64,000 bases of DNA from Epithemia pelagica (GCA_946965045.2 OX337234.1:3658001-3722000); one strand, 5' to 3'; positions 1 to 64,000 are shown, counted from the first letter of the stretch. The notes: a model not told the origin generated them from the letters alone. A program made the numbers and translations.

Positions 1-303
1 ATAGCGACAGAGTCGTTGGGCGGCGGCCCACAAATCGTACTGACAATACCGGACAAAATGGACTGGATCCGATTCGAGGAGAATCAACCATGGCGCTTGC
101 CGATGGACCGTCCGATAGGCCAAGGAGGTGTCGGCATCCAAGGACGATTGAATGACATGATGGACATAACTGCGAATTACCTCGGGCAATTCGGAACAAA
201 CATCGCGTTGTGGGAGTTGTGTCGACGTCGTCGCCGACGTCTTGGGGTGTTGTTCGTTTGGATCTTCTTGATTGTTGATGGTTTTGTCTCCGCCGTCCAA
301 CAT
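1..303 (-). CDS. 5' part of a CRAL-TRIO-like family protein, paralog of 2831..4921 and 50605..52299; runs off the window start
   Basis: Not in the ORF track. Manual translation from the ATG at 303 gives MLDGGDK...DVCSELPEVIRSYVHHVIQS...LESDPVHFVRYCQYDLWAAAQRLCRY, matching TESDPLHFVRYCKYDLWAGATRLCLYW in the 2831 gene. Confidence 0.8.
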   Translation of the reverse strand, partial: MLDGGDKTINNQEDPNEQHPKTSATTSTQLPQRDVCSELPEVIRSYVHHVIQSSLDADTSLAYRTVHRQAPWLILLESDPVHFVRYCQYDLWAAAQRLCRY

Positions 304-651
304 TCTATGTATCTTTTATCTTTTCGTCGTTCGCGTGGGAACTCTTAGCTAAACTGCCAAACGCGAGCTATCCTCTATGCCACACTTCCAAACCCCATAC
401 ACCTTCGACTACCTAGCTCCTCCCTCCTCTAGCAATCAATAGATTTGTCGTGACCATTTCCAGTCTCTCCATAAGTGTATGAATCCTTTCAGAGATGACA
501 AAGTGCTGGTGCTAGAATCCAATGGGCGCCTCTGTGAGCGTGGCGATGAACCCATCCAAGACAAGCGATCGCAAGAGTCACAATGTTCCAGAATATGTCC
601 TGAGAAGACACCCATCCTCGACGGCACTCTAGGATTACACTCTCTCTACTA

Positions 652-1827
652 CTACGAGTCCTTTTTTCGTCCCGGAAGAAAGAGTGTCGAGGCTTGCGCC
701 AAGACACGGTCGCGGTGTTTCAGAGGAATGCTTTCTTCCATATTCAGACGCACCAGGTAGGCATCGTGCAACAACATGTTTTCGTATTGTCCCGACAGGG
801 GGACCAAGACTCGTCGGAAAATGACATTGGCCCCTTGAAACATGGGGAGGAATAGGTACAAGGTTGCCATGGCGCAGAGAGAATAGAATCCGACAATATG
901 ACCGACAAAGTTTTCCGCATAGTCCATCAAGATAAACAACAAACTGTAGGTGGCCCAATAAATCAACCAAAATTGAGCCGCCTCACTGTCCTTCTTTTTC
1001 TGAGCCTCTGTGGTAGTGGATGACGTGCCGTCACTTCCGGTACTAATGGCAACCGTGGAACAAATCATGGGATAGACCGTGCCCAATGCCACGACGAGGA
1101 AACGTCGTTGGTCTTCGGGCAACCGGACAAAGCAGAACCACACAATCCACAGATAGGAAGTGTTAACCATGGTTAAAATGACACTCACATAACCTTCCAG
1201 TTGTACCTTGAGTTTCTTGGCCAGCGGTGTCAAAAAGGGCTTGGTAATTTGTTCGTACAGCAATCCGGAACCATCCGTGACGGGCAAGACCAACCACAGG
1301 GTGACAAAAAACTCAACTTCGTACCAATGTTCCCCCGCTTCGGGCAAATAGGCTGTGATTTCATCCATAAATTCCGTGGCAAACGAAAAGGTACTGGAGG
1401 CCACCCAAAATTGCAACCAGGCCAAATCGTCGTCGGCATCAATCGATAACGCCACGACGATACTCGAGTAAATGGGCATCAAGGTTCCAACGAGCAAGAC
1501 ACCACCGGGGGAGTACAATTCGTCTTGAACCCATTCGGGGACAAGGGCAATCATGGCCATGACAAAGACTAGATAGACTCCTTGGAAAATGAGATTTTTG
1601 CCCTTGGAACGAGGAATCTTGTGCAAGAACGGCGTCATGACAACCGCCACCAGGACGGTTATGCCGTAGAGCATGATCTTGTCTCCATCAAGTTCTCGCA
1701 TACTGTCAACTACAAGAGCAACAACGATAACAACCTTTGTGGAGGGCTTGGCAGATAGCTTTGATAGGAAAACAAGGGTCTCTTGTAAATCCGTTTCTGG
1801 TTTCGAAAGAGAAGCATATGAGATCAT
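652..1827 (-). CDS. TB2/DP1/HVA22 (REEP/Yop1-like) membrane protein with two HVA22-type repeats
   Basis: Two copies of the family pattern: LMPIYSSIVVAL...DDDLAWLQFWVASSTF...WYEVEFFVTLWLVLP and LGTVYPMICSTVAI...QFWLIYWATYSLL...LYLFLPMFQGANVIFRRVLVP. Multiple hydrophobic segments. Start codon uncertain. Confidence 0.8.
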   Translation of the reverse strand: MISYASLSKPETDLQETLVFLSKLSAKPSTKVVIVVALVVDSMRELDGDKIMLYGITVLVAVVMTPFLHKIPRSKGKNLIFQGVYLVFVMAMIALVPEWVQDELYSPGGVLLVGTLMPIYSSIVVALSIDADDDLAWLQFWVASSTFSFATEFMDEITAYLPEAGEHWYEVEFFVTLWLVLPVTDGSGLLYEQITKPFLTPLAKKLKVQLEGYVSVILTMVNTSYLWIVWFCFVRLPEDQRRFLVVALGTVYPMICSTVAISTGSDGTSSTTTEAQKKKDSEAAQFWLIYWATYSLLFILMDYAENFVGHIVGFYSLCAMATLYLFLPMFQGANVIFRRVLVPLSGQYENMLLHDAYLVRLNMEESIPLKHRDRVLAQASTLFLPGRKKDS

Positions 1828-2830
1828 TTTATTTCATGCTGTAGAGTCAGTATCTTGACGAATGGCGATTTCTCAAAATCATTCATTCAGCAGTTCCGGA
1901 TAATGAGAACGACCATGATGGCGGCGAACACGAGTGGAGACGGGTGGCATCCCTCCAAATTGCCACATGATTCTCAACGCAAAAAATAACGGCAGCCACT
2001 TACTTGACTGCCCGGTACCACAACGAGAAGGAATGCTCCGAAAGATGGTGTCGTCTTGTGCTTAAGATATCAATACGGCTCTTGTGTTGTTGAGGTTGGT
2101 TGTCGAACGAGAAACAAGATCGGAAAAAGATCCCATGGCAGAATGGTCGCGAAAGATTCAATCGCTTGTAAAATGCTGATAAGTCGCTCTTAATGGATGA
2201 GGCCTGCTAAGTATTGTAGATTTGAAGGAGTCTCAAAAGTCAGTGGCCAACCACCATCTTCTCTTCTCTCTTCACTGGTAAATAATGGTAAGGCCTCAAA
2301 AACTACAAACTACAGAAGATGGTTCAACAGTCAATAGATACGTTTTTGATATGGAGATGATCCTGGCGCAGGTTGTCTGTAGGCTATAGGCTATAGGCTA
2401 TAGCCGTCCTGTTGACCGCACGTGCTGTCAACAGTGGGACAGTGGAAAGTGGAAACTCTATTTACACTCTTTAACTGAGAAGAGTTGGAGATCGGAGAAT
2501 CTCTAGTGATATGCCCAATTTGAACAACTCTTTTTTCTGTCGTCATTACTCTGGCTCATTCCTTTCTCCTTTTCAATCTCAATCAAAATTGGGCAACTCG
2601 ACGAGTACCTAGAGGACTACACACAGTGGAACTGAGCCTTTGAAACCAAAGAGACAGAACGATAGGACACTGGTGGCTTTTCTCCGACCAGCGATGTCGA
2701 TGTGACCATTTTGGAAGAAGGGAAAGCATCATCCTACCTCCTCAACTACGAAACCGAGGGGCAATATCTCAGAAAGAAAAACGATATCATCCTATTTCAT
2801 TTATTGACCACGAAAAGAAGACTCTTGGTC

Positions 2831-4921
2831 ATGTGGCGTCGGAGCTTATCGGAATCGAATGAGGTGGTAGGATCCATCAGCGAGAAAAGTGCCGTCCAGC
2901 AGGACGAACAAGAAGTGGAGGAGTCGTCCTTGCACATCCCTCTGAATGACATTTGTGCTCAGCTACCGGATGTAGTTCGCTTCCATGTTCACGATGCTAT
3001 CCAATCGGTTGGCTGTTTGCCTCCACAAGACACTGCAGCCTACCGTCAGGCCATGGAATCCAACCCCGAGGTGGTGAGAACCGAATCGGATCCCCTTCAC
3101 TTTGTCCGATATTGCAAGTACGATTTGTGGGCAGGTGCCACACGGCTGTGTTTGTATTGGAAGGAGCGAGTCAGGTTGTTTGGGCTTGAGCGAGCCTTCT
3201 TACCTCTAACCTTGTCAGGTCTAGGAGCCTTGGACGAACAAGATTGTTTGGCAGTCCACTGTGGTTCCACTTGCATCTTGCCACCGTCCGCTCGGACGGG
3301 AAAATCATGCTTGATCACCGATCGTCGCAAATGGCTACCTCAGCTCACAACGGCAAACAAACTTCGATGCCTCTTTTACATTTTTCATCGGATTATCCTT
3401 GACAATCCTCGCACTGCGTTGGAGGAGGGGGCTGCCCTGACCTTTATGCTGCTGGTTACCCAGCGAGACCAAAATGTTGATTGGAACTTCATGAGGCAGT
3501 CCTTTACATGTATCCGATCTGTCTTTCCAATTAAACTCCAGTTGCACTTACTCAGTATTCCCAATTACAAACGCAGGTCCATGGCAGCGGAAGTGATCGA
3601 ATCCAGCGTCCACATGTTGCGAGACTTGTTTCTTTGTGGTACTTCTTCTACAAGTAGCACTACCACTACTAATCATACTGACTCCTCATTTTACGTCCCC
3701 TCGATTCGCGTCCATGTCCAGTCCGAGCCAGGTCGTATCTTGCACGATCTCATGGGCTTGGGGTTGTCTCGACATGGCATCCCTCTCATTCTGGGAGGAG
3801 AGTGGCAGTACGAATCTTTTTATACCTGGTGTCAGGAGAGGGCAAGAATCGACCAGGAACAAGACGAGAGCCACCAGCAGCATGTTACCAATACAAGACT
3901 GCCCAGCCCTCATCATGAGGAACCGGGGGGACAGGAACAAGAGACGAAGAAAGAATCATCGGTTCATCAATGGTCTGGCCACGAATCCGGTCAATCCTCG
4001 CAGCCTTTGTCGGTCCATTCCTCGGGCTTCTCGTCGTCCTCCTCGTTTGTGGGTGCACCCGAAACTGCAAGAGCAGGCGGAAGCAGCATCCAACGTTCAC
4101 TCTCTGCGGGGTACTATCCTCCATCTTACCCGGCAGCTCGTCCTTCGGGCACGGATACGACGACGCTTCTGGCACAACAAGTTTTGGCGGATTCCTCTAC
4201 TACTGCTTCAACAAGAATGGCACCGCCACCACAAGATCCAATCACATCCTCGTCCTCCTTCCTGTTTTCGGCAGCACCCTCCTCGTTGTGGGCCTCCTCC
4301 TCCTCTGCGGGCTTGTCAATGGCCAGGAATGCTGTGGACCGTGCAACTGCGGCCTGGCAAGAGGGAAAAGTGGAAACCAGTGGTGGTGGTACGACGACGA
4401 CTACAGGACTGCTGGAGGACCATAATTGGATGAGCTACTATGCGAACGAGCAACAGAACCAAGAAATAGAGGAAGAAGAGGATTCCAAGCCTCCTTCCAT
4501 CTCTTCTAGATCACCGAGGACGATGGCGACTGTTGCGGGAGCTGCAACAAGAGCAGGACCACAATTGGGTGCCTCATCGTCGCCTTCTTCGCTTCCAGTC
4601 AACCGAACCGCGGCATCTCCTTCTCCGACCGCAGCTTCCGCCGGAACGACTGCGGGCATCATGTCTGCCATTCGAACAACCTCCACTCAGGAAGAACGCA
4701 TGGCCAAACGACGGTTGGCCGATTTGTTTTATTCCCGACGCAAACGACTCAAACGAAAGCAGGAAGAACACAGTCTCGTGCAGGAGCATCGGACCTTGCA
4801 AATGGAACATGAAAGTCTTTTGCGAGAGCGGACTCGACTGCAAGAGCTGCTCCGTCGAGCACAAGCCATTGTGGGGGAGGAAGGGATCCAACCAGAACTG
4901 TACCAAGGAATAGAGGAATAG
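2831..4921 (+). CDS. CRAL-TRIO-like N-terminal domain plus low-complexity linker plus C-terminal bZIP-like region
   Basis: ORF track 2702..4921; likely ATG at 2831 (MWRRSLS). Motif ESDPLHFVRYCKYDLWAGATRLCLYWKERVRLFGLERAFLPLT. C-terminal KRRLADLFYSRRKRLKRKQ is followed by Leu heptads. Confidence 0.7.
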   Translation: MWRRSLSESNEVVGSISEKSAVQQDEQEVEESSLHIPLNDICAQLPDVVRFHVHDAIQSVGCLPPQDTAAYRQAMESNPEVVRTESDPLHFVRYCKYDLWAGATRLCLYWKERVRLFGLERAFLPLTLSGLGALDEQDCLAVHCGSTCILPPSARTGKSCLITDRRKWLPQLTTANKLRCLFYIFHRIILDNPRTALEEGAALTFMLLVTQRDQNVDWNFMRQSFTCIRSVFPIKLQLHLLSIPNYKRRSMAAEVIESSVHMLRDLFLCGTSSTSSTTTTNHTDSSFYVPSIRVHVQSEPGRILHDLMGLGLSRHGIPLILGGEWQYESFYTWCQERARIDQEQDESHQQHVTNTRLPSPHHEEPGGQEQETKKESSVHQWSGHESGQSSQPLSVHSSGFSSSSSFVGAPETARAGGSSIQRSLSAGYYPPSYPAARPSGTDTTTLLAQQVLADSSTTASTRMAPPPQDPITSSSSFLFSAAPSSLWASSSSAGLSMARNAVDRATAAWQEGKVETSGGGTTTTTGLLEDHNWMSYYANEQQNQEIEEEEDSKPPSISSRSPRTMATVAGAATRAGPQLGASSSPSSLPVNRTAASPSPTAASAGTTAGIMSAIRTTSTQEERMAKRRLADLFYSRRKRLKRKQEEHSLVQEHRTLQMEHESLLRERTRLQELLRRAQAIVGEEGIQPELYQGIEE

Positions 4922-5631
4922 ACTAGGTAGGTAGGTAGGTAGACGGGCTACAAAGATTAGAGAAATCCTGGCAGGGCTTGGCATACCGCAGCCCACGCTT
5001 TTCTGCCAGTGGGCAGCATCCTTTGTAGGTGTACTTTCTCCTGTCCTTCTCATATGGAGTAGACCCATCATGTCCTTGCGATTGCGAGGACCAGATGAGA
5101 CCGTCCGCCCTTCACTCGCGGTTCCGGTCGTTCCCATTCGGAAGCTATTATCTTGCGAACGCCAAGGGCTTGCTGTCGCTTCGCGCGAGAACTTGATGCC
5201 AACAAACACGTTTCCTCTCCGTCCGTGACTGAAAGCATTCGGAAGGGCAGATGAGGTGCGCGCTCGCTGTCAATGCGCGCGTGTCATCGCCAGCATGGAA
5301 AGCTCGCATTCTATTTAATGAATCAGTGTCGCATGCGCCTCTGTTGCCATGGCTTGCGTGCGAAAGATTTGGCGATTCCGCGCGCACGTCGACCGTCGAA
5401 CCCTGTCGAAACCAAGATGAATGAGGGAGCAGAGAGTGTCGTCATTCCCTCAAACAAGAGTACAATAGAATCTTGACTCTCTTTCTCGACGTATATTGGA
5501 TCGTTCCGTTGTCTCTTGTTTCAGACAAACGAGGTCTTTGTGATCCAACGCCACTACAGACTACATCAAACTTTTCATAAAACCAAAAGACCGCGAAAGA
5601 AGCATTGTATATCTTCCAACTTTGACAAAGT

Positions 5632-7791
5632 ATGACAACGTACAACTTTTGGACGACAATTGTTCTGCCAGTACTTTCGTCCTGGCTCCTGGTGTCGCCC
5701 GTTTGCTCAAACAGTGTCTACGCAGTGGAGACAAACAGAAACGATACCAACAGTAGCAGCAGTCGTTTGCGAGGACAACGACGACAAGGTGCGAATCTTC
5801 GCACTGTGCCCTCTCTCCCCGATCCGAATGACCCCTTGATTATTTCCTTGACCCCTCTTCCTCCTCCCGTTACAAGAGGTGGCGACCTCCCCACGTCACC
5901 GACGGACAATTTTGCCAATGGTGTGCAATATCAAGCGTTGGATTTGAACGACGAGGACGTTGGAATCTTTTTCTTAGGAAATGAACAATTTGGCCGCTTT
6001 TCCTTACCCTTCGACTTGCAATGGCTTGGTGGTCGACGAACGTATCCATTAGGGACTCAGGTTCTGGTCTCCTCCAATGGACAAGTTAATCTCAATGCCA
6101 ATGACCGTAATTTGAATTCGGGAGATCCTGTGCCAGTTACGGCACAAGAGTATTTGCAACCACGCATTGCCTTGGCACAAGAAAACTTGAATCCGGCTGC
6201 TTTTGGAGAAGTCTTGCTCAAACGCAATGTGGAATCCGTCGTCGTTTCCTTTCAAAACGTACCATTCTTTCCCAGTTGGGGATTGCTCAATGTCCAAACT
6301 GAAATCTTTCCCAATGGACAAGTGAGCATTTGTTTTGGTGAGACGGGGAGAAATCTCTTTGGCATTGCCACGGGCATTGAAGATGCCACCTTGTCCACGG
6401 CCGATTTTGTGGCGGCCTTTCCCGCCACCGATGCCACCTTTGGATATACGGACGAAGGGATTACGCGATTGTATCCCGCCGGATATTGTTATTGCTACGA
6501 TCCCCAGCGGACCAATCCCTACGATACCACCTGTTATACACCCACGGCTCTGCCATCCCAACTCCCCTCGACGCTACCCTCGCAATTTCCCAGCAGTCTC
6601 CCATCGGACGAACCGTCCCTGTCTCCCTCCCAAGCACCTTCGACGGTACCATCGAACCGGCCGACTCGCGTTCCGTCGCAGTCTCCTTCCCTGACACCAT
6701 CGGCGACACCGAGCATGGTTCCCTCCACGGTACCATCCGACGCTCCCAGTGTCAAACCCTCAGTCAATCCGACAACTGACCCTACCAGTGCACCGTCGAG
6801 CAATCCTTCGAATATGCCTTCCAGTGATCCTTCCAATCTACCCACAAGTATTCCTTCGACTGTGCCTTCGGACGAACCTTCCAATCTCCCCTCTAGTATT
6901 CCGTCTCATCTACCTTCGAGCAGTCCTTCCAATCTACCGTCCAGTATTCCTTCGGATCTGCCTTCTGATGAACCTTCCAATCTACCCTCCAGTATTCCGT
7001 CCAGTCTCCCCTCCAGCGAGCCCTCGAATCTACCCTCGAGTATCCCCTCGAGCTTGCCGTCCAGTGAGCCGTCCAATCTACCGTCGAACATCCCCTCCAG
7101 TCTACCTTCCAGCGAACCGTCGAATCTACCGTCAAGTCTTCCCTCGAGTCTGCCCTCCTCCTTGCCATCGAGTCTCCCATCATCGCTACCATCTAGTTTA
7201 CCATCGAGTCTGCCCTCCTCCTTGCCATCGAGTCTCCCATCATCGCTACCATCCAGTCTACCCTCATTCCTACCATCTACTTTGCCGTCGAGTCTTCCCT
7301 CAACTCTACCCTCCTCCTTTCCATCTAGTCTTCCGTCATCCTTGCCTTCCAGTTTGCCCAGCAGTGTTCCATCGATTTCCTGCAACGAAGAAGAATCGAT
7401 TGTGCCCACCTCACAAATTACACTCAACAGCCCATTGCCCTCGCAACTCTTGAGGGATAGTTTGCTGGTCGACTATGTCTTTACCATTGGGTGGACCGTG
7501 GAAGAAATTCAATCCATTGATTTGGAAGTGGAACAAGAAATTTTTACCCAAATTGGAAGCTTTGTTCCCCTACTGGTGGAATCGGTCGACAAACGTGCCA
7601 CACGAATGCCTTTGACCGGCATGTACGTGTTTCAAATTCGCATGCCCGATTATCAAACCTATCGATGGAGAATTTCCGTCGTTTTGAATCCCGATACCAA
7701 CATTCCCGACAATGACTCGAGTAACGTGTCGCCCAATTGTCCGCCACGAGATATTTCGCCCTGGAGCGAATACGTTGTGTTTCCCTTGTGA
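5632..7791 (+). CDS. Secreted/cell-surface protein: signal peptide, beta-rich (NIDO-like?) domain, long Pro/Ser repeat stalk
   Basis: 719-aa ORF with a hydrophobic N-terminus (FWTTIVLPVLSSWLLVSPVCS), a globular region (FSLPFDLQWLGG...VLVSSNGQVNL...VVVSFQNVPFF...VQTEIFPNGQVSICFG), then PSSEPSNLPSSI and PSSL repeats. Confidence 0.8.
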   Translation: MTTYNFWTTIVLPVLSSWLLVSPVCSNSVYAVETNRNDTNSSSSRLRGQRRQGANLRTVPSLPDPNDPLIISLTPLPPPVTRGGDLPTSPTDNFANGVQYQALDLNDEDVGIFFLGNEQFGRFSLPFDLQWLGGRRTYPLGTQVLVSSNGQVNLNANDRNLNSGDPVPVTAQEYLQPRIALAQENLNPAAFGEVLLKRNVESVVVSFQNVPFFPSWGLLNVQTEIFPNGQVSICFGETGRNLFGIATGIEDATLSTADFVAAFPATDATFGYTDEGITRLYPAGYCYCYDPQRTNPYDTTCYTPTALPSQLPSTLPSQFPSSLPSDEPSLSPSQAPSTVPSNRPTRVPSQSPSLTPSATPSMVPSTVPSDAPSVKPSVNPTTDPTSAPSSNPSNMPSSDPSNLPTSIPSTVPSDEPSNLPSSIPSHLPSSSPSNLPSSIPSDLPSDEPSNLPSSIPSSLPSSEPSNLPSSIPSSLPSSEPSNLPSNIPSSLPSSEPSNLPSSLPSSLPSSLPSSLPSSLPSSLPSSLPSSLPSSLPSSLPSSLPSFLPSTLPSSLPSTLPSSFPSSLPSSLPSSLPSSVPSISCNEEESIVPTSQITLNSPLPSQLLRDSLLVDYVFTIGWTVEEIQSIDLEVEQEIFTQIGSFVPLLVESVDKRATRMPLTGMYVFQIRMPDYQTYRWRISVVLNPDTNIPDNDSSNVSPNCPPRDISPWSEYVVFPL
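6550..7370 (+). repeat. Coding tandem repeat: 36-bp (PSSEPSNLPSSI) units grading into 12-bp (PSSL) units
   Basis: Visible directly in the sequence and translation; boundaries approximate. Confidence 0.9.
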
Positions 7792-7846
7792 GCGCTCTCA
7801 CACTTGGATCCATCCACAAAAGGCAACAGGCGAGTTCAGGCAACGA

Positions 7847-7894
7847 CCCAACCAATTTTTTATGTATTCTCCCAACCAATTTTTTATGTATTCT
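7847..7894. repeat. Perfect 24-bp tandem duplication (cccaaccaattttttatgtattct)x2
   Basis: Seen directly, in the region 3' of the 5632..7791 gene. Confidence 0.9.
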
Positions 7895-8156
7895 ACAATG
7901 TATTTTATCATGCGCGACAACTCGCGGCTGGCAATGGACGTGACTCGCTGTGTTCCCCTTTGGAACTTTAGATGCCTTGGAACACAGAGCGGTCAACTGG
8001 AAGGTGTATGTGAACCCAAACGGTTCCAGGCAACGCTACAACAACTTCCTTTGTGTTTTCACTTTATACTATGTAGTTAACTTTCATACGACACTGTCAA
8101 ATAACTAAGTTCCATACTGTATCAGAATCGTGTTTACAGCCATACCACATCTCGAA

Positions 8157-10508
8157 TCAAATACATGAAGCTTGTGTTTCAAGAAGCTTGTAGAATTGCC
8201 AAATCAAGTGTCCAAAGTGATTCGGATCTTTCACCGAGCCTGCCGTTTTCAGATGAGCAGTGGCTTCTTCATATTCGTTCAAGTCCGTGGGAACAAGTTT
8301 ATCACCGGCAAGATGATGGCGCCAAGGGTCCACGCGCACCTTTTTTGTCGTATAATGACAGTATTGGCAGTAAAATCCTCCATCGGCAGTGTTGTGGGAA
8401 CCCTCCAGTGAGCTGAAACGTGATCGAGCTCCGCCACAGTTCTTGCAGTCACTTCCAGATGTCTCGGCGCAGAATCGTATATAGCAGGTCGAGCATGTCT
8501 TATCTCCATTCGAACATGAAGTTAGTGGTTTGTTGCACTCCTCACAAATACCTGGAGGGGGATGAGACTGAACACAAGCTTGGGTTAAATTCTTTTCCAA
8601 TAGAATGCGGGCAACGCCAAAGTGCTCATCAAATTTGCGATCGTGCGTCTGTCCAATCACAGCTCCATATATCATGATCCAATCAAATGGCGTCAATGAC
8701 AAGTGTTTCCAGGAATCAGGCGACAATATCTGATCAATTTGACGAAGCACCAGCCCTTGACCAATTTTTAGAATCCGAGTTGCACGCCTGCTATCAAGCA
8801 TGTCCATGTGTTTCAAGAGATTACAAACCGACAAGAGTTCAGTCATGGGGGCGGCCAAACGGCTCACATTCTGGGGACTTTCCTTGAAACTTGTCATGGC
8901 TATGTGTTCACTCTTCTTGAAGAGGTCGAGGAATCTAGAAAAGACGGACGGCCCACAATCTTCCAAACCCAGTTTTGTCGACATATCGTAAACGGCATTC
9001 AGACCCTGCACATAATCTTCGGCATGCTTGAGACGTGATGTGAGGACTTTGATTTGGCGTTCAATGAGCCATTTCTGTGTCTCGGCGCCACCCACACAAA
9101 AGGAAAGAGCCTTGATGAAATCATTGAATCGACTTTCTTCTAGACCGTCTTCGAATTGATCCGTATCTTGAATCACCTCAAAAGCCTTTTCGATCTTCTG
9201 TTGTTCGCTAAACTTTTTCCATCGTCGCCCATAGGTCTCTTTTCCAAGTTTGTCAATCAAAGTCCGGTCCATCTTCTGCTTGAAGAGTTCCAAGGTTAGA
9301 CTCGATGCTGTGCGGTAAATGAAGGCGTACACGGCCGAGATAGGAATCACAATTGGAGAGTATGCACTCATGTTCACCTGAGGTCGTCTCGCCCCGGCAA
9401 GAATCTTGCGCAGCGATTGTTCTCGGTCAACAACGACATTGAACATGCTCGCAACCGCATCTGTCGCCTCCTTGACTAAACCCTTTTGTTCCTCTTCGTC
9501 TGGGTCATCAATCTTGTTCAAAAGCACAATCAATGGAATCTCCTTTACTTCATGGCATTGAGTCTTCGCCAGCTTCAATAGTTCCACCTGTTCTTCTGTA
9601 TTGACTCCTTGTCTTCCATCGAGCACTACAATGACACAATCAAAAGTGTGCCAGTGCGATGAGACATAGTTGCGATACTTTTCGCTCACGCCAGCTTCGT
9701 TTATTCCTGGAACATCAATAAGCACAAGCTTTGTGTCATTTCTCATTTCACAAAGGGGTTCATCTACTTCAATGTCAAACATCTTTTGCTGTAGCACGTC
9801 GCTGTTGCGGAGCACTTGGTTGTCGGCCGTGGTCTCCTTGAGAATCGTATCAGCCGTGACCATGACGGCCGAGGCGCTGGACGTACTATCGTCCTCCTCA
9901 TCCTCCTCTTGTTTCGATTCCGTTGTAGTAGTCGGCTTTTTGGCGTGGATGCGAAAATGATTCACTCCGGCTGTAGCACGTTGCATCGAAACCTCACTGT
10001 ACGTATCCTTCAAGAGGGCGTTCAAAATCATGGTTTTGCCCACCGAGACATAGCCAATCAGCGCCACGCGAATTTCGAAACCCTCCATCACATCTGTTTG
10101 GATCATTGTCCTACCACTGCTGCTTTCACTCTTCGGGTCTTTTGCCACAGACCTCGAAGCGCGACTAATACTACCACCACCGCCGCCAGTCGCCGTGGAT
10201 TCCGAAATGGACGACGTTGTAGTAAGCATGGCACTCTTGTCCACCGTCCCCGGGTATCGTTGTCTCTCTGCGAGTTTTCGAGCCTTCTTGGTTTTGGTCA
10301 TGGTTTCAGGATTGTCCATCAGCGTCCATGGGCGGCCGTGATGGTTCCCTCTTGATGATATACGTACTATATCCACACAAGGTTGCGAAATTTCAGAACA
10401 GGTTTTGATTGGAGAATGCCCTCCACTGTCCGAATCACAGTGCCTTGTAAGTGATTCAAATTTGTTTGTCGATGCAAGTTCGGAAGTTCGTTTCTCGATT
10501 CTGATCAT
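8157..10508 (-). CDS. Dynamin-like GTPase with C-terminal double zinc-ribbon module, copy 1 (intact)
   Basis: G1 GYVSVGKT, G2 MQRATAG, G3 DVPG, G4 NKID; helical stalk; four CxxC (CEEC, CSTC, CKNC, CQYC); terminal DPNHFGHLIWQF. The true start may be downstream (MDNPET, ~10319). Confidence 0.85.
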   Translation of the reverse strand: MIRIEKRTSELASTNKFESLTRHCDSDSGGHSPIKTCSEISQPCVDIVRISSRGNHHGRPWTLMDNPETMTKTKKARKLAERQRYPGTVDKSAMLTTTSSISESTATGGGGGSISRASRSVAKDPKSESSSGRTMIQTDVMEGFEIRVALIGYVSVGKTMILNALLKDTYSEVSMQRATAGVNHFRIHAKKPTTTTESKQEEDEEDDSTSSASAVMVTADTILKETTADNQVLRNSDVLQQKMFDIEVDEPLCEMRNDTKLVLIDVPGINEAGVSEKYRNYVSSHWHTFDCVIVVLDGRQGVNTEEQVELLKLAKTQCHEVKEIPLIVLLNKIDDPDEEEQKGLVKEATDAVASMFNVVVDREQSLRKILAGARRPQVNMSAYSPIVIPISAVYAFIYRTASSLTLELFKQKMDRTLIDKLGKETYGRRWKKFSEQQKIEKAFEVIQDTDQFEDGLEESRFNDFIKALSFCVGGAETQKWLIERQIKVLTSRLKHAEDYVQGLNAVYDMSTKLGLEDCGPSVFSRFLDLFKKSEHIAMTSFKESPQNVSRLAAPMTELLSVCNLLKHMDMLDSRRATRILKIGQGLVLRQIDQILSPDSWKHLSLTPFDWIMIYGAVIGQTHDRKFDEHFGVARILLEKNLTQACVQSHPPPGICEECNKPLTSCSNGDKTCSTCYIRFCAETSGSDCKNCGGARSRFSSLEGSHNTADGGFYCQYCHYTTKKVRVDPWRHHLAGDKLVPTDLNEYEEATAHLKTAGSVKDPNHFGHLIWQFYKLLETQASCI

Positions 10509-10740
10509 ACCATGACAGACAGTGTGGTCGAAATTTCACAACAGGTTTTCATTGGAGGAATGCTCTTTACTGTCCGAATCATAGTCCGTGCGAGATACTC
10601 TCGGAAAAGCTTCGATCTATACCAATCCCACACGATCGGTGATTCACTCTTAATACTTGTTCGTCGATGCAAGTTCGGTAGGCATTCGTTTCTCGATTCT
10701 GACAAGAGTGTAGTCGAAACTTGAGACCGGTTTTGGAAAG
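10387..10740. repeat. Two diverged ~140-170-bp tandem units (plus a partial third) at the 5' end of dynamin-like copy 1
   Basis: gaaatttc..aacaggtttt.attggag.aatgc...actgtccgaatca.agt...gtcgatgcaagttcgg...ttcgtttctcgattctga occurs twice. A homologous pair lies at ~25490..25810. Confidence 0.75.
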
Positions 10741-12044
10741 GGGAGGGAAATACAGACCAGGCAACAAATAAACCCCAAAGTGATCTCCCCTTCCCAGCCT
10801 CCCCTTTTCTATTCGCAGTTTTAATTCAGTTCCTTTCTTCTTCTTTTTCTAACGATGAAACAAAAATTGGTAAGCCAATATGGAATCGTATCTTGCCCTT
10901 CACCGCCTGTCCAGGCCACTGCCAAAATATGCAAACAGAGAACTGAAGAGCAAGGACCAACCAAAGGAGCACGCAGTTTGTTGCGGAACCTCCTGGATCA
11001 TCAAACGGATGCCACAATGAACTGGACTCCTCATCTCGACAACCCTTAACTTGTCTTTTGCTTGAATATCCTTGAGGGTCCATTGTTTCTGTATGTTGAC
11101 AAACATTGGAGATACCATACTTTTTCATGCCCGCAGAGGCCCGTCGTCGGTGGTGTTTTATCCCAGAACCGGTGTATGGCTTTTTTTCTCATGGACGGAC
11201 GAAAACGGGAGACCCCTAAAACAGAAGTGTGTGTTTGTGTGTGTGTGTGATGCGTTCTTTCACAACACATGCGAGGATATAAGCTTGTATGACTGCGCAA
11301 AAAACCACGAAAATCTTTTCTTCTTCTTGCACTTCTGGATTGTCATACACGACGACGTGAATATCTCTCTCTCTCTATTCAAGTGGAGAGAGCACCCTGC
11401 ACCCCACGCACACACACAAGAGAAGGATAGCGTTGAGATGGATCCACTTCCAGGTTGAGTTCATCAGATATCTTGGATAATCATGATGGTGTTGCGTCCT
11501 TCCACATGCGCCATAAAAGCCGGTGCTCCAGTGTTGCTGCGGACTGACGAGAGTTCACACCGCCATTGTCGTCGTCTCGTCTAGGAGCTGGCGCGCTCTT
11601 CAGAGGACGATCGATGCATCGGTCGGCGTGCGCAAGTGCGGCGAGCCATAACTTGTGCGGCGATGGCCCACTTTTGGGGAAAAACGCAAACCAACGTCGC
11701 TGCCGTGTGCCATGCTCTCATCTCCAACCGACCCCGCACCCGTGCGGCTCGAACTCGTGTTGGAAAGATATATACGGTTGCCGGGCAACACCACAACCAC
11801 CAGAAAATGATCCATCTGCCTTGTATACAATCCAAGAACATGCAACCGAGGAATGTGGCATTCACCAATCCATCCAGCCGCCGTATTTAGGCGAAAGATT
11901 TGGTACCAAAATAGAAAAAAGTTACTATTATAATATGGACAAGAAGAAGGGCATGTACTGAATGACTGAATCGAAAAAGTGTAGCGTTGAATGCCAGAAA
12001 CAAAACCATGTTCCCCTGGGAATCATCATTTCGCTCTTCTCTCT

Positions 12045-13595
12045 CTATTGCGCGGAAGACCGGTTCTGCGCCTTTTTGGATTCCAACCCACGAGGACGCC
12101 ATAATTTTCGTCCTCCTCCAACCGAGCGACTGGTTCGTTCCTGTGGTTGGTTCATGGTGTTGCGAGAGGAAGAAATCGTAGGAAATGTAGGCTTGGCATT
12201 CTTTCGACTCGAAAAGGATGGTTTGCATCGCACCGAAACTTCCAAACATGGAGGCGGCTTGTTGTTCGGCACCGTAGTAGTAGCATAGGCAGCACTGTTG
12301 CTGCTAGTATACGGAATCAGGAGTCCCCGCGGTTCGGTGGAACCGGCGACCGAGTCGAGGACAAAGGAGGGACAAATGTTGGTGAGATTGATGCGGGCCC
12401 GTGTCAATAGCAGTTCCTGCTCCGAGCAAGCATGCAAAGACACTGCCTTGTTGCTGCTGGAACAGTCCTGCTCGCTATTACTGGCTGCTTCGTGGGGAAT
12501 ACTCAAGAGCTCGTGCGCCGCGTCCAGGAATTGGTCCATGACACGGCCAAAGACTGTCTGTGTCATTTGCTCTCGTGCCTTGGCAATGCCTTGTGGGAAT
12601 CGAAGAATGCGAATGAGTTTGCCGGCATTTTGAGGAAGACTGTTGGGATTGCAAAAGGCCATTTGCATCAAGGCATGAACGTAGGGGACCAAATCCATGT
12701 AGGGAATGGCCAAAAACACGGGGGGCAAGACGGGATCTTGTACCGTCAGTCGCGATGTCAAGGCACAGGTCCAAGGACCCAGCACCAAGGAGATGGACAA
12801 TGGCGATGATGACTCGTCTGGTGGAGCTCGTGGAGTGTTGTGAGATTTGGAGCACCGGTGGAGAAGTTCCAGTAGCCATATCGGTACAGGGGTACTTTCT
12901 GGTACCATCTGCTTGGAGAGAAGGGAATCTTTTCCAGATTCTCCTGCCGCTTCGGATTCTTTTTCTTCCTCTTTGAGCTTCTTTTGTCGTAAATGCTCCT
13001 GTTTCTTGGCCCGTGCCGCACCCTTGACAAAGGCAGCACGTAGGGGCGCCACAATGGCCAAGCATTCTTGCAACAAGTGCGATGGAATTTGAACCTGCTC
13101 GGCAGCTTGAACAAAACATCCAGCCACGATATCAAAATGAGTGGCATCCAACCCCAAATCTCGAAACAAGCGGCTGTGCGTCAAGATTAAAAAGTCAATC
13201 AACTCTTCGGTCGTGGGCGGTGGAGGAGCGTTTGGGACGGTTCCACCAAAGACGACCCGAAAGAGTTGTCGCTGATGCACTCGCAAGGTTTCAATGGGAA
13301 CATTTTCAAAAAAGTGAGAGAGTTTGGATTCGTTGCCAATGGCTCGCACAAACGCATGGGTAAATGCCTCCAAGGCTTCCATGCCACCCAGTCGCTCAAA
13401 CAAACTGGCTGGTTGGTCCTCCTCCTGATCGACAAGGCTGGATGCTTTTTCATCCTCACAAGATGAGGAGCAACACGAAATATCTGGAGAGGCTGTACTG
13501 GTCTCGAATCTTTCATTGCTTTTTTCCAAGATTTTCGGTAAATCTTGGTCGGTGAGATTACGAGACGAGGTTGTGAGGAAAACAGGTGGTGCCAT
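12045..13595 (-). CDS. Group I truncated haemoglobin (2/2 globin) domain protein with a long C-terminal extension
   Basis: SLFERLGGMEALEAFTHAF...KLSHFFENV...HQRQLF...HSRLFRDLGLDATHFDIVAGCF matches the trHbN pattern (LxxRLGG, FF at CD1, HQ at E7, proximal His). Likely ATG at 13595; the ORF track extends to 13676. Confidence 0.85.
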   Translation of the reverse strand: MAPPVFLTTSSRNLTDQDLPKILEKSNERFETSTASPDISCCSSSCEDEKASSLVDQEEDQPASLFERLGGMEALEAFTHAFVRAIGNESKLSHFFENVPIETLRVHQRQLFRVVFGGTVPNAPPPPTTEELIDFLILTHSRLFRDLGLDATHFDIVAGCFVQAAEQVQIPSHLLQECLAIVAPLRAAFVKGAARAKKQEHLRQKKLKEEEKESEAAGESGKDSLLSKQMVPESTPVPIWLLELLHRCSKSHNTPRAPPDESSSPLSISLVLGPWTCALTSRLTVQDPVLPPVFLAIPYMDLVPYVHALMQMAFCNPNSLPQNAGKLIRILRFPQGIAKAREQMTQTVFGRVMDQFLDAAHELLSIPHEAASNSEQDCSSSNKAVSLHACSEQELLLTRARINLTNICPSFVLDSVAGSTEPRGLLIPYTSSNSAAYATTTVPNNKPPPCLEVSVRCKPSFSSRKNAKPTFPTISSSRNTMNQPQERTSRSVGGGRKLWRPRGLESKKAQNRSSAQ

Positions 13596-15573
13596 GGTGT
13601 TGTTTGACCACTCTTTGAAGACAACAACAAGTGTAGGATGAAAATGAGAACAATCTACTCGTAATGACAAGTGCAACGGTTTGGATATGGAGAAAAGGAC
13701 TAATTAGTCACATTGTTGTGTGTTGTCCTGCATTCGGAAGATGCTGGTTGCCCATGTCGTTGCCAAGTCATTATGGCAGTGCAACTGTGACAGCAGCAAG
13801 TAACGGGCAAGTTTGCGTAAAAGACGATGACCTGGAATGGGGGTCGTATTAACAAAGAAATGGATTCGTTTTACTTCCACACTTTGTATCTTTGCTCTTT
13901 GCTGCTTCTAGAAGAAACGATTACGGTTGTCTTTAGGATGGAGCAGTGAAGCCTCTCAGATGGTACGAAACTGCCACACGAGGGACGATTAACATCAAGG
14001 GTGTTGGATTATGGGCCATTTCTTGATTTCTTATGGCTCCCCTTTGCATGATGGTCCGAAACCCAAAACGCTTGATAACATAGTTATAAACAGATGACGA
14101 CTTTTTTCCGAGGCACTATTCTTGACCGTCTCAAACGAGGTCAAATGGCGATTGGATAATGTGGAGCCAAAGTTGCAAAAGTTGCTCTCGACCTCGAAAG
14201 AAACGAATGATAACTTTTGTTAACCCTTTCTGGAGATAATTGCCCCAAGACCAGGTCCAACTGGATTCGACCACTGTGATATGGCATGTGCGACTGATTG
14301 ATAAATTGAAAAAGGTGTCATGTTTTGACACAGGACCTACCAGATATCATTTTCTGCCATGACTCTTCGGCTTACGAGTTTCTAGCCCAGTCATTGGATA
14401 CCCTACCAAACCATCGCATATCTTCCCCCATTGAATTGTCGAGGATATACGGTAGGGGATGTTCGACGCTTTATTATTTTAGGCTGAGTCGACAAACGAT
14501 AACAAAACCACCTGTTGCTGCCGGATGTAGTTGTGTGTTGTGTTGGACAAGATGGTACTCGTATATCTTACTCCATGACGCCCAGAACTACGTGAAAGTA
14601 AGAACAGTATGCATCTCAAGTTATGGGATATGAGATTATTATTGGTTCCATGGCATGGGATTATTAGCATTAGGTGCAACGTGCAATGTTTTTGATAACA
14701 AGACCACGAAAGCATCCCGTGAAGTAGACAATGGGACGAACACCACAACCAAACTGGATGGTATCATTTCGAATATGGTGGTAATGATGATACACTGGAG
14801 AGCACTACTGGGGCTTTGTGACTTATAGTGGCACTAGAGAGACAAGGACGACTATGCTGTCGTCGAAGATGTGACAAATGCGATGGCACCAGAGCGTTGC
14901 GTACTTCACTGCCGTCAAGGTCCTATGGGGACACCATGGGCGGTGGAAAGGAGCACATGGTTTGGCATTTTGTCTCTTGTTTTATAAGTTGAGAGTTTGG
15001 AGGGCTGGATCAATTCAATTCAAACAAGTAGCTCAAACAAGGTTCTACCGTTCTTCTCCATCCATCTTTGTCTTGGTTATCTCGAAAATGGAAGCAAATA
15101 GGCCGGTTCGAATCTTGTCATGAGATAAAGTATGGAGGGGATCAAATCAATCGTGTCGTCGCTCTTTTCAGAAGTCACTGCACGGGGATTTCCGTCTGTC
15201 CGCCCGTGTAGTGTTGTCTGGGTGGAGCTATCCTAGCTATGAGGCGATCCAAATGAGGCATCCGCGAACTATGGAGGCATTTTTCTGGCCTAGAAATGAC
15301 GAGCACTTCGACACGGCAGGGGCGGAGGATCGGCAAACTTTGGAACAGAAAGATAGCGATAGTGAGACCGGCAAACCTATCGAAGACACACATTTCGTTG
15401 GAATATTTTTTTAACTTAGAATTTGCCGATTTCCATTTAGGGAACGAAAATCGATTCGTTTGGGGCAACCACAAGCATTCATTTTTTGGGAACCGGGTTC
15501 GAAAGAGACCCTGGGAAAACGATAAAATCAAACTGGGAATGTCTCTTTTTCGAGAGTGTATCTTTGAAGTCTA

Positions 15574-17655
15574 TTAGTTTTTGGAAATCTTGGAACCTCT
15601 TCCGCTTCCGGCAGACACAAGGGTCCTCTTTTTGGAAGGGGTTGTCTTTGATTGAGACTCCTCTTGATTTACAGCATTGTCCCAGTCCTTGATTTCGGCA
15701 GTCTTGCGCACGAGATTGCCAAACTGCCACAGCAAATGACCAAAATGACGGGGATCGGAGGGCGCGTCCACGATTTGCACCCTGGTTGCATTCTTGAAGA
15801 GTTCTGTATTCGTCGGGACCAATCCATGACCGTGACAACAATGTTCTAGGGGATCTAGCGACCACTTCGTTTTACTGCCACAGAAACAGCAGTGCCCATT
15901 CTTGTCAATGGGTCGGAGTCCATTACCGGCAGTTTTGCAATAAAGGCAAGTGAAGGAATGATCTCCAGATTCACAAAGATAAATAGAACAAGTGTTACAG
16001 AATGGGACCGTTTGCACGGTTCCATGGCGTGCGTAAATTTGGCTGCACGTAGGACTTTGATTGCACGTGGGACAGTGCTTGGAGCTCTGAGGGGCAGACA
16101 CGTGAAGAAATTTTCTCTCCAAGAGAATTCGCGCCAAAGGTCCCAGGTGTTCGTCCAACGACCCATCTCGAATAGAACCCAACATGGACCCGCATATAAG
16201 AACCATATCGTCTATGGACACCTCCTGCCATAAGTTTTGGTCCTTCAACGTCGAACCAAAAACATAATCAAGTTGACGAAGAACCATCCGTTTTGCCTGT
16301 TTGACAATTTCACCCGCCTTGTTCGAGTCCAAAACATCCATATCGCTAGTCAAACCCCAGAATGAAAGGAGTTCCTCCATAGGCTTGGCCAAGTGATGAA
16401 CCTCGAATGGACTTTTGGAAAACTCTGTGAAGGCATTTTCGACGCTTGTTTTGTGAAGTTCCAAAAATCGAGAATGAACCTGTTTTGCCGCTGAGGCTAC
16501 ACCGAGTCGAATTGACTTCTTATAAATGGTTCGAAGCTCTTGTACATAGTCCATGGAAGGGTCCAGCCGCGACTTGGCATCATCGATTTGGTCTTCAATC
16601 ATTCGCTTTTGTGTGGTTTTGCCACCGATAAGAAAAGCCATGGCCAAAAGCAAGTCCTTGAACCGACTCGCATCGAGACCGTCCTCATATTGATCATCAT
16701 CTTGGATTACCTCGAAGGCCTTCTCGTACTTTTCAGCATCCTTGAATTTCTTCCAACGTCGTCCATAGGCTTCCTTCCCCAGCTTTTCCACCAAACTGTT
16801 GTCGATCTTGGCTTTGAAATCCTCCAAGGTAAGACTCGCAGCCGCCCGATAAATATAGGCATTCACAGCAGAGACCGGAACCACAATTGGAGATGACACA
16901 CCCGCCTTATTGTTCGACCTTGCCTTCCCAGAAGTTATCTGGGCCAGCCATTTGGCTCGATCGGAGACTTTAAACAATTCTTCAATCTTTTTCGTTGTTT
17001 CCTTGACAATCAGCTGGTGCTCCTCGTCTTCTGGATCGTCAATCTTGTTCAAAAGCACAATCAACGGAATCTGTCGCACTTTCTTGCAATTGTCCTTGGC
17101 AAGCTTCAAGAGTGCAACTTGTTCCTCTGTATTGACGCCTTGTCGTCCGTCCAGTACCAGAATGACGCAGTCGAACGTATGCCACTTGTTTGAAACATAG
17201 TCCTTGTACTTCTTGCTGGCACCGGCTTCATTGATACCTGGAACGTCCACCAAAACCAGCTTGGTATCGTCTCTCATTTCGAACAAATCTTCTTCGAGTT
17301 CCACGTCAAACACCTTTTCCTGTACCTCTTTGCTGGAACGAAGCTTTTGATTGTCGGCCGTTGTCTCGGCGAGCGTTTCATGGGCCGAACGAACCTTGCG
17401 ATTCGCACGTCCATTGGATGCTTTCCTCGAATCCTTGTTGGCAGGGCCACTCGTCTGGTCGGTGGTGGATTTCTTGGTGATGCGAAAGAAATTCACACCG
17501 GCTGTTGCCCGTTGCATGGAAACCTGACCAAACTGATCCTTGAGGAACGCATTCAGTAGCATCGTTTTACCCGCGGAAACATACCCCATCAAGGCGACGT
17601 GAATCGTTTCAAACGCCGTGGCCTCATGATTCTCGAGGTTGGTGGATCGACACAT
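15574..17655 (-). CDS. Dynamin-like GTPase with C-terminal double zinc-ribbon module, copy 2 (intact)
   Basis: GYVSAGKT, MQRATAG, DVPG, NKID; CPTC, CNTC, CLYC, CCFC; DPRHFGHLLWQF. The ORF track extends to 17841; likely ATG at 17655. Confidence 0.85.
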   Translation of the reverse strand: MCRSTNLENHEATAFETIHVALMGYVSAGKTMLLNAFLKDQFGQVSMQRATAGVNFFRITKKSTTDQTSGPANKDSRKASNGRANRKVRSAHETLAETTADNQKLRSSKEVQEKVFDVELEEDLFEMRDDTKLVLVDVPGINEAGASKKYKDYVSNKWHTFDCVILVLDGRQGVNTEEQVALLKLAKDNCKKVRQIPLIVLLNKIDDPEDEEHQLIVKETTKKIEELFKVSDRAKWLAQITSGKARSNNKAGVSSPIVVPVSAVNAYIYRAAASLTLEDFKAKIDNSLVEKLGKEAYGRRWKKFKDAEKYEKAFEVIQDDDQYEDGLDASRFKDLLLAMAFLIGGKTTQKRMIEDQIDDAKSRLDPSMDYVQELRTIYKKSIRLGVASAAKQVHSRFLELHKTSVENAFTEFSKSPFEVHHLAKPMEELLSFWGLTSDMDVLDSNKAGEIVKQAKRMVLRQLDYVFGSTLKDQNLWQEVSIDDMVLICGSMLGSIRDGSLDEHLGPLARILLERKFLHVSAPQSSKHCPTCNQSPTCSQIYARHGTVQTVPFCNTCSIYLCESGDHSFTCLYCKTAGNGLRPIDKNGHCCFCGSKTKWSLDPLEHCCHGHGLVPTNTELFKNATRVQIVDAPSDPRHFGHLLWQFGNLVRKTAEIKDWDNAVNQEESQSKTTPSKKRTLVSAGSGRGSKISKN

Positions 17656-19125
17656 CGTGGCAACGAAAGTCTCGTAATACAAGTTGCAACGTTTCCACTC
17701 AAATGGAATCAAAAAGGTCGTTCTGGATCTATGATCTGGAATCGCCAGAACGTCTGACTGCACCAAAGTTTGAGTCGATGGATTGCGACAAAACCTGGTC
17801 GCGACATAAACGGAATTCACGGGAAAACCTCTATGGGCCATCTGGTTTTTGATAGGGATACCCTAGTAACATCCAACGCAGACCAATCGGGTTCCACAAA
17901 TTCATGGTCCGATTCAGAGTCACCTACCAAAGGCCTGCAATCCATACATGGTTCCAATACAAAGACATGAACTACATACACGCACGTTCTTGATTTACAA
18001 GCAAGATTCGTTGCCACGTCATTAGCATCGACATCCCACGAAACAATGGTTCAAAGGTCTGAGCATTCTTCACAAGGCATTCAAACGAAACGACAGATCT
18101 TGATGGAACAATCTACTACCCTTCAAGTTTCATTCAGAATTCTCCTCTATACTGCAGAATTCAGAGACAATGGTCTCGAGGCATGGATCTGAATTCGAGT
18201 CCAGGAGCTAGCTTCAAGCTCGATCCCTCAATATTTGATCCAGACTCTTGTCATCTGTACCGATGTCAATGGGCACACTCCACACAAACCACTGGATCGA
18301 AGGGGTTCGAAACTCCCTCGCTTGTCGTGTTGATCCTTGGCGGTTTGGGCCATGTTTCGAGTGCAAGCCAGGAACAATTCGTCGGTATCGATGATCGGCA
18401 GTTGACATTTGAGAGTGCGAACCATTCCATTTGGCGGTCAGATTCCAAGCCATTGGTTGGCAGAAACTCAGAAGCTCTTTGTGAACTTAGACCGATGCAA
18501 TCGGTTGGACGATTCAATGTCCATTCGGAGGAGATTGAAATGAGCCAAGAGTCTGTCCACGTCGCATCGTGGGGCCATTTCTTGGCCAAACGAGCCTTTT
18601 CAGCTAACAATGGCAACGGCTCTGATGGATCTACCATGATGAAAGGGGGAAGAAAGACATTCTTTTATACCTTGGACCACAGTGTGAGCTTATGCGCATC
18701 ACAGCGTCACAGCCCGTCATCCGTCATCGTCAATTGCCTTTCGAGGGAGGCGTGAGGGACACGATGTGAAGTTTGGAATTTCCAGTATATCATTTTGAGT
18801 ACAGATACGTTGAACGACCCCACTCCTGTATGACAACCGTGACTGAAATGGTTCTTTCTGTGAGCTACTCTTATTTCGCAGGCAAATTAGCACCATCAGA
18901 TGCGCCACACATTAGATGAAAAACTTCATCTCTTGACAAGCCTCATCGAAAAGAAGGAATCCTAAAAGTTCTGCTAGTTTGGTGATTAATATATTTGTTG
19001 GTGTCATAAGAGAGATCGCGGTGTGGTGTGTATATATGTATATATAGTCACTGGACTGATTCGGCAATACAATCACTCCTTCTTGGCGCAAACAGGACTC
19101 CCGCATCAGAAAGGGGATACAAGGA

Positions 19126-21129
19126 TTATACGTTGGCATTGATTTTGAGGAGATGATCAAGCGTGCGACAAGAACGATCGGCTGACCCTTGCGCTATTTC
19201 CACAAGATTGCGAAACTGCCAAATCAAGTGTCCAAAGTGTTTCGGATCGTCCAAGGATTTGGCCTCTGCCACGTGAATCTTTGTTTTCTGAAGATCTTGG
19301 TTGGCTGCGACGAAGTTTTCGTCCTCCAGCTTATACTCAAGTGGATCCCGAGAATCTACATGTTTCATCCAATAGCCACAATTATTGCATCGTCCGTCAG
19401 TAGACAGAGACACGCCGTACCCGTCGTACCCGTCGTACATATAGCCATTTCTGTTACAATTCAAACATGTAGAGAGCGTTGAGGGGGAATCAATGACAAA
19501 AAACGTTAAACAAGAGTTGCACTGATAAGCATTGTTGTTCTTGCTGCAAGTACGGCCACACTCCGGACAGCGTTTGTTTTTGACATCCATTGTTTTATTG
19601 ATACTTGCATTCAGAGAGTCATGCAGCAATTTCTCCAAAAGTAGTTTCGGAATTCCAAGGTTGCGCTGCTCAAAAAACAAATTTTCGGCTCCTCCTAACA
19701 TGGCTGATGCGATAAACATCCAATCAAAATGCGTAATGATATCAAAGTTCCACTTTCCCTTCTTGGAGAGCACAACCTCCATTTGGCGTAAAACCATCTT
19801 TCTTGCCATGATCAAAATTTCTGTTGACACCTTTTCGTCAAGAATTCCCATGTGTTTCACTAGGTCGTAGTAGGCGAAAAGCTCATTCATCGGTTTTGCA
19901 AGCTTGTCAACTTCGCTAGGACTGGTGAAAATATGAAATGCATCTTCGACACTTGCACTGTGTAGCTCCATAAATCGAGAATGAATGGGTACCAGCTGCT
20001 TTCCCACCGCCCGACCTCTATCATATAAGCACTGTAGAGCCTCCACATAGTCCATGTTTGAGTGCAGTCTCTGCATGTACGCCTTGATTTGATTTTGAAT
20101 CAACCATTCCTGCGTTGGCGCACCCCCAACGCAATACGCCAAGGCCGATAGAAACTGGTCAAATCGACTATCTTTCATGCCATCATTGTACTGTTTCTTG
20201 TCTTGAATAACTTGATGAGCCCTCTTGTAACGTTCGTCCTTGCTATACTTTCGCCATTGACGACCAAAGTAGTCATGTCCCAATTTATTCACCAGTGACT
20301 CTTCAATCTTAGTTTTGAACTGATCCAAGGTCAGAGTTGATGCAACTCGGAAAATATAGGCATGTCTGGCTGACAAGGGAATTACAATCGGCGTATGGGA
20401 AGCCATGTTCTGAGTGATTGCCTTTGCCTTGCCTTTGATGATCTCCTCGAGAGATTTCTCGCGATTGGGAGAGTGGAACAAACGTTCGATGGCTTCAGTC
20501 GCCTCTTGTACCAAAACTTGATGTTCTTCGTCAAAGGCAATATCATCGACCTTGTTTAGCAAAATGATCAGGGGAACTAATTTCTCATTTTCGCACTTGT
20601 CCTGGGCAAACTTGAGAACCTGAACCTGTTCTTCTGTATTGACACCTTGGAGACCATCCAGCACCACAATCACGCAGTCAAACGTGTGCCAGTTCTTGGA
20701 CACATAATCCTTGTACTTGTCGCTGGTTCCAGCCTCATTGATCCCAGGAACATCAATCAAAACAAGTCTCGTTTTCCTTCTCATGCGGAAAAGTGGTTCG
20801 TCCAAGACAATATCAAACGACTTTTCTTGCAGGCAATTGCTTTCACGAAGGACCTTGTTGTCGTTCGTAATCTCTTCAAGGGTCGACTTGGCGGAGCGAT
20901 ATTCTTCGGGAGACCATGTTGACGCTCCTTTGTTAGACTTACTATCGTCTTTATCTTCGTTCTGGGTCTGATCAACGGAGAGCCGAAATATATTGATACC
21001 AGCAGTGGTTCGTTTCATGGAAACTTCGCTAAACTTGTCCTTGAGCAGCGCATTGAGAACCGTTGTCTTTCCGACGGAAACATATCCAATCATCGCAATT
21101 CTAATTTCCAGCTCATTGGGGAACTTCAT
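19126..21129 (-). CDS. Dynamin-like GTPase with C-terminal double zinc-ribbon module, copy 3 (intact)
   Basis: GYVSVGKT, MKRTTAG, DVPG, NKVD; CPEC, CNSC, CLNC, CNNC; DPKHFGHLIWQF. ATG at 21129 (MKFPNELEIRI). Confidence 0.88.
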   Translation of the reverse strand: MKFPNELEIRIAMIGYVSVGKTTVLNALLKDKFSEVSMKRTTAGINIFRLSVDQTQNEDKDDSKSNKGASTWSPEEYRSAKSTLEEITNDNKVLRESNCLQEKSFDIVLDEPLFRMRRKTRLVLIDVPGINEAGTSDKYKDYVSKNWHTFDCVIVVLDGLQGVNTEEQVQVLKFAQDKCENEKLVPLIILLNKVDDIAFDEEHQVLVQEATEAIERLFHSPNREKSLEEIIKGKAKAITQNMASHTPIVIPLSARHAYIFRVASTLTLDQFKTKIEESLVNKLGHDYFGRQWRKYSKDERYKRAHQVIQDKKQYNDGMKDSRFDQFLSALAYCVGGAPTQEWLIQNQIKAYMQRLHSNMDYVEALQCLYDRGRAVGKQLVPIHSRFMELHSASVEDAFHIFTSPSEVDKLAKPMNELFAYYDLVKHMGILDEKVSTEILIMARKMVLRQMEVVLSKKGKWNFDIITHFDWMFIASAMLGGAENLFFEQRNLGIPKLLLEKLLHDSLNASINKTMDVKNKRCPECGRTCSKNNNAYQCNSCLTFFVIDSPSTLSTCLNCNRNGYMYDGYDGYGVSLSTDGRCNNCGYWMKHVDSRDPLEYKLEDENFVAANQDLQKTKIHVAEAKSLDDPKHFGHLIWQFRNLVEIAQGSADRSCRTLDHLLKINANV

Positions 21130-22619
21130 GCTTGCAGAGAACACTTGCTCTGCTTTTATATGGTAGAAGAAGAGAGGCAAAAGTAGAGCAACTAGTCGAA
21201 CTTGACTGGATCCACGGGAGTCTTGAAGTTATGGACTGTGCCTGATGACAGATGCTTTCTTTTGTTCGGTAAAAGATACCTTTGTCGCTTTTGGATATCG
21301 GAACTTTGTGTGTCAGAATTCAGCTGCCCTCTAGATTCTTCTTCGAAACCAGTTGCATGTTCCCAGCTGACGAGTCCCAAGTTTCACTGGAAAACCTGTG
21401 AATGACGTGTCATTCAGGACCTGCCGCCTCTGGACCACAGGATCCTACAGCATACAACAGAGACGGAGAAAGTATATTCAGAACGTGCCTCTGAGCAACA
21501 GAAAAACACAAGACAACATCCCGCAGAAAGGATTGGCACTACTATCTCGGGCCATATAGCTCCTTCAAAAGCAGATCCATGGTACACCCGCGCCTCTGAG
21601 GGGATAAAGAAATACGAAGAATTGGATTTACCGAATCCGTGTCTTTCTGTGATAACGTTGGCCTGGTAGTCGGAAAACAGAAACAGATGAAAGTGTGAGA
21701 GTTCAATAGTTCAAGGATCCCTCAACAGGAATCAGGAAAATGAATCTTGCACTTGTGGTGCACCGGAGACTAAGAAGCGCCACAACGAGCTACTGATCCA
21801 ACTCACTCGTGATACAGAATCTTCGAGTCTTTTTTATCACAGGGACGCAGACTTGAGTGCTCCTGGCGCACACGCGAGACCATCGTCCGAGTACCAAGAA
21901 CTTTCATATTCCATCCCCAAAAGAGCTCAAAAGTATTCTTTTTGGTAAGGGTTTCGTCCAAAATGTTTTTTCACGCACAAGGAACCATTGAAAGCATTTG
22001 CGGTCTTCTCATGTCATTACCCTCATCCGAAACAGCTTGGTTCGATCCGTTTTCCTCATGCATCTTGTTCCGGAAGGATACGCGAAAGATACAAATGCCT
22101 GCTACGGTTGGTTTCATGGAAACTTGAGAAAACTTGTCTTTCAACAGCAGAGTGAGTATATGGACTCACTGCAACGAGAGGTTCCAACTCGTCCCAAGTC
22201 ATCTTCATCGATCGTGCTTTGGTTCAAGCAAAAAAGCAAGGAACCGACACCAAAGGATCCAGTATGTGGATTGTATCAGTGGGACGAGCATTTGAAGGTC
22301 TTTGGCATTCGATACCAGACCGGGAAAGCCGGATTTATTCCGCTTCGTACGTTGTAGGAGTTGCTGTTAGACATGACGAAGAAATGTTCGAATCGATAGG
22401 AGGACACAACTTTGCCCAGAATGTAAATGAGCGACCCGAGTTGCGACATACAGCATGTGGAGTAAGGCATAAGATCTTTGCCGAGAATCTGCAAAGGTGC
22501 AAAACGCCTTGTTCCTGGAATACCACTTCGCCTCGCAGTATTATTTATTCTTCCATTAAACCTTGCCACTTGCCATGTACCAGCAAGGATCGGCTTTCAT
22601 TTCGTCACGTCATGCTTCG

Positions 22620-22890
22620 TTATCCATTGGCTCATTCAATGCAGGCCACCATGCTCTTCTGTTGTTGCCTCAACCCCGATCAAGACAGACGTTGTTGAGA
22701 AGCTGTTGGTGGAGCGGCTCCATCGTGACGATTCAAATTGGAATTCGGAACAGACAGACAGAGCCAGAACGATCCGTTGAGAGGCTCGCGGAGCGCACGT
22801 CTCTCGCGCAGGGCGGCAAGTGAATGCCCATTTTCTTGTATTTCGGGTGTGTCTCGATTCTCGATACAGGATGCGCCATCAAAGTCCTCT
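22620..22890. repeat. Segment paralogous to ~26210..26510, lying 3' of dynamin-like copy 4
   Basis: Shared blocks gattcaaa(a)ttggaattcggaacaga, ggcggcaagtga...ccattttcttg.atttcg.gtgt.tct and ccatcaaagtcctct. Confidence 0.75.
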
Positions 22891-23137
22891 ATTGGATAAA
22901 CAACAACACCAACGAACACTACGAATGGTCTTGGAATAAGATCAGTGAACACATAGTTAGCCAAGAAGGACATGGAGTAAACGACATCGATCTAGGTAGA
23001 TCATGCAAATGGAGAGCCACTACAAAACACAGCAATTGTTAGATCTAATACTAGGAGTTTGAATACAGCGGAACGTAACAGGTTTAAGGAGCTCGCTTTG
23101 ATATGCAATGCATGTGAATGACATTCGTGAGATCCAT

Positions 23138-24960
23138 TCAGAGAATGGAACTTAGCGCCCCAAACCGTTTTGGTTCACGACCTAGAACCACTTCATCCAT
23201 GAGCTTTACCAGGTTGTGGTACTGGTAGATCAGGTGCCCAAAATGCTTGGGATCTTCCCGTGACCCCACTTGAACAAATTGCATGTTCGTTTCCTCACTG
23301 TCTCTGCCAACTATTCTGATCAGTGGAACTGCCACAAATTCTCCGTCCACAAGTCTGTATTCCTTTAGTGGATCGCGCTTGTGCATTGGTTCATTCTCGA
23401 CACATTGTGAAAACAATCACAAGAACAACTATTCGATCCGGTTCTTGCGCTAATGCAGTCGTGCAAAGTTACGGTCAACAGAACCCAAGGAAGGCCCAGA
23501 TTTTGCTGTTCAAAAAACTCATGATCCGCTCCTCCCAACATAGCTGATGCGATGAAAATCCAATCAACATGCGTTACGAGACTATAGTCCCACCTCCCAT
23601 TCTTCGACAGCACAACCTCCATCTGGCGAAGAATAATGGTCCTTGCTTTTCCCAAGATCTCATGTGATAATTCTTTATCAAGATTACCCAAGTGTTTCCG
23701 CAGGTTGAAATAGGCAAAGAGCTCATTCATGGGCTTTGCTAGTTTGTCCACTTGGTTCGGACTTGTAAAATTGGAAAAAGCGTCATCGACACTTGCACTG
23801 TGAAGCTCCATAAACCGAGAGTGGATTGAGACGATCTGCTTTCCCAACGCTTGTCCTTGATTATGTAAAGTTTCCAACACTTCCGCAAAATTCATATTGA
23901 AATCCAGCCTCGAGGAACACTCCATGATTTGGTTTCCAATCAACCATTTTTGTGTTGACTCCCCGCCAAGACAGTACCCCAACGCTGACAAAAACTGATC
24001 AAACCGGCTTTCCTTCATTCCATTTTAGTATTGGCATGTGTCACAAACCATCTCATGCGCCTTGCAGTATTGCTCTTCCTCAGCAAATCTTCTCCATTGT
24101 AGACCATAACATTCACGTCCAAGTTTGTTCACTAGGGATTCTTCAATCTTGCTCTTGAACTGATCCAACGTTAAGCTTGAGGCCACTCGGTAGATGTAGG
24201 CTTGTCTCGCCGACAAGGGAATCACAATTGGAATGTTCGTCCTCATGCAATCAAACACAGGCCGGGCTGTGCCTCCAACAATTTCGTTAAGAGAGTTGAC
24301 ACGAAGGGGTGCATCAAACAATTGTTCAATCGCATGAGTGGCTTCGGTCACGAGGACTTGGTGTTCTTCTTCATAAGCTAGATCATCCATCTTGTTGAGC
24401 AAAATGATGAGTGGGAGTGACTTGGCTTCTGTGCATTGGGCCTTGGCAAACTCCAATACTTGGACTTGCTCGTCAGTGTTCACACCTTGCAAGCCGTCCA
24501 ATACGACAACCACACAATCAAAGCTATGCCAGTTCTTGGTAAGATAGTCCTTGTACATTTTGCTTGTCCCTGCTTCGTTGATTCCGGGCACATCAATCAA
24601 TACAAGTCTGGTATCTTTACGCATCTCGAGCAGAAGTTCGTCCAAGGCAATATCAAATGACTTTTCTTGCAATTGACTGTTGCCCCGGAGTTTTTGGTTA
24701 TCCTTTGTGATTTCATCGAGTGTCGATGTGGCTGACCGGTGTTCGTCTGGTGACCAAGACGAAACCACTTGATACAATTCTTCATTCTCTTGCGTCTTGT
24801 CCTTGACAGATAGTCGAAAGCTATTAATGCCTGCTGTCGTTCGTTTCATGGACACTTCACTAAACTTGTCCTTCAACAGAGCATTCAGGACCGTCGTCTT
24901 CCCGACGGAAACATATCCAATCAGCGCAACACGGATTTCAAATTCCGGAGTCATCTTCAT
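23138..24960 (-). pseudogene. Dynamin-like GTPase copy 4, disrupted
   Basis: GTPase ORF (GYVSVGKT, DVPG, NKMD) ends at an in-frame TAA at 24025..24027 (QY*NGMKESRF; copy 6 has EYKEGIKENRF). The same frame resumes at 23365..24018, then frameshifts into 23138..23416 (DPKHFGHLIYQY). Confidence 0.8.
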
Positions 24961-25489
24961 TGTGCTTGGATGAAAGCAAAAGACGAGAAATCTGCGCACC
25001 GATTTCCCGAACGGGGTCATTGAAGTTCAAAGATCCTTGCCATACGGCCTGATTCTGCGTCGTTTGCGCGGTACTTATATGGTATTTGTTGTAGTTCACA
25101 AGAAAATCTGCTGTGGTGTGCTCCGGATCGAAATCATGAAGCATTTCTCATGGACATGCGGGGGGAGATCTTTGTCGTAGAGGCTTGTTTGGACCTTCGA
25201 GGATGAGAGTTGTTGCATCGTGTCTTGGAAAGAATCGATACCTAGCATGCTTCTGTTGCTTTCCGGCTTAATGCTCTCCACTCTCCACTGCCACAATTCC
25301 GATCTACTCTTTGATTCAACCATCGACGTTCTTCTCGGTGCCACTGATTGAGATTTTCATTGTCGAATTGAACCGCATCATGTTATTGCTAGCACGACAA
25401 GCGTCTCGGCTATAATTTTGGCACTTCCGTCCTCTTTGCGCTTCATCAGCTTGCTCAATGCATGCCAAGAAAAAGGAAGCAATATTTGA

Positions 25490-25810
25490 GAGCAAGCTTT
25501 GATTGGAGGAATGCCCTTCACGAATTGATCTCCCCCAAAGCGTCAGTGATTCACTCTTATTCAGTTGCTGATGCAATTCCGACCGACAGTTTCATCTTCT
25601 TTTACTCGATTCTGATCACATGACAGTGTGGGCGAAATTTGAGACCAGGTTTTGATCTGAGGAAAACCCTTCACTGTCCGAATCTCAGTCAGTACGAGGT
25701 ACTCTGCTAAGAGAATCGATCCATTCCTCTCGCTTGGTGATTCATTCTTATGATTTGCTTGTCGATACAAGTTCGGTAGGCTTTAGTTTCTTCGTTTCTC
25801 TCGATTCTGC
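25490..25810. repeat. Two diverged tandem units homologous to 10387..10701, upstream of dynamin-like copy 4
   Basis: Shares ttgattggaggaatgccct, ctcgattctgatca, gaaattt...caggttttgat, cactgtccgaatc and gtcgat.caagttcggtaggc with the copy-1 repeat. Confidence 0.7.
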
Positions 25811-26209
25811 TGATACCACGACAGCGCGCTGATCCGACTCTTCCACGATACAGAGCTTTCAAGTCTTTTCATCGAAGGGACGCAAGCTTGAGCGTTCCTG
25901 AGGAGGAGAGGCCAAACTCGATTCGAATGGTAACAAACCTCACGGGGAAGAGGGTAACATCTTAGCCGAGAGAAGCTGCTAAACGGCATAGGGCATCTTG
26001 CTTCCACCCTTCAGCCTTGGAGGAGATGGAAGATTCGCTGTTGTTGCTCAATCGACTTTTGGGAAGCGTCTGTTTCGTTCACTGCTATCCTATATATTTC
26101 AATAATCCGGAAAACAATTGATGCGTTCCACCATCGACTTTTGTTCGGGATGTTTTGCTGCAATACACAACTTTGCGCGTCTTCTTGCATTTCGTCACGT
26201 CACTCTGTG

Positions 26210-26510
26210 CTCCATTGGCCTGCTCACTCCATGCCAGGTGCTTCTGCTGCCTCAGCCATGATCAAGAGACGTGGTTCAGGACGTCATATGCGGCAAGCCG
26301 ATGGGAGAAACTGGTGGTGCAACGGCTGCGGCCATTGTGAGATTCAAAATTGGAATTCGGAACAGAATAACGGTCATCCGTTGAATCTGGACAGGCTCTC
26401 GCGCAACGAGCGTTATAGCGCACGGCGGCAAGTGAGCTTCCATTTTCTTGGATTTCGTGTGTCTCTCGCCATGAACACAACACTGCGGATGCTCCATCAA
26501 AGTCCTCTTC
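26210..26510. repeat. Segment paralogous to ~22620..22890, lying 3' of dynamin-like copy 5
   Basis: Same shared blocks. Minus-strand translations align: EDFDGAS...EIQENG.SLAA...SVPNSN. Confidence 0.75.
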
Positions 26511-26815
26511 TCTCGAACATCTCGCATCGTCCATAAGCTGAAGTGTCCCTGGCCTGGTAATGTCGCTTCAATTGTACTGTTTCCTTTACTTCGTAGGCCT
26601 TGACATCTCCACCCTACCCTAGAAAAGTGAGCCATTCAATGAGAAACCAAGCGATCTTTTGTACGATTAGAAATAAGAACAGCCTTTTTCAAAAAGACTG
26701 TGATCTAGAAATGTATGAAGAAAAAACAAGTCCTTTGTTTCTTGATTGAGGACCGGAACGTGGGACGTCTTTTCCCAAGTACATCATGTCCCTCAATGGA
26801 AGATGTCGACTTTTT

Positions 26816-27565
26816 CTATCGAGCATGTGTTCGCATCCGTTTCGGTGTACGCCCCAGAATCGGCTCCTCCAGGAGTTTCACAAGATTGCGATATTGGTAC
26901 AGCAAGTGTCCAAAATGCTGAGGGTCTTTCAGTGATTCTGCTTGAGTCACATGAATGTACTGTCCCTGAACTTCTGCCGTGTTTCGTGCAACACAAACGC
27001 CGTCCACAAGACTGCACTCTAGCGGGGAAAACTGTCGAGGTTTCGTTGTCCAGTGGCATATGTTACAATTTCCATGGTCTGAAATATTGCTAGTTTGTCC
27101 AACAGTTCGATACTTGTAACAATGCGTAGAGGAGTGATTCTCGTCATGGTCAAAAAAGGTCCAACAGCCACCGCACTGAAACGCCTTAAGGGAACTCGAA
27201 GTGATAGACAGTTTCTTGTGACAGAATGGACAAGTGCCATTCCCCTTCTCTTGATCTCGGATTGAACACAGAGAGTCATGAAGCTGCTTTTCTAGGAGAA
27301 GCCGCAGCATGCCAAGTGAATGTTCCTCAAAGAACATATTTTCAGCCCCACCCAGCATTGTGGAACTCATCAACATCCAATCGTAGTGCGTCAATGAAGA
27401 ATAGTTCCATTGCCCTTTCTTGAAGAGCACCACTTCCATTTGCTTCAGAACCATGTTCCTACCCCAGTCCAGAATGTCGAGTTCCTTGTCTTCAGTGAGG
27501 ATTCCCATGTGTTTGGCCATATGAACGTATGAAACACGCCGGGCGAATCGATCAGGTTCCCCCAA
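26816..27565 (-). pseudogene. Dynamin-like copy 5: C-terminal fragment only (no GTPase domain)
   Basis: KHMGIL...MVLKQMEVVLFKKGQWNY...DWMLMSSTMLGGAENMFFE...CPFC..CGGC..CNIC...DPQHFGHLLYQY aligns to the C-terminal third of copy 3. No G1/G3/G4 found upstream. Confidence 0.8.
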
Positions 27566-28034
27566 AACCCAGGCTCTTCCACAAAAATGTGTGTCGACCT
27601 CAAAGAGGTAACTTTAAGACAAAGAGGGTTGGCAAGATTAACTAGTTTTCGTGCCCCGACGTATCCACATAAACGAGGGCAACGACTACCCGAGAATACA
27701 ACTCCCTGGGGCTCTCCACCACACTTTGGGGAGAGATTGCTTCTGACGCGATTGTGCGTACACTACATTTTTGGGCCTTGGAACCCACCTTATTGGAACC
27801 TAGTTTAATAATATTGGATCCGTTTCTTCCAGGAGTGAGAGTGGAGTCAATCAAAGCAGCTTGGCCGATATGCAAATGGTGTGGTCCATGGCCGAATCTA
27901 CTCAATGTTTTTGCTGTTCCTTTTAGACGACACGCACCATGACAAATTTCTGGGAACCTTAGTTGATTCACTACTCCCTTACGATTGGCGTTAGCCGCAA
28001 ACTCCGTTTCCATACTGTTGTCTGATTGTCTAGG

Positions 28035-28181
28035 TAATCCTTTTTTGTCGCAAGATCTGATTGGCCGTAGCTAATCCTTCTTTATTGGTCACGGCCGTAG
28101 CTAATCCTTCTTTTTTATCGCATGATCTGATTGGCCGTAGCTGATCCTTCGTTTTTGTCGCAAGATCTGATTGGACGTTGC
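28035..28181 (+). promoter_or_regulatory. Four imperfect ~30-40-bp tandem units, each containing ATTGG (inverted CCAAT), upstream of the DXO-like gene
   Basis: Unit t(a/g)atcctt...gca(a/t)gatctgattgg(c/a)cgt(a/t)gc repeated; ends ~90 bp before the ATG at 28269. The repeat is directly visible; the regulatory role is inferred. Confidence 0.5.
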
Positions 28182-28268
28182 AAGCAGGAGCTATGTATGA
28201 CGAGAAGTGACTTCTCAAAACATAAAATACGGTAGTACCACCAGGAACATCCTTTGTGGTGAAATAAG

Positions 28269-29354
28269 ATGGCGACCAAGCCGTCCTCCAAAACGCAAAC
28301 CGCCGACGAAACGGGGCTAAGTGATCTCCTCGGAAAGCTTGGTCTTGGATCGACGGCATCAAGGAAAGGTTCTCTACCGGAACCCAACCCTAAGCTCAAT
28401 AGGGAACTCGAAAAGTCTCCATTCAAGATCTTTCGATGCATCGCAGACCTCGGCTACTTTGCCTGGACTCCGCAAGGGACGTACCGATCGCTCTCGAGCG
28501 TCACTTCGAGCCAAGAAATCAGTGACCAGGTCAATCTTGGCGGCAAGCCGGACCGATTGGTTCGAATTGCGAGTATTGGTCTACCAAAACGCTTTGCATC
28601 GTTGAGCCCACAAGAATACGAAAATAAGTATCCGCACGGCCAAATTGGCATTGCCTGTTTGCATGTCGCATTCCAATGCCGAGGTGTAGATCATGAAATC
28701 GTCGATTTTGTTTTTGGGGGATCAACCCTCGAAATGCTCGCAACTCAGGATGCCTCATCGAACTTTCTCGTGACGAAGGTAGAAGGAACAAATGTTATTT
28801 TGGTTGTCAAGAGAGAGTCTTATGTTGCAAATTACGCGGACCTTGGCTTTCAGTTTGAACGCTTGATGACGGGAGGGCAAATGTCGGACCGCCACAGTTT
28901 AACATCAGTGCAACACATGCATTATATGCAAGTTGACAAGTTTCGCGTGTTGTTTAGTGCAGAATCTGATGCGCTGTATGAGGGTGAACCTGTCGAGCTC
29001 AAAGCGGCCAACCCTGCTTATTATGGAACCCGAGTCATGTTCCAAATGATTAGCAACGGTAGTCCTACTCTTTGCCAAGGAGTCAAGAGCCGTGGTGTCT
29101 TGGTCGATGTCCGTCTCGAGAGTCTTGGTCAGGTGACCAACACTGCACTGCGTTCGAGCGATAGCATTACGTCTTTGGAACGTCGAATCGTTGACGGCAT
29201 GAAGGCCATTGCGGAACAAATGTCCAACCGTGAGTGTGGCCAAGTCTTCAAAGTTACATTTCGTAGCGGTCAGTTGCACTTGTCGCCTGTGCCAGCCACG
29301 CGAGGCAACGTGTTGCTTCCTCCCGGTCCTGTAGTTAAAGATCTAATTCTTTGA
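28269..29354 (+). CDS. DXO/Rai1-like decapping nuclease (PD-(D/E)XK fold)
   Basis: Ordered motifs GFQFERLMT (motif II), FSAESDA (III, ExD), VELK (IV), MFQMISNG (V). Confidence 0.7.
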   Translation: MATKPSSKTQTADETGLSDLLGKLGLGSTASRKGSLPEPNPKLNRELEKSPFKIFRCIADLGYFAWTPQGTYRSLSSVTSSQEISDQVNLGGKPDRLVRIASIGLPKRFASLSPQEYENKYPHGQIGIACLHVAFQCRGVDHEIVDFVFGGSTLEMLATQDASSNFLVTKVEGTNVILVVKRESYVANYADLGFQFERLMTGGQMSDRHSLTSVQHMHYMQVDKFRVLFSAESDALYEGEPVELKAANPAYYGTRVMFQMISNGSPTLCQGVKSRGVLVDVRLESLGQVTNTALRSSDSITSLERRIVDGMKAIAEQMSNRECGQVFKVTFRSGQLHLSPVPATRGNVLLPPGPVVKDLIL

Positions 29355-30387
29355 GTTACGATTTACGATCGTTTGTGTAATGTAGGTGACCTTCACTTGG
29401 AAAATAAATCTTCGAGTCGACCCTGGTGCCTTGGCAGTTCTCGTCCGAGAAGGATTCTCAATATAATATATGTCCCTCCAATCATTCCGTGTAACTCCAA
29501 TACGACTATCTCCGGAAACGATCTCCACCATATCGTTTAAAACCTTGAGACAGGCTCGTTCTCACGTCGTCGGTACCATCTTTTTTGCAATGGCAAACGG
29601 TGAACGCTTGAAAAAGGACGACAAAACAATCCACACACATTTTAGTTGCCTCCTGCCTATGTGGCTCTTGTCCATCCGTGCAAAGGAGATTGATGTATCC
29701 TCCTCCTCCTCCTTCTATCGTTTCAGACTCTGGTATTGAAGACGAGACACCATGTCATGACACCCTTGTTCCAGTTCTTTTTGGTTCTCGTGTGTCGTCA
29801 TTCTTGAAAGGAGAGCATGTCCGATCCATTTCGACTTTTCTTTCTTTGCGATCCGCACCTGGATGAATGGATGGGGGGATCAGAAGAGCATGGTGTGCAT
29901 TCAAGATGGACGACACAAGATACCATTTTGTGTGAGTGAAAACCTGGGGAAAATCTTTTTTCTTTGCGGGTCTGGAACACTCGGAACTTTGTAGTTGGGG
30001 ACACATAGCCTCGATTGCTAGGAGACACTTCTTGTCCTCTAGCTGGCGACGCTCTAGTCTCGATTGTCTTGTAGGCTTTAGTGGGTAGTCCTGTAGGGTA
30101 GAAAAGGGCAATACATCTGGACACGAGTACATATTTGGACAACATCTCCTCAACGGAGAATTTTTAGTCTTGTAGTGGACAGCGTGACATAATTGATTTA
30201 ACATTTTCAATCCCGTATATGCCCAGACAAAATAATATCCCTAAGTAGCGATTCCTGCGGTCCGTTGAAGAAAAGAATGTACTGGAAGTAAATACACTAC
30301 CATAGAGCACCGAGATCCCGGAGAGCCGGGGGATGTCCGTTCCTGTTAATATCGCCTACGGGAATCACAAACCAATCAGCGATCGAA

Positions 30388-30541
30388 CTGGACAACTGGA
30401 CAACTGGACAACTGGACAAATCGAACTGGACAACTGGACAACTGGACAACGAACTGGACAACTGGACAACTGGACAACTGGACAACTGGACAACTGGACA
30501 ACTGGACAACTGGACAACTGGACAACTGGACAACTGGACAA
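30388..30541 (+). repeat. (CTGGACAA)n 8-bp tandem array, left arm
   Basis: Direct reading; blocks of 3, 3 and ~12 units separated by ATCGAA and CGAA spacers. Confidence 0.95.
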
Positions 30542-30707
30542 CTGGATAAACGATGCAACAATACAAGGACACAACAAACAAGCCAACGAACGAACTAACA
30601 ATCAAGGACGCAACAAACAAATAACCCAACAATCAACCAGGATTTTACTATGGAGAATTAGTTCTACCTATGGGTTTTGGTGATCAGGTACGAGTGGCAG
30701 GTACGAG

Positions 30708-31121
30708 TCAGCCGGAGGAAGACATCTGATCAGAGTCGAACACAACAGGGCGAAACCAAGCCTTCGAGCCCTTGTTTCGCTGTTTGTCGATGGCACGCTG
30801 AAGTCGGAGCTTGAAGAGGGCGGTCATCTGGTCGGGGCTCTGAAGCCCACACTGAGCGAACTGCTTGACAAGGTGGTTAAGCTTTTTTTCAAGGTCAAGG
30901 TGCTGTTGCAAGATGGCTTCTTCAACGCATCGGGGAGGCTTGATCGTGCTCTCAAGAGCCACACTCTCCTTGGAAACAAGGGTATATTTGACGGCACCCT
31001 CGCCCATGTCGATAATGACGGGAAGCATGCATTTGGTTGCTGAGCGTTGTGTGTTCAGCCAACCTTTACTTCCGACAAACGTGCCGCCAATGAAGCGGAT
31101 AGGTTCGCCTCGACCGTCCAT
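30708..31121 (-). CDS. Transposon ORF-A, hypothetical protein (137 aa)
   Basis: ATG-initiated, protein-like ORF (IRFIGGTFVGSKGWLN...helical C-terminus) inside the element, divergent from the transposase. Confidence 0.6.
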   Translation of the reverse strand: MDGRGEPIRFIGGTFVGSKGWLNTQRSATKCMLPVIIDMGEGAVKYTLVSKESVALESTIKPPRCVEEAILQQHLDLEKKLNHLVKQFAQCGLQSPDQMTALFKLRLQRAIDKQRNKGSKAWFRPVVFDSDQMSSSG

Positions 31122-31500
31122 GATTCAACAATCAACCAATTGCCTGAGTGGAACAACAAGTAAAGACGCAACAATCAAAGCAAGAAAGAGGGTCCGAGAA
31201 GAGTGGAAAGATTTGAACGCAACAATCAAAGCAAGAAAGAGGGTCCGAGAAGAGTAGAAAGATTTGAGACAAAGAGTCTCGCTGTTCATTCGGCCTGCGT
31301 CCAGTCGAAGGGTGCCCCGCGGGAAGTGACATCCCCAACAACGTAGATTTAAGTCTCCTATTAGTCACAACTTCTATGGATTCAAATGCTTTAGTATGTG
31401 CTCGGTCTTCATCTACTTTATTGGTTCACTTTCTACTTTACAGGCTCGCCTTTTCATCTACTTGCCTCTCCTGTCTTTTTTACTCGTAGGATCATAAGCT

Positions 31501-32433
31501 TTGCCGAACACGAAAATGAGACTCTTGCTTCCTGATGATATGATGCAACATGGCATCAAGCTTTTGGGCTTTTCATACGATTCTGTCATGAAGATGTCCC
31601 CCGCAAAGCAGGAGAAGGTCTTTCGCTCACACTATGGTTCGTCGCCCCTGGTGGTTGCACATGTGTGGTATGATCTTACCACAACCGACATCGCAAGTTC
31701 CAAGCTCAACGACAGTGAGAAGACAGAGAAAGGATTGAAGAGGTTCTTTGTTGCGATGTATTTTCTGTTCACTTACCCAAAAAATGCGCATATCATTGCA
31801 ACCGTGTTTCACCAAAATGAGAAATATTCCCGGGGTGAGGCAGTGTGGCAGTGGGTCCGTAAGATCCAAGGCCTGAAAGCCAAAGTCATCATTTGGCCTC
31901 AATCACATGACGACCCGAACCGTGAAGTGTATGTTGTTACAGTTGATGGGGTGGACATGAAGACATGGGAACCGATGCATGAAACCTTTCCGCATGACCG
32001 ACAATTCTTTTCCAAGAAATTCGCGCATGGTGGGCTGAAGTACGAGTTGGCAGTGAGTGTATTTTGGGGTCGGCTTGTCTGGATCAATGGCCCGTACAAG
32101 GCAGGCTGTCATGACCTGACCATCTTTCGAAACGGGCTTAAGGATCGCTTGGCAGATGGCAAGATGGCGATCGCTGACCGAGGATACGTTTCCTCTAGGG
32201 AAGATGAGGTCCACAAATTGGCAACGCCCAGAGCCACCGACAGTACGGAACTAGCAAAGTTCAAGTCTCGTTGCCGATGCAGGCATGAGACATTCAATGG
32301 AAGGATCAAGAACTTCCGCATTCTGTCTGACACATACCGCCACTCCCTGGACAACCATCAGGCAGCTTTCGAAGCGGTCTGTGTCCTTGTCCAGTATCAA
32401 ATCATTAATGGTTCTACGTTGTTTAACATCTAG
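31501..32433 (+). CDS. DDE_Tnp_4 (PIF/Harbinger/IS5-like) transposase
   Basis: Catalytic pattern TVDGVD...GLKYELAVS...WINGPY.AG.HDLTIF...IADRGY...RHETFNGRIKNFRIL. Confidence 0.88.
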   Translation: MPNTKMRLLLPDDMMQHGIKLLGFSYDSVMKMSPAKQEKVFRSHYGSSPLVVAHVWYDLTTTDIASSKLNDSEKTEKGLKRFFVAMYFLFTYPKNAHIIATVFHQNEKYSRGEAVWQWVRKIQGLKAKVIIWPQSHDDPNREVYVVTVDGVDMKTWEPMHETFPHDRQFFSKKFAHGGLKYELAVSVFWGRLVWINGPYKAGCHDLTIFRNGLKDRLADGKMAIADRGYVSSREDEVHKLATPRATDSTELAKFKSRCRCRHETFNGRIKNFRILSDTYRHSLDNHQAAFEAVCVLVQYQIINGSTLFNI

Positions 32434-32590
32434 AGAGTAGGTCTAACATGGCGAAATAACCAATAACCAATAACAAACGATCCTAAAAATAGTTATCATC
32501 TTGATGCATATTATGACTACTTCTCTGTACCACGTGGCATATAACAGAAAAGGATTCGCTTTCTTCTTCTTCGTTACTCAGTACTAAAGC

Positions 32591-34030
32591 TCAAAGGGAT
32601 GCAAAGAGAGAGTTGACATCAGTCACACCACCATCAGAGGATCCACCAACTGGGACAGACTTGCTGTCAGAGACCATCCAATAAACATAGACAGAAAAAA
32701 ATGAGGTGCGCCCACTCTGTTTTTTCATCGGCGCCGTCTTCCTCGTCATGTTGATGTTGTCCCCAGGGTGAATCACTGAGTTGTCTAACTCAACGCCCTC
32801 GGGGAAAATCCCAAGCCAATTCTTGCTACTGCATGCCTTGTTGAGCTTGCTCTTCATGCATGTTGAATGCAGCCGGTTGCTGACATTCTTCGAGTTGTCT
32901 CCGGTGAACTCTGCGTCTTCAAAACGCGACAAAAACTGATCAACATCATCATCCATCGAATCACGCCACGGACCTTCAATCAAGACGGCACGTCTCTCCA
33001 AGCCAGGGAAACCAGTGGCAATCCTTGCGCTGTACTTGTCGATATCCAGTGGCTCGACTTTCATTCGGATGATGTAGACGGTGCGTTCGTGTTTGTGATA
33101 CACAACGCCAGGCACTCGGAAGACCATCACCTCATGAGAATCGGGGTAGTCAAATGAGATGTTGACAATCTTCGGGTTTTGGATGGTGCCCAAAGGGAAG
33201 TCGGTCATTTCGCCAGAGTTTCCGCTGCTGCTGTCGGTCGAGGACGACATGATGGGAACGGCTGTGATGGGAGCTGGGACTGAGGCTTGGTCAGGGAGGA
33301 CGAAGGAAGGAGGTGCAAGTTGGATGCCTTGTGGCTCAGGAGATGGAGATTGAAAGCTGGAGAACCGCGGTGGAGTTGCAAAGGAGGGAAGGTCTCCTCC
33401 GAATGCAACGGCTCTCTTCGAAGTTGCACGCGGCGGCGTATGGAACCGTGCAGATGTTGCGCCGGTTGACTGGACCTTGCTGGGCGGGCGATGTATTTTG
33501 ATGTCTCCTGCGCCTGCGCCTTCGTCAAGCTTGTGCTTGCTTGCCTGGACGCGCGGTTCAGAGGCAACGGACAAGTTCGTAAATCCACCAATCAACGCGA
33601 AATCGTCGATGTTTTGTTCCTCCTCCTCGGATGCCTCGTCGTCCACCGCGAGGTCTTCGAAATCGACGTCGTCAACGCTGCTCGTCGTGGTGCCGGAACT
33701 TGCTGGGCCACTGTAAGCAGCGAACGCCTCTCTGTTGGTGCCAAAGTTGCTGAGGATCCGAGTGTTCCACTCAGCAAGGGTCCGCTCACTGGGGGTGATC
33801 TTGTACTCGTCCAGGAGCTTCTTGTACTTCTCAATGTCAAGCTTGGTAAGTGACGAACAGCGCTTTTGAAAGCGGCGGAAGATCTTCCCAGAGCCGTACT
33901 TGTCACTTGACGAGGCTCCTCCCACGATGTCCGAAAAGAAGACTTCGGCTCGAGGCTTGGATGGGATGCTCTCGATGTCTTGCAAGAGAGTTTTCACCTG
34001 CTGGTTCGATAAGAATGAGGGATTCGGCAT
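32591..34030 (-). CDS. Transposon ORF-C, hypothetical protein (helical N-terminus, low-complexity middle, beta-rich C-terminus)
   Basis: Uninterrupted ORF (track 32591..34183); likely ATG at 34030 (MPNPSFLS). Convergent with the transposase. Confidence 0.65.
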   Translation of the reverse strand: MPNPSFLSNQQVKTLLQDIESIPSKPRAEVFFSDIVGGASSSDKYGSGKIFRRFQKRCSSLTKLDIEKYKKLLDEYKITPSERTLAEWNTRILSNFGTNREAFAAYSGPASSGTTTSSVDDVDFEDLAVDDEASEEEEQNIDDFALIGGFTNLSVASEPRVQASKHKLDEGAGAGDIKIHRPPSKVQSTGATSARFHTPPRATSKRAVAFGGDLPSFATPPRFSSFQSPSPEPQGIQLAPPSFVLPDQASVPAPITAVPIMSSSTDSSSGNSGEMTDFPLGTIQNPKIVNISFDYPDSHEVMVFRVPGVVYHKHERTVYIIRMKVEPLDIDKYSARIATGFPGLERRAVLIEGPWRDSMDDDVDQFLSRFEDAEFTGDNSKNVSNRLHSTCMKSKLNKACSSKNWLGIFPEGVELDNSVIHPGDNINMTRKTAPMKKQSGRTSFFSVYVYWMVSDSKSVPVGGSSDGGVTDVNSLFASL

Positions 34031-34425
34031 TATGAGAGGTTGTGAGCCTTTCTTTGCAAAGCAACAAACTACTCGTAGACCTGTCAAAAGCAACATTAGT
34101 CTTATTTTCATTCCTACGTATACGCAATCATAGGTACATCTTAGGCATTGGTACTGCGTTGCCGTGGAGCATTTTGGCGCCATCCTTTTTGGCGCCGTCC
34201 TTATTCATACCTCTACGCAATCATAGGTACATTTTGGCCGTTGATACGCATTGCTATCCATTCGTGCCGTGCGTTGCATGGCATACATTACAGCGAAGCG
34301 ACTGTTCGCGGGAAGCAGCTTCCCGTCAAGGGTGGGTCTTGCTTGACGCTATTCTATCAATGAAAGAGCATTGACATGGCAATCAAACTGTTTCTACTAT
34401 CATCTTATCGCTCATAACTTCTAAG

Positions 34426-34986
34426 ATGGCACCGATTGGAAAGGAAGGTTGGATTCCCTGGCGCAAGAGCGCAACTCGAGCTCTCATCGTTTCTGAGTTG
34501 GAAAGCGGTGGCATTCCACTCACGCATGCAATTGGAGTCACGGCCGAAGATGTTTGGAGCAAGTACAAGGATCATGAAACTGTTGTGTCCGAGAAAGTGG
34601 TCAAGGAGCAGTTTCTTCTCCGTCTCAGGGACCACCAGAAACAAGTAGCTATCAAGAAACAATGTTCCTCACGTGAGGAAATCGCCCTCCGTCACGACCT
34701 TGCCATGCATCCTCCTCTCTGTCGCAACGCCTTCGGCCGTCCATTCTGGAACGGCTCTGATGCACAGAATTTTCTGGAACAAGATGTCTTCAACCGAGTT
34801 TATGAACGCATGCATGTTGGCCTGCTCTACCTCAGCCGCCCTGAGTACCAGGAGTTTCCGATGCGTTTGTTCCGTCATCATCTCTACCAAGAGATCAAAC
34901 GCCAGAAGTTTATCTGTTTCCTTGAAATGAAGCGGGCCCAGAAACTAGCCACCAAGCAAGCCAAACATCAGACCCGTAGCTCTTAA
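34426..34986 (+). CDS. Transposon ORF-D, hypothetical protein with two related W-x2-S helical repeats
   Basis: PWRKSATRALIVSELESG...FLLRLRDHQKQ and FWNGSDAQNFLEQDVFN...LFRHHLYQEIKRQK; stops just before the right arm. Confidence 0.65.
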   Translation: MAPIGKEGWIPWRKSATRALIVSELESGGIPLTHAIGVTAEDVWSKYKDHETVVSEKVVKEQFLLRLRDHQKQVAIKKQCSSREEIALRHDLAMHPPLCRNAFGRPFWNGSDAQNFLEQDVFNRVYERMHVGLLYLSRPEYQEFPMRLFRHHLYQEIKRQKFICFLEMKRAQKLATKQAKHQTRSS

Positions 34987-35058
34987 AGTAAATTGGTTGA
35001 TTGTTGTGCCATTCCTCTAGTTTGTCTTCGTAGTCTTTTGTACAGTTGTTCGTAATCT

Positions 35059-35236
35059 TTGTCCAGTTGTCGAGTTGTCGAGTTGTCGAGTTGTCGAGTT
35101 GTTGAGTTGTTGAGTTGTCGAGTTGTCCAGTTGTCCAGTTGTCCAGTTGTCCAGTTGTCCAGTTGTCCAGTTCGTTGTCCAGTTGTCCAGTTGTCCAGTT
35201 CAATTTGTCCAGTTGTCCAGTTGTCCAGTTGTCCAG
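35059..35236 (-). repeat. (CTGGACAA)n array, right arm, inverted; includes CTCGACAA and CTCAACAA variants
   Basis: Direct reading (ttgtccag)n with the same 3/3/long block pattern as the left arm. Confidence 0.95.
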
Positions 35237-37174
35237 TTCGATCGCTGATTGTCAAGTTCAGTTTTGTGTTTCCCGCAGGTCATGTTAATACGAATCGACA
35301 TCCCCCGGCTCCCCAACTTGTTATATATTGTACTATTCTACAGTAGAATTTTTCTCAACGGATCGTATCTTCTGGAGTACTTAGCGATCAAATTTTCAAG
35401 TCCGCACATACGGGATCAAAAGTATCGATCAGACCCTGTCACGCCCATCGCTACAGGACTAACATTTCTCCGTTGAGTTGGTCGTGTACAGAAAATCGCG
35501 ATAAGTATCCATGTCCAGTTATATTGCCCCATTTGTCCCTTCCGGACAACGTCACGAACCGAACTAGACTAGAGAGCTCTAAGCCTGAATAGCTAGAGGA
35601 CAAGAAGTGTCTCCTAGCAATCGAGTCTATGTGTCCCCAACGACATAATTCCGAGTGTTCCTGGCGATAGGGGGTCGTCGATTCGAAGTCCGATGAGGGA
35701 CAGACGGGCAAGGCTACAAGGATTGGACGCATAGCTAGCCCTCCTGGCGTTGCGGCCCCAGATCATGGATCATGCAGATTCTGCAGTATGCAGTATGCAA
35801 TTATCCTATTCTTGATTCTTATCGAGACACATTGAAGAACAGGTCTAAGCGAAAGAGAAAGAGAGCAGAAGATGATCACTACGGATCGCGGAAGTGTTAA
35901 ATCGTAGACTTCTAGAGGAGAATGAGCTTGGAGTGAAATGAATGAGGATGAACTACGCTAGAGGATAGAGGATAGAGGATAGAGGATGGATTCAAGGGAG
36001 AAGAGTAGAATGCGTTGTTGGTCTATCCTTTTGTGATAAAATAGGATCCTTTTCGATTTTCGATATCCACGAAGGACACAATAATCATGGTCTCTACTAG
36101 ACGGTGTAGATGGTGCACATTAACTACTTATTACCGATGTCTGCAAGATAAGGAGTAATATTTACTTCTCCAGTAGGACTAATCAGTAGTCAGTACCCTG
36201 TCCTTTCCTCGTGCCTGTGTTTTAACAAAAAAATTGACTGGGCCAAGCATCTGACTGGTGACTGGTGTGGAAGGTTGCAAACTGGCAACTTGAAACCAAA
36301 CGCAGCTGCGAGTTAGAAAACATGCTAAGAAGCAAGTCGCAATGGCCCGAGCATCGCCTACTATCTACCACATAGAGCCATGTGTCACGGGTAATTGACG
36401 GAGTGTCTGAATGACTGATTTCAGTTTGACTGTCAGCAAAATTGACCGACACCAGGCGGAGGTAGCATCCTCCATAGTTCGACAGGAGTAGATAACAGTA
36501 TCTCCATTGTCTCTTGCTCTCCTTCTGAACTAGGAGTACTCCTGGCGACAAGGCGAAATCAGTACTCCTAGGAGAAGGAAGTCTTATCCTACCTACCTAG
36601 TTCCTTTTCCATTTTCCGTAGGGTGAGGGTCAGCTATTGCCCATATTTCGTCAGCGTCAGGACTTTTGTCAATGACGGACTCTGACAATAACATGTTAAA
36701 TCTCGAACCGCTAGAGAGGCTGCCTGCTGCCTTGGAAAGAAGTAGTACAAACAACAAACATTCGCAATAATCAATAATGATCTAACATCTAACTCTAAAC
36801 GTAGAAGTTAGAAGTATTATTTCTGAGTTCTGAGATACAGTCAGTTATTAGTTGCAAATAGTTGAAAAATAGGAGGTCGAACGTCGTAACTACAGAGTCC
36901 GGAGTATTGAGTATTTGATTCCTTACGGGAAACGGAACCAAAAATAGAACGAAGCAGTGTGGTATACGAGCTCGTAAGCATGATTTCTGATTTCTGAATT
37001 CTGAAATAATGCTACATGCTACATGCTACATGCTAAGGGCTAAGGTCTAAGGTTACCCGATTCCTCAGTCAACCTTCTGTAGGACCGCATCGTACCGCCC
37101 CGGTCAAGAAGGGACCGACGGACGAACGCTGATCGAGTCATCGCACCCAAAGGAGTTCCTGGAAGAAGAGAGTC

Positions 37175-37208
37175 TGTTGGGACAGTCTTCGAGATGACTG
37201 TCCCAACA
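37175..37208. other. Perfect 13-bp hairpin TGTTGGGACAGTC-ttcgagat-GACTGTCCCAACA
   Basis: Direct complementarity, ~150 bp upstream of the DIRS-like gag start. Confidence 0.85.
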
Positions 37209-37361
37209 AAGTTTCAACAATCATAAATTGTTGGAAAGAAGATTTGTGAAGGTCATCGTTGGATCTGATCACCCTTTGGTTCTTTACATTCTTCTTTCGC
37301 TTTGGTTTTCTTCTCCCTGTTCGACCGTGCCATCCACCTCATCCCTGTCATCGTTTTCGTC

Positions 37362-39704
37362 ATGTTTGAGTGGGCAAGTACTCCGGATTCTTCGCCCTCT
37401 GTGGGGTCGTCAGGTGAGTCTGCTGTTTCTGTGACCGGGGGGGGGGGGGGGGGGGGGCCTTCGTTCGGGTTCTCTCTTCGGTGTTGTTCGCATCGAACAA
37501 GATACCTTTGAGGCGTCTTGTCGGGGCCTAATTGGGGCAGGGCAGCGCGTATGCATTCGTACGGATTGCACTGTGGCTGCACACGCCGCCAAGAAGCAGG
37601 AATGGAGTAAGTTAGTCGGAGACGACACCTCGGGCATATTTATTCGCGGTGTGAGTGATTCTTCAAGTTCCGAGGCTTCGGATGTTCTCTTTTGCCAACC
37701 AGTTCTACAAGGTAGCTATATCCGAACCCTGGATTGGAACGAGATGGAGTTGAGCCCGCGCTCTTTGGAGAGTTGGCAAGCTACGTTTTCTTCGATCAAG
37801 CATGCGGCTTCCGAGTCGGGTTCATGGAAAACACCAAGGCAGAAGTAAAGTTCGTGGCCATGACGCCCAATCCTAGGCGCAAGAAACGTGGTCAACAAGT
37901 GTTAGTGGAATCCGTGGCCAGCGATGAGGATGATGAGATGGGCGTCAAGGTTTCTTCTTTTGCTACACCTCAGAAACGACGTGTAGTACCTTGGAAGTCT
38001 GTTCCGGAAGACACTGGAAAGGAACAACCTACACCTAGCGTTAAAGTGTTGCAGGGTGGAGCTTGGACTAATCTAGTTAACAATGTAAACACTCTGTGGA
38101 AGGAACATGAAAAGGAGGGTCAAGAGCGCGATGTCATGGAAGCAACGGTGGAAGTCGAGATCGAGAAGTTGCATGTGAAGTTATCTCTGCTCCATGCTCT
38201 GTTGGGTGAACGATCGGAAGAGTTCGGAACTCAGTCCGCTTTTGAGGTTCTCTCCCAGTGCATGTCGACTGTGCAAGCGTTGCAGGAATTGGTGGCCAAG
38301 CGTTTGCAAACTCCACTAGATGTGGATTTTCTGAACAAGTTGGAGCAACTGGATCGCAAGATCGAACAAGTAGCGGCCTCGGCCAAGTCTCTGGTTCAAG
38401 ATCGGTTGGATGATTTTTTCGCTGAACACAGTGATTTTCGCAAGCAATTTGTGAACCCAACTTTGCAGTTGTTGGCTCGGTCAACGACAAAAAAAAGCGA
38501 CCCAGGAGGCAAGTGGGCAGAAATGCTGGACGACCTCAAATCAAGGATCGAAAAGGTTGAACAAGGCGGCGTAGGACGTGCAACTCAATCTGGTGTGGCA
38601 TCAAACTCAAAGATGCCAGGCGTCTCTTTTGGGTGGCCCATGTCGAATGCCGCCTCAGCTGGTGGCGGTTGGAACTCCCAAGCGGCTGTGAATACTCCAA
38701 CAATGGGTCCAGATGCAAACCAAGTGCAGTGGTTGCAGAGCGAGTATCATCGGATGAAGGAGGAGATCAACGAACTCAAGGCTGGGATGAAGGAGTTACA
38801 AGAACAAGCCGAGACGGATGCAATTGTTGTTGGGTCGATCGTGTTTCCCTCGCGCGGCTTCTGCGTGTCTTGGATGGCGCGACATGCTGTTGAGACAGAT
38901 CCCCATGTATTCGTGGACGCGGTTTCTCTATTGTCGCTTGCAACGTCGGACGTTAGTTTGGATGAGGAACGTGCAGCGAATCTTCGTGCAACAACCGCCA
39001 AGGTTCGGGACAAGACTCCGTATCACACCGCCTATATTGCATCGTTTAGCTTGGAGGTGCCGCCGCTGCTTGGAAAGGGATCCGACCAAACGTTGACAAC
39101 CAATTCAAGGGCCTTGGGCGGAGTTCCGAAATTCGAAGACTTTCACCCGCCGTCGGGACGAGAGGGCATCCATCAACGTATTCTTGACCATGTCAAGGAT
39201 GGACGCAGGACTTTGGAGCAAGCAATCGGAGACTTGTTCGCTTTTGGTACAGAGCCGGCAAGTGTCGCCCACGAATTGCTCTTGCAGATTAAAGCATTCT
39301 GGGATGATCTTTGTCACTGGATTGTACGCTACCACCAACAAGTACAAGCTGAAAGTGAAGCAAGTGGTCAAGAGGTGTGGATTCTCATTTCCCACTGCGT
39401 TCGAGCGATTTTTCGAAGTCTTCGAGAGGCAAGAGCGCCAGGACGGGCGACGAATACTCCGGCGGGTATGTTTTGGGGCACGTTGCGTGCTCAGGAGGTC
39501 ATGAAGACATATCGGCAGGCCGATTTCAGCGGGCATCCGAAAATTGCGCTCATTCTTCACGAGCACTTGATTCGTTTTGCTACGCCAAGATCCAAGTTCT
39601 CGGCGTTGAAGACTGGGCTGGAAGAACGGATGGATAAGTTACAACGATCCGTAAATTCAGCGGTGGCGGCTTCGAACAAAAGTGGAGCCAAGAAAAGTGC
39701 GTGA
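37362..39704 (+). pseudogene. DIRS-like gag, split by two frameshifts
   Basis: MFEWAST...TGGGG is out of frame across a G21 run (37437..37457) with CRGLIGAGQRVCIRTDCTVAAH (Cys/His motif, frame of ORF 37573). A second shift at ~37740-37848 leads into the 656-aa ORF 37734..39704. Confidence 0.6.
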
Positions 39705-39983
39705 AAAGGAAATATTGTGAGTTTTCAAAAGAATCGGAAAAGGAAGGCTGCAGCGATGGGAGAGGATATGGCGATGAAGAATGAGGGAACTGAGGAGGCG
39801 GATGCAGACGAGTTGGCGAAGGATAATTGTTATGTAGAAAGAAATACGCTTTGCAACTCGCAGATTGGAGTGGAAGAGCGAAAGGTTACTCGCTTGCAAG
39901 TAGGACGAGGGAAGTGACGTATCGGTCTGGCGAGTGGAGGAACACCTTTCTGGTTTTGGGCAGTCTCGTCACTTGGCGAGATA

Positions 39984-42900
39984 TTGTGGATTGACACGCC
40001 AGAGGATAAAGCGAAGAATGGCGAGACAGGATCGGCTGATTGGAGTAAGATGGCGATAGCACGAGAAGGGAAACTTTCACGAAACCGGGGAAGTAAGAAG
40101 ACTAGAGTTGCGTTCAGTACCCCACAATCTTGGGAAGAGCGTTTGGATGTGGACATGGTCTTTTTCGATGGAGGTTTGTCACCAGGCCCCAGTCACCCGG
40201 TTTGGAAGATGAAGTCGGTGAGAGTGGTTTGTTGGATAGGAGGAAGGAAGGGAGCAGGACCGTATGATAAGAACAGTTGGCGCTCGACAGTGATGCGACT
40301 GCCTCATGATGAATGAGGCGGTGTTACCACTCAAGTGTCAATGATCCATGTGGCAGAGCGATCCGACGGATCCTCTAGTCAATGGTTCGTTGATTGTTGG
40401 AGAAATTACGTCGAGGGTGGCCTGAGGAAAACCACAATGAGCGGTGTTGTGGATTGTACGGTTCATGGACGACAATGTGAGCCACCTCCGCGATACGAAC
40501 CAGGAGTACATGGGAGAACGGTGATGGATCGGAAATTGAATTGGAAGGCGGATTATAAACAGGAACATGTGTTGCCACGTGTATTCTCAAGGACGGATTG
40601 GGTGCAAAGAAAGCTGTCGGCACAAGAATTGGCTGTAGCACTCGACTTCCCTGCAGAACTGCACAAGCGAGCAACAACAGAGGAATTGGATTGTTGGATT
40701 CAGGAAGTGAAGGTTCCATTCAAATGCCGAGTCCAGGTGGCAATGTCACTCAGAGGCTGGATAAGAGAAGAGGAAGGGGGCGGAGAAAGTCTGCCATCGG
40801 AACGAGAAAGAAAGGCGAATGAGAAACCTGAGCACGTTGATTTCTCCAGGAAAGAAGAAGAAGAGTCTGATGAATTGCGAATGACGGAAACCGAAGCCTT
40901 GTTTTCGGTTCCTGATAGCGATGAAGGAGTCGGATCATTGAATGTGGAGGAACGGCGTGAGGACAGAAATCTCAAGGCAACGAAATCAGACGACGCAGTC
41001 ATTCCCACGTACCTTTGGGATGATCGCATCTGTCAAAGTTTAGGAATACAAGGGGTGAAAGAACAAGCTCAATGTGTGAAAGCACTGGAGGTTATTCGAC
41101 GTGGAGCCCTCAGATATTGGAAGCGTCTTGTATGCTCAGATTTCTGGCGTTGGTGGAGCTATCAACGTTTTGACAAAGATGATAGTGAGAGCCAGGATCT
41201 GAGGGATCGTACCATCGAGGCGGGGTTAAGTGCTCTGTCTCATGCCTCACAATCATCGTGGTGGGACTGGGACAAGGGCTCGTCTCCCTTTTTCTGGAGA
41301 ATTCCAGACGCGCAGTGGCTCCGGGAAATGCGTGATGGAGTGGCACCGATGTGGATTGGGGATCCGCCGGCATATAGAAGACGACAGAGGGCGAATCTGG
41401 ATGAGAAGCAGAGAGCGTTTGAGACCACGAAGATAACCAAAGTGAGACGACGAGGATACATAGCACCCACGAATGGCATAAAGTCACTTACGAGTTTCTT
41501 TTCCGTCCCAAAGGGCGAGGACGATATTCGAATGGTTTATGATGGAACCAAAAGTGGACTAAACGCCGCCCTCTTTGCACCCTGGTTTGGACTTGGAAAT
41601 GTCACGTCCATGTTACGTGCCGTGGAATCAAGAACCTGGTCCGCGGACAACGACTTTGGGGAAATGTTCTTGAATTTTTGGCTGCATCCATCGTTGCGAG
41701 CATACACGGGCATTGACATCACGGAGTTGTTCCCGGAGGAACTCAAGAACAAGTTTGGACGCTCGCGACTCTGGGAGGCATGGACGCGTTGCGCAATGGG
41801 GCTGACAACATCTCCATACCAGGCTACCCAAAACGCGCAACGAGTGAAACAACTGATATTCGGAGACAGGTTAGATCTGACGAATATTTTTGGATGGGTA
41901 GATGTTCGGTTAAACTTACCAGGCGACACGGACTACGATCCAAGTTTGCCCTGGATATGCAAACTCCGCGAGAATGGTGACATCGCGGCAGATGTTCATC
42001 CATATGTGGACGACTTGAGAGAGACAGCTCCCTCAGAGGAGGAGGCATGGCTGGCCGCAAGCAAGATGGCAAAGGGAGCGGCATTCTATGGATTGCAGGA
42101 CGCAGCTCGAAAGAGGCGGCCGCCCAGCAAGACACCAGGAGCATGGGCTGGAGCCGTGGTGGGAACAGACGAGAATGGGTTGGTGTTTAAGACTGTATCC
42201 CAAGAACGATGGAATAAGACGCGGGGACACATTGCAACATTGAAGAAATGGGCAGACTCGGATGACAAGATCAACAGAAAAGAATTGGAGCGAGTGAGGG
42301 GATTCCTGGTGTATGTATCGTTAACTTTTGAGACGATGGTGCCATACCTGAAAGGGATACACCACACGTTGGAATCTTGGCGAGACGATCGTGATGATGA
42401 CGGTTGGCGATTGCCCGAGAAGGATCGTCGAAAGCGAAAACATGGCGAGATGTCAAGCTCAAGTGTCCCGCCGAAGGAGGTGAAGCAGTCGCCAAGGTTT
42501 AGGAGCGATGTGGCGGCGTTGATGGAATTGACAAAGGATGATACCCCGCCGAAGATACAGGCTCGGCCATCAACCGGATCGAAAGTGGCGATTGTATTTG
42601 GAGATGCATCTGGCGAGGGTTTTGGATCCTCGTTGTGGCTGTATGGGACCAATACCGTTGAGACGGAGCATGGATTGTGGACTCGAGAGTACGGCTCTCG
42701 CTCATCGAATTATCGCGAATTGTATAATCTTGTGCTTTGGTTGGAAATATTGATCGAAGATGGCACAATTCCCAAAGGTGCAGAAGTTTTCGTCTTCACT
42801 GATAATTCGACGGCTGAGTCGGCCTTCTACAAAGGAACCTCATCATCAAGACTGTTGTTCGAACTCGTTCTCAGGACAAAACGATTGGAGATGTTGGGCA

Positions 42901-43527
42901 AGGTCTTCGTCCGCGTTGTTTGGGTCGCAGGAACGCGGATGATTGAGCAAGGGACGGATGGATTGTCCCGGGGAGATTTGATGACGGGTGTCATGGCCGG
43001 AGGGAACATGCTTATGTACGTCCCTCTCAACAAAACGGCCGAAGAAAGACAAGTAGGTCTGGTGGATTGGTTGAGGAGCATTGTACCATCAATGAATTGG
43101 AAGGAGCTCGAAGCCAAGGATTGGTTCGATAAAGCGTTCGAAGACGACAACTTCATTTGGATGCCCCCTCCAGCCATCGCCGATGTTGCGGTGGACCAAT
43201 TATGTGAGGCGAGGCATATTCGTACCCGGACTGGCCATATGTTCGTCTGCCCTGCCCTAATGACGAATCGATGGCAAAAAACTGGGAAAAGTGGCGGATT
43301 GCGTTTTTACGATTCCGGTTGGGAGTGAATTGTGGTGTAAATTTCAACACGAACCGTTGATTGTTGCTTTCGTTTGTCCTTTTTTGCACAGGCGCCCTTG
43401 GCAAGTCAAACGGGCTAAATCAGTACTGGACAAAGTGGACGGGGAATTGCAGATGTTGTGGACATCCGGTGCTTCTGATGTGCGGGATTGTTTGCGCCAA
43501 CTTTGGCTGTACAAGGGGGACGAGTAA
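39984..43527 (+). pseudogene. DIRS-like reverse transcriptase / RNase H
   Basis: FSVPKGEDDIRMVYDG, DNDFGEMFLNF, AMGLTTSPY, YVDD, FGDASGEGFG, NYRELYNL, FTDNSTAE. In-frame TGA at 40314..40316; frameshift in the A-run near 43275 into ORF 43291..43527. Confidence 0.85.
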
Positions 43528-44578
43528 GAAATGTGATGGAATCTGGCACGCCAAGTGTCACCGACAATTGACGGAGGACCGGTTCCCAGTGTACGAGCCC
43601 GGTGATCTTGACGACGCGTTGTTGGATAATGAGTTGAACAGTGAAATGGTGGACGATGAAGCAAGGTTTCAGGAGGCAAGAATCGGTGATGACTTGATGT
43701 GCACTTTCCAGTGCAACGATTGTAGTTTTTTCAACTTGCAGGGACGATATCCCATCACGACCAAGGAATCGGATAATCTGCTTTTGCTCTGTATCAGGAG
43801 GGCAACATTGGATGCCTTCTGGGCACGAGAGAGAGCGACGGTGGAGAAGAACTGGAGAGAGATGAGGAGTTTGATAGCGACAGGGGAAGCGATGGGACTG
43901 GAACAGCCATTACCACCCAGAGGCCCGTGCCCAACGATTGACGACCATGGACTCAATGTTGCGTGCTTGATGTTAATGAAGACCTTGAACCAGGGACGTA
44001 ATTCTCGACACATTCAATTTGAGTCCGCACGAAAGGTTAGGTCGGTAGTCTCCAATTTCTATCACACACTGCCGGGTGGAACTGGGTTGGCAACAGTCGG
44101 GCAAGGAGAAAGAGGTGGATTGTTTTTTAGTGCCAGTACGACCAACAGTCACTGGTACAAGAGATTCATGACTGGTTGTCATCGAAGAATGGGGGATGTA
44201 TGGATCCCCGACTAAGCAACAAATGTTGATGAGGTCAAGGCTGGACTGGAGATATTGGAGGAAGAATGGCAAGGAGGACCAAAGGGAGCACGCAAGACTG
44301 AGATAGCTTTGACTGGAGCATTGGTGATTGCTGGGTTTGTGGCGGCGTTGCGGGGAGAGGAAATTCCGCAAATAGACGTTGGCCTCATGCGGAAATATTG
44401 GCAAGAGGGTTTGGATTACCCACAAAAGAGGCATGTCCCAGTGGCGCTTGCGGGTCGCTTTAAACAGACGAATGGGACCTTCAGGATTTACATCCACCGA
44501 GAAAGAGGAGTTTTGCCCACCATGTCGATGGTGGAAAGGTATTCTGATGCAAAGGCCTCTGTTGAGACCTTGGTCTGA
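43361..44578 (+). pseudogene. DIRS-like tyrosine recombinase, interrupted and C-terminally incomplete
   Basis: ARIGDDLMCTFQCNDC...IRRATLDAFWARERATV...WYKRFMTGCHRRMGDVWIPD*, then the same frame continues ...AALRGEEIP (first catalytic Arg). HxxR and the catalytic Tyr were not found. Confidence 0.7.
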
Positions 44579-45258
44579 TTTTCTGAACTTATGTAAAAGA
44601 AGAGTGAAGTGAGATTGAGGATACGGATGAAGATTGAAGAGAGGAACGACCACACGGGGAGAAGACACGGCTGTACTACCTAGTGGTGCAAGCCTTGGTC
44701 GCTTATTGTCAGTCAGCCTGACTGTAGAAGTTGAGGGGGTTCTTCTCCGAGTTGGTTGCTTGGGAGTGGCACTCCACAGCAGCTGACTACTGTACTACTG
44801 CGAAGAGATTTCGAGAGTACAGACTCACTTGTGAGTTAATGGAGAAGGGCTCACTTTTCGTACACACGCTCGCCCACAGCAGACGCGTACTGTTCAGAAT
44901 CTGGAGCTCTGGCACCGCGGCGCGATTCCGGATCCCTCCCTAAACGGGATTGATGGGTGGGGGGCCTATACCCCCCCAGTGTTGGTTAAGTACTTAATTT
45001 TAATGTTTATCGATGTGAAAGAGAATCAGGAACGACGAGGAGTGCGATGTGAGGAAAAGTGAGGATCAAGTACCTAGCAATCTTCTCGAATGTGGTTCAA
45101 AATGGCCATAATTTCTCCTGACTGAATGCACTATCTGTAGCTCTAGGTAGTATGTCTTCTAGATCGCTCGAGATACCTTATTAGCGATTAGCGACGCAAC
45201 AAAAACCCTCGGTATCAGTGTCCACTGCTTAGCTGTTTTTTGTCTGTGCCACCTTCAC

Positions 45259-46517
45259 AGGTTCCCAAGTGGACACAGCCAGCATTTTATGTTTTTCGTC
45301 TGTCTGTCTACCCAATAAAATTCCTCAGGGTTGGAGCAAGGCCAGCGTGCATGTGACAGTTGACGGTTGGTGGTTGTCCTCTGGTCACCACGATTCAAAT
45401 TTTTTGGGCAACCCTCCCGTCCTCGTCTGTCACAAAACACCAAAAACCGAGCCAAATGGTTGACCATGACGTGAGGTGAGAACAATGGATGCAACATGCT
45501 GGGCTGAACCTGAACTGCTTCTCACTTCTCACTACTGTGGCTTATTTCTAATCTTCTTGTTTCTTTTTTTTTCTTCTCACTCATCACTGCTGCAATCTTT
45601 CCTCTTGTTCATGCATGATCCTTTGGCTTGTCTCTTGTTGAACGAGTAGACTAGGAACAAGCCGCTTGATGTCAACTGGAGTATCTTACCCGTCTCATTT
45701 GTTGATGTAGGAGTAATTGTTTTGTTGTTTGATTGTTGGTTGGTTGCTTTCATGTCTTCTGTAGGATAGATGATTCACTATCGTCAATCGTCATAGGTCG
45801 TAGCATCATCTCATTTCTCAATGACGGAACACTTTGTTGTTTTTGCTTCAAATAGATGGGAAGCCCTCTTGCTCTTGCCACACCCTACTTTCCATGTCTA
45901 TCAGTTCATAGAGTCAAAAGTTGTAGCTGTAGCGTGTGAGAGCTGCTTGTGTTCATGGTGAAACTGAGAGTCATTGCCATGCTCAAAACAGAAAAGAGAT
46001 CTGCAACAAATTCAGAATGCACTGAACTCTACGAATGAATAGCACTTGAGTTCTATTTCTACTCCTAGTATATTAAGAAAACAATGTCTGCAGTCTGTTT
46101 ATGAATCGAATGAAAGTTATCAAAAATCCGTCATTTCGACATGTAGAATGGCACGTCATGAGCTACCCAGAGACACAACAGATGATCGCCTCTCTTCCCA
46201 TGAGCAGAGCAAACAAAAGTGACAAGTGTCAGTGATCAGTGAGCATGAGCTATGTAATTGTCATGGCAATTGGCAACGGATCACACTCACCTGGAATGCC
46301 ATTCGTACGATGTGCTTCGGCAACAAGAGAAAAGAATTGTGTGCTTGTCATTATGAATTATGGAGCAACCAGCAGTTATCCACGCACGGCCGCTTGCTGG
46401 GCATGCGTCTGTTTCAAACTGTGAAAACTCCAGCTGGGTATGCGTGCCAATTTGCCATTTGATCATTTCTATTTGTCTCAAAAGCAAAAAATGATGTCTG
46501 TGTCCACCTGGGAACCT
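45259..46517. mobile_element. Non-autonomous ~1.26-kb TIR element nested in the Penelope 3' tail
   Basis: 38-bp TIRs aggttccca(a/g)gtggacacag(c/a)ca(g/t)catttt(a/t)tg(t/c)tttt with 5 mismatches. No long ORF; TSD unclear. Confidence 0.65.
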
Positions 46518-46523
46518 AAAATA

Positions 46524-46671
46524 ATCAGAAAACCGAAACAGCAAAGAGTGTGAAGGCTAGTTTAGTTTTCATCTATCATCCTAGGTTTCCGGAAGTATTC
46601 TACTTTCCGTTCGCTAACGCGCCGACCTGGTGTAGTCTAGACTCCCTCCACTCGCACCTGGTCGCTCGTAT
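46524..46671 (-). repeat. Penelope pLTR segment, downstream copy (overlaps the last ORF codons)
   Basis: Direct repeat of 49901..50048. Confidence 0.9.
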
Positions 46672-49600
46672 CAAACTCATCAGTAGTCAAGGGGTCGGTC
46701 GGGGTTAGTTCCTCTAGGTCGTTTTCGCCATAGACCACCACTGGAGGTGTGTCCTTTGGTGTGCTAAAGCCGAACCTAGCGCGGAGTCCTTCGATCCGTC
46801 GTTCTTGGTAGGTCATGGGGGGCACAGTATCTAGGATACTGCTGCTCCTCCCATCCAATCCTTGATCAAAATCATCATTTGAGGTTGAAAGTCGAGTGGT
46901 AGGCGACTGGGAGGAGGTCCACGAGAAAAACGAGGTGTTTGACTGGGACGACGAGGTAGACACTGGGCGGCAGACTAGGACTCTTTCGTCGTTCGTCGAC
47001 TCATCAGTGCTGGGGGCGTTGTTGTTGGGTGGGAACCGGTGAAACCGCGGTTTGTGGCGGCATGCTCTGTAGATTTCGTTGCATTTGTTGATTGCTAGGT
47101 TGGGGTGTTTGCTCGTGAATTTGAGAATTTCCAGGCGTTCACGTGCACAGAGTTTGCAGGATTTTGTCCCAAAAGTTTTAACTGTGGAGAGTGGTTTTCC
47201 TTGCCACAAAATGTCCACTTTGAGGCGGACATGGTTCTTGATCTCCTTCTTCTCGGTATCTCTGGGAACGAAGCAAGCGAAGTGGCTCGCGAATGAGTCG
47301 GAACTCTTGTCTTTGAGAACTAGTTGTTTCACATCTTGGACATGTTGTTGGATTCTCTTCTTTACGTGTTGTTGAGTGTTGCCAATATATTGTTTGCCGG
47401 TTTTGAGGCAGGTGGCCTTATAGACCACGATAGAACGTCTGCAGAAGCCTCCGTAGGGGCAGGCTTCACGGTTCCGACAGTTACAGTCAAGGTCCTCAAA
47501 GTCCAAGGATCGTAGGCCGTCATTCAACTTGGAGTTGAGATCCCCCTGAAAGTGCTCCCGGATGTTGGTGAAGCGGTGATAGGACATCGAGATCCTCAAC
47601 CAGGACAACGACGGGAACCGGCTTTTAATTTCCTTGAGCGTCTTGTGGATTGGTTTCTTCCAAAAATCAGAATACCCGATCTTAAAATAAATCGCTCGTT
47701 TGCGGTCTCTCTCGCGTCGTTTTTTGAGAGCTTGTGAGGCCGTGTCCAGTTTTTCCGATTCCATTTTCTTGGCTAGTTCACCTAGGGTGGGGGTTGAGTT
47801 TGGTTTGACAAGCTTGGAGTGTTCCAGGGCTGCAAAATGGACGGGGTAGAGTTCGTCCAGTCTGGAGTCGTGGTTGCTTTCGTCCACCGAGGTTAGTTTC
47901 GTCAGGCGTTTCATCACCCCGTTTGGGATTGCTTTGAAGCATCCCGGGGTGTGAGCGCTACCTCTGTTGAGGTATTTGAGTTGTTGGTTTGGTTTCAGAT
48001 GGACTTTGTAGGCCAAATTTCCGTTGTCGTGCCAAAATATTTCCATGTCCAAGAAGGGAAAAGCTGGTGTTTTCTCAATTGACACTGATTTGTTGGTGAT
48101 GGAGTCCAGGTTGTGCTCGTTCAAGGGATCCCAAATGGTGGCGGTGAATTTCAAGAAATCATTGCCAGCGATGTCGTTGATGTCTTGTTGAAAAGCTTCG
48201 ATCCACTTTTGAACTTCTTCAGTTGATTGTTTCCCTTTGAATACGGCTAGACCGTCATCTCGGTAGATCCCGAAGTAGTGCATCGGGTCGAACATGGCGT
48301 CGTAGGTTGCTTCGAGTAGGAACGAAACAACGAGGTCGGCTAGCCAGGCTGACTCGTACCCTCCAATCGTGAGCCCCCTTTCCTCCGGTTTTAGATCACC
48401 GTCGTATAGGAAGTATTCATCTTTGAATGCAATAATCGTGTTGGTCATGCCAAAGAAGATTAGATCCAAACAAAGGTTGATTGTCCTGTGTGTCTCGGGT
48501 GGTAGAGCCTCAGCGTAGTATTGAACCGCGTCATAAATTAGTTGGAATTTTATGGACGGGTACATAGCTTCGGCGTCTACCGACACAATTGTGGAGTTGG
48601 ACATGTTGAAGGAGAGGGATTCCAGTTTCTGTTTCAGATCGGATGATTGGATTATGTTTTTGGAACCATACTTGACTTCGTGTTTGTCAAGGAGGTGTTT
48701 GATTCCAAGGTAACCAATCTTGGGGAAGCCGGCCGTGAAATTCGTTGCTGGGACGACTAGGCGGGTTGGGAATGTACCATCGGCGTTTTGTTTTTTGTGG
48801 TTCTTAACGAGGATTTTCGGATTGGGAACTGCTTTCGACTCGATTTTCTCCTTAAGGAAGTTCCGTTCGTTGGTGGAGAGGTAGGGGTCGAGTTCGGTCA
48901 GGAATGCGTAGCAGTTTTCAACGATTTCGCTGAGTTTGGATTTTGGGATTTTGATGGCGCTTTTGGAGAGGTGGATCTTGATCTCTTTTGCGTATTGGCG
49001 TGTAGACATAATTGTAAAGGAGTTGGTTTTGTCCGTTGGAATTACGACCAAGTCGTGCTCTTTCAGTTGGGTTAGCAAGTCCTTGAATTCGAGTGAGAGT
49101 TTGTTCTCGTTTCGATTCTTCTTGTTGGCTAAGGATTCAGCTATGATAGCCTCTTCAACTTGCTTAAGGAAGCATTCGAGTTCGTTTGAGCCGATGGGGG
49201 CGCTCTTCTTTTTGTGTTCAGGTTTCACGCCGCTCATAAAACCAGACGTGAATAAGTTCTTTTCCTCTTCTTCAAGTTCCTCTTCGTAGTTCTTCTTCGA
49301 GAAGGGGTCGGGCCACTGCCACTCTGGGTCCATGAGGGAGCGGTCCCATTGGGCGTATGAGAGAAGTGTTGGATTGTTGTGGTAGTAGCTTGCCCAGACG
49401 GCTTGCTCCGTTTCCACTCGATCCTTGTGATCGTTTCTCCAGAACTCGGCCCATCGGCAACGGGTCTTGAAATCACCGATGCCGTTGATAGCATCAACAG
49501 TGCGTTCGTCTGCAGTTGGGGCAGGCACGAACCTTTCCGAGACTTCTTCGGCCAAGCTTTGTACCAGCAATCGCAGTTTTTCCTCCCTGCGATTAAGGTC

Positions 49601-49690
49601 GTCGTTATTCGTCTCTTGGCCGGATCCGGTCGTACCCGCTTTGGCTACGTCTTCAACAGGAGGTGCGATGGACAAGGTGGAGAGCTTCAT
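46637..49690 (-). CDS. Penelope-like element polyprotein: reverse transcriptase plus GIY-YIG endonuclease (intact)
   Basis: VIPTDKT, PTRLVV, SVDAEAMYPSI, GLTIGGYESAWLAD, YRDDGL, FPFLDM; CNC...CPYGGFC linker; VYKATCLKTGKQYIGNT...RIQQH. ATG at 49690. Confidence 0.93.
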   Translation of the reverse strand: MKLSTLSIAPPVEDVAKAGTTGSGQETNNDDLNRREEKLRLLVQSLAEEVSERFVPAPTADERTVDAINGIGDFKTRCRWAEFWRNDHKDRVETEQAVWASYYHNNPTLLSYAQWDRSLMDPEWQWPDPFSKKNYEEELEEEEKNLFTSGFMSGVKPEHKKKSAPIGSNELECFLKQVEEAIIAESLANKKNRNENKLSLEFKDLLTQLKEHDLVVIPTDKTNSFTIMSTRQYAKEIKIHLSKSAIKIPKSKLSEIVENCYAFLTELDPYLSTNERNFLKEKIESKAVPNPKILVKNHKKQNADGTFPTRLVVPATNFTAGFPKIGYLGIKHLLDKHEVKYGSKNIIQSSDLKQKLESLSFNMSNSTIVSVDAEAMYPSIKFQLIYDAVQYYAEALPPETHRTINLCLDLIFFGMTNTIIAFKDEYFLYDGDLKPEERGLTIGGYESAWLADLVVSFLLEATYDAMFDPMHYFGIYRDDGLAVFKGKQSTEEVQKWIEAFQQDINDIAGNDFLKFTATIWDPLNEHNLDSITNKSVSIEKTPAFPFLDMEIFWHDNGNLAYKVHLKPNQQLKYLNRGSAHTPGCFKAIPNGVMKRLTKLTSVDESNHDSRLDELYPVHFAALEHSKLVKPNSTPTLGELAKKMESEKLDTASQALKKRRERDRKRAIYFKIGYSDFWKKPIHKTLKEIKSRFPSLSWLRISMSYHRFTNIREHFQGDLNSKLNDGLRSLDFEDLDCNCRNREACPYGGFCRRSIVVYKATCLKTGKQYIGNTQQHVKKRIQQHVQDVKQLVLKDKSSDSFASHFACFVPRDTEKKEIKNHVRLKVDILWQGKPLSTVKTFGTKSCKLCARERLEILKFTSKHPNLAINKCNEIYRACRHKPRFHRFPPNNNAPSTDESTNDERVLVCRPVSTSSSQSNTSFFSWTSSQSPTTRLSTSNDDFDQGLDGRSSSILDTVPPMTYQERRIEGLRARFGFSTPKDTPPVVVYGENDLEELTPTDPLTTDEFDTSDQVRVEGV
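46975..47012 (-). ncRNA. Hammerhead-ribozyme-like core in the Penelope 3' region
   Basis: Minus strand GCA-CUGAUGA-GUCG-acgaa-CGAC-GAAA-GAGUCC: both conserved boxes plus a perfect 4-bp stem II. Stems I and III are non-canonical. Confidence 0.4.
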
Positions 49691-49900
49691 CTTCAACTAT
49701 TGGGCAATAGGGACAAGGACTCGCTGTTGGGCTTGGACTTGTAGGCTACCGCGGAGGAAGGGAAGAAGAGGATCACCAGATCTTTCGATCTTTCGGCTTT
49801 TCGATTCTCGTCGTCTTGGCGGCGAAATTTCAAAAAGCTTCCGGATGCAACCTTGGTGGAATCGGAACCAGATGGTAAAGACTCGGCTTCGTAGGTGTGT

Positions 49901-50048
49901 ATCAGAAAACCGAAACAGCAAAGAGTGTGAAGGCTAGTTTAGTTTTCATCTATCATCCTAGGTTTCCGGAAGTATTCTACTCTCCGTTCGCTAACGCGCC
50001 GGCCTGGTGTAGTCTAGACTCCCTCCACTCGCACCTGGTCGCTCGTAT
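49901..50048 (-). repeat. Penelope pLTR segment, upstream (5'-truncated) copy
   Basis: Direct repeat of 46524..46671. Confidence 0.9.
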
Positions 50049-50604
50049 GATGGCACAGACAAAAAACAGCTAAGCAGTGGACACTGATGCCGAGGGTTCT
50101 AGCATCGGAAAAGGGAACCCAAAACCCAATAATATCAATCTCATTGTACATGATTGTACATGATAACATATAAAATACACGAAACGTACTCGTACCTCGT
50201 ACTCGTACCTCGTGCCCTTTACCTTTTACTCGTACCTTTTACCTTTGCTGATTTTTCCGGCTCTTCACATTCTTAGTTCCCTTTTCTCTATGCTTCCTTC
50301 AAACGTAATATATATTTCATCTTTCATCTTGGAAGCGTCGAGAGTCGAGAATTGTTCCTGACTGATCTTGAGAACATAGAAGAAAAACAGTGAGGAACAA
50401 TTGAGTCGAGGTTCTGGTTGGGTGATCTTTAAATCACAGAGAGGGGTTAATAAGTGTACGGGAACATGAAGAATGAGGATGTGGTTGTCGCCGCTCTATA
50501 CTCCCCAGCCCTCGGACATGTTGTCCGTCCCTGCAATGGGTCCATAACTTTTAGAACGACTGCTCATTATACACATTATTTGTTATTTGGATTGACCATG
50601 AGCC

Positions 50605-52299
50605 ATGCAAACGAACCACACTAACGACGACGACATCGATCAATGGCTGTTGGATGCGGAACGATTGCTCGGTCATGAGAATCGAGATCAGCACCATCAA
50701 GACGCGTACCAACACAATGGACTTTCCATTCACCGTCGTCCTGTCATTGGATCTGCAGAGACTGCCATGTTCCGGCCTCCTGCTGGACATTCTACGTCAC
50801 TGGGTAGTAGTACGCCGACGTTCACACCAGCAACAGCCACAAGACTCCCCACGTCGGCGGTGGACAGCAGTCTAGTTGCACCTCAGTTCGCACCAAATAC
50901 TCTCCAAGCTCCATCCACAGGACAAGCAGCAGATGTATGCACTCAATTCCCTGATCTCATTCGAAGTCATGTGGATGAAATTATTCGATCTAGCACCTTT
51001 CCGATGGAAGAAAAGGAAGCTTACATGGAAGCAGTGACTCGAGACGAAGCTCTAATTCCGACAGAATCAGACCCTATCCAATACGTTCGCTTCTGCAACT
51101 ACGATCTCTGGGCCGGAGCACGGCGGCTCTGTGTGTATTGGACCGAACGGCTCAAGTTATTTGGCCCCCAACGGGCCTTTTTACCGCTCACAATCACAGG
51201 AACCGGGGCGTTGGATCCATCCGATGTACTGGCCTTTCATATTGGCTTCGCCAGTGTCCTACCGTGTACAAAATGTGGCAAATTAGTGATTTGGTTTGAT
51301 CGACGAAAGCTGATACCAACCGTATCCGTGGAGAATCGTCTGCGCTGTCTCTTTTACTTGAATCACATTCTGACCGAGAATGATCGCAATCATTTGGATG
51401 GAGGAGCCATGGCCATTAGTGTATTTGTGACACCACGACTGCATGCCATGGACTTGATCTGGAGGAAACGGGCTGGTCATCTTCTCCGTGCCGTGTTTCC
51501 ACTCAAACTTGAGGTCCATTTGTTGAATGTACCACACAAGAAAAAGCCTCATTTGGTCACGGAGATGGTGAATGCGTTTCTGGACTTTATGCGCCGGTAT
51601 CTAAGTGGTGGAACGACTTCGCTGCATGTACATACACAACACGAATCAGGCCAAATGCTTCAGATATTATTATCATTGGGATTGACCAAAAAAGGCATTC
51701 CCCTCTTTTTCAATGGGGAATGGAAGTATGAACATTTTACCACTTGGTGCGAGAGACGTAAAGAAATGGAACAACGATCTCACTTTCTCCGTCTAATGGT
51801 TGAGCCATTACAAGACGAAGGAGGTGGTGCAATAGAGCAAGACCAAAGAGGAGCAACATCCTCTTCTTGTTGTACAGACTTGTGGGACGCTGCCAAAAAT
51901 AAGAAACGAAAACATGGTACGGATACGGAAACAAAATATGTCGCCTTCTCATCATTTTCGTCCACCTCATGTTTTGTTGCGCTTTCTACACACACAGACA
52001 GCGACGACGACAATGCTGCTTCCGATGGGCAGCAAGCTTCATCAACGGCCGATGGTAATACTAAGAAAACTGGCCGAAAACCTACGAAACGACGAATTGC
52101 CGACATTTTGCATTCGCGTCGAAAGCGTGAACAAAAGCGTGAAGAAACCTTGGCACTCAAGGAAGAACACAAGAGATTGGTGGAAGAAAATCAACGTCTC
52201 AAGGAGGAACATGAACGATTGAATGAGCTAGTCTTGAAGGCAAACACTGCCGTTACACAAACCATCGTCAAGAGCACCATGCGTTTGTTTGATGAATAA
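50605..52299 (+). CDS. CRAL-TRIO-like plus bZIP-like protein (paralog of 2831..4921)
   Basis: ESDPIQYVRFCNYDLWAGARRLCVYWTERLKLFGPQRAFLPLT; C-terminal KRRIADILHSRRKREQK plus heptads. Confidence 0.75.
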   Translation: MQTNHTNDDDIDQWLLDAERLLGHENRDQHHQDAYQHNGLSIHRRPVIGSAETAMFRPPAGHSTSLGSSTPTFTPATATRLPTSAVDSSLVAPQFAPNTLQAPSTGQAADVCTQFPDLIRSHVDEIIRSSTFPMEEKEAYMEAVTRDEALIPTESDPIQYVRFCNYDLWAGARRLCVYWTERLKLFGPQRAFLPLTITGTGALDPSDVLAFHIGFASVLPCTKCGKLVIWFDRRKLIPTVSVENRLRCLFYLNHILTENDRNHLDGGAMAISVFVTPRLHAMDLIWRKRAGHLLRAVFPLKLEVHLLNVPHKKKPHLVTEMVNAFLDFMRRYLSGGTTSLHVHTQHESGQMLQILLSLGLTKKGIPLFFNGEWKYEHFTTWCERRKEMEQRSHFLRLMVEPLQDEGGGAIEQDQRGATSSSCCTDLWDAAKNKKRKHGTDTETKYVAFSSFSSTSCFVALSTHTDSDDDNAASDGQQASSTADGNTKKTGRKPTKRRIADILHSRRKREQKREETLALKEEHKRLVEENQRLKEEHERLNELVLKANTAVTQTIVKSTMRLFDE

Positions 52300-53220
52300 G
52301 GAGTACTTCAGAATGATTTCGAGTTGTCGCTGCAACAAGACACAATTATCATCTTCTTTCATGCTCGAAAGAATCTGTAATCACAGAGAGGCTTTTGCAC
52401 GACAACGAGGAAAGGTAGATAGAAGGCTCCACTGGAAGAGGTATTCGCCAGTGTCATTGGATTTTTCTCCCATGGCCAAAACCAGTTCACTTGTTATCGG
52501 TAATCGTAGATTCAAGGAAGCACCAGGAATCGTAACCAACGGACAAATCCTCACCTTCAATGAAAATGAGATGGGGTCTGCATCGCAGAGCGGCGAAAAA
52601 GGCTTATCGCACGTATGGCATGCATAGTTTCCGCGACGGATTCTCCTGCCATAGCGAGTCACGTACTTGATCCAGTCGTGGATGACCACCAGGATGTACG
52701 TGCGACCCATAGAATACTATCAGCGACCAAACAGAATGACGTAAAATTGACGAACACCATCGTTCCGTAACAACCACAACCAAACAACCACCAATGGTCT
52801 CTCGATAGGCATTATAGAATGTCAGCTATCTCAGCTCTGGATCTGGCTTCAGAGGTTCCAACTGCCTCGGTCGGTCAGTGCAAAAACTTGAGGAATTCGG
52901 TGACAGACTTGCTGATTGAGCTATACTCTGTTTGTCGGCCTTGGTTCAAGGTGTTCCGGCTATCAATCATTGACAAGATCAATAGACCTTCTTTGATGTG
53001 GCCTTTGTCAATAGTCATCATGAATGGTCAGGGGCACCTGCAAATTCTAAGGTCAGAGTCGAATTCTATTATTATACACAGTTGGAAGTTGGTGCGCAGT
53101 CAATGTTACCTAAAAGCGTAGGTATACCCTCTAGTCATACAGATCACATAGTTGAATGGGCGGCAGATTTTTACTAGATGTCAAAAGTTTTCATCTTCTT
53201 CATTTACACCACCATAGCGG

Positions 53221-56200
53221 CTAATATATCAAATGTCTCATTGGAAACTGACGAGTCTGCCATGTATCGAATACCGAAAATGCAAGGCATCCCGCTGCCC
53301 GAAACTGGATCGTGGCAGTAGTACTTACTGGAGTCGTGACATTCACCGTCCCAAACGCACGAGCCGTCACAGTGTAGACAACAAGAGGTCCCCTGATGAG
53401 AGGAGTGGGAGGTTCCAAGAGTAGACCAAAGGGTGGAAGGTTGCTGGACGACAAAGTGGTACTGATTTTACGTCCCAGCACAGTCGAAAGGACCAAGCTA
53501 TACTCCACACGAGTAACGGACGACGCATGATCGGGACGAAACCGGGGAACCAACAACTGAGAAACGACCCAACCACAAGGATAGGTCTCCTCTGAGGTGA
53601 CCTGTTGAACAATCTCGGTACCTCCCTTGGAATTCTCAATGACAAAATAGTCAATTTGTGGTAATGGTGGTTCTTCTTCTTGCAAGGATGGAGTCATTGT
53701 GGTACTCAGTGGTATACTGGGAGACTCCGAGGGCAATGACGACGTTGGTTCCAATGATGGGAAATCACTGGGAGACTGCGAAGGTTCGGCTGACAGAATG
53801 AAACTCGGTGGTGTTGATGGGGCAAGCGACGGCTCCATGGATGGATTGAAACTCGGCAATAGACTTGGTTCTGTCGTGGGAATGTCAGCGGGCGGTTGAT
53901 CACTGGGAGACTGCGAAGAATCGGCTGACAAAATAAAACTAGGTGGTGTTGACGGGACAAGCGACGGCTCCATGGTAGGATTTGAGCTCGGCAATAGACT
54001 TGGTTCTGTCGTGGGAATGTCAGGGGGCGGAGATGAAGGTTCCAAGGACGGTTGATCACTGGGAGACTGCGAAGGATCGGCTGGCCAAATAAAACTAGGT
54101 GGTGTTGATGGGACAAGCGACGGCTCCATGGTAGGATTTGAGCTCGGCAATGGACTTGGTTCTGTCGTGGGATGATCGGACGGCTGAGATGATGGTCGAC
54201 TCGATGCAGCGGGATATGGTGACGGGTATTCTGACGGTAACTCTGACGTAGGTGATGAAAAAGAGTCGCTTGTATTTGGTGGCTGGAGATCGAAGGGAGA
54301 TGCACTTGGTTTGTCGATTGGAGACGGACTTGGACTATCACTAGGAATTTTACTCGGTTCTTTGCTCGGGCTACTGCTTGGGTTGAACGAAGGGATATCG
54401 CTTGGCTGGATCGAGTCTGGCCCAGTAGGAAGTGGTGTTGTGGGTTCTGTCTCGGGGGCCTTGGTGGGTCGACTGGATGGTTCGTTACTGGGCTGGGACA
54501 AAAGGCTCGGAGGAGTCGACGGGAGCAAGCTTGGAGATGAACTCGGATTCATGCTTGGAATTCCCGAAGGGCTATTCGACGGTGTGTTGCTAGAGTCGCT
54601 ACTTGGAGAGGAGCTCGGAAGATTGGTGGGGTTAGCTGATGGAGAAGCGGAAGGAACATCAGTTGGAGATGCCGAGGGCGGTGCTGTGCTGGGAAAGGTC
54701 GAAGGTCTAGCGCTAGAGACTGAACTGGGAGTTCCAGTAGGGAAACTAGAAGGATATATTGATGGCTCCAAAGATGGCTTGTTTGTTGGCAAAACTGAGG
54801 GGACACCGCTTGGTGACATGGTTGGCTTCTCACTCGGAATCGATGACGGAGAATTAGAAGGATGAGAGCTCAGTGATTTCGACGGGGGCAAGCTTGGCGA
54901 TGAGCTCGGAACGATGGAGGGACTGCTACTAGGAGACCGCGAAGGCCGTGAACTTGGGTTGTCTATCGGCGAAACCGAAGGGATACTGCTAGGTGGCATG
55001 CTCGGTTTCTCATTCGGAATCAATGACGGAGATTCAGAAGGTAAAGTGCTTGGCAATGAACTGGAAAGTTTGGACGGATTGATGCTCGGAAACCCTGATG
55101 GTTCCGAATTTGGTTCATTTCTTGGGGAGAGGGAAGGGGCACTGCTAGGCCACAAGCTTGGCTGATCGCTCGGATTCCAAGACGGGATTTGTGATGGTAT
55201 TGAGCTTGGTGAGTTCGATGGCAGCAAACTTGGCCATGAACTGGGCGCAATGGAAGGAAGGCTGTTTGGAAATAGTGATGGTTCCGAACTAGGGTCTCTT
55301 GTTGGAGAAGATGAGGGTTGACCGCTTGGAGAAATGCTTGGGTTGTCGTTTTGAGTCGATACCGGCAAGGGGGAGGGTAACAATGTAGGGAGTAGACTGG
55401 CTTCATTTGACGGGAAAACACTAGGCAATATACTCGGGCGTTCGCTATCGTTCACAGACGGCTGAAATGTCGGCAGTACGGTAGGACTTGAGCTTGGCTC
55501 TTCTAGTTGTTCCGTAGGTCGCGTTGACGGTAGCGAACTTGTAGGATGTTCGGATGGTTGATGTGATGGAGCGCTGGACGGTCTAATGCTCATTGGGTTT
55601 CCAGAAGGACTTGTACCTACAGAAGGAAGGGAACTGGGAAACGAGCTCGGCAACAAGGTTGGAGACTCCGTCTTTCGTGGGCTGGTGGTTGGCGACCCGG
55701 TCGGAGCTTCGGTTCCGGGGAATGACCGAGTGTCGCTGGGAGAGTCCGTTAGTTCGTCGTTTGGACTGTTGGAGGGCAGCACTGAGGGTGAATTGGTAGC
55801 GTCAATCGAGGGGAATTCCGTCGGTAGAAAGCTCGGATTGCTACTGGGCTTATCGGATGGACTCGAGCTGGGAATCGTCGTTGGTTCGATACTTGGTTCC
55901 AAGGAGGATGGCCGATCCGACAGTTTGACAGACGGCAGCTCGCTAAGCATGTTGGACGGGACGGTGTCATTGTCGGATCGAAGCTGCTACGATCACTCGG
56001 CCACCGAGGCCGATTCCATGGTCGAGTCCATGTCTTTGTCGGACCCATCTGCTTCATAATGATTTTGAAATACGTTCATGAATCCCTTTTCTTGACCGAA
56101 ATTCGGAGAAGCCATATCTGAACCGCTTCCATCTTCTGTGTTTGTGCTTTCCACGGTGTCCTCCTTGGGAGAAAACACAGTATCGTGATTGGTGTTACCG

Positions 56201-57822
56201 TCTTTTGTCATGGATGAGAATGACGAGGGATCACCACCAATTCCATCCCCCATGTCGAAACCAACGCCAAAGACATTACTGGTCCCCTCTACTGCAGATG
56301 TTCTGTCGTTGTTGGTATTGTTCCGTGCTGTCGTCGAAGTGGTGGTAGATGGGAAATTGGTCGTGACACGAGACGTCGTGTTGCTGGCCAATGTTGTTGC
56401 ATCGTCCGTCACTTCAAAGGTACCCTCTTCATCTTGTTCGAGTTCATCAAACAAGACAGTGCAGGAATCACACAGGTATCGGGCGGTCAGGTTGCATTGC
56501 AACACACCAAACGTCCCATCATAGGGCACCAACAGGGAACAACACGGAAACATCTCATTGCGTTCCCTGTCGCAGTCCAGCTCGACAGTGGTAAGAACAC
56601 GCTGAAACGAACGGTCACAACCGCCCAGGACTTGCATGTACGTGGAATGAAACAAGTCTTGCATCCAGGCACCTTCGTCCCAGTAAAGGGGGCGGAAGTC
56701 GCCTTGTTGGGAATGTAACAAGAAATCCACGGTAAATTCGCCCGTTTGATCCGTTTTGTCCGTGACAGTGGCACACTCATAAAAAGGTGTTGTTGTTACC
56801 ACTGCGGGAGGTTGTTCGACCACATACATGGCACCCGCTATAACCGATGCGGTAGCCACGGCTGCCACAGCTGTCGCACTCATCGCGACTCCCGTCGTGG
56901 TAACCGCAGTGGTGGCAGCCGCGGCCGATGCGGCAGCGACACTTGCCGAGGTACTCGCTGAGAGATTGGGGCGTAAATCCAACCACAATAGAATGCAACA
57001 AACTGTGAGCTACAACACGGCCCGTCCCAACGCCACACACACAAACAAACGTACCGGCGGCTGCCGATCCAGCCGCATTATTGGCGGCCGCCACAGCCAT
57101 TTGTTGAAGGGCGACTTGCATTCTAGTACCAAAGACAACAGCAGAAAGCAGATCAACCCAAACAAACTGTGAGTCACGCAATGTATTCTCCAAAGAACTC
57201 TTCTCGCCAAAAATGACAACACGGTAGATGTCCTCAAGTTATTTGGAATGTGCAAGTCGATCAAGAGCGTGTTTAGTGCTCACACATAGAACCAGAAAAG
57301 GAGGCAACACCACAAAAACAGCCACACCACGTTCCATGGCATGGAGTATACTTACTGAGATGAGGACGTTGTTGATGCCGCCACACTGGTACTACTTTGC
57401 GTCGTTGTTGTGGTCGTTTCCTGAATCATGCCGGCGGCGACAATCCCATCGTCTTCGTCCACCACCGCATTGTTGTTGTTATCACGACTGAGTTTGCCGA
57501 GCATGGTACCCAAGGTCATGGTAGTAGGGGCCAAGACACCCCACAAGTGTCGCGACCGTGCTTCTTCTTTGTCTTGCGCCATCCGTTGGGATCGTTGTTT
57601 CATGCTGTCGACGGAATCATTGTCATTGTCTACCTGTCGTAAGGACAAGGAAAAGGGGGAACACTCCTCCGTTTTGGCTTCTTCTTCTTCTTCTTCGTCG
57701 TCGTCGTCGTCCTCCTCCTCTTCCTCATGGATTCGAGCCAAGGCACTGGAAAACCCCAAACCGGACAGACTGTCGACAAAGGAGGAGGAAGAATCGTCCT
57801 GCATCCAAGACTGTGATTTCAT
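53221..57822 (-). CDS. Large spliced Pro/Ser-repeat (mucin-like) membrane/surface protein
   Basis: Predicted exons 57822..57356 (donor GTAAGT, intron 57355..57123), 57122..57055 (intron 57054..56958), then 56957 onward; splice phases are consistent. ORFs 55993..56988 and 53221..55950 share a frame but are separated by TGA and TAG (possible intron ~56073..55987). About 750 aa of PSxxPS repeats. Confidence 0.6.
53800..54175 (-). repeat. Three ~108-120-bp coding repeats (PTTEPSLLPSSNPTMEPSLVPSTPPSFILSADPSQSPSDQP-like)
   Basis: Near-identical blocks gacttggttctgtcgtggga...cggctccat...ggtggtgttga...tcactgggagactgcgaa. Confidence 0.85.
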
Positions 57823-58388
57823 GACAGACTGACCGAGTCAAAGAAGAAGACGAAATGGATACCGAAACGAGGGATTGGATCGATCCGCAGGAACTATGCG
57901 ATGGCCCCCTGTCCTCCTGGTGTTCCTGTGTTTGCTGCCAAAATTTTGAGTTTTTGGCCAAGTCCGACTTTGGAGAAGAGGAATCTTGGCAATTCATCGT
58001 TCGAGGCTCTCCAGGTTTTCTTGCATTGTATCTCCCTCCGCACCTAATTCGCCTACAGATTCGGTTCATAGTTCACACTTTGGGAGAACGGTACCGAGAA
58101 CGTAGAAAACGGTGAGTTTCACTAGGCAGGATTGCCATGTGGATGTGGCACTTCGCACCTCTATTGATCGTGTTCTTGGGATCACTGGGGATGGACAGAG
58201 TTGAATTTTCGAACAATATGCCTGAATTCTTACTACCCGTCGGCACAGATGTGGCGCACTGAAAGAGTAGCTGATTCCCGTTCATGGACAGAAACCGTAG
58301 AGGACAATAGCTTGAAGTCGTGAAGATGACATTACTGAAACAGAAATAACATTGGCCGGGACGCGACATTTTCACACAAAAAGCACAC

Positions 58389-60318
58389 TTATTGAGGACA
58401 CTGCGTTCGTTGTTCGTGCGTGACTAGCACCAACTTGCGATATCGGAAAATCAAATGTCCAAAATGCTTGGGGTCTTCCAGTGATAGGGCTTTGGGAACG
58501 TGAACTTTTCTTTCCTGGAGGTCTTTGTGCACAGCTACGAATTCTCCATCCACAACAGTGTACTTCAATGGGTCGCGCTTGTCCACTTGCATATTTGTAT
58601 AGCTACATAAATGACACTTGCCATTTTGGTCCAACTGGCCACAGAGACTACTCCCACGAGCAATGCGACAAAAACGACAATGTTGAAGCTTGTTGTCGTC
58701 TTGGAACAAACAAATCCTGCAACGGTCGCAAAATAAAACATTCTGTCTCATGATACCGGCAATACCACATTTGGGACATTGATGGCTCATGTTTCCGTTG
58801 AGCTCGCTTTTGTGAATTGTACTCTGACAATCATTGAGCTTCTTATCCAAGAGGCACCAAGGAATACCCAGCTTGCACTTTTCAAAAAACAAATGCTCAG
58901 CTCCTCCCAACATGGCCGATGTGATGAACATCCAATCATACTCCGTCACCTGAGTATAATCCCACTCTCCATTCTCGGACAGCACGACCTCCATCTGGCG
59001 TAGGACAATGGTTCTTGCCATTTTTAGAATATCCCGAGACATTAGTTCATCAAAACCTTCCATCTGTTTCGCCAGATCGTAATAGGCAAATATCTCGTTC
59101 ATTGGTTTTGCTAGTTGGTCCACTTCCTTTGGACTGGTAAAACGGCGAAATGCTTCTTCAATACTGTCACTTTGCAGCTCCATGAATCCAGAATGTATGG
59201 ATCGTAATGGCCGCTTGGGACATATCATGCATTGTTCCCAATGCTTGCACATAATCCATTTTCGAATCTAGTCTTTTCGCAGAGGTCCTGAGTTGGTTCA
59301 CAATAAGCCACTCTTGAGTTGATGTTCCACCAACGCAATACGACAAGGCCGACAAAAAATGATCAAATCGATTCTCCTTTATACCTTCTTTGTACTCTTT
59401 CCTGTCTCGAATCATTTCATATGCCTTTTCATAGCGTTCTTCCTTACCGAAGGATCTCCACTGGCGACCATAATAGTCAGGTCCGAGTTTGTTTACCAGG
59501 GATTCTTCAATTTTGGTCTTGAACTCATCCAATGTCAAGTTAGACGCAACTCGGAAAATATAGGCTTTCTTTGCTGACAAGGGAATCACAACAGGCACAT
59601 TCCTGGCCATGCTCTCATAAACTGGCCTCACGGTATGTCCTACAATTTGGGAAAGCGATCCCACACGATCCGGTGTATCAAAGAGTTGTTCAATGGCTTG
59701 TGTTGTTTCATTAACGAGCACCTGCTGTTCCTCTTGAATGATCGGATCGTCAATCTTGTTGAGTAAAATGATGAGGGGAAGCCACTTGGATACCTGACGT
59801 TGAACCTTGGCGAACTCTAACACCTGAACCTGTTCTTCCGTATTGACGCCTTGCAGACCATCCACTACGACAACCACACAGTGAAACGAATGCCAGTTCT
59901 TGATGAGATAGTCCTTGTACTTGTGGCTTGTTCCAGCTTCATTGATTCCAGGTACATCAATCAACACGAGCTTCGTATCGTTTCGCATCTCAACCAGAGG
60001 TTCATCCAACGCAATTTCAAACGTCTGTTCTTGCAGTTCAGTGCTTTGACGAAGCACTGAGTTGTCTTGAGTGATTTGTTCTAGCGTATAGTTGGCCGAT
60101 CGAACGTCACCACCATGGTTCGCTCCTCCTGAGCCCTTTTTATCGATATTTTCTTGTTGCTTTGTGGATATGCGAAAGAGATTGATGCCAGCGGTGGTTC
60201 GTTTCATGGACACTTCACTGAACTTGTCTTTCAAAAGTGCGTTAAGCACTGTCGTCTTCCCGACCGATACGTTGCCAATGATGGCGACTCTGATTTCCAG
60301 ATCCGATGCGAGCTTCAT
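58389..60318 (-). pseudogene. Dynamin-like GTPase copy 6, single frameshift
   Basis: GNVSVGKT, DVPG, NKID in 59167..60318. A frameshift near 59210, shorter than the paralogs at this point (MSQAA/PLRSIHSGFMEL versus RAVGKQLVPIHSRFMEL), leads into 58389..59252 with CPKC, CDRC, CRFC, CHLC and DPKHFGHLIF. Confidence 0.82.
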
Positions 60319-60504
60319 GGTGTGATGATAGGTCGAGGGTTTGTAATTATGCTTTTTTTGTGTCTGATTTCAGTCAGGCCATCATCGAGGTCGCGGATAG
60401 AATCAGTCGTATCAAAACAGATTTTTCGGTGAAACGCAGTCCCGGATAAGTCCCGGATTATATGCTCTATTGTGATAAATGCGTGATTCCTTGCACCGTT
60501 AGAG

Positions 60505-60768
60505 TGTTGAGGATATGTGACCAGGCGACAAGCAGCAGCGAGCAGACGACGAGTAGCAGCGAGCAAGCAGCGACTCAAGAATGTGATTCGGAAGCAAAGG
60601 ATCCAAACTTGAATGAGGAAGATGCCGAAGCATGGACTTTAGTCCGTCGACGTGGCAAAAGCAACATTAGGCAAGATGAACAAGCAAGTGTTCATTCTAA
60701 GGAGATTCCGTAGTTCGATAAGCCTATAAAGAGTTGCTTTTACGGCACGGCTTGAGTGAGTTTCAACA
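60505..60768 (+). repeat. Putative 5' LTR (264 bp, TGTTGA...TCAACA)
   Basis: 6-bp inverted termini typical of copia LTRs, followed at once by a PBS-position motif. The 3' LTR is outside the window, so the ends are inferred. Candidate TSD TAGAG. Confidence 0.65.
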
Positions 60769-60769
60769 T

Positions 60770-60782
60770 AATCTCCTTAGAA
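60770..60782 (+). promoter_or_regulatory. Self-complementary primer-binding site (AATCTCCTTAGAA)
   Basis: Perfect 13-nt reverse complement of 60695..60707 inside the LTR; starts 1 nt after the terminal CA. Confidence 0.65.
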
Positions 60783-60829
60783 ATCGAAGCCTTATCTCAT
60801 ATCACAGACTGTGACGGGAACTACGGTAT

Positions 60830-61501
60830 ATGAGCGAGAGACTTGAAGCGCGTTGGCAAGATATATTGGCTCAATTGGCTCGGCTGACTCTCGAGGAACA
60901 AGAAGAGGTACACGCAATTGAAGAGCGCTTTCAACAAGAATACCGAAGAAGAGAAGCTCAACACCGTCAAACGGTGGCGGCACTTGAGCGTCAACGAGAA
61001 ACGGCTCGTGACAACGCATACGACGAGTGTGAGATTCGGAAGCAACTTGTGTTTGAAAAAGCTCAAGCAAAACGTGACAGCTTGTTGAGAGAAATCCAAT
61101 ACCTCGACGAGGACAAGACACCTGCCCCAGAACCCCGGTCAACTACACCGGATCCACCGCAACCATCAAGACAGGCAACGCCAGAACCAGAGGTAAAACA
61201 GATAGCTGGGCCAAGATCCCAAAACAGTACGCCTCAATCTCAAACAAGTCATCCAGTACAAGTAGCACAGCCTCCTTCAATCGCATCGCAAAGAAACAGC
61301 CCCATCAGGTGGATCCCAATTGGAACTAGAGTGTGGGTACTCAATTCCCTCAAGTTGAAGAATCAAACCTCCACCACCTATCTTGAAGGAGTCATATCGA
61401 GACACGGTAGTTTCTACCACTTCATACGCATTTGGAATCCCTCTACGGGGAAACACGAAGAACATCGTCGACACCGAGACAGCCTAGCTGTAATCGAATA
61501 A
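60830..61501 (+). CDS. Copia element extra ORF1 (coiled coil, Pro-rich linker, small beta-rich C-terminal domain)
   Basis: 223-aa ORF between the PBS and gag-pol; E/R/Q-rich helical N-terminus. Confidence 0.7.
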   Translation: MSERLEARWQDILAQLARLTLEEQEEVHAIEERFQQEYRRREAQHRQTVAALERQRETARDNAYDECEIRKQLVFEKAQAKRDSLLREIQYLDEDKTPAPEPRSTTPDPPQPSRQATPEPEVKQIAGPRSQNSTPQSQTSHPVQVAQPPSIASQRNSPIRWIPIGTRVWVLNSLKLKNQTSTTYLEGVISRHGSFYHFIRIWNPSTGKHEEHRRHRDSLAVIE

Positions 61502-61502
61502 G

Positions 61503-64000
61503 ATGTCGACTGGTGGAAACGGCCCTCGGCCGGATGGAGCAGAATCAAGTGGGGGACGAGGTAATCAAACGGGCGGTCGATCCAATGGAGGCAGAGGACG
61601 AGGAGGTCGTGGCAAAAACCAAGGCCAACAATCAAACACTCGCTTTCAGGGCCAAGAACCGTCGCTGAAAGATTGCGTGTTTGATTATAGTGAAGATCCC
61701 CAGTCCAAGCGGTACCTACGCAACGTTGAGTTGTTAGTGGGCTACGTGGGGACATCATTCGACTACTACAACCTAGAGTATCAAAAGGCACTGGAGAAAT
61801 TGGAACTTAAAGATCCAGAGAAAGCAAAGGTTCCAGATGATCCCACAGACCCCATTCAGATGGAAGAATGGAAAATGGAGTACAAGGCGAGAAAGGATCA
61901 AGTGAAGGCCTATCGCAACTTTCGCGCTTCCTTGTTCAGTGTCATTCTCGGGCAATGCACGCCCCTCATGAAGGACAAGTTGCAAGCCAAACCAGAATAT
62001 GAAGCGATCAACGATGAAAGGGACGGTGTAGCTCTACTCAAGTTGATCAAACAAACAACCTTCACGTTTGACTCCGGCCGAATCTACAAGCTGGTCGGTC
62101 GTGACAAGTTGAAGGAAGAGTTTTATGGCTTGAAACGCAGAAACAATCAAACCCTACACAGCTATTATGAAGTGTTTAGGGCAAAAGTGAAAGTTCTCAA
62201 TGAGGTCGGTGTGGTGTTGTATGACAAAGATCTCGTGGAGATGATTGCTAAGAAAAACGGAAGGGACCCTCCATCATCTATCGATCGTGACGAAGCACAA
62301 GAGAGATGTGTGGCAATCCGATTCATCCGAACATGTGGCCATCGCGAGTACGAGGCCCATTTGCAAAACATGTTTTTGGACGGCCACAAAGATGTGTACC
62401 CTGCCACTCTGGCGGATGCAAGGGCAATTCTTGATAACCGCATGACAGGTAAACAGAAGCAACCGAACCAAAACCAACAGACTCCGACTGAGAATGCCAC
62501 TGGCATGGCATACCATACACAAGAGTTGGATGACAGCAATGAAAGCCAAGCAGCGTCCACATTGACTGGTAACAGCCACATGACAACAAACTCACGACAA
62601 ACCCAGGGTCGCAATGGGAGTGGCAACAATAGCCGAGGAAGAGAACAAGGGAGTACAGGCAGCGGTCAATCACGAGGTCATGAATCAAATCAAACACAAA
62701 CCAACAATAATGGTGAATTGAATGAGACCAATGAATCAACCCGCCTTCAGGATACGCACCGTGACTCACTTCAATATTCTTTTTCTGCTTCTTCTTCACA
62801 GGCTAGCATATCCCCAGAATGGCTACTCCTCGACAACCAATCGACTGTAGACATCATCCGAGATCCCACCCTCCTCAAGAACATTCACACAGCCGAGCGC
62901 CCAATCATGATCCAAAGTCACGCTGGGCGACGTCAAATTTCCAAACAAGGCCTACTCCCCGGATATGGCATCGTCTGGCATGACCCGGAAGGGCCGGCCA
63001 ACATCATATCACTCAATAATGCACGCACAAGGTTCTCAATCAAGTATGACAGCGAGAACGGGAACACCTTCAATCTCTTCGACCGATCTTCAGGGCGACT
63101 CAAACACCAATTCCTGCCAAGTCAAGACGGTTTGTTCTATATGGATACGTCAAGAATGCAGAGTAGTTTCATCACTACGGTTAATGATAATGAATCTGCT
63201 TATTCTCAAGACGAAGTCTATAGAGCTAAACTGGCACGATCATTAATGGCCAAGATAGGTCGTCCATCCACACGTGATTTCGTACACATCATACGAAACA
63301 ATCTGTTGCCGAACACAACTATCACTGTGGACGACGTCAAGAGGGCCGAGAAAATATACGGACCAGACCTTGGGAGTCTCAAGGGCAAGACGACGCGTCG
63401 TAAATCTCCTGTGGTTGACTCGTCACAGACCGTGCCACCACGGATCAAAGAAGAACACAAGGATGTGACACTCACTGTTGATATTCTCCACGTCAACAAC
63501 ATTCCTTTCCTCGCAACGACGTCAAGGAAGTTGCATTTTGGGACTATGGAAGCAATGGCCAATACCACCGACGATGATGTCATGAACTCGTTGCGCAGAG
63601 TGGTTGCGATCTATCGCAGAGGTGGCTTGCGCCCGCGGATGTTGCTCGCGGACGGAGCCTTCTGTTCCGAAAAGATGAAGACAGAGTTGCAATTGATCGG
63701 TGTGTTGTTAAACCCTACCGCAAGAGATGAACATGTGGGAGACATTGAAAGGTACATACGTACAGTAAAAGAAAGAATGAGATGTGTTTATAACACCCTA
63801 CCATTCAAAGAAATCCCGAAGGTCATGATCATTGAGATGGCCAAATTCGCTACCTTCTGGCTAAATAGTTTTCCTCATCGGTTGGGGATTTCACAATCAG
63901 AAAGCCCACGACTGCTCGTCACGGGAGAACAGGTCGACTTCAACAAGCACTGTCGCTTCGAATTTGGACAGTACGTCCAATGCCATGAAGAGCATGACAA
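61503..64000 (+). CDS. Copia gag-pol polyprotein (partial; runs off the window)
   Basis: Manual translation from ATG 61503: gag (FQGQEPSLKDCVFD...ILGQCTPLMKDKL...YPATLADA), protease WLLLDNQSTVD, integrase TVDILHVN / LADGAF / EHVGDIERYIRTVKER. Confidence 0.9.
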   Translation, partial: MSTGGNGPRPDGAESSGGRGNQTGGRSNGGRGRGGRGKNQGQQSNTRFQGQEPSLKDCVFDYSEDPQSKRYLRNVELLVGYVGTSFDYYNLEYQKALEKLELKDPEKAKVPDDPTDPIQMEEWKMEYKARKDQVKAYRNFRASLFSVILGQCTPLMKDKLQAKPEYEAINDERDGVALLKLIKQTTFTFDSGRIYKLVGRDKLKEEFYGLKRRNNQTLHSYYEVFRAKVKVLNEVGVVLYDKDLVEMIAKKNGRDPPSSIDRDEAQERCVAIRFIRTCGHREYEAHLQNMFLDGHKDVYPATLADARAILDNRMTGKQKQPNQNQQTPTENATGMAYHTQELDDSNESQAASTLTGNSHMTTNSRQTQGRNGSGNNSRGREQGSTGSGQSRGHESNQTQTNNNGELNETNESTRLQDTHRDSLQYSFSASSSQASISPEWLLLDNQSTVDIIRDPTLLKNIHTAERPIMIQSHAGRRQISKQGLLPGYGIVWHDPEGPANIISLNNARTRFSIKYDSENGNTFNLFDRSSGRLKHQFLPSQDGLFYMDTSRMQSSFITTVNDNESAYSQDEVYRAKLARSLMAKIGRPSTRDFVHIIRNNLLPNTTITVDDVKRAEKIYGPDLGSLKGKTTRRKSPVVDSSQTVPPRIKEEHKDVTLTVDILHVNNIPFLATTSRKLHFGTMEAMANTTDDDVMNSLRRVVAIYRRGGLRPRMLLADGAFCSEKMKTELQLIGVLLNPTARDEHVGDIERYIRTVKERMRCVYNTLPFKEIPKVMIIEMAKFATFWLNSFPHRLGISQSESPRLLVTGEQVDFNKHCRFEFGQYVQCHEEHD

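Follow-up and report, generated by a model that had tools for sequence, protein, structure and literature searches.

The minus strand of Epithemia pelagica carries, within the 64,000-nucleotide stretch analysed here (the window), a cluster of dynamin-like GTPases fitted with a putative zinc-ribbon cassette, which, by analogy with better-known GTPase families, may recognise a changing and most likely non-self partner, a reading to which we assign a probability of roughly 0.4. The cluster extends from 8157 to 60318 and comprises six paralogs (c1 to c6) together with a seventh, small relic at 22028-22159, transposable elements being interspersed throughout. The initial annotation had described six paralogs on one strand, and tblastn searches and open reading frames bore out their places and common orientation, with inter-copy similarity far above chance (E 1e-52 to 0). 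The initial description needs correction in that only c1, c2 and c3 are uninterrupted, c4, c5 and c6 are decayed, and the relic comes in addition.

Copy c1 (8157..10508, minus strand, as are all features below; 783 aa), delimited by open reading frame and translation and matched by Pfam Dynamin_N at 38 bits, was mapped into a G domain (~9300-10079), a helical stalk (~8556-9299), a double zinc-ribbon module (~8283-8555) and a tail with the motif DPNHFGHL (8160-8282). Its 143-aa N-terminal extension evolves neutrally (omega 0.93), and the true start may therefore sit further downstream. Copy c2 (15574..17841, 755 aa), established by reading frame and translation, Pfam and domain mapping, has its G domain at ~16834-17628, stalk at ~16084-16833, Cys module at ~15808-16083 and tail at 15577-15807, and an identical protein has been called on ctg1360l of ENA ERZ21939226. 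Copy c3 (19126..21129), 667 aa when counted from the first ATG and supported by reading frame, Pfam, AF2 and Foldseek, consists of G domain (20335-21111), stalk (19579-20334), Cys module (19300-19578) and tail (19129-19299).

The remaining copies were delimited by tblastn and frame translations, complemented by the reading frame for c5 and the tree for c6. The relic (22028..22159) is what remains of another copy's G1-G2 region, shares 51% identity with c3 residues 24-70, lacks the P-loop and is broken by stops. The pseudogene c4 (23201..25020) retains a readable G domain and stalk, is interrupted by an in-frame stop at 24025-24027, has lost most of the Cys module, and carries its tail (DPKHFGHL, 23201-23377) in a different frame from the rest as a result of a frameshift. 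As annotated initially, c5 (26816..27565) is a fragment devoid of G motifs: 5' truncation has left it with the last part of the stalk, the Cys module and the tail, whatever would correspond to c3 before residue ~405 is missing, no coding sequence was found ahead of the fragment, and its third CxxC pair is broken (CYKY). Copy c6 (58389..60318) is full-length with one frameshift near 59205-59215, at a stalk position equivalent to c3 residues 377-393, and its Cys module and tail are complete.

The assembly includes another contig in synteny with the locus (the sister contig), which may be a homeolog, a haplotype or a strain that was co-assembled. Comparison with it showed the order c3-c2-globin-c1 to be shared and the relic to be found there as well, while the block 22848-27530 containing c4 and c5 was absent and the counterpart of c1 was frameshifted. 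In the tree c6 is sister to c4, and c3, c4 and c6 stem from lineage-specific duplication. Tandem expansion particular to the lineage is accompanied here by pseudogenes and by presence/absence variation, in line with the expansion and turnover first proposed; the locus is a birth-and-death cluster whose copies have been gained, broken and lost over short times.

Every copy with a G domain, five in total, contains the G1, G2 Thr, G3 and G4 motifs of the dynamin superfamily. Among the motifs reported at the outset, G3 (DVPG) and G4 (NKID, NKVD or NKMD) are indeed common to the five, but GYVSVGKT is exact only in c1, c3 and c4, with GYVSAGKT in c2 and GNVSVGKT in c6. Across 56 homologs, G15, G20, K21, T42, P128 and G129 are invariant, and D126, N192, K193 and D195 are kept in at least 90%. 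Pfam Dynamin_N was covered over the full model at 38-50 bits (gathering threshold 27), although this match is not exclusive, as GTP_EFTU and MMR_HSR1 likewise pass their thresholds, and from its sequence alone the G domain is ambiguous between Dynamin_N, Era and Der. No copy gave a Pfam match to Dynamin_M or GED. The AF2 model of c3 (pLDDT 85.8, pTM 0.79) retrieved dynamin-superfamily proteins without exception among its 50 best PDB matches (Foldseek, probability 1.0), with E values of 1e-8 to 1e-5 for MFN1/2, SynDLP, Fzo1, BDLP, dynamin, Vps1, EHD2 and MxA; the TM-scores are low (0.2-0.4), as expected given flexible multi-domain proteins. The superfamily membership initially assigned is thus upheld by both profile and structure searches, and the family consists of uncharacterised large GTPases of this superfamily, with a predicted fold nearest the mitofusin/BDLP class.

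The stalk is all-helical and holds a conserved, moderately hydrophobic helix pair ahead of the Cys module, with the pattern W..LS..DW..I..S.LL......F..FG. The short hydrophobic segment noticed at first was recovered as WMFIASAMLGGA at residues 467-478 of c3, with counterparts in the other copies. This pair, visible in the alignment and the AF2 prediction, might be the counterpart of the BDLP paddle. Kyte-Doolittle profiles over 19-residue windows revealed no transmembrane-grade segment in the copies: the candidate helix reached 0.95-1.1, and values of at least 1.6 were attained solely by the core P-loop strand of c1 (1.65). At the C-terminus, the DPxHFGHL motif was retrieved in all six copies, as claimed; it belongs to a conserved helix (DPxHFGHLxW) whose HxGH motif is kept across 50-56 homologs.

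Among known systems, mitofusins and Fzo1 match the fold best within PDB (MFN1, MFN2 and Fzo1, E 1e-8 to 1e-6). In them as in the diatom proteins, helical bundles that include a C-terminal helix follow the G domain, and the mitofusin P-loop context G..S.GK[ST]..[LI]NAL is similar. In contrast, the diatom proteins lack the transmembrane hairpin, have no helix on the N-terminal side of the G domain, possess the zinc-ribbon cassette and the HFGH tail motif, and form a multi-copy family with fast turnover, sequence identity to mitofusins being just 12-15%. Bacterial dynamin-like proteins (BDLP, SynDLP, Campylobacter DLP1/2 and the Eleos protein LeoA) can be fold-aligned over 540-680 columns. LeoA gives a weak P-loop match restricted to residues 8-47 (E 7e-7) with no full-length HMM match, and PADLOC matches to bacterial dynamin-like proteins span only about 40 residues, whereas the diatom family is eukaryotic; we know of no zinc-ribbon cassette in BDLPs. 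Giant-virus dynamin-family GTPases matched the c3 model better than the PDB entries did (Foldseek against BFVD, E 1e-16). These proteins of Klosneuvirinae and Mimiviridae (~650 aa; Hyperionvirus E 1e-16, Satyrvirus 2e-15) are of similar size and align over nearly the full length, a likeness that is structural, with sequence identity of 12-18%.

The Cys module noticed initially follows the stalk and precedes the C-terminal helix, and it contains four conserved CxxC pairs, which could provide ligands for two zinc sites. Of the eight cysteines compared across 50 modules, one (C80) never varies and the seven others are each kept in at least 90%, while the spacers between them are highly variable and the second ribbon contains a long loop; AF2 predicts beta-hairpins. 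Four CxxC knuckles are likewise found in YfgJ (Pfam Zn_ribbon_6), DZR and Rpb9/TFS, and the module profile cross-matches proteins that Pfam labels DZR or Zn_ribbon_6. The window copies nonetheless fall below every Pfam zinc-ribbon threshold (Zn_ribbon_IS1595 at 15.6 bits, HscB_4_cys, DUF7693), and the top Foldseek matches of the module, YfgJ with its two zinc ions (E 0.67) and Rpb9, are not significant. A DnaJ Cys-rich domain was rejected, as the CxxC pairs lack the GxG signature of CxxCxGxG and the PDB profile matches are weak (E ~0.02).

The paralogs share 52-70% identity over the G domain, 37-62% over the stalk and 15-40% over the Cys module, which is also the most variable part family-wide (mean pairwise identity 21%, length 46-169 aa). 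The sister contig provided three allele or homeolog pairs for the analysis of selection (c1, c2 and c3). In c1 and c2, purifying selection acts strongly on G domain and stalk (omega 0-0.19). In c1 these two domains have an omega of 0.15, and the module a dN of 0.078 and a dS of 0.185; in c2 nonsynonymous changes affect 0 of 251 stalk codons against 9 of 92 module codons (module omega 1.26); in c3 identity is ~100% over the first 1260 nt and 49-66% in the module, which also contains an 18-nt indel. Amino-acid changes per codon are 10-30 times higher in the module in c1 and c2, with nonsynonymous change concentrated there (Fisher p = 2e-8 and 4e-6), so that the variation is not uniform along the protein, in agreement with the variable C-terminal module recognised initially. 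Module omega ranges from 0.39 to 1.26 on 87-92 codons with small counts and is not significantly above 1; omega is likewise near 1 in the flanking disordered N- and C-terminal extensions, and relaxed constraint on all but the Cys ligands would suffice to produce the amino-acid pattern of the module. Module dS is raised in c1 and c3, with no such rise in c2, and could reflect haplotype structure or alignment noise. Overall, constraint is strong on the G domain and stalk, while the cassette can vary freely in both sequence and length.

Named homologs come exclusively from diatoms, nearly all hosts being raphid pennates, and Seminavis and Cylindrotheca have tandem arrays that arose independently. 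Pattern scans retrieved no prokaryotic relatives in 185,579 GTDB genomes and, combined with tblastn, no viral relatives in IMG/VR. The literature searched contained no paper describing this GTPase family, as anticipated by the initial annotation, but relatives from several diatoms are already in databases under generic names ('Dynamin N-terminal domain-containing protein' or 'hypothetical protein'); the family has thus been seen before but not characterised. Transcripts in MMETSP and entries named 'expressed unknown protein' indicate that relatives are transcribed, and nothing beyond that. In some relatives W-rich repeats, Nup98 GLEBS or FG tracts replace or accompany the ribbons.

A housekeeping function in mitofusin/BDLP-like membrane remodelling, on an organellar or secretory membrane that only raphid pennates have or that is expanded in them, appears somewhat unlikely. 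The ribbons would then be a spacer constrained only at the Cys ligands and the copy changes neutral churn in a transposon-rich region, as suggested by the fold nearest fusion-type dynamin-like proteins, the strong purifying selection on G domain and stalk, the conserved hydrophobic helix pair ahead of the module, a module omega not above 1, the abundance of transposable elements and the near-restriction of named hosts to raphid pennates. However, no transmembrane-grade segment was found, relatives swap the cassette for unrelated modules, module dS is raised too in c1 and c3, and core machinery does not usually comprise several divergent paralogs per genome that have repeatedly and independently duplicated in tandem and decayed to pseudogenes. 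That the proteins are Era/Der/EngB-type (TRAFAC) GTPases with an unrelated helical extension, or the cargo of a mobile element, is extremely improbable. Although a sequence-only PDB profile search puts Der, EngA and Era first, NCBIfam yields small_GTP, Era and YsxC fragments, and MMR_HSR1 and GTP_EFTU exceed their Pfam cut-offs, the PDB-profile and NCBIfam matches are confined to P-loop or G3-G4 stretches far under the family cut-offs, and the whole-protein fold search gives dynamin-superfamily members only. Transposons are scattered through the locus, but the copies share 67-70% coding similarity with no repeated flanks or terminal repeats, and the c3-c2-globin-c1 order is kept in the sister contig.

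Decidedly unlikely is also a function as nuclear-pore or nucleocytoplasmic-transport GTPases, whose cassettes would bind pore or transport factors, either in a normal pore role or as decoys against attackers of Rae1-Nup98. Some vertebrate nucleoporins have zinc fingers, and MxB acts at the nuclear pore. Three members of the family score 27.4-33 bits for Nup98_GLEBS, above the Pfam gathering value of 27, in the relative P0103 GLEBS is placed among CxxC motifs at the cassette site, and FG-dense tracts occur in 12 of 316 relatives; Mx localisation near the nuclear pore has been described (PMC11789081). Such members are nevertheless a small minority with insertions at differing positions, GLEBS or FG tracts were found in none of the six window copies, and these gave no Pfam match to zf-RanBP. 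If the two contigs are haplotypes, the c3 alleles, identical over 1.26 kb and only ~62% identical in protein across module and tail, and the hemizygous c4+c5 block would fit a self/non-self determinant of allorecognition or mating compatibility, with divergent module alleles held by balancing selection rather than by pathogens; the modest divergence of the c2 module argues against this, and we consider it very improbable.

Should the cassette instead recognise a changing, most likely non-self partner, the G domain would drive nucleotide-dependent dimerisation or oligomerisation, as in other superfamily members, and the zinc ribbons would constitute the specificity element towards a protein or nucleic acid, most probably a component of a pathogen or another non-self entity. 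The likeness to Mx, IRG, GBP and GIMAP loci is one of functional analogy only: they too show tandem expansion, pseudogenes, presence/absence variation and divergence focused in one surface element next to a conserved GTPase core, and gene turnover is a hallmark of Mx lineages (PMC11789081), whereas the diatom proteins form a different clade without Dynamin_M and GED. A more far-reaching version, which we hold to be unlikely, would see here a previously unrecognised diatom system of innate non-self recognition, built on a mitofusin/BDLP-like scaffold with an exchangeable cassette made up of one to four zinc ribbons, of W-rich repeats or of Nup98-type GLEBS/FG 'integrated decoys', its tandem arrays and deeply divergent alleles kept by host-pathogen conflict and its closest structural relatives being giant-virus GTPases. 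By the same analogy, a role in defence or recognition is plausible for this family, which may act as recognition-coupled GTPases comparable to those of the Mx, IRG and GBP loci.

The listing of open reading frames (ORFs) and tblastn with the intact copies recovered seven pieces of related sequence in the window, every one of them on the minus strand. Of the dynamin-like GTPase paralogs, c1 (8157-10508), c2 (15574-17841) and c3 (19126-21129) each have an unbroken reading frame. In c4 (23201-25020), G domain and stalk can be read, an in-frame stop is present at 24025-27, the Cys module is mostly gone and the tail lies in a different frame; c5 (26816-27565) consists of stalk end, Cys module and tail only, with one CxxC broken and no coding sequence upstream, and c6 (58389-60318) is whole except for a single frame change near 59205-59215. 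The seventh piece, found by tblastn, is a 130-bp relic of the G1-G2 region (22028-22159). The six same-strand paralogs described in the initial annotation are thus present, with only c1, c2 and c3 uninterrupted, and the motifs quoted there were confirmed with small variants (GYVSAGKT in c2, GNVSVGKT in c6). Residues 1-143 of c1 (8160-10508) and 1-71 of c2 (15577-17841) form N-terminal extensions without counterpart in c3, c4 and c6. Between the window and its sister contig, the second syntenic contig of the same assembly, these putative extensions are neutral (omega, i.e., dN/dS, 0.93 and 1.04, respectively), and they may be non-coding, with the true start codons further downstream.

Searches with sequence alone (PDB, NCBIfam, PADLOC) left the GTPase class ambiguous, since the matches to Der, Era, YsxC and LeoA were confined to the P-loop or the G3-G4 stretch; an identity as LeoA, Era or Der was rejected, the PADLOC and NCBIfam matches being at P-loop level only. 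Among Pfam families, Dynamin_N scored 38-50 bits (threshold 27) and MMR_HSR1 and GTP_EFTU passed as well, while over the stalk and Cys module no family reached threshold. Modelling of c3 with AlphaFold2 from 56 homologs gave a confident structure (pLDDT 85.8, pTM 0.79) that retrieved exclusively dynamin-superfamily proteins from the PDB, led by Mitofusin-1/2, SynDLP, Fzo1 and BDLP (E 1e-8 to 3e-6) and followed by Campylobacter DLP, dynamin, Vps1, EHD2, Drp1, MxA and OPA1. The proposed membership in the dynamin superfamily is therefore borne out by the structure search and by the above-threshold Dynamin_N domain. Matches to predicted viral structures, namely 'Dynamin family GTPases' of ~650 aa aligned over near full length, were stronger than those in the PDB (Hyperionvirus, E 1e-16; Satyrvirus, 2e-15). 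Neither GTDB genomes nor IMG/VR yielded a relative in pattern scans combined with tblastn, and descent from bacteria or viruses by close homology was discarded on this account. Classical DRPs and Mx have Dynamin_M and GED, whereas neither was matched by Pfam in the diatom copies, which are consequently not of that class. Mitofusin is the nearest fold class in the PDB, yet its type of membrane anchor is absent from the diatom GTPases, because no segment is of transmembrane grade by hydropathy: the hydrophobic stalk segment noted initially exists but stays below that level (0.95-1.1 over 19 residues). A BDLP-like paddle is only a possibility.

Eight cysteines, arranged as four CxxC pairs, are the sole conserved residues of the Cys module across 50 homologs, in which the module is followed by an invariant His and then by a near-invariant G-H-x2-W in the tail (DPxHFGHLxW). 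AlphaFold2 predicts two β-hairpin units for the module, with a long variable loop within the second (pLDDT 84), and Foldseek returned no significant match for the isolated module, the best being YfgJ, a two-zinc protein, and Rpb9 (E 0.67 and above). A module profile run against 1.84 billion representatives matched 744 clusters (at 50% identity) with E<=1e-3, 135 of them with E<=1e-10; in most cases these were truncated calls or 600-750-aa proteins that carry the module C-terminally, and the remainder were generic double-zinc-ribbon repeat proteins labelled DZR or Zn_ribbon_6 in Pfam. Given the hairpins, the best but non-significant YfgJ and Rpb9 matches and these cross-matches, it is reasonable to use "double zinc ribbon" as a description and not as membership of a curated zinc-ribbon family; the original term stands as regards the four CxxC pairs and two hairpin units, but neither Foldseek nor Pfam assigns the module to a family. 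A DnaJ Cys-rich domain was rejected (weak match, defining GxG missing), as were standalone module proteins, the short matches resembling 5'-truncated gene calls or c5-like fragments.

Between the paralogs of the window the G domain is 52-70% identical, the stalk 37-62% and the module 15-40%; across the family, pairwise identity is lowest in the module (21% counting the fixed Cys), which ranges from 46 to 169 aa and from 4 to 16 Cys. One ENA assembly contains both the window, on ctg1360l, and the sister locus, on ctg1356l, which gives counterpart pairs for c1-c3. For c2, omega was 0.09 in the G domain, the 251 codons of the stalk carried no nonsynonymous change, the module had nine nonsynonymous vs. 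two synonymous changes (omega 1.26), and the tail an omega of 0.81. The G domain and stalk of c1 showed an omega of 0.15 (dS 0.050), with dN 0.078 and dS 0.185 in the module and dN 0.110 and dS 0.180 in the tail. In c3, the first 1260 nt and 1 kb upstream are ~100% identical between contigs, and nucleotide identity falls from about residue 430 on, reaching 49-66% in the module (18-nt indel, dN 0.35, dS about 0.9) before coming back up to 91-97% in the tail. Nonsynonymous changes per codon were enriched in the module (Fisher p = 2e-8 for c1, 4e-6 for c2); variation is hence concentrated there, as initially suggested, and not uniform along the protein. A gene-conversion donor for the divergent c3 module was sought and rejected: the two c3 alleles are mutually closest (62%), c5, c6 and Epithemia reach 36-44%, and thus none of the sampled copies is closer to either module.

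The sister contig conserves the order c3, c2, globin-like gene, c1 and lacks the window block 22848-27530, which holds c4 and c5. As c4 shares 60-70% identity with c3 and c6 and is the sister of c6 in the tree, it is much older than the contig split, and its absence from the sister contig therefore represents a loss. The sister-contig c1 (locus L002, about 11760, ctg1356l) has a C-run 1 bp shorter exactly at the stalk/module boundary, because of which the gene caller ended it at 599 aa; either a genuine frameshift or an error in the homopolymer would account for it. The tree groups the window copies with the Epithemia clementina proteins in a single clade, in which the c1/c2 split preceded the divergence from E. 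clementina and the c3/(c4,c6) duplications followed it. Independent same-strand arrays are found in Seminavis robusta, with three copies within 10 kb, and in Cylindrotheca closterium, where two tandem copies are accompanied by a divergent third. Decayed copies, the missing c4 and c5 block and the arrays in these two diatoms uphold the tandem expansion with turnover envisaged at the outset. Mobile-element cargo was rejected, since in self-blastn the copies are alike in coding sequence only (67-70%), without repeated flanks or terminal repeats. Short stretches of 73-75% similarity outside coding sequence are the exception, pairing the c1 5' flank (10487-10700) with sequence upstream of c4 (25597-25799), and 22697-22890 with 26305-26508, which lie 300-500 bp downstream of c4 and at the corresponding distance downstream of c5; the pairs probably remain from the unit of tandem duplication.

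The globin-like gene between c1 and c2 (12045-13676, minus strand; weak Bac_globin match, 22.8 bits) resembles bacterial-like (truncated) globins and is kept at the same place on the sister contig, and a TB2/DP1/HVA22 gene (REEP/Yop1-type, membrane-shaping) lies at the window edge (652-1827, minus strand). Two paralogs on the plus strand (2702-4921 and 50605-52299), 41% identical, share a conserved FVR[YF]C.YDLWAGA region and a weak bZIP-like C-terminus; each is adjoined by a Ser/Pro-rich PT-repeat protein (5632-7791, plus strand; 53221-55950, minus strand) and then by c1 or c6, as if a block of three genes had undergone an old segmental duplication. Direct repeats of 148 bp (46524-46671 and 49901-50048, 98.6% identical) flank a minus-strand ORF of 1019 aa (46637-49696) with reverse-transcriptase-like sequence and a weak, sub-threshold GIY-YIG match (19.2 bits vs. 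a cut-off of 22.6), and the element looks like a recently inserted Penelope-like retroelement. An inverted repeat of ~600 bp (29974-30549 and 35075-35661, 75%) encloses 31501-32433 (plus strand), the region between its arms comprising a DDE_Tnp_4 (PIF/Harbinger-type) transposase ORF and two ORFs without family match. Three large plus-strand ORFs (37734-44215; 656, 997, and 284 aa) with strong positive GC skew had no Pfam match and are probably a divergent retroelement, given the YVDD motif in the 997-aa ORF.

Named homologs are all diatom, from Epithemia, Entomoneis, Seminavis, Fistulifera, Amphora, Cylindrotheca and Nitzschia, besides a Bacillariaceae MAG and one G-domain fragment labelled Attheya; no protein of Phaeodactylum, Thalassiosira, Fragilariopsis or Pseudo-nitzschia was among the top candidates listed, and the family is large and appears diatom-restricted. 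Relatives are transcribed, as seen from MMETSP transcripts and 'expressed unknown protein' labels. In members whose alignment spans only ~68% of c3, G domain, stalk, hydrophobic helix and HxGH tail are all retained; the CxxC pairs are missing, and W-rich repeats precede the hydrophobic helix instead. Nup98-type GLEBS, the Gle2/Rae1-binding sequence, exceeded the Pfam threshold in three members (P0056, P0103, P0108), in one Amphora protein it sits at the position of the cassette amid CxxC motifs, and FG-dense tracts occur in 12 of 316 fetched proteins (e.g., P0009, P0076, P0108, P0116, P0184, P0196, P0291). The GLEBS- or FG-bearing members come from Seminavis, Amphora and metagenomes, with the insertions at differing positions on one GTPase scaffold. 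In view of the W-rich, GLEBS and FG variants, the scaffold tolerates, and seemingly recruits, different interaction modules.

These genes constitute an apparently diatom-restricted dynamin-superfamily clade that couples a conserved engine to a fast-changing cassette, zinc-binding as predicted from CxxC, and is organized in arrays gaining and losing copies. The cassette would be the specificity element of a recognition-coupled GTPase, acting most plausibly in defence, by analogy with Mx, IRG and GBP loci; gene turnover is treated as a hallmark of antiviral dynamin-superfamily lineages in PMC11789081. The main rival is a housekeeping membrane-remodelling GTPase carrying an unconstrained spacer. 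Module omega between contigs is not significantly above 1 in c1-c3, estimated from two close sequences per gene only, the paralogs being saturated, so diversifying selection is not demonstrated; module dS is raised in two of the three genes (c1, c3), which is not what simple relaxation predicts and agrees with allelic lineages of long standing or with exchange involving unsampled copies. Only the relatives, in which GLEBS and FG tracts are found, hint at a pore-associated role.

The literature search found no description of this diatom GTPase family, in line with the initial impression of an undescribed system; it is already in databases, uncharacterized, as 'Dynamin N-terminal domain-containing' or 'hypothetical'. 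Two recent superfamily surveys explicitly left out mitofusin/BDLP-like proteins (PMC10280142, PMC11789081), and the diatom architecture consequently fell outside their scope. With its zinc-ribbon cassette and HFGH tail, this architecture widens the dynamin superfamily, and the fold likeness to giant-virus GTPases raises the question of host-virus gene exchange. Cell-autonomous immunity in diatoms is almost unexplored, though their blooms are kept in check by viruses, algicidal bacteria and parasites; large and apparently diatom-restricted, and combining a conserved GTPase engine with a cassette that changes fast and can be swapped, this family offers a concrete candidate for it.
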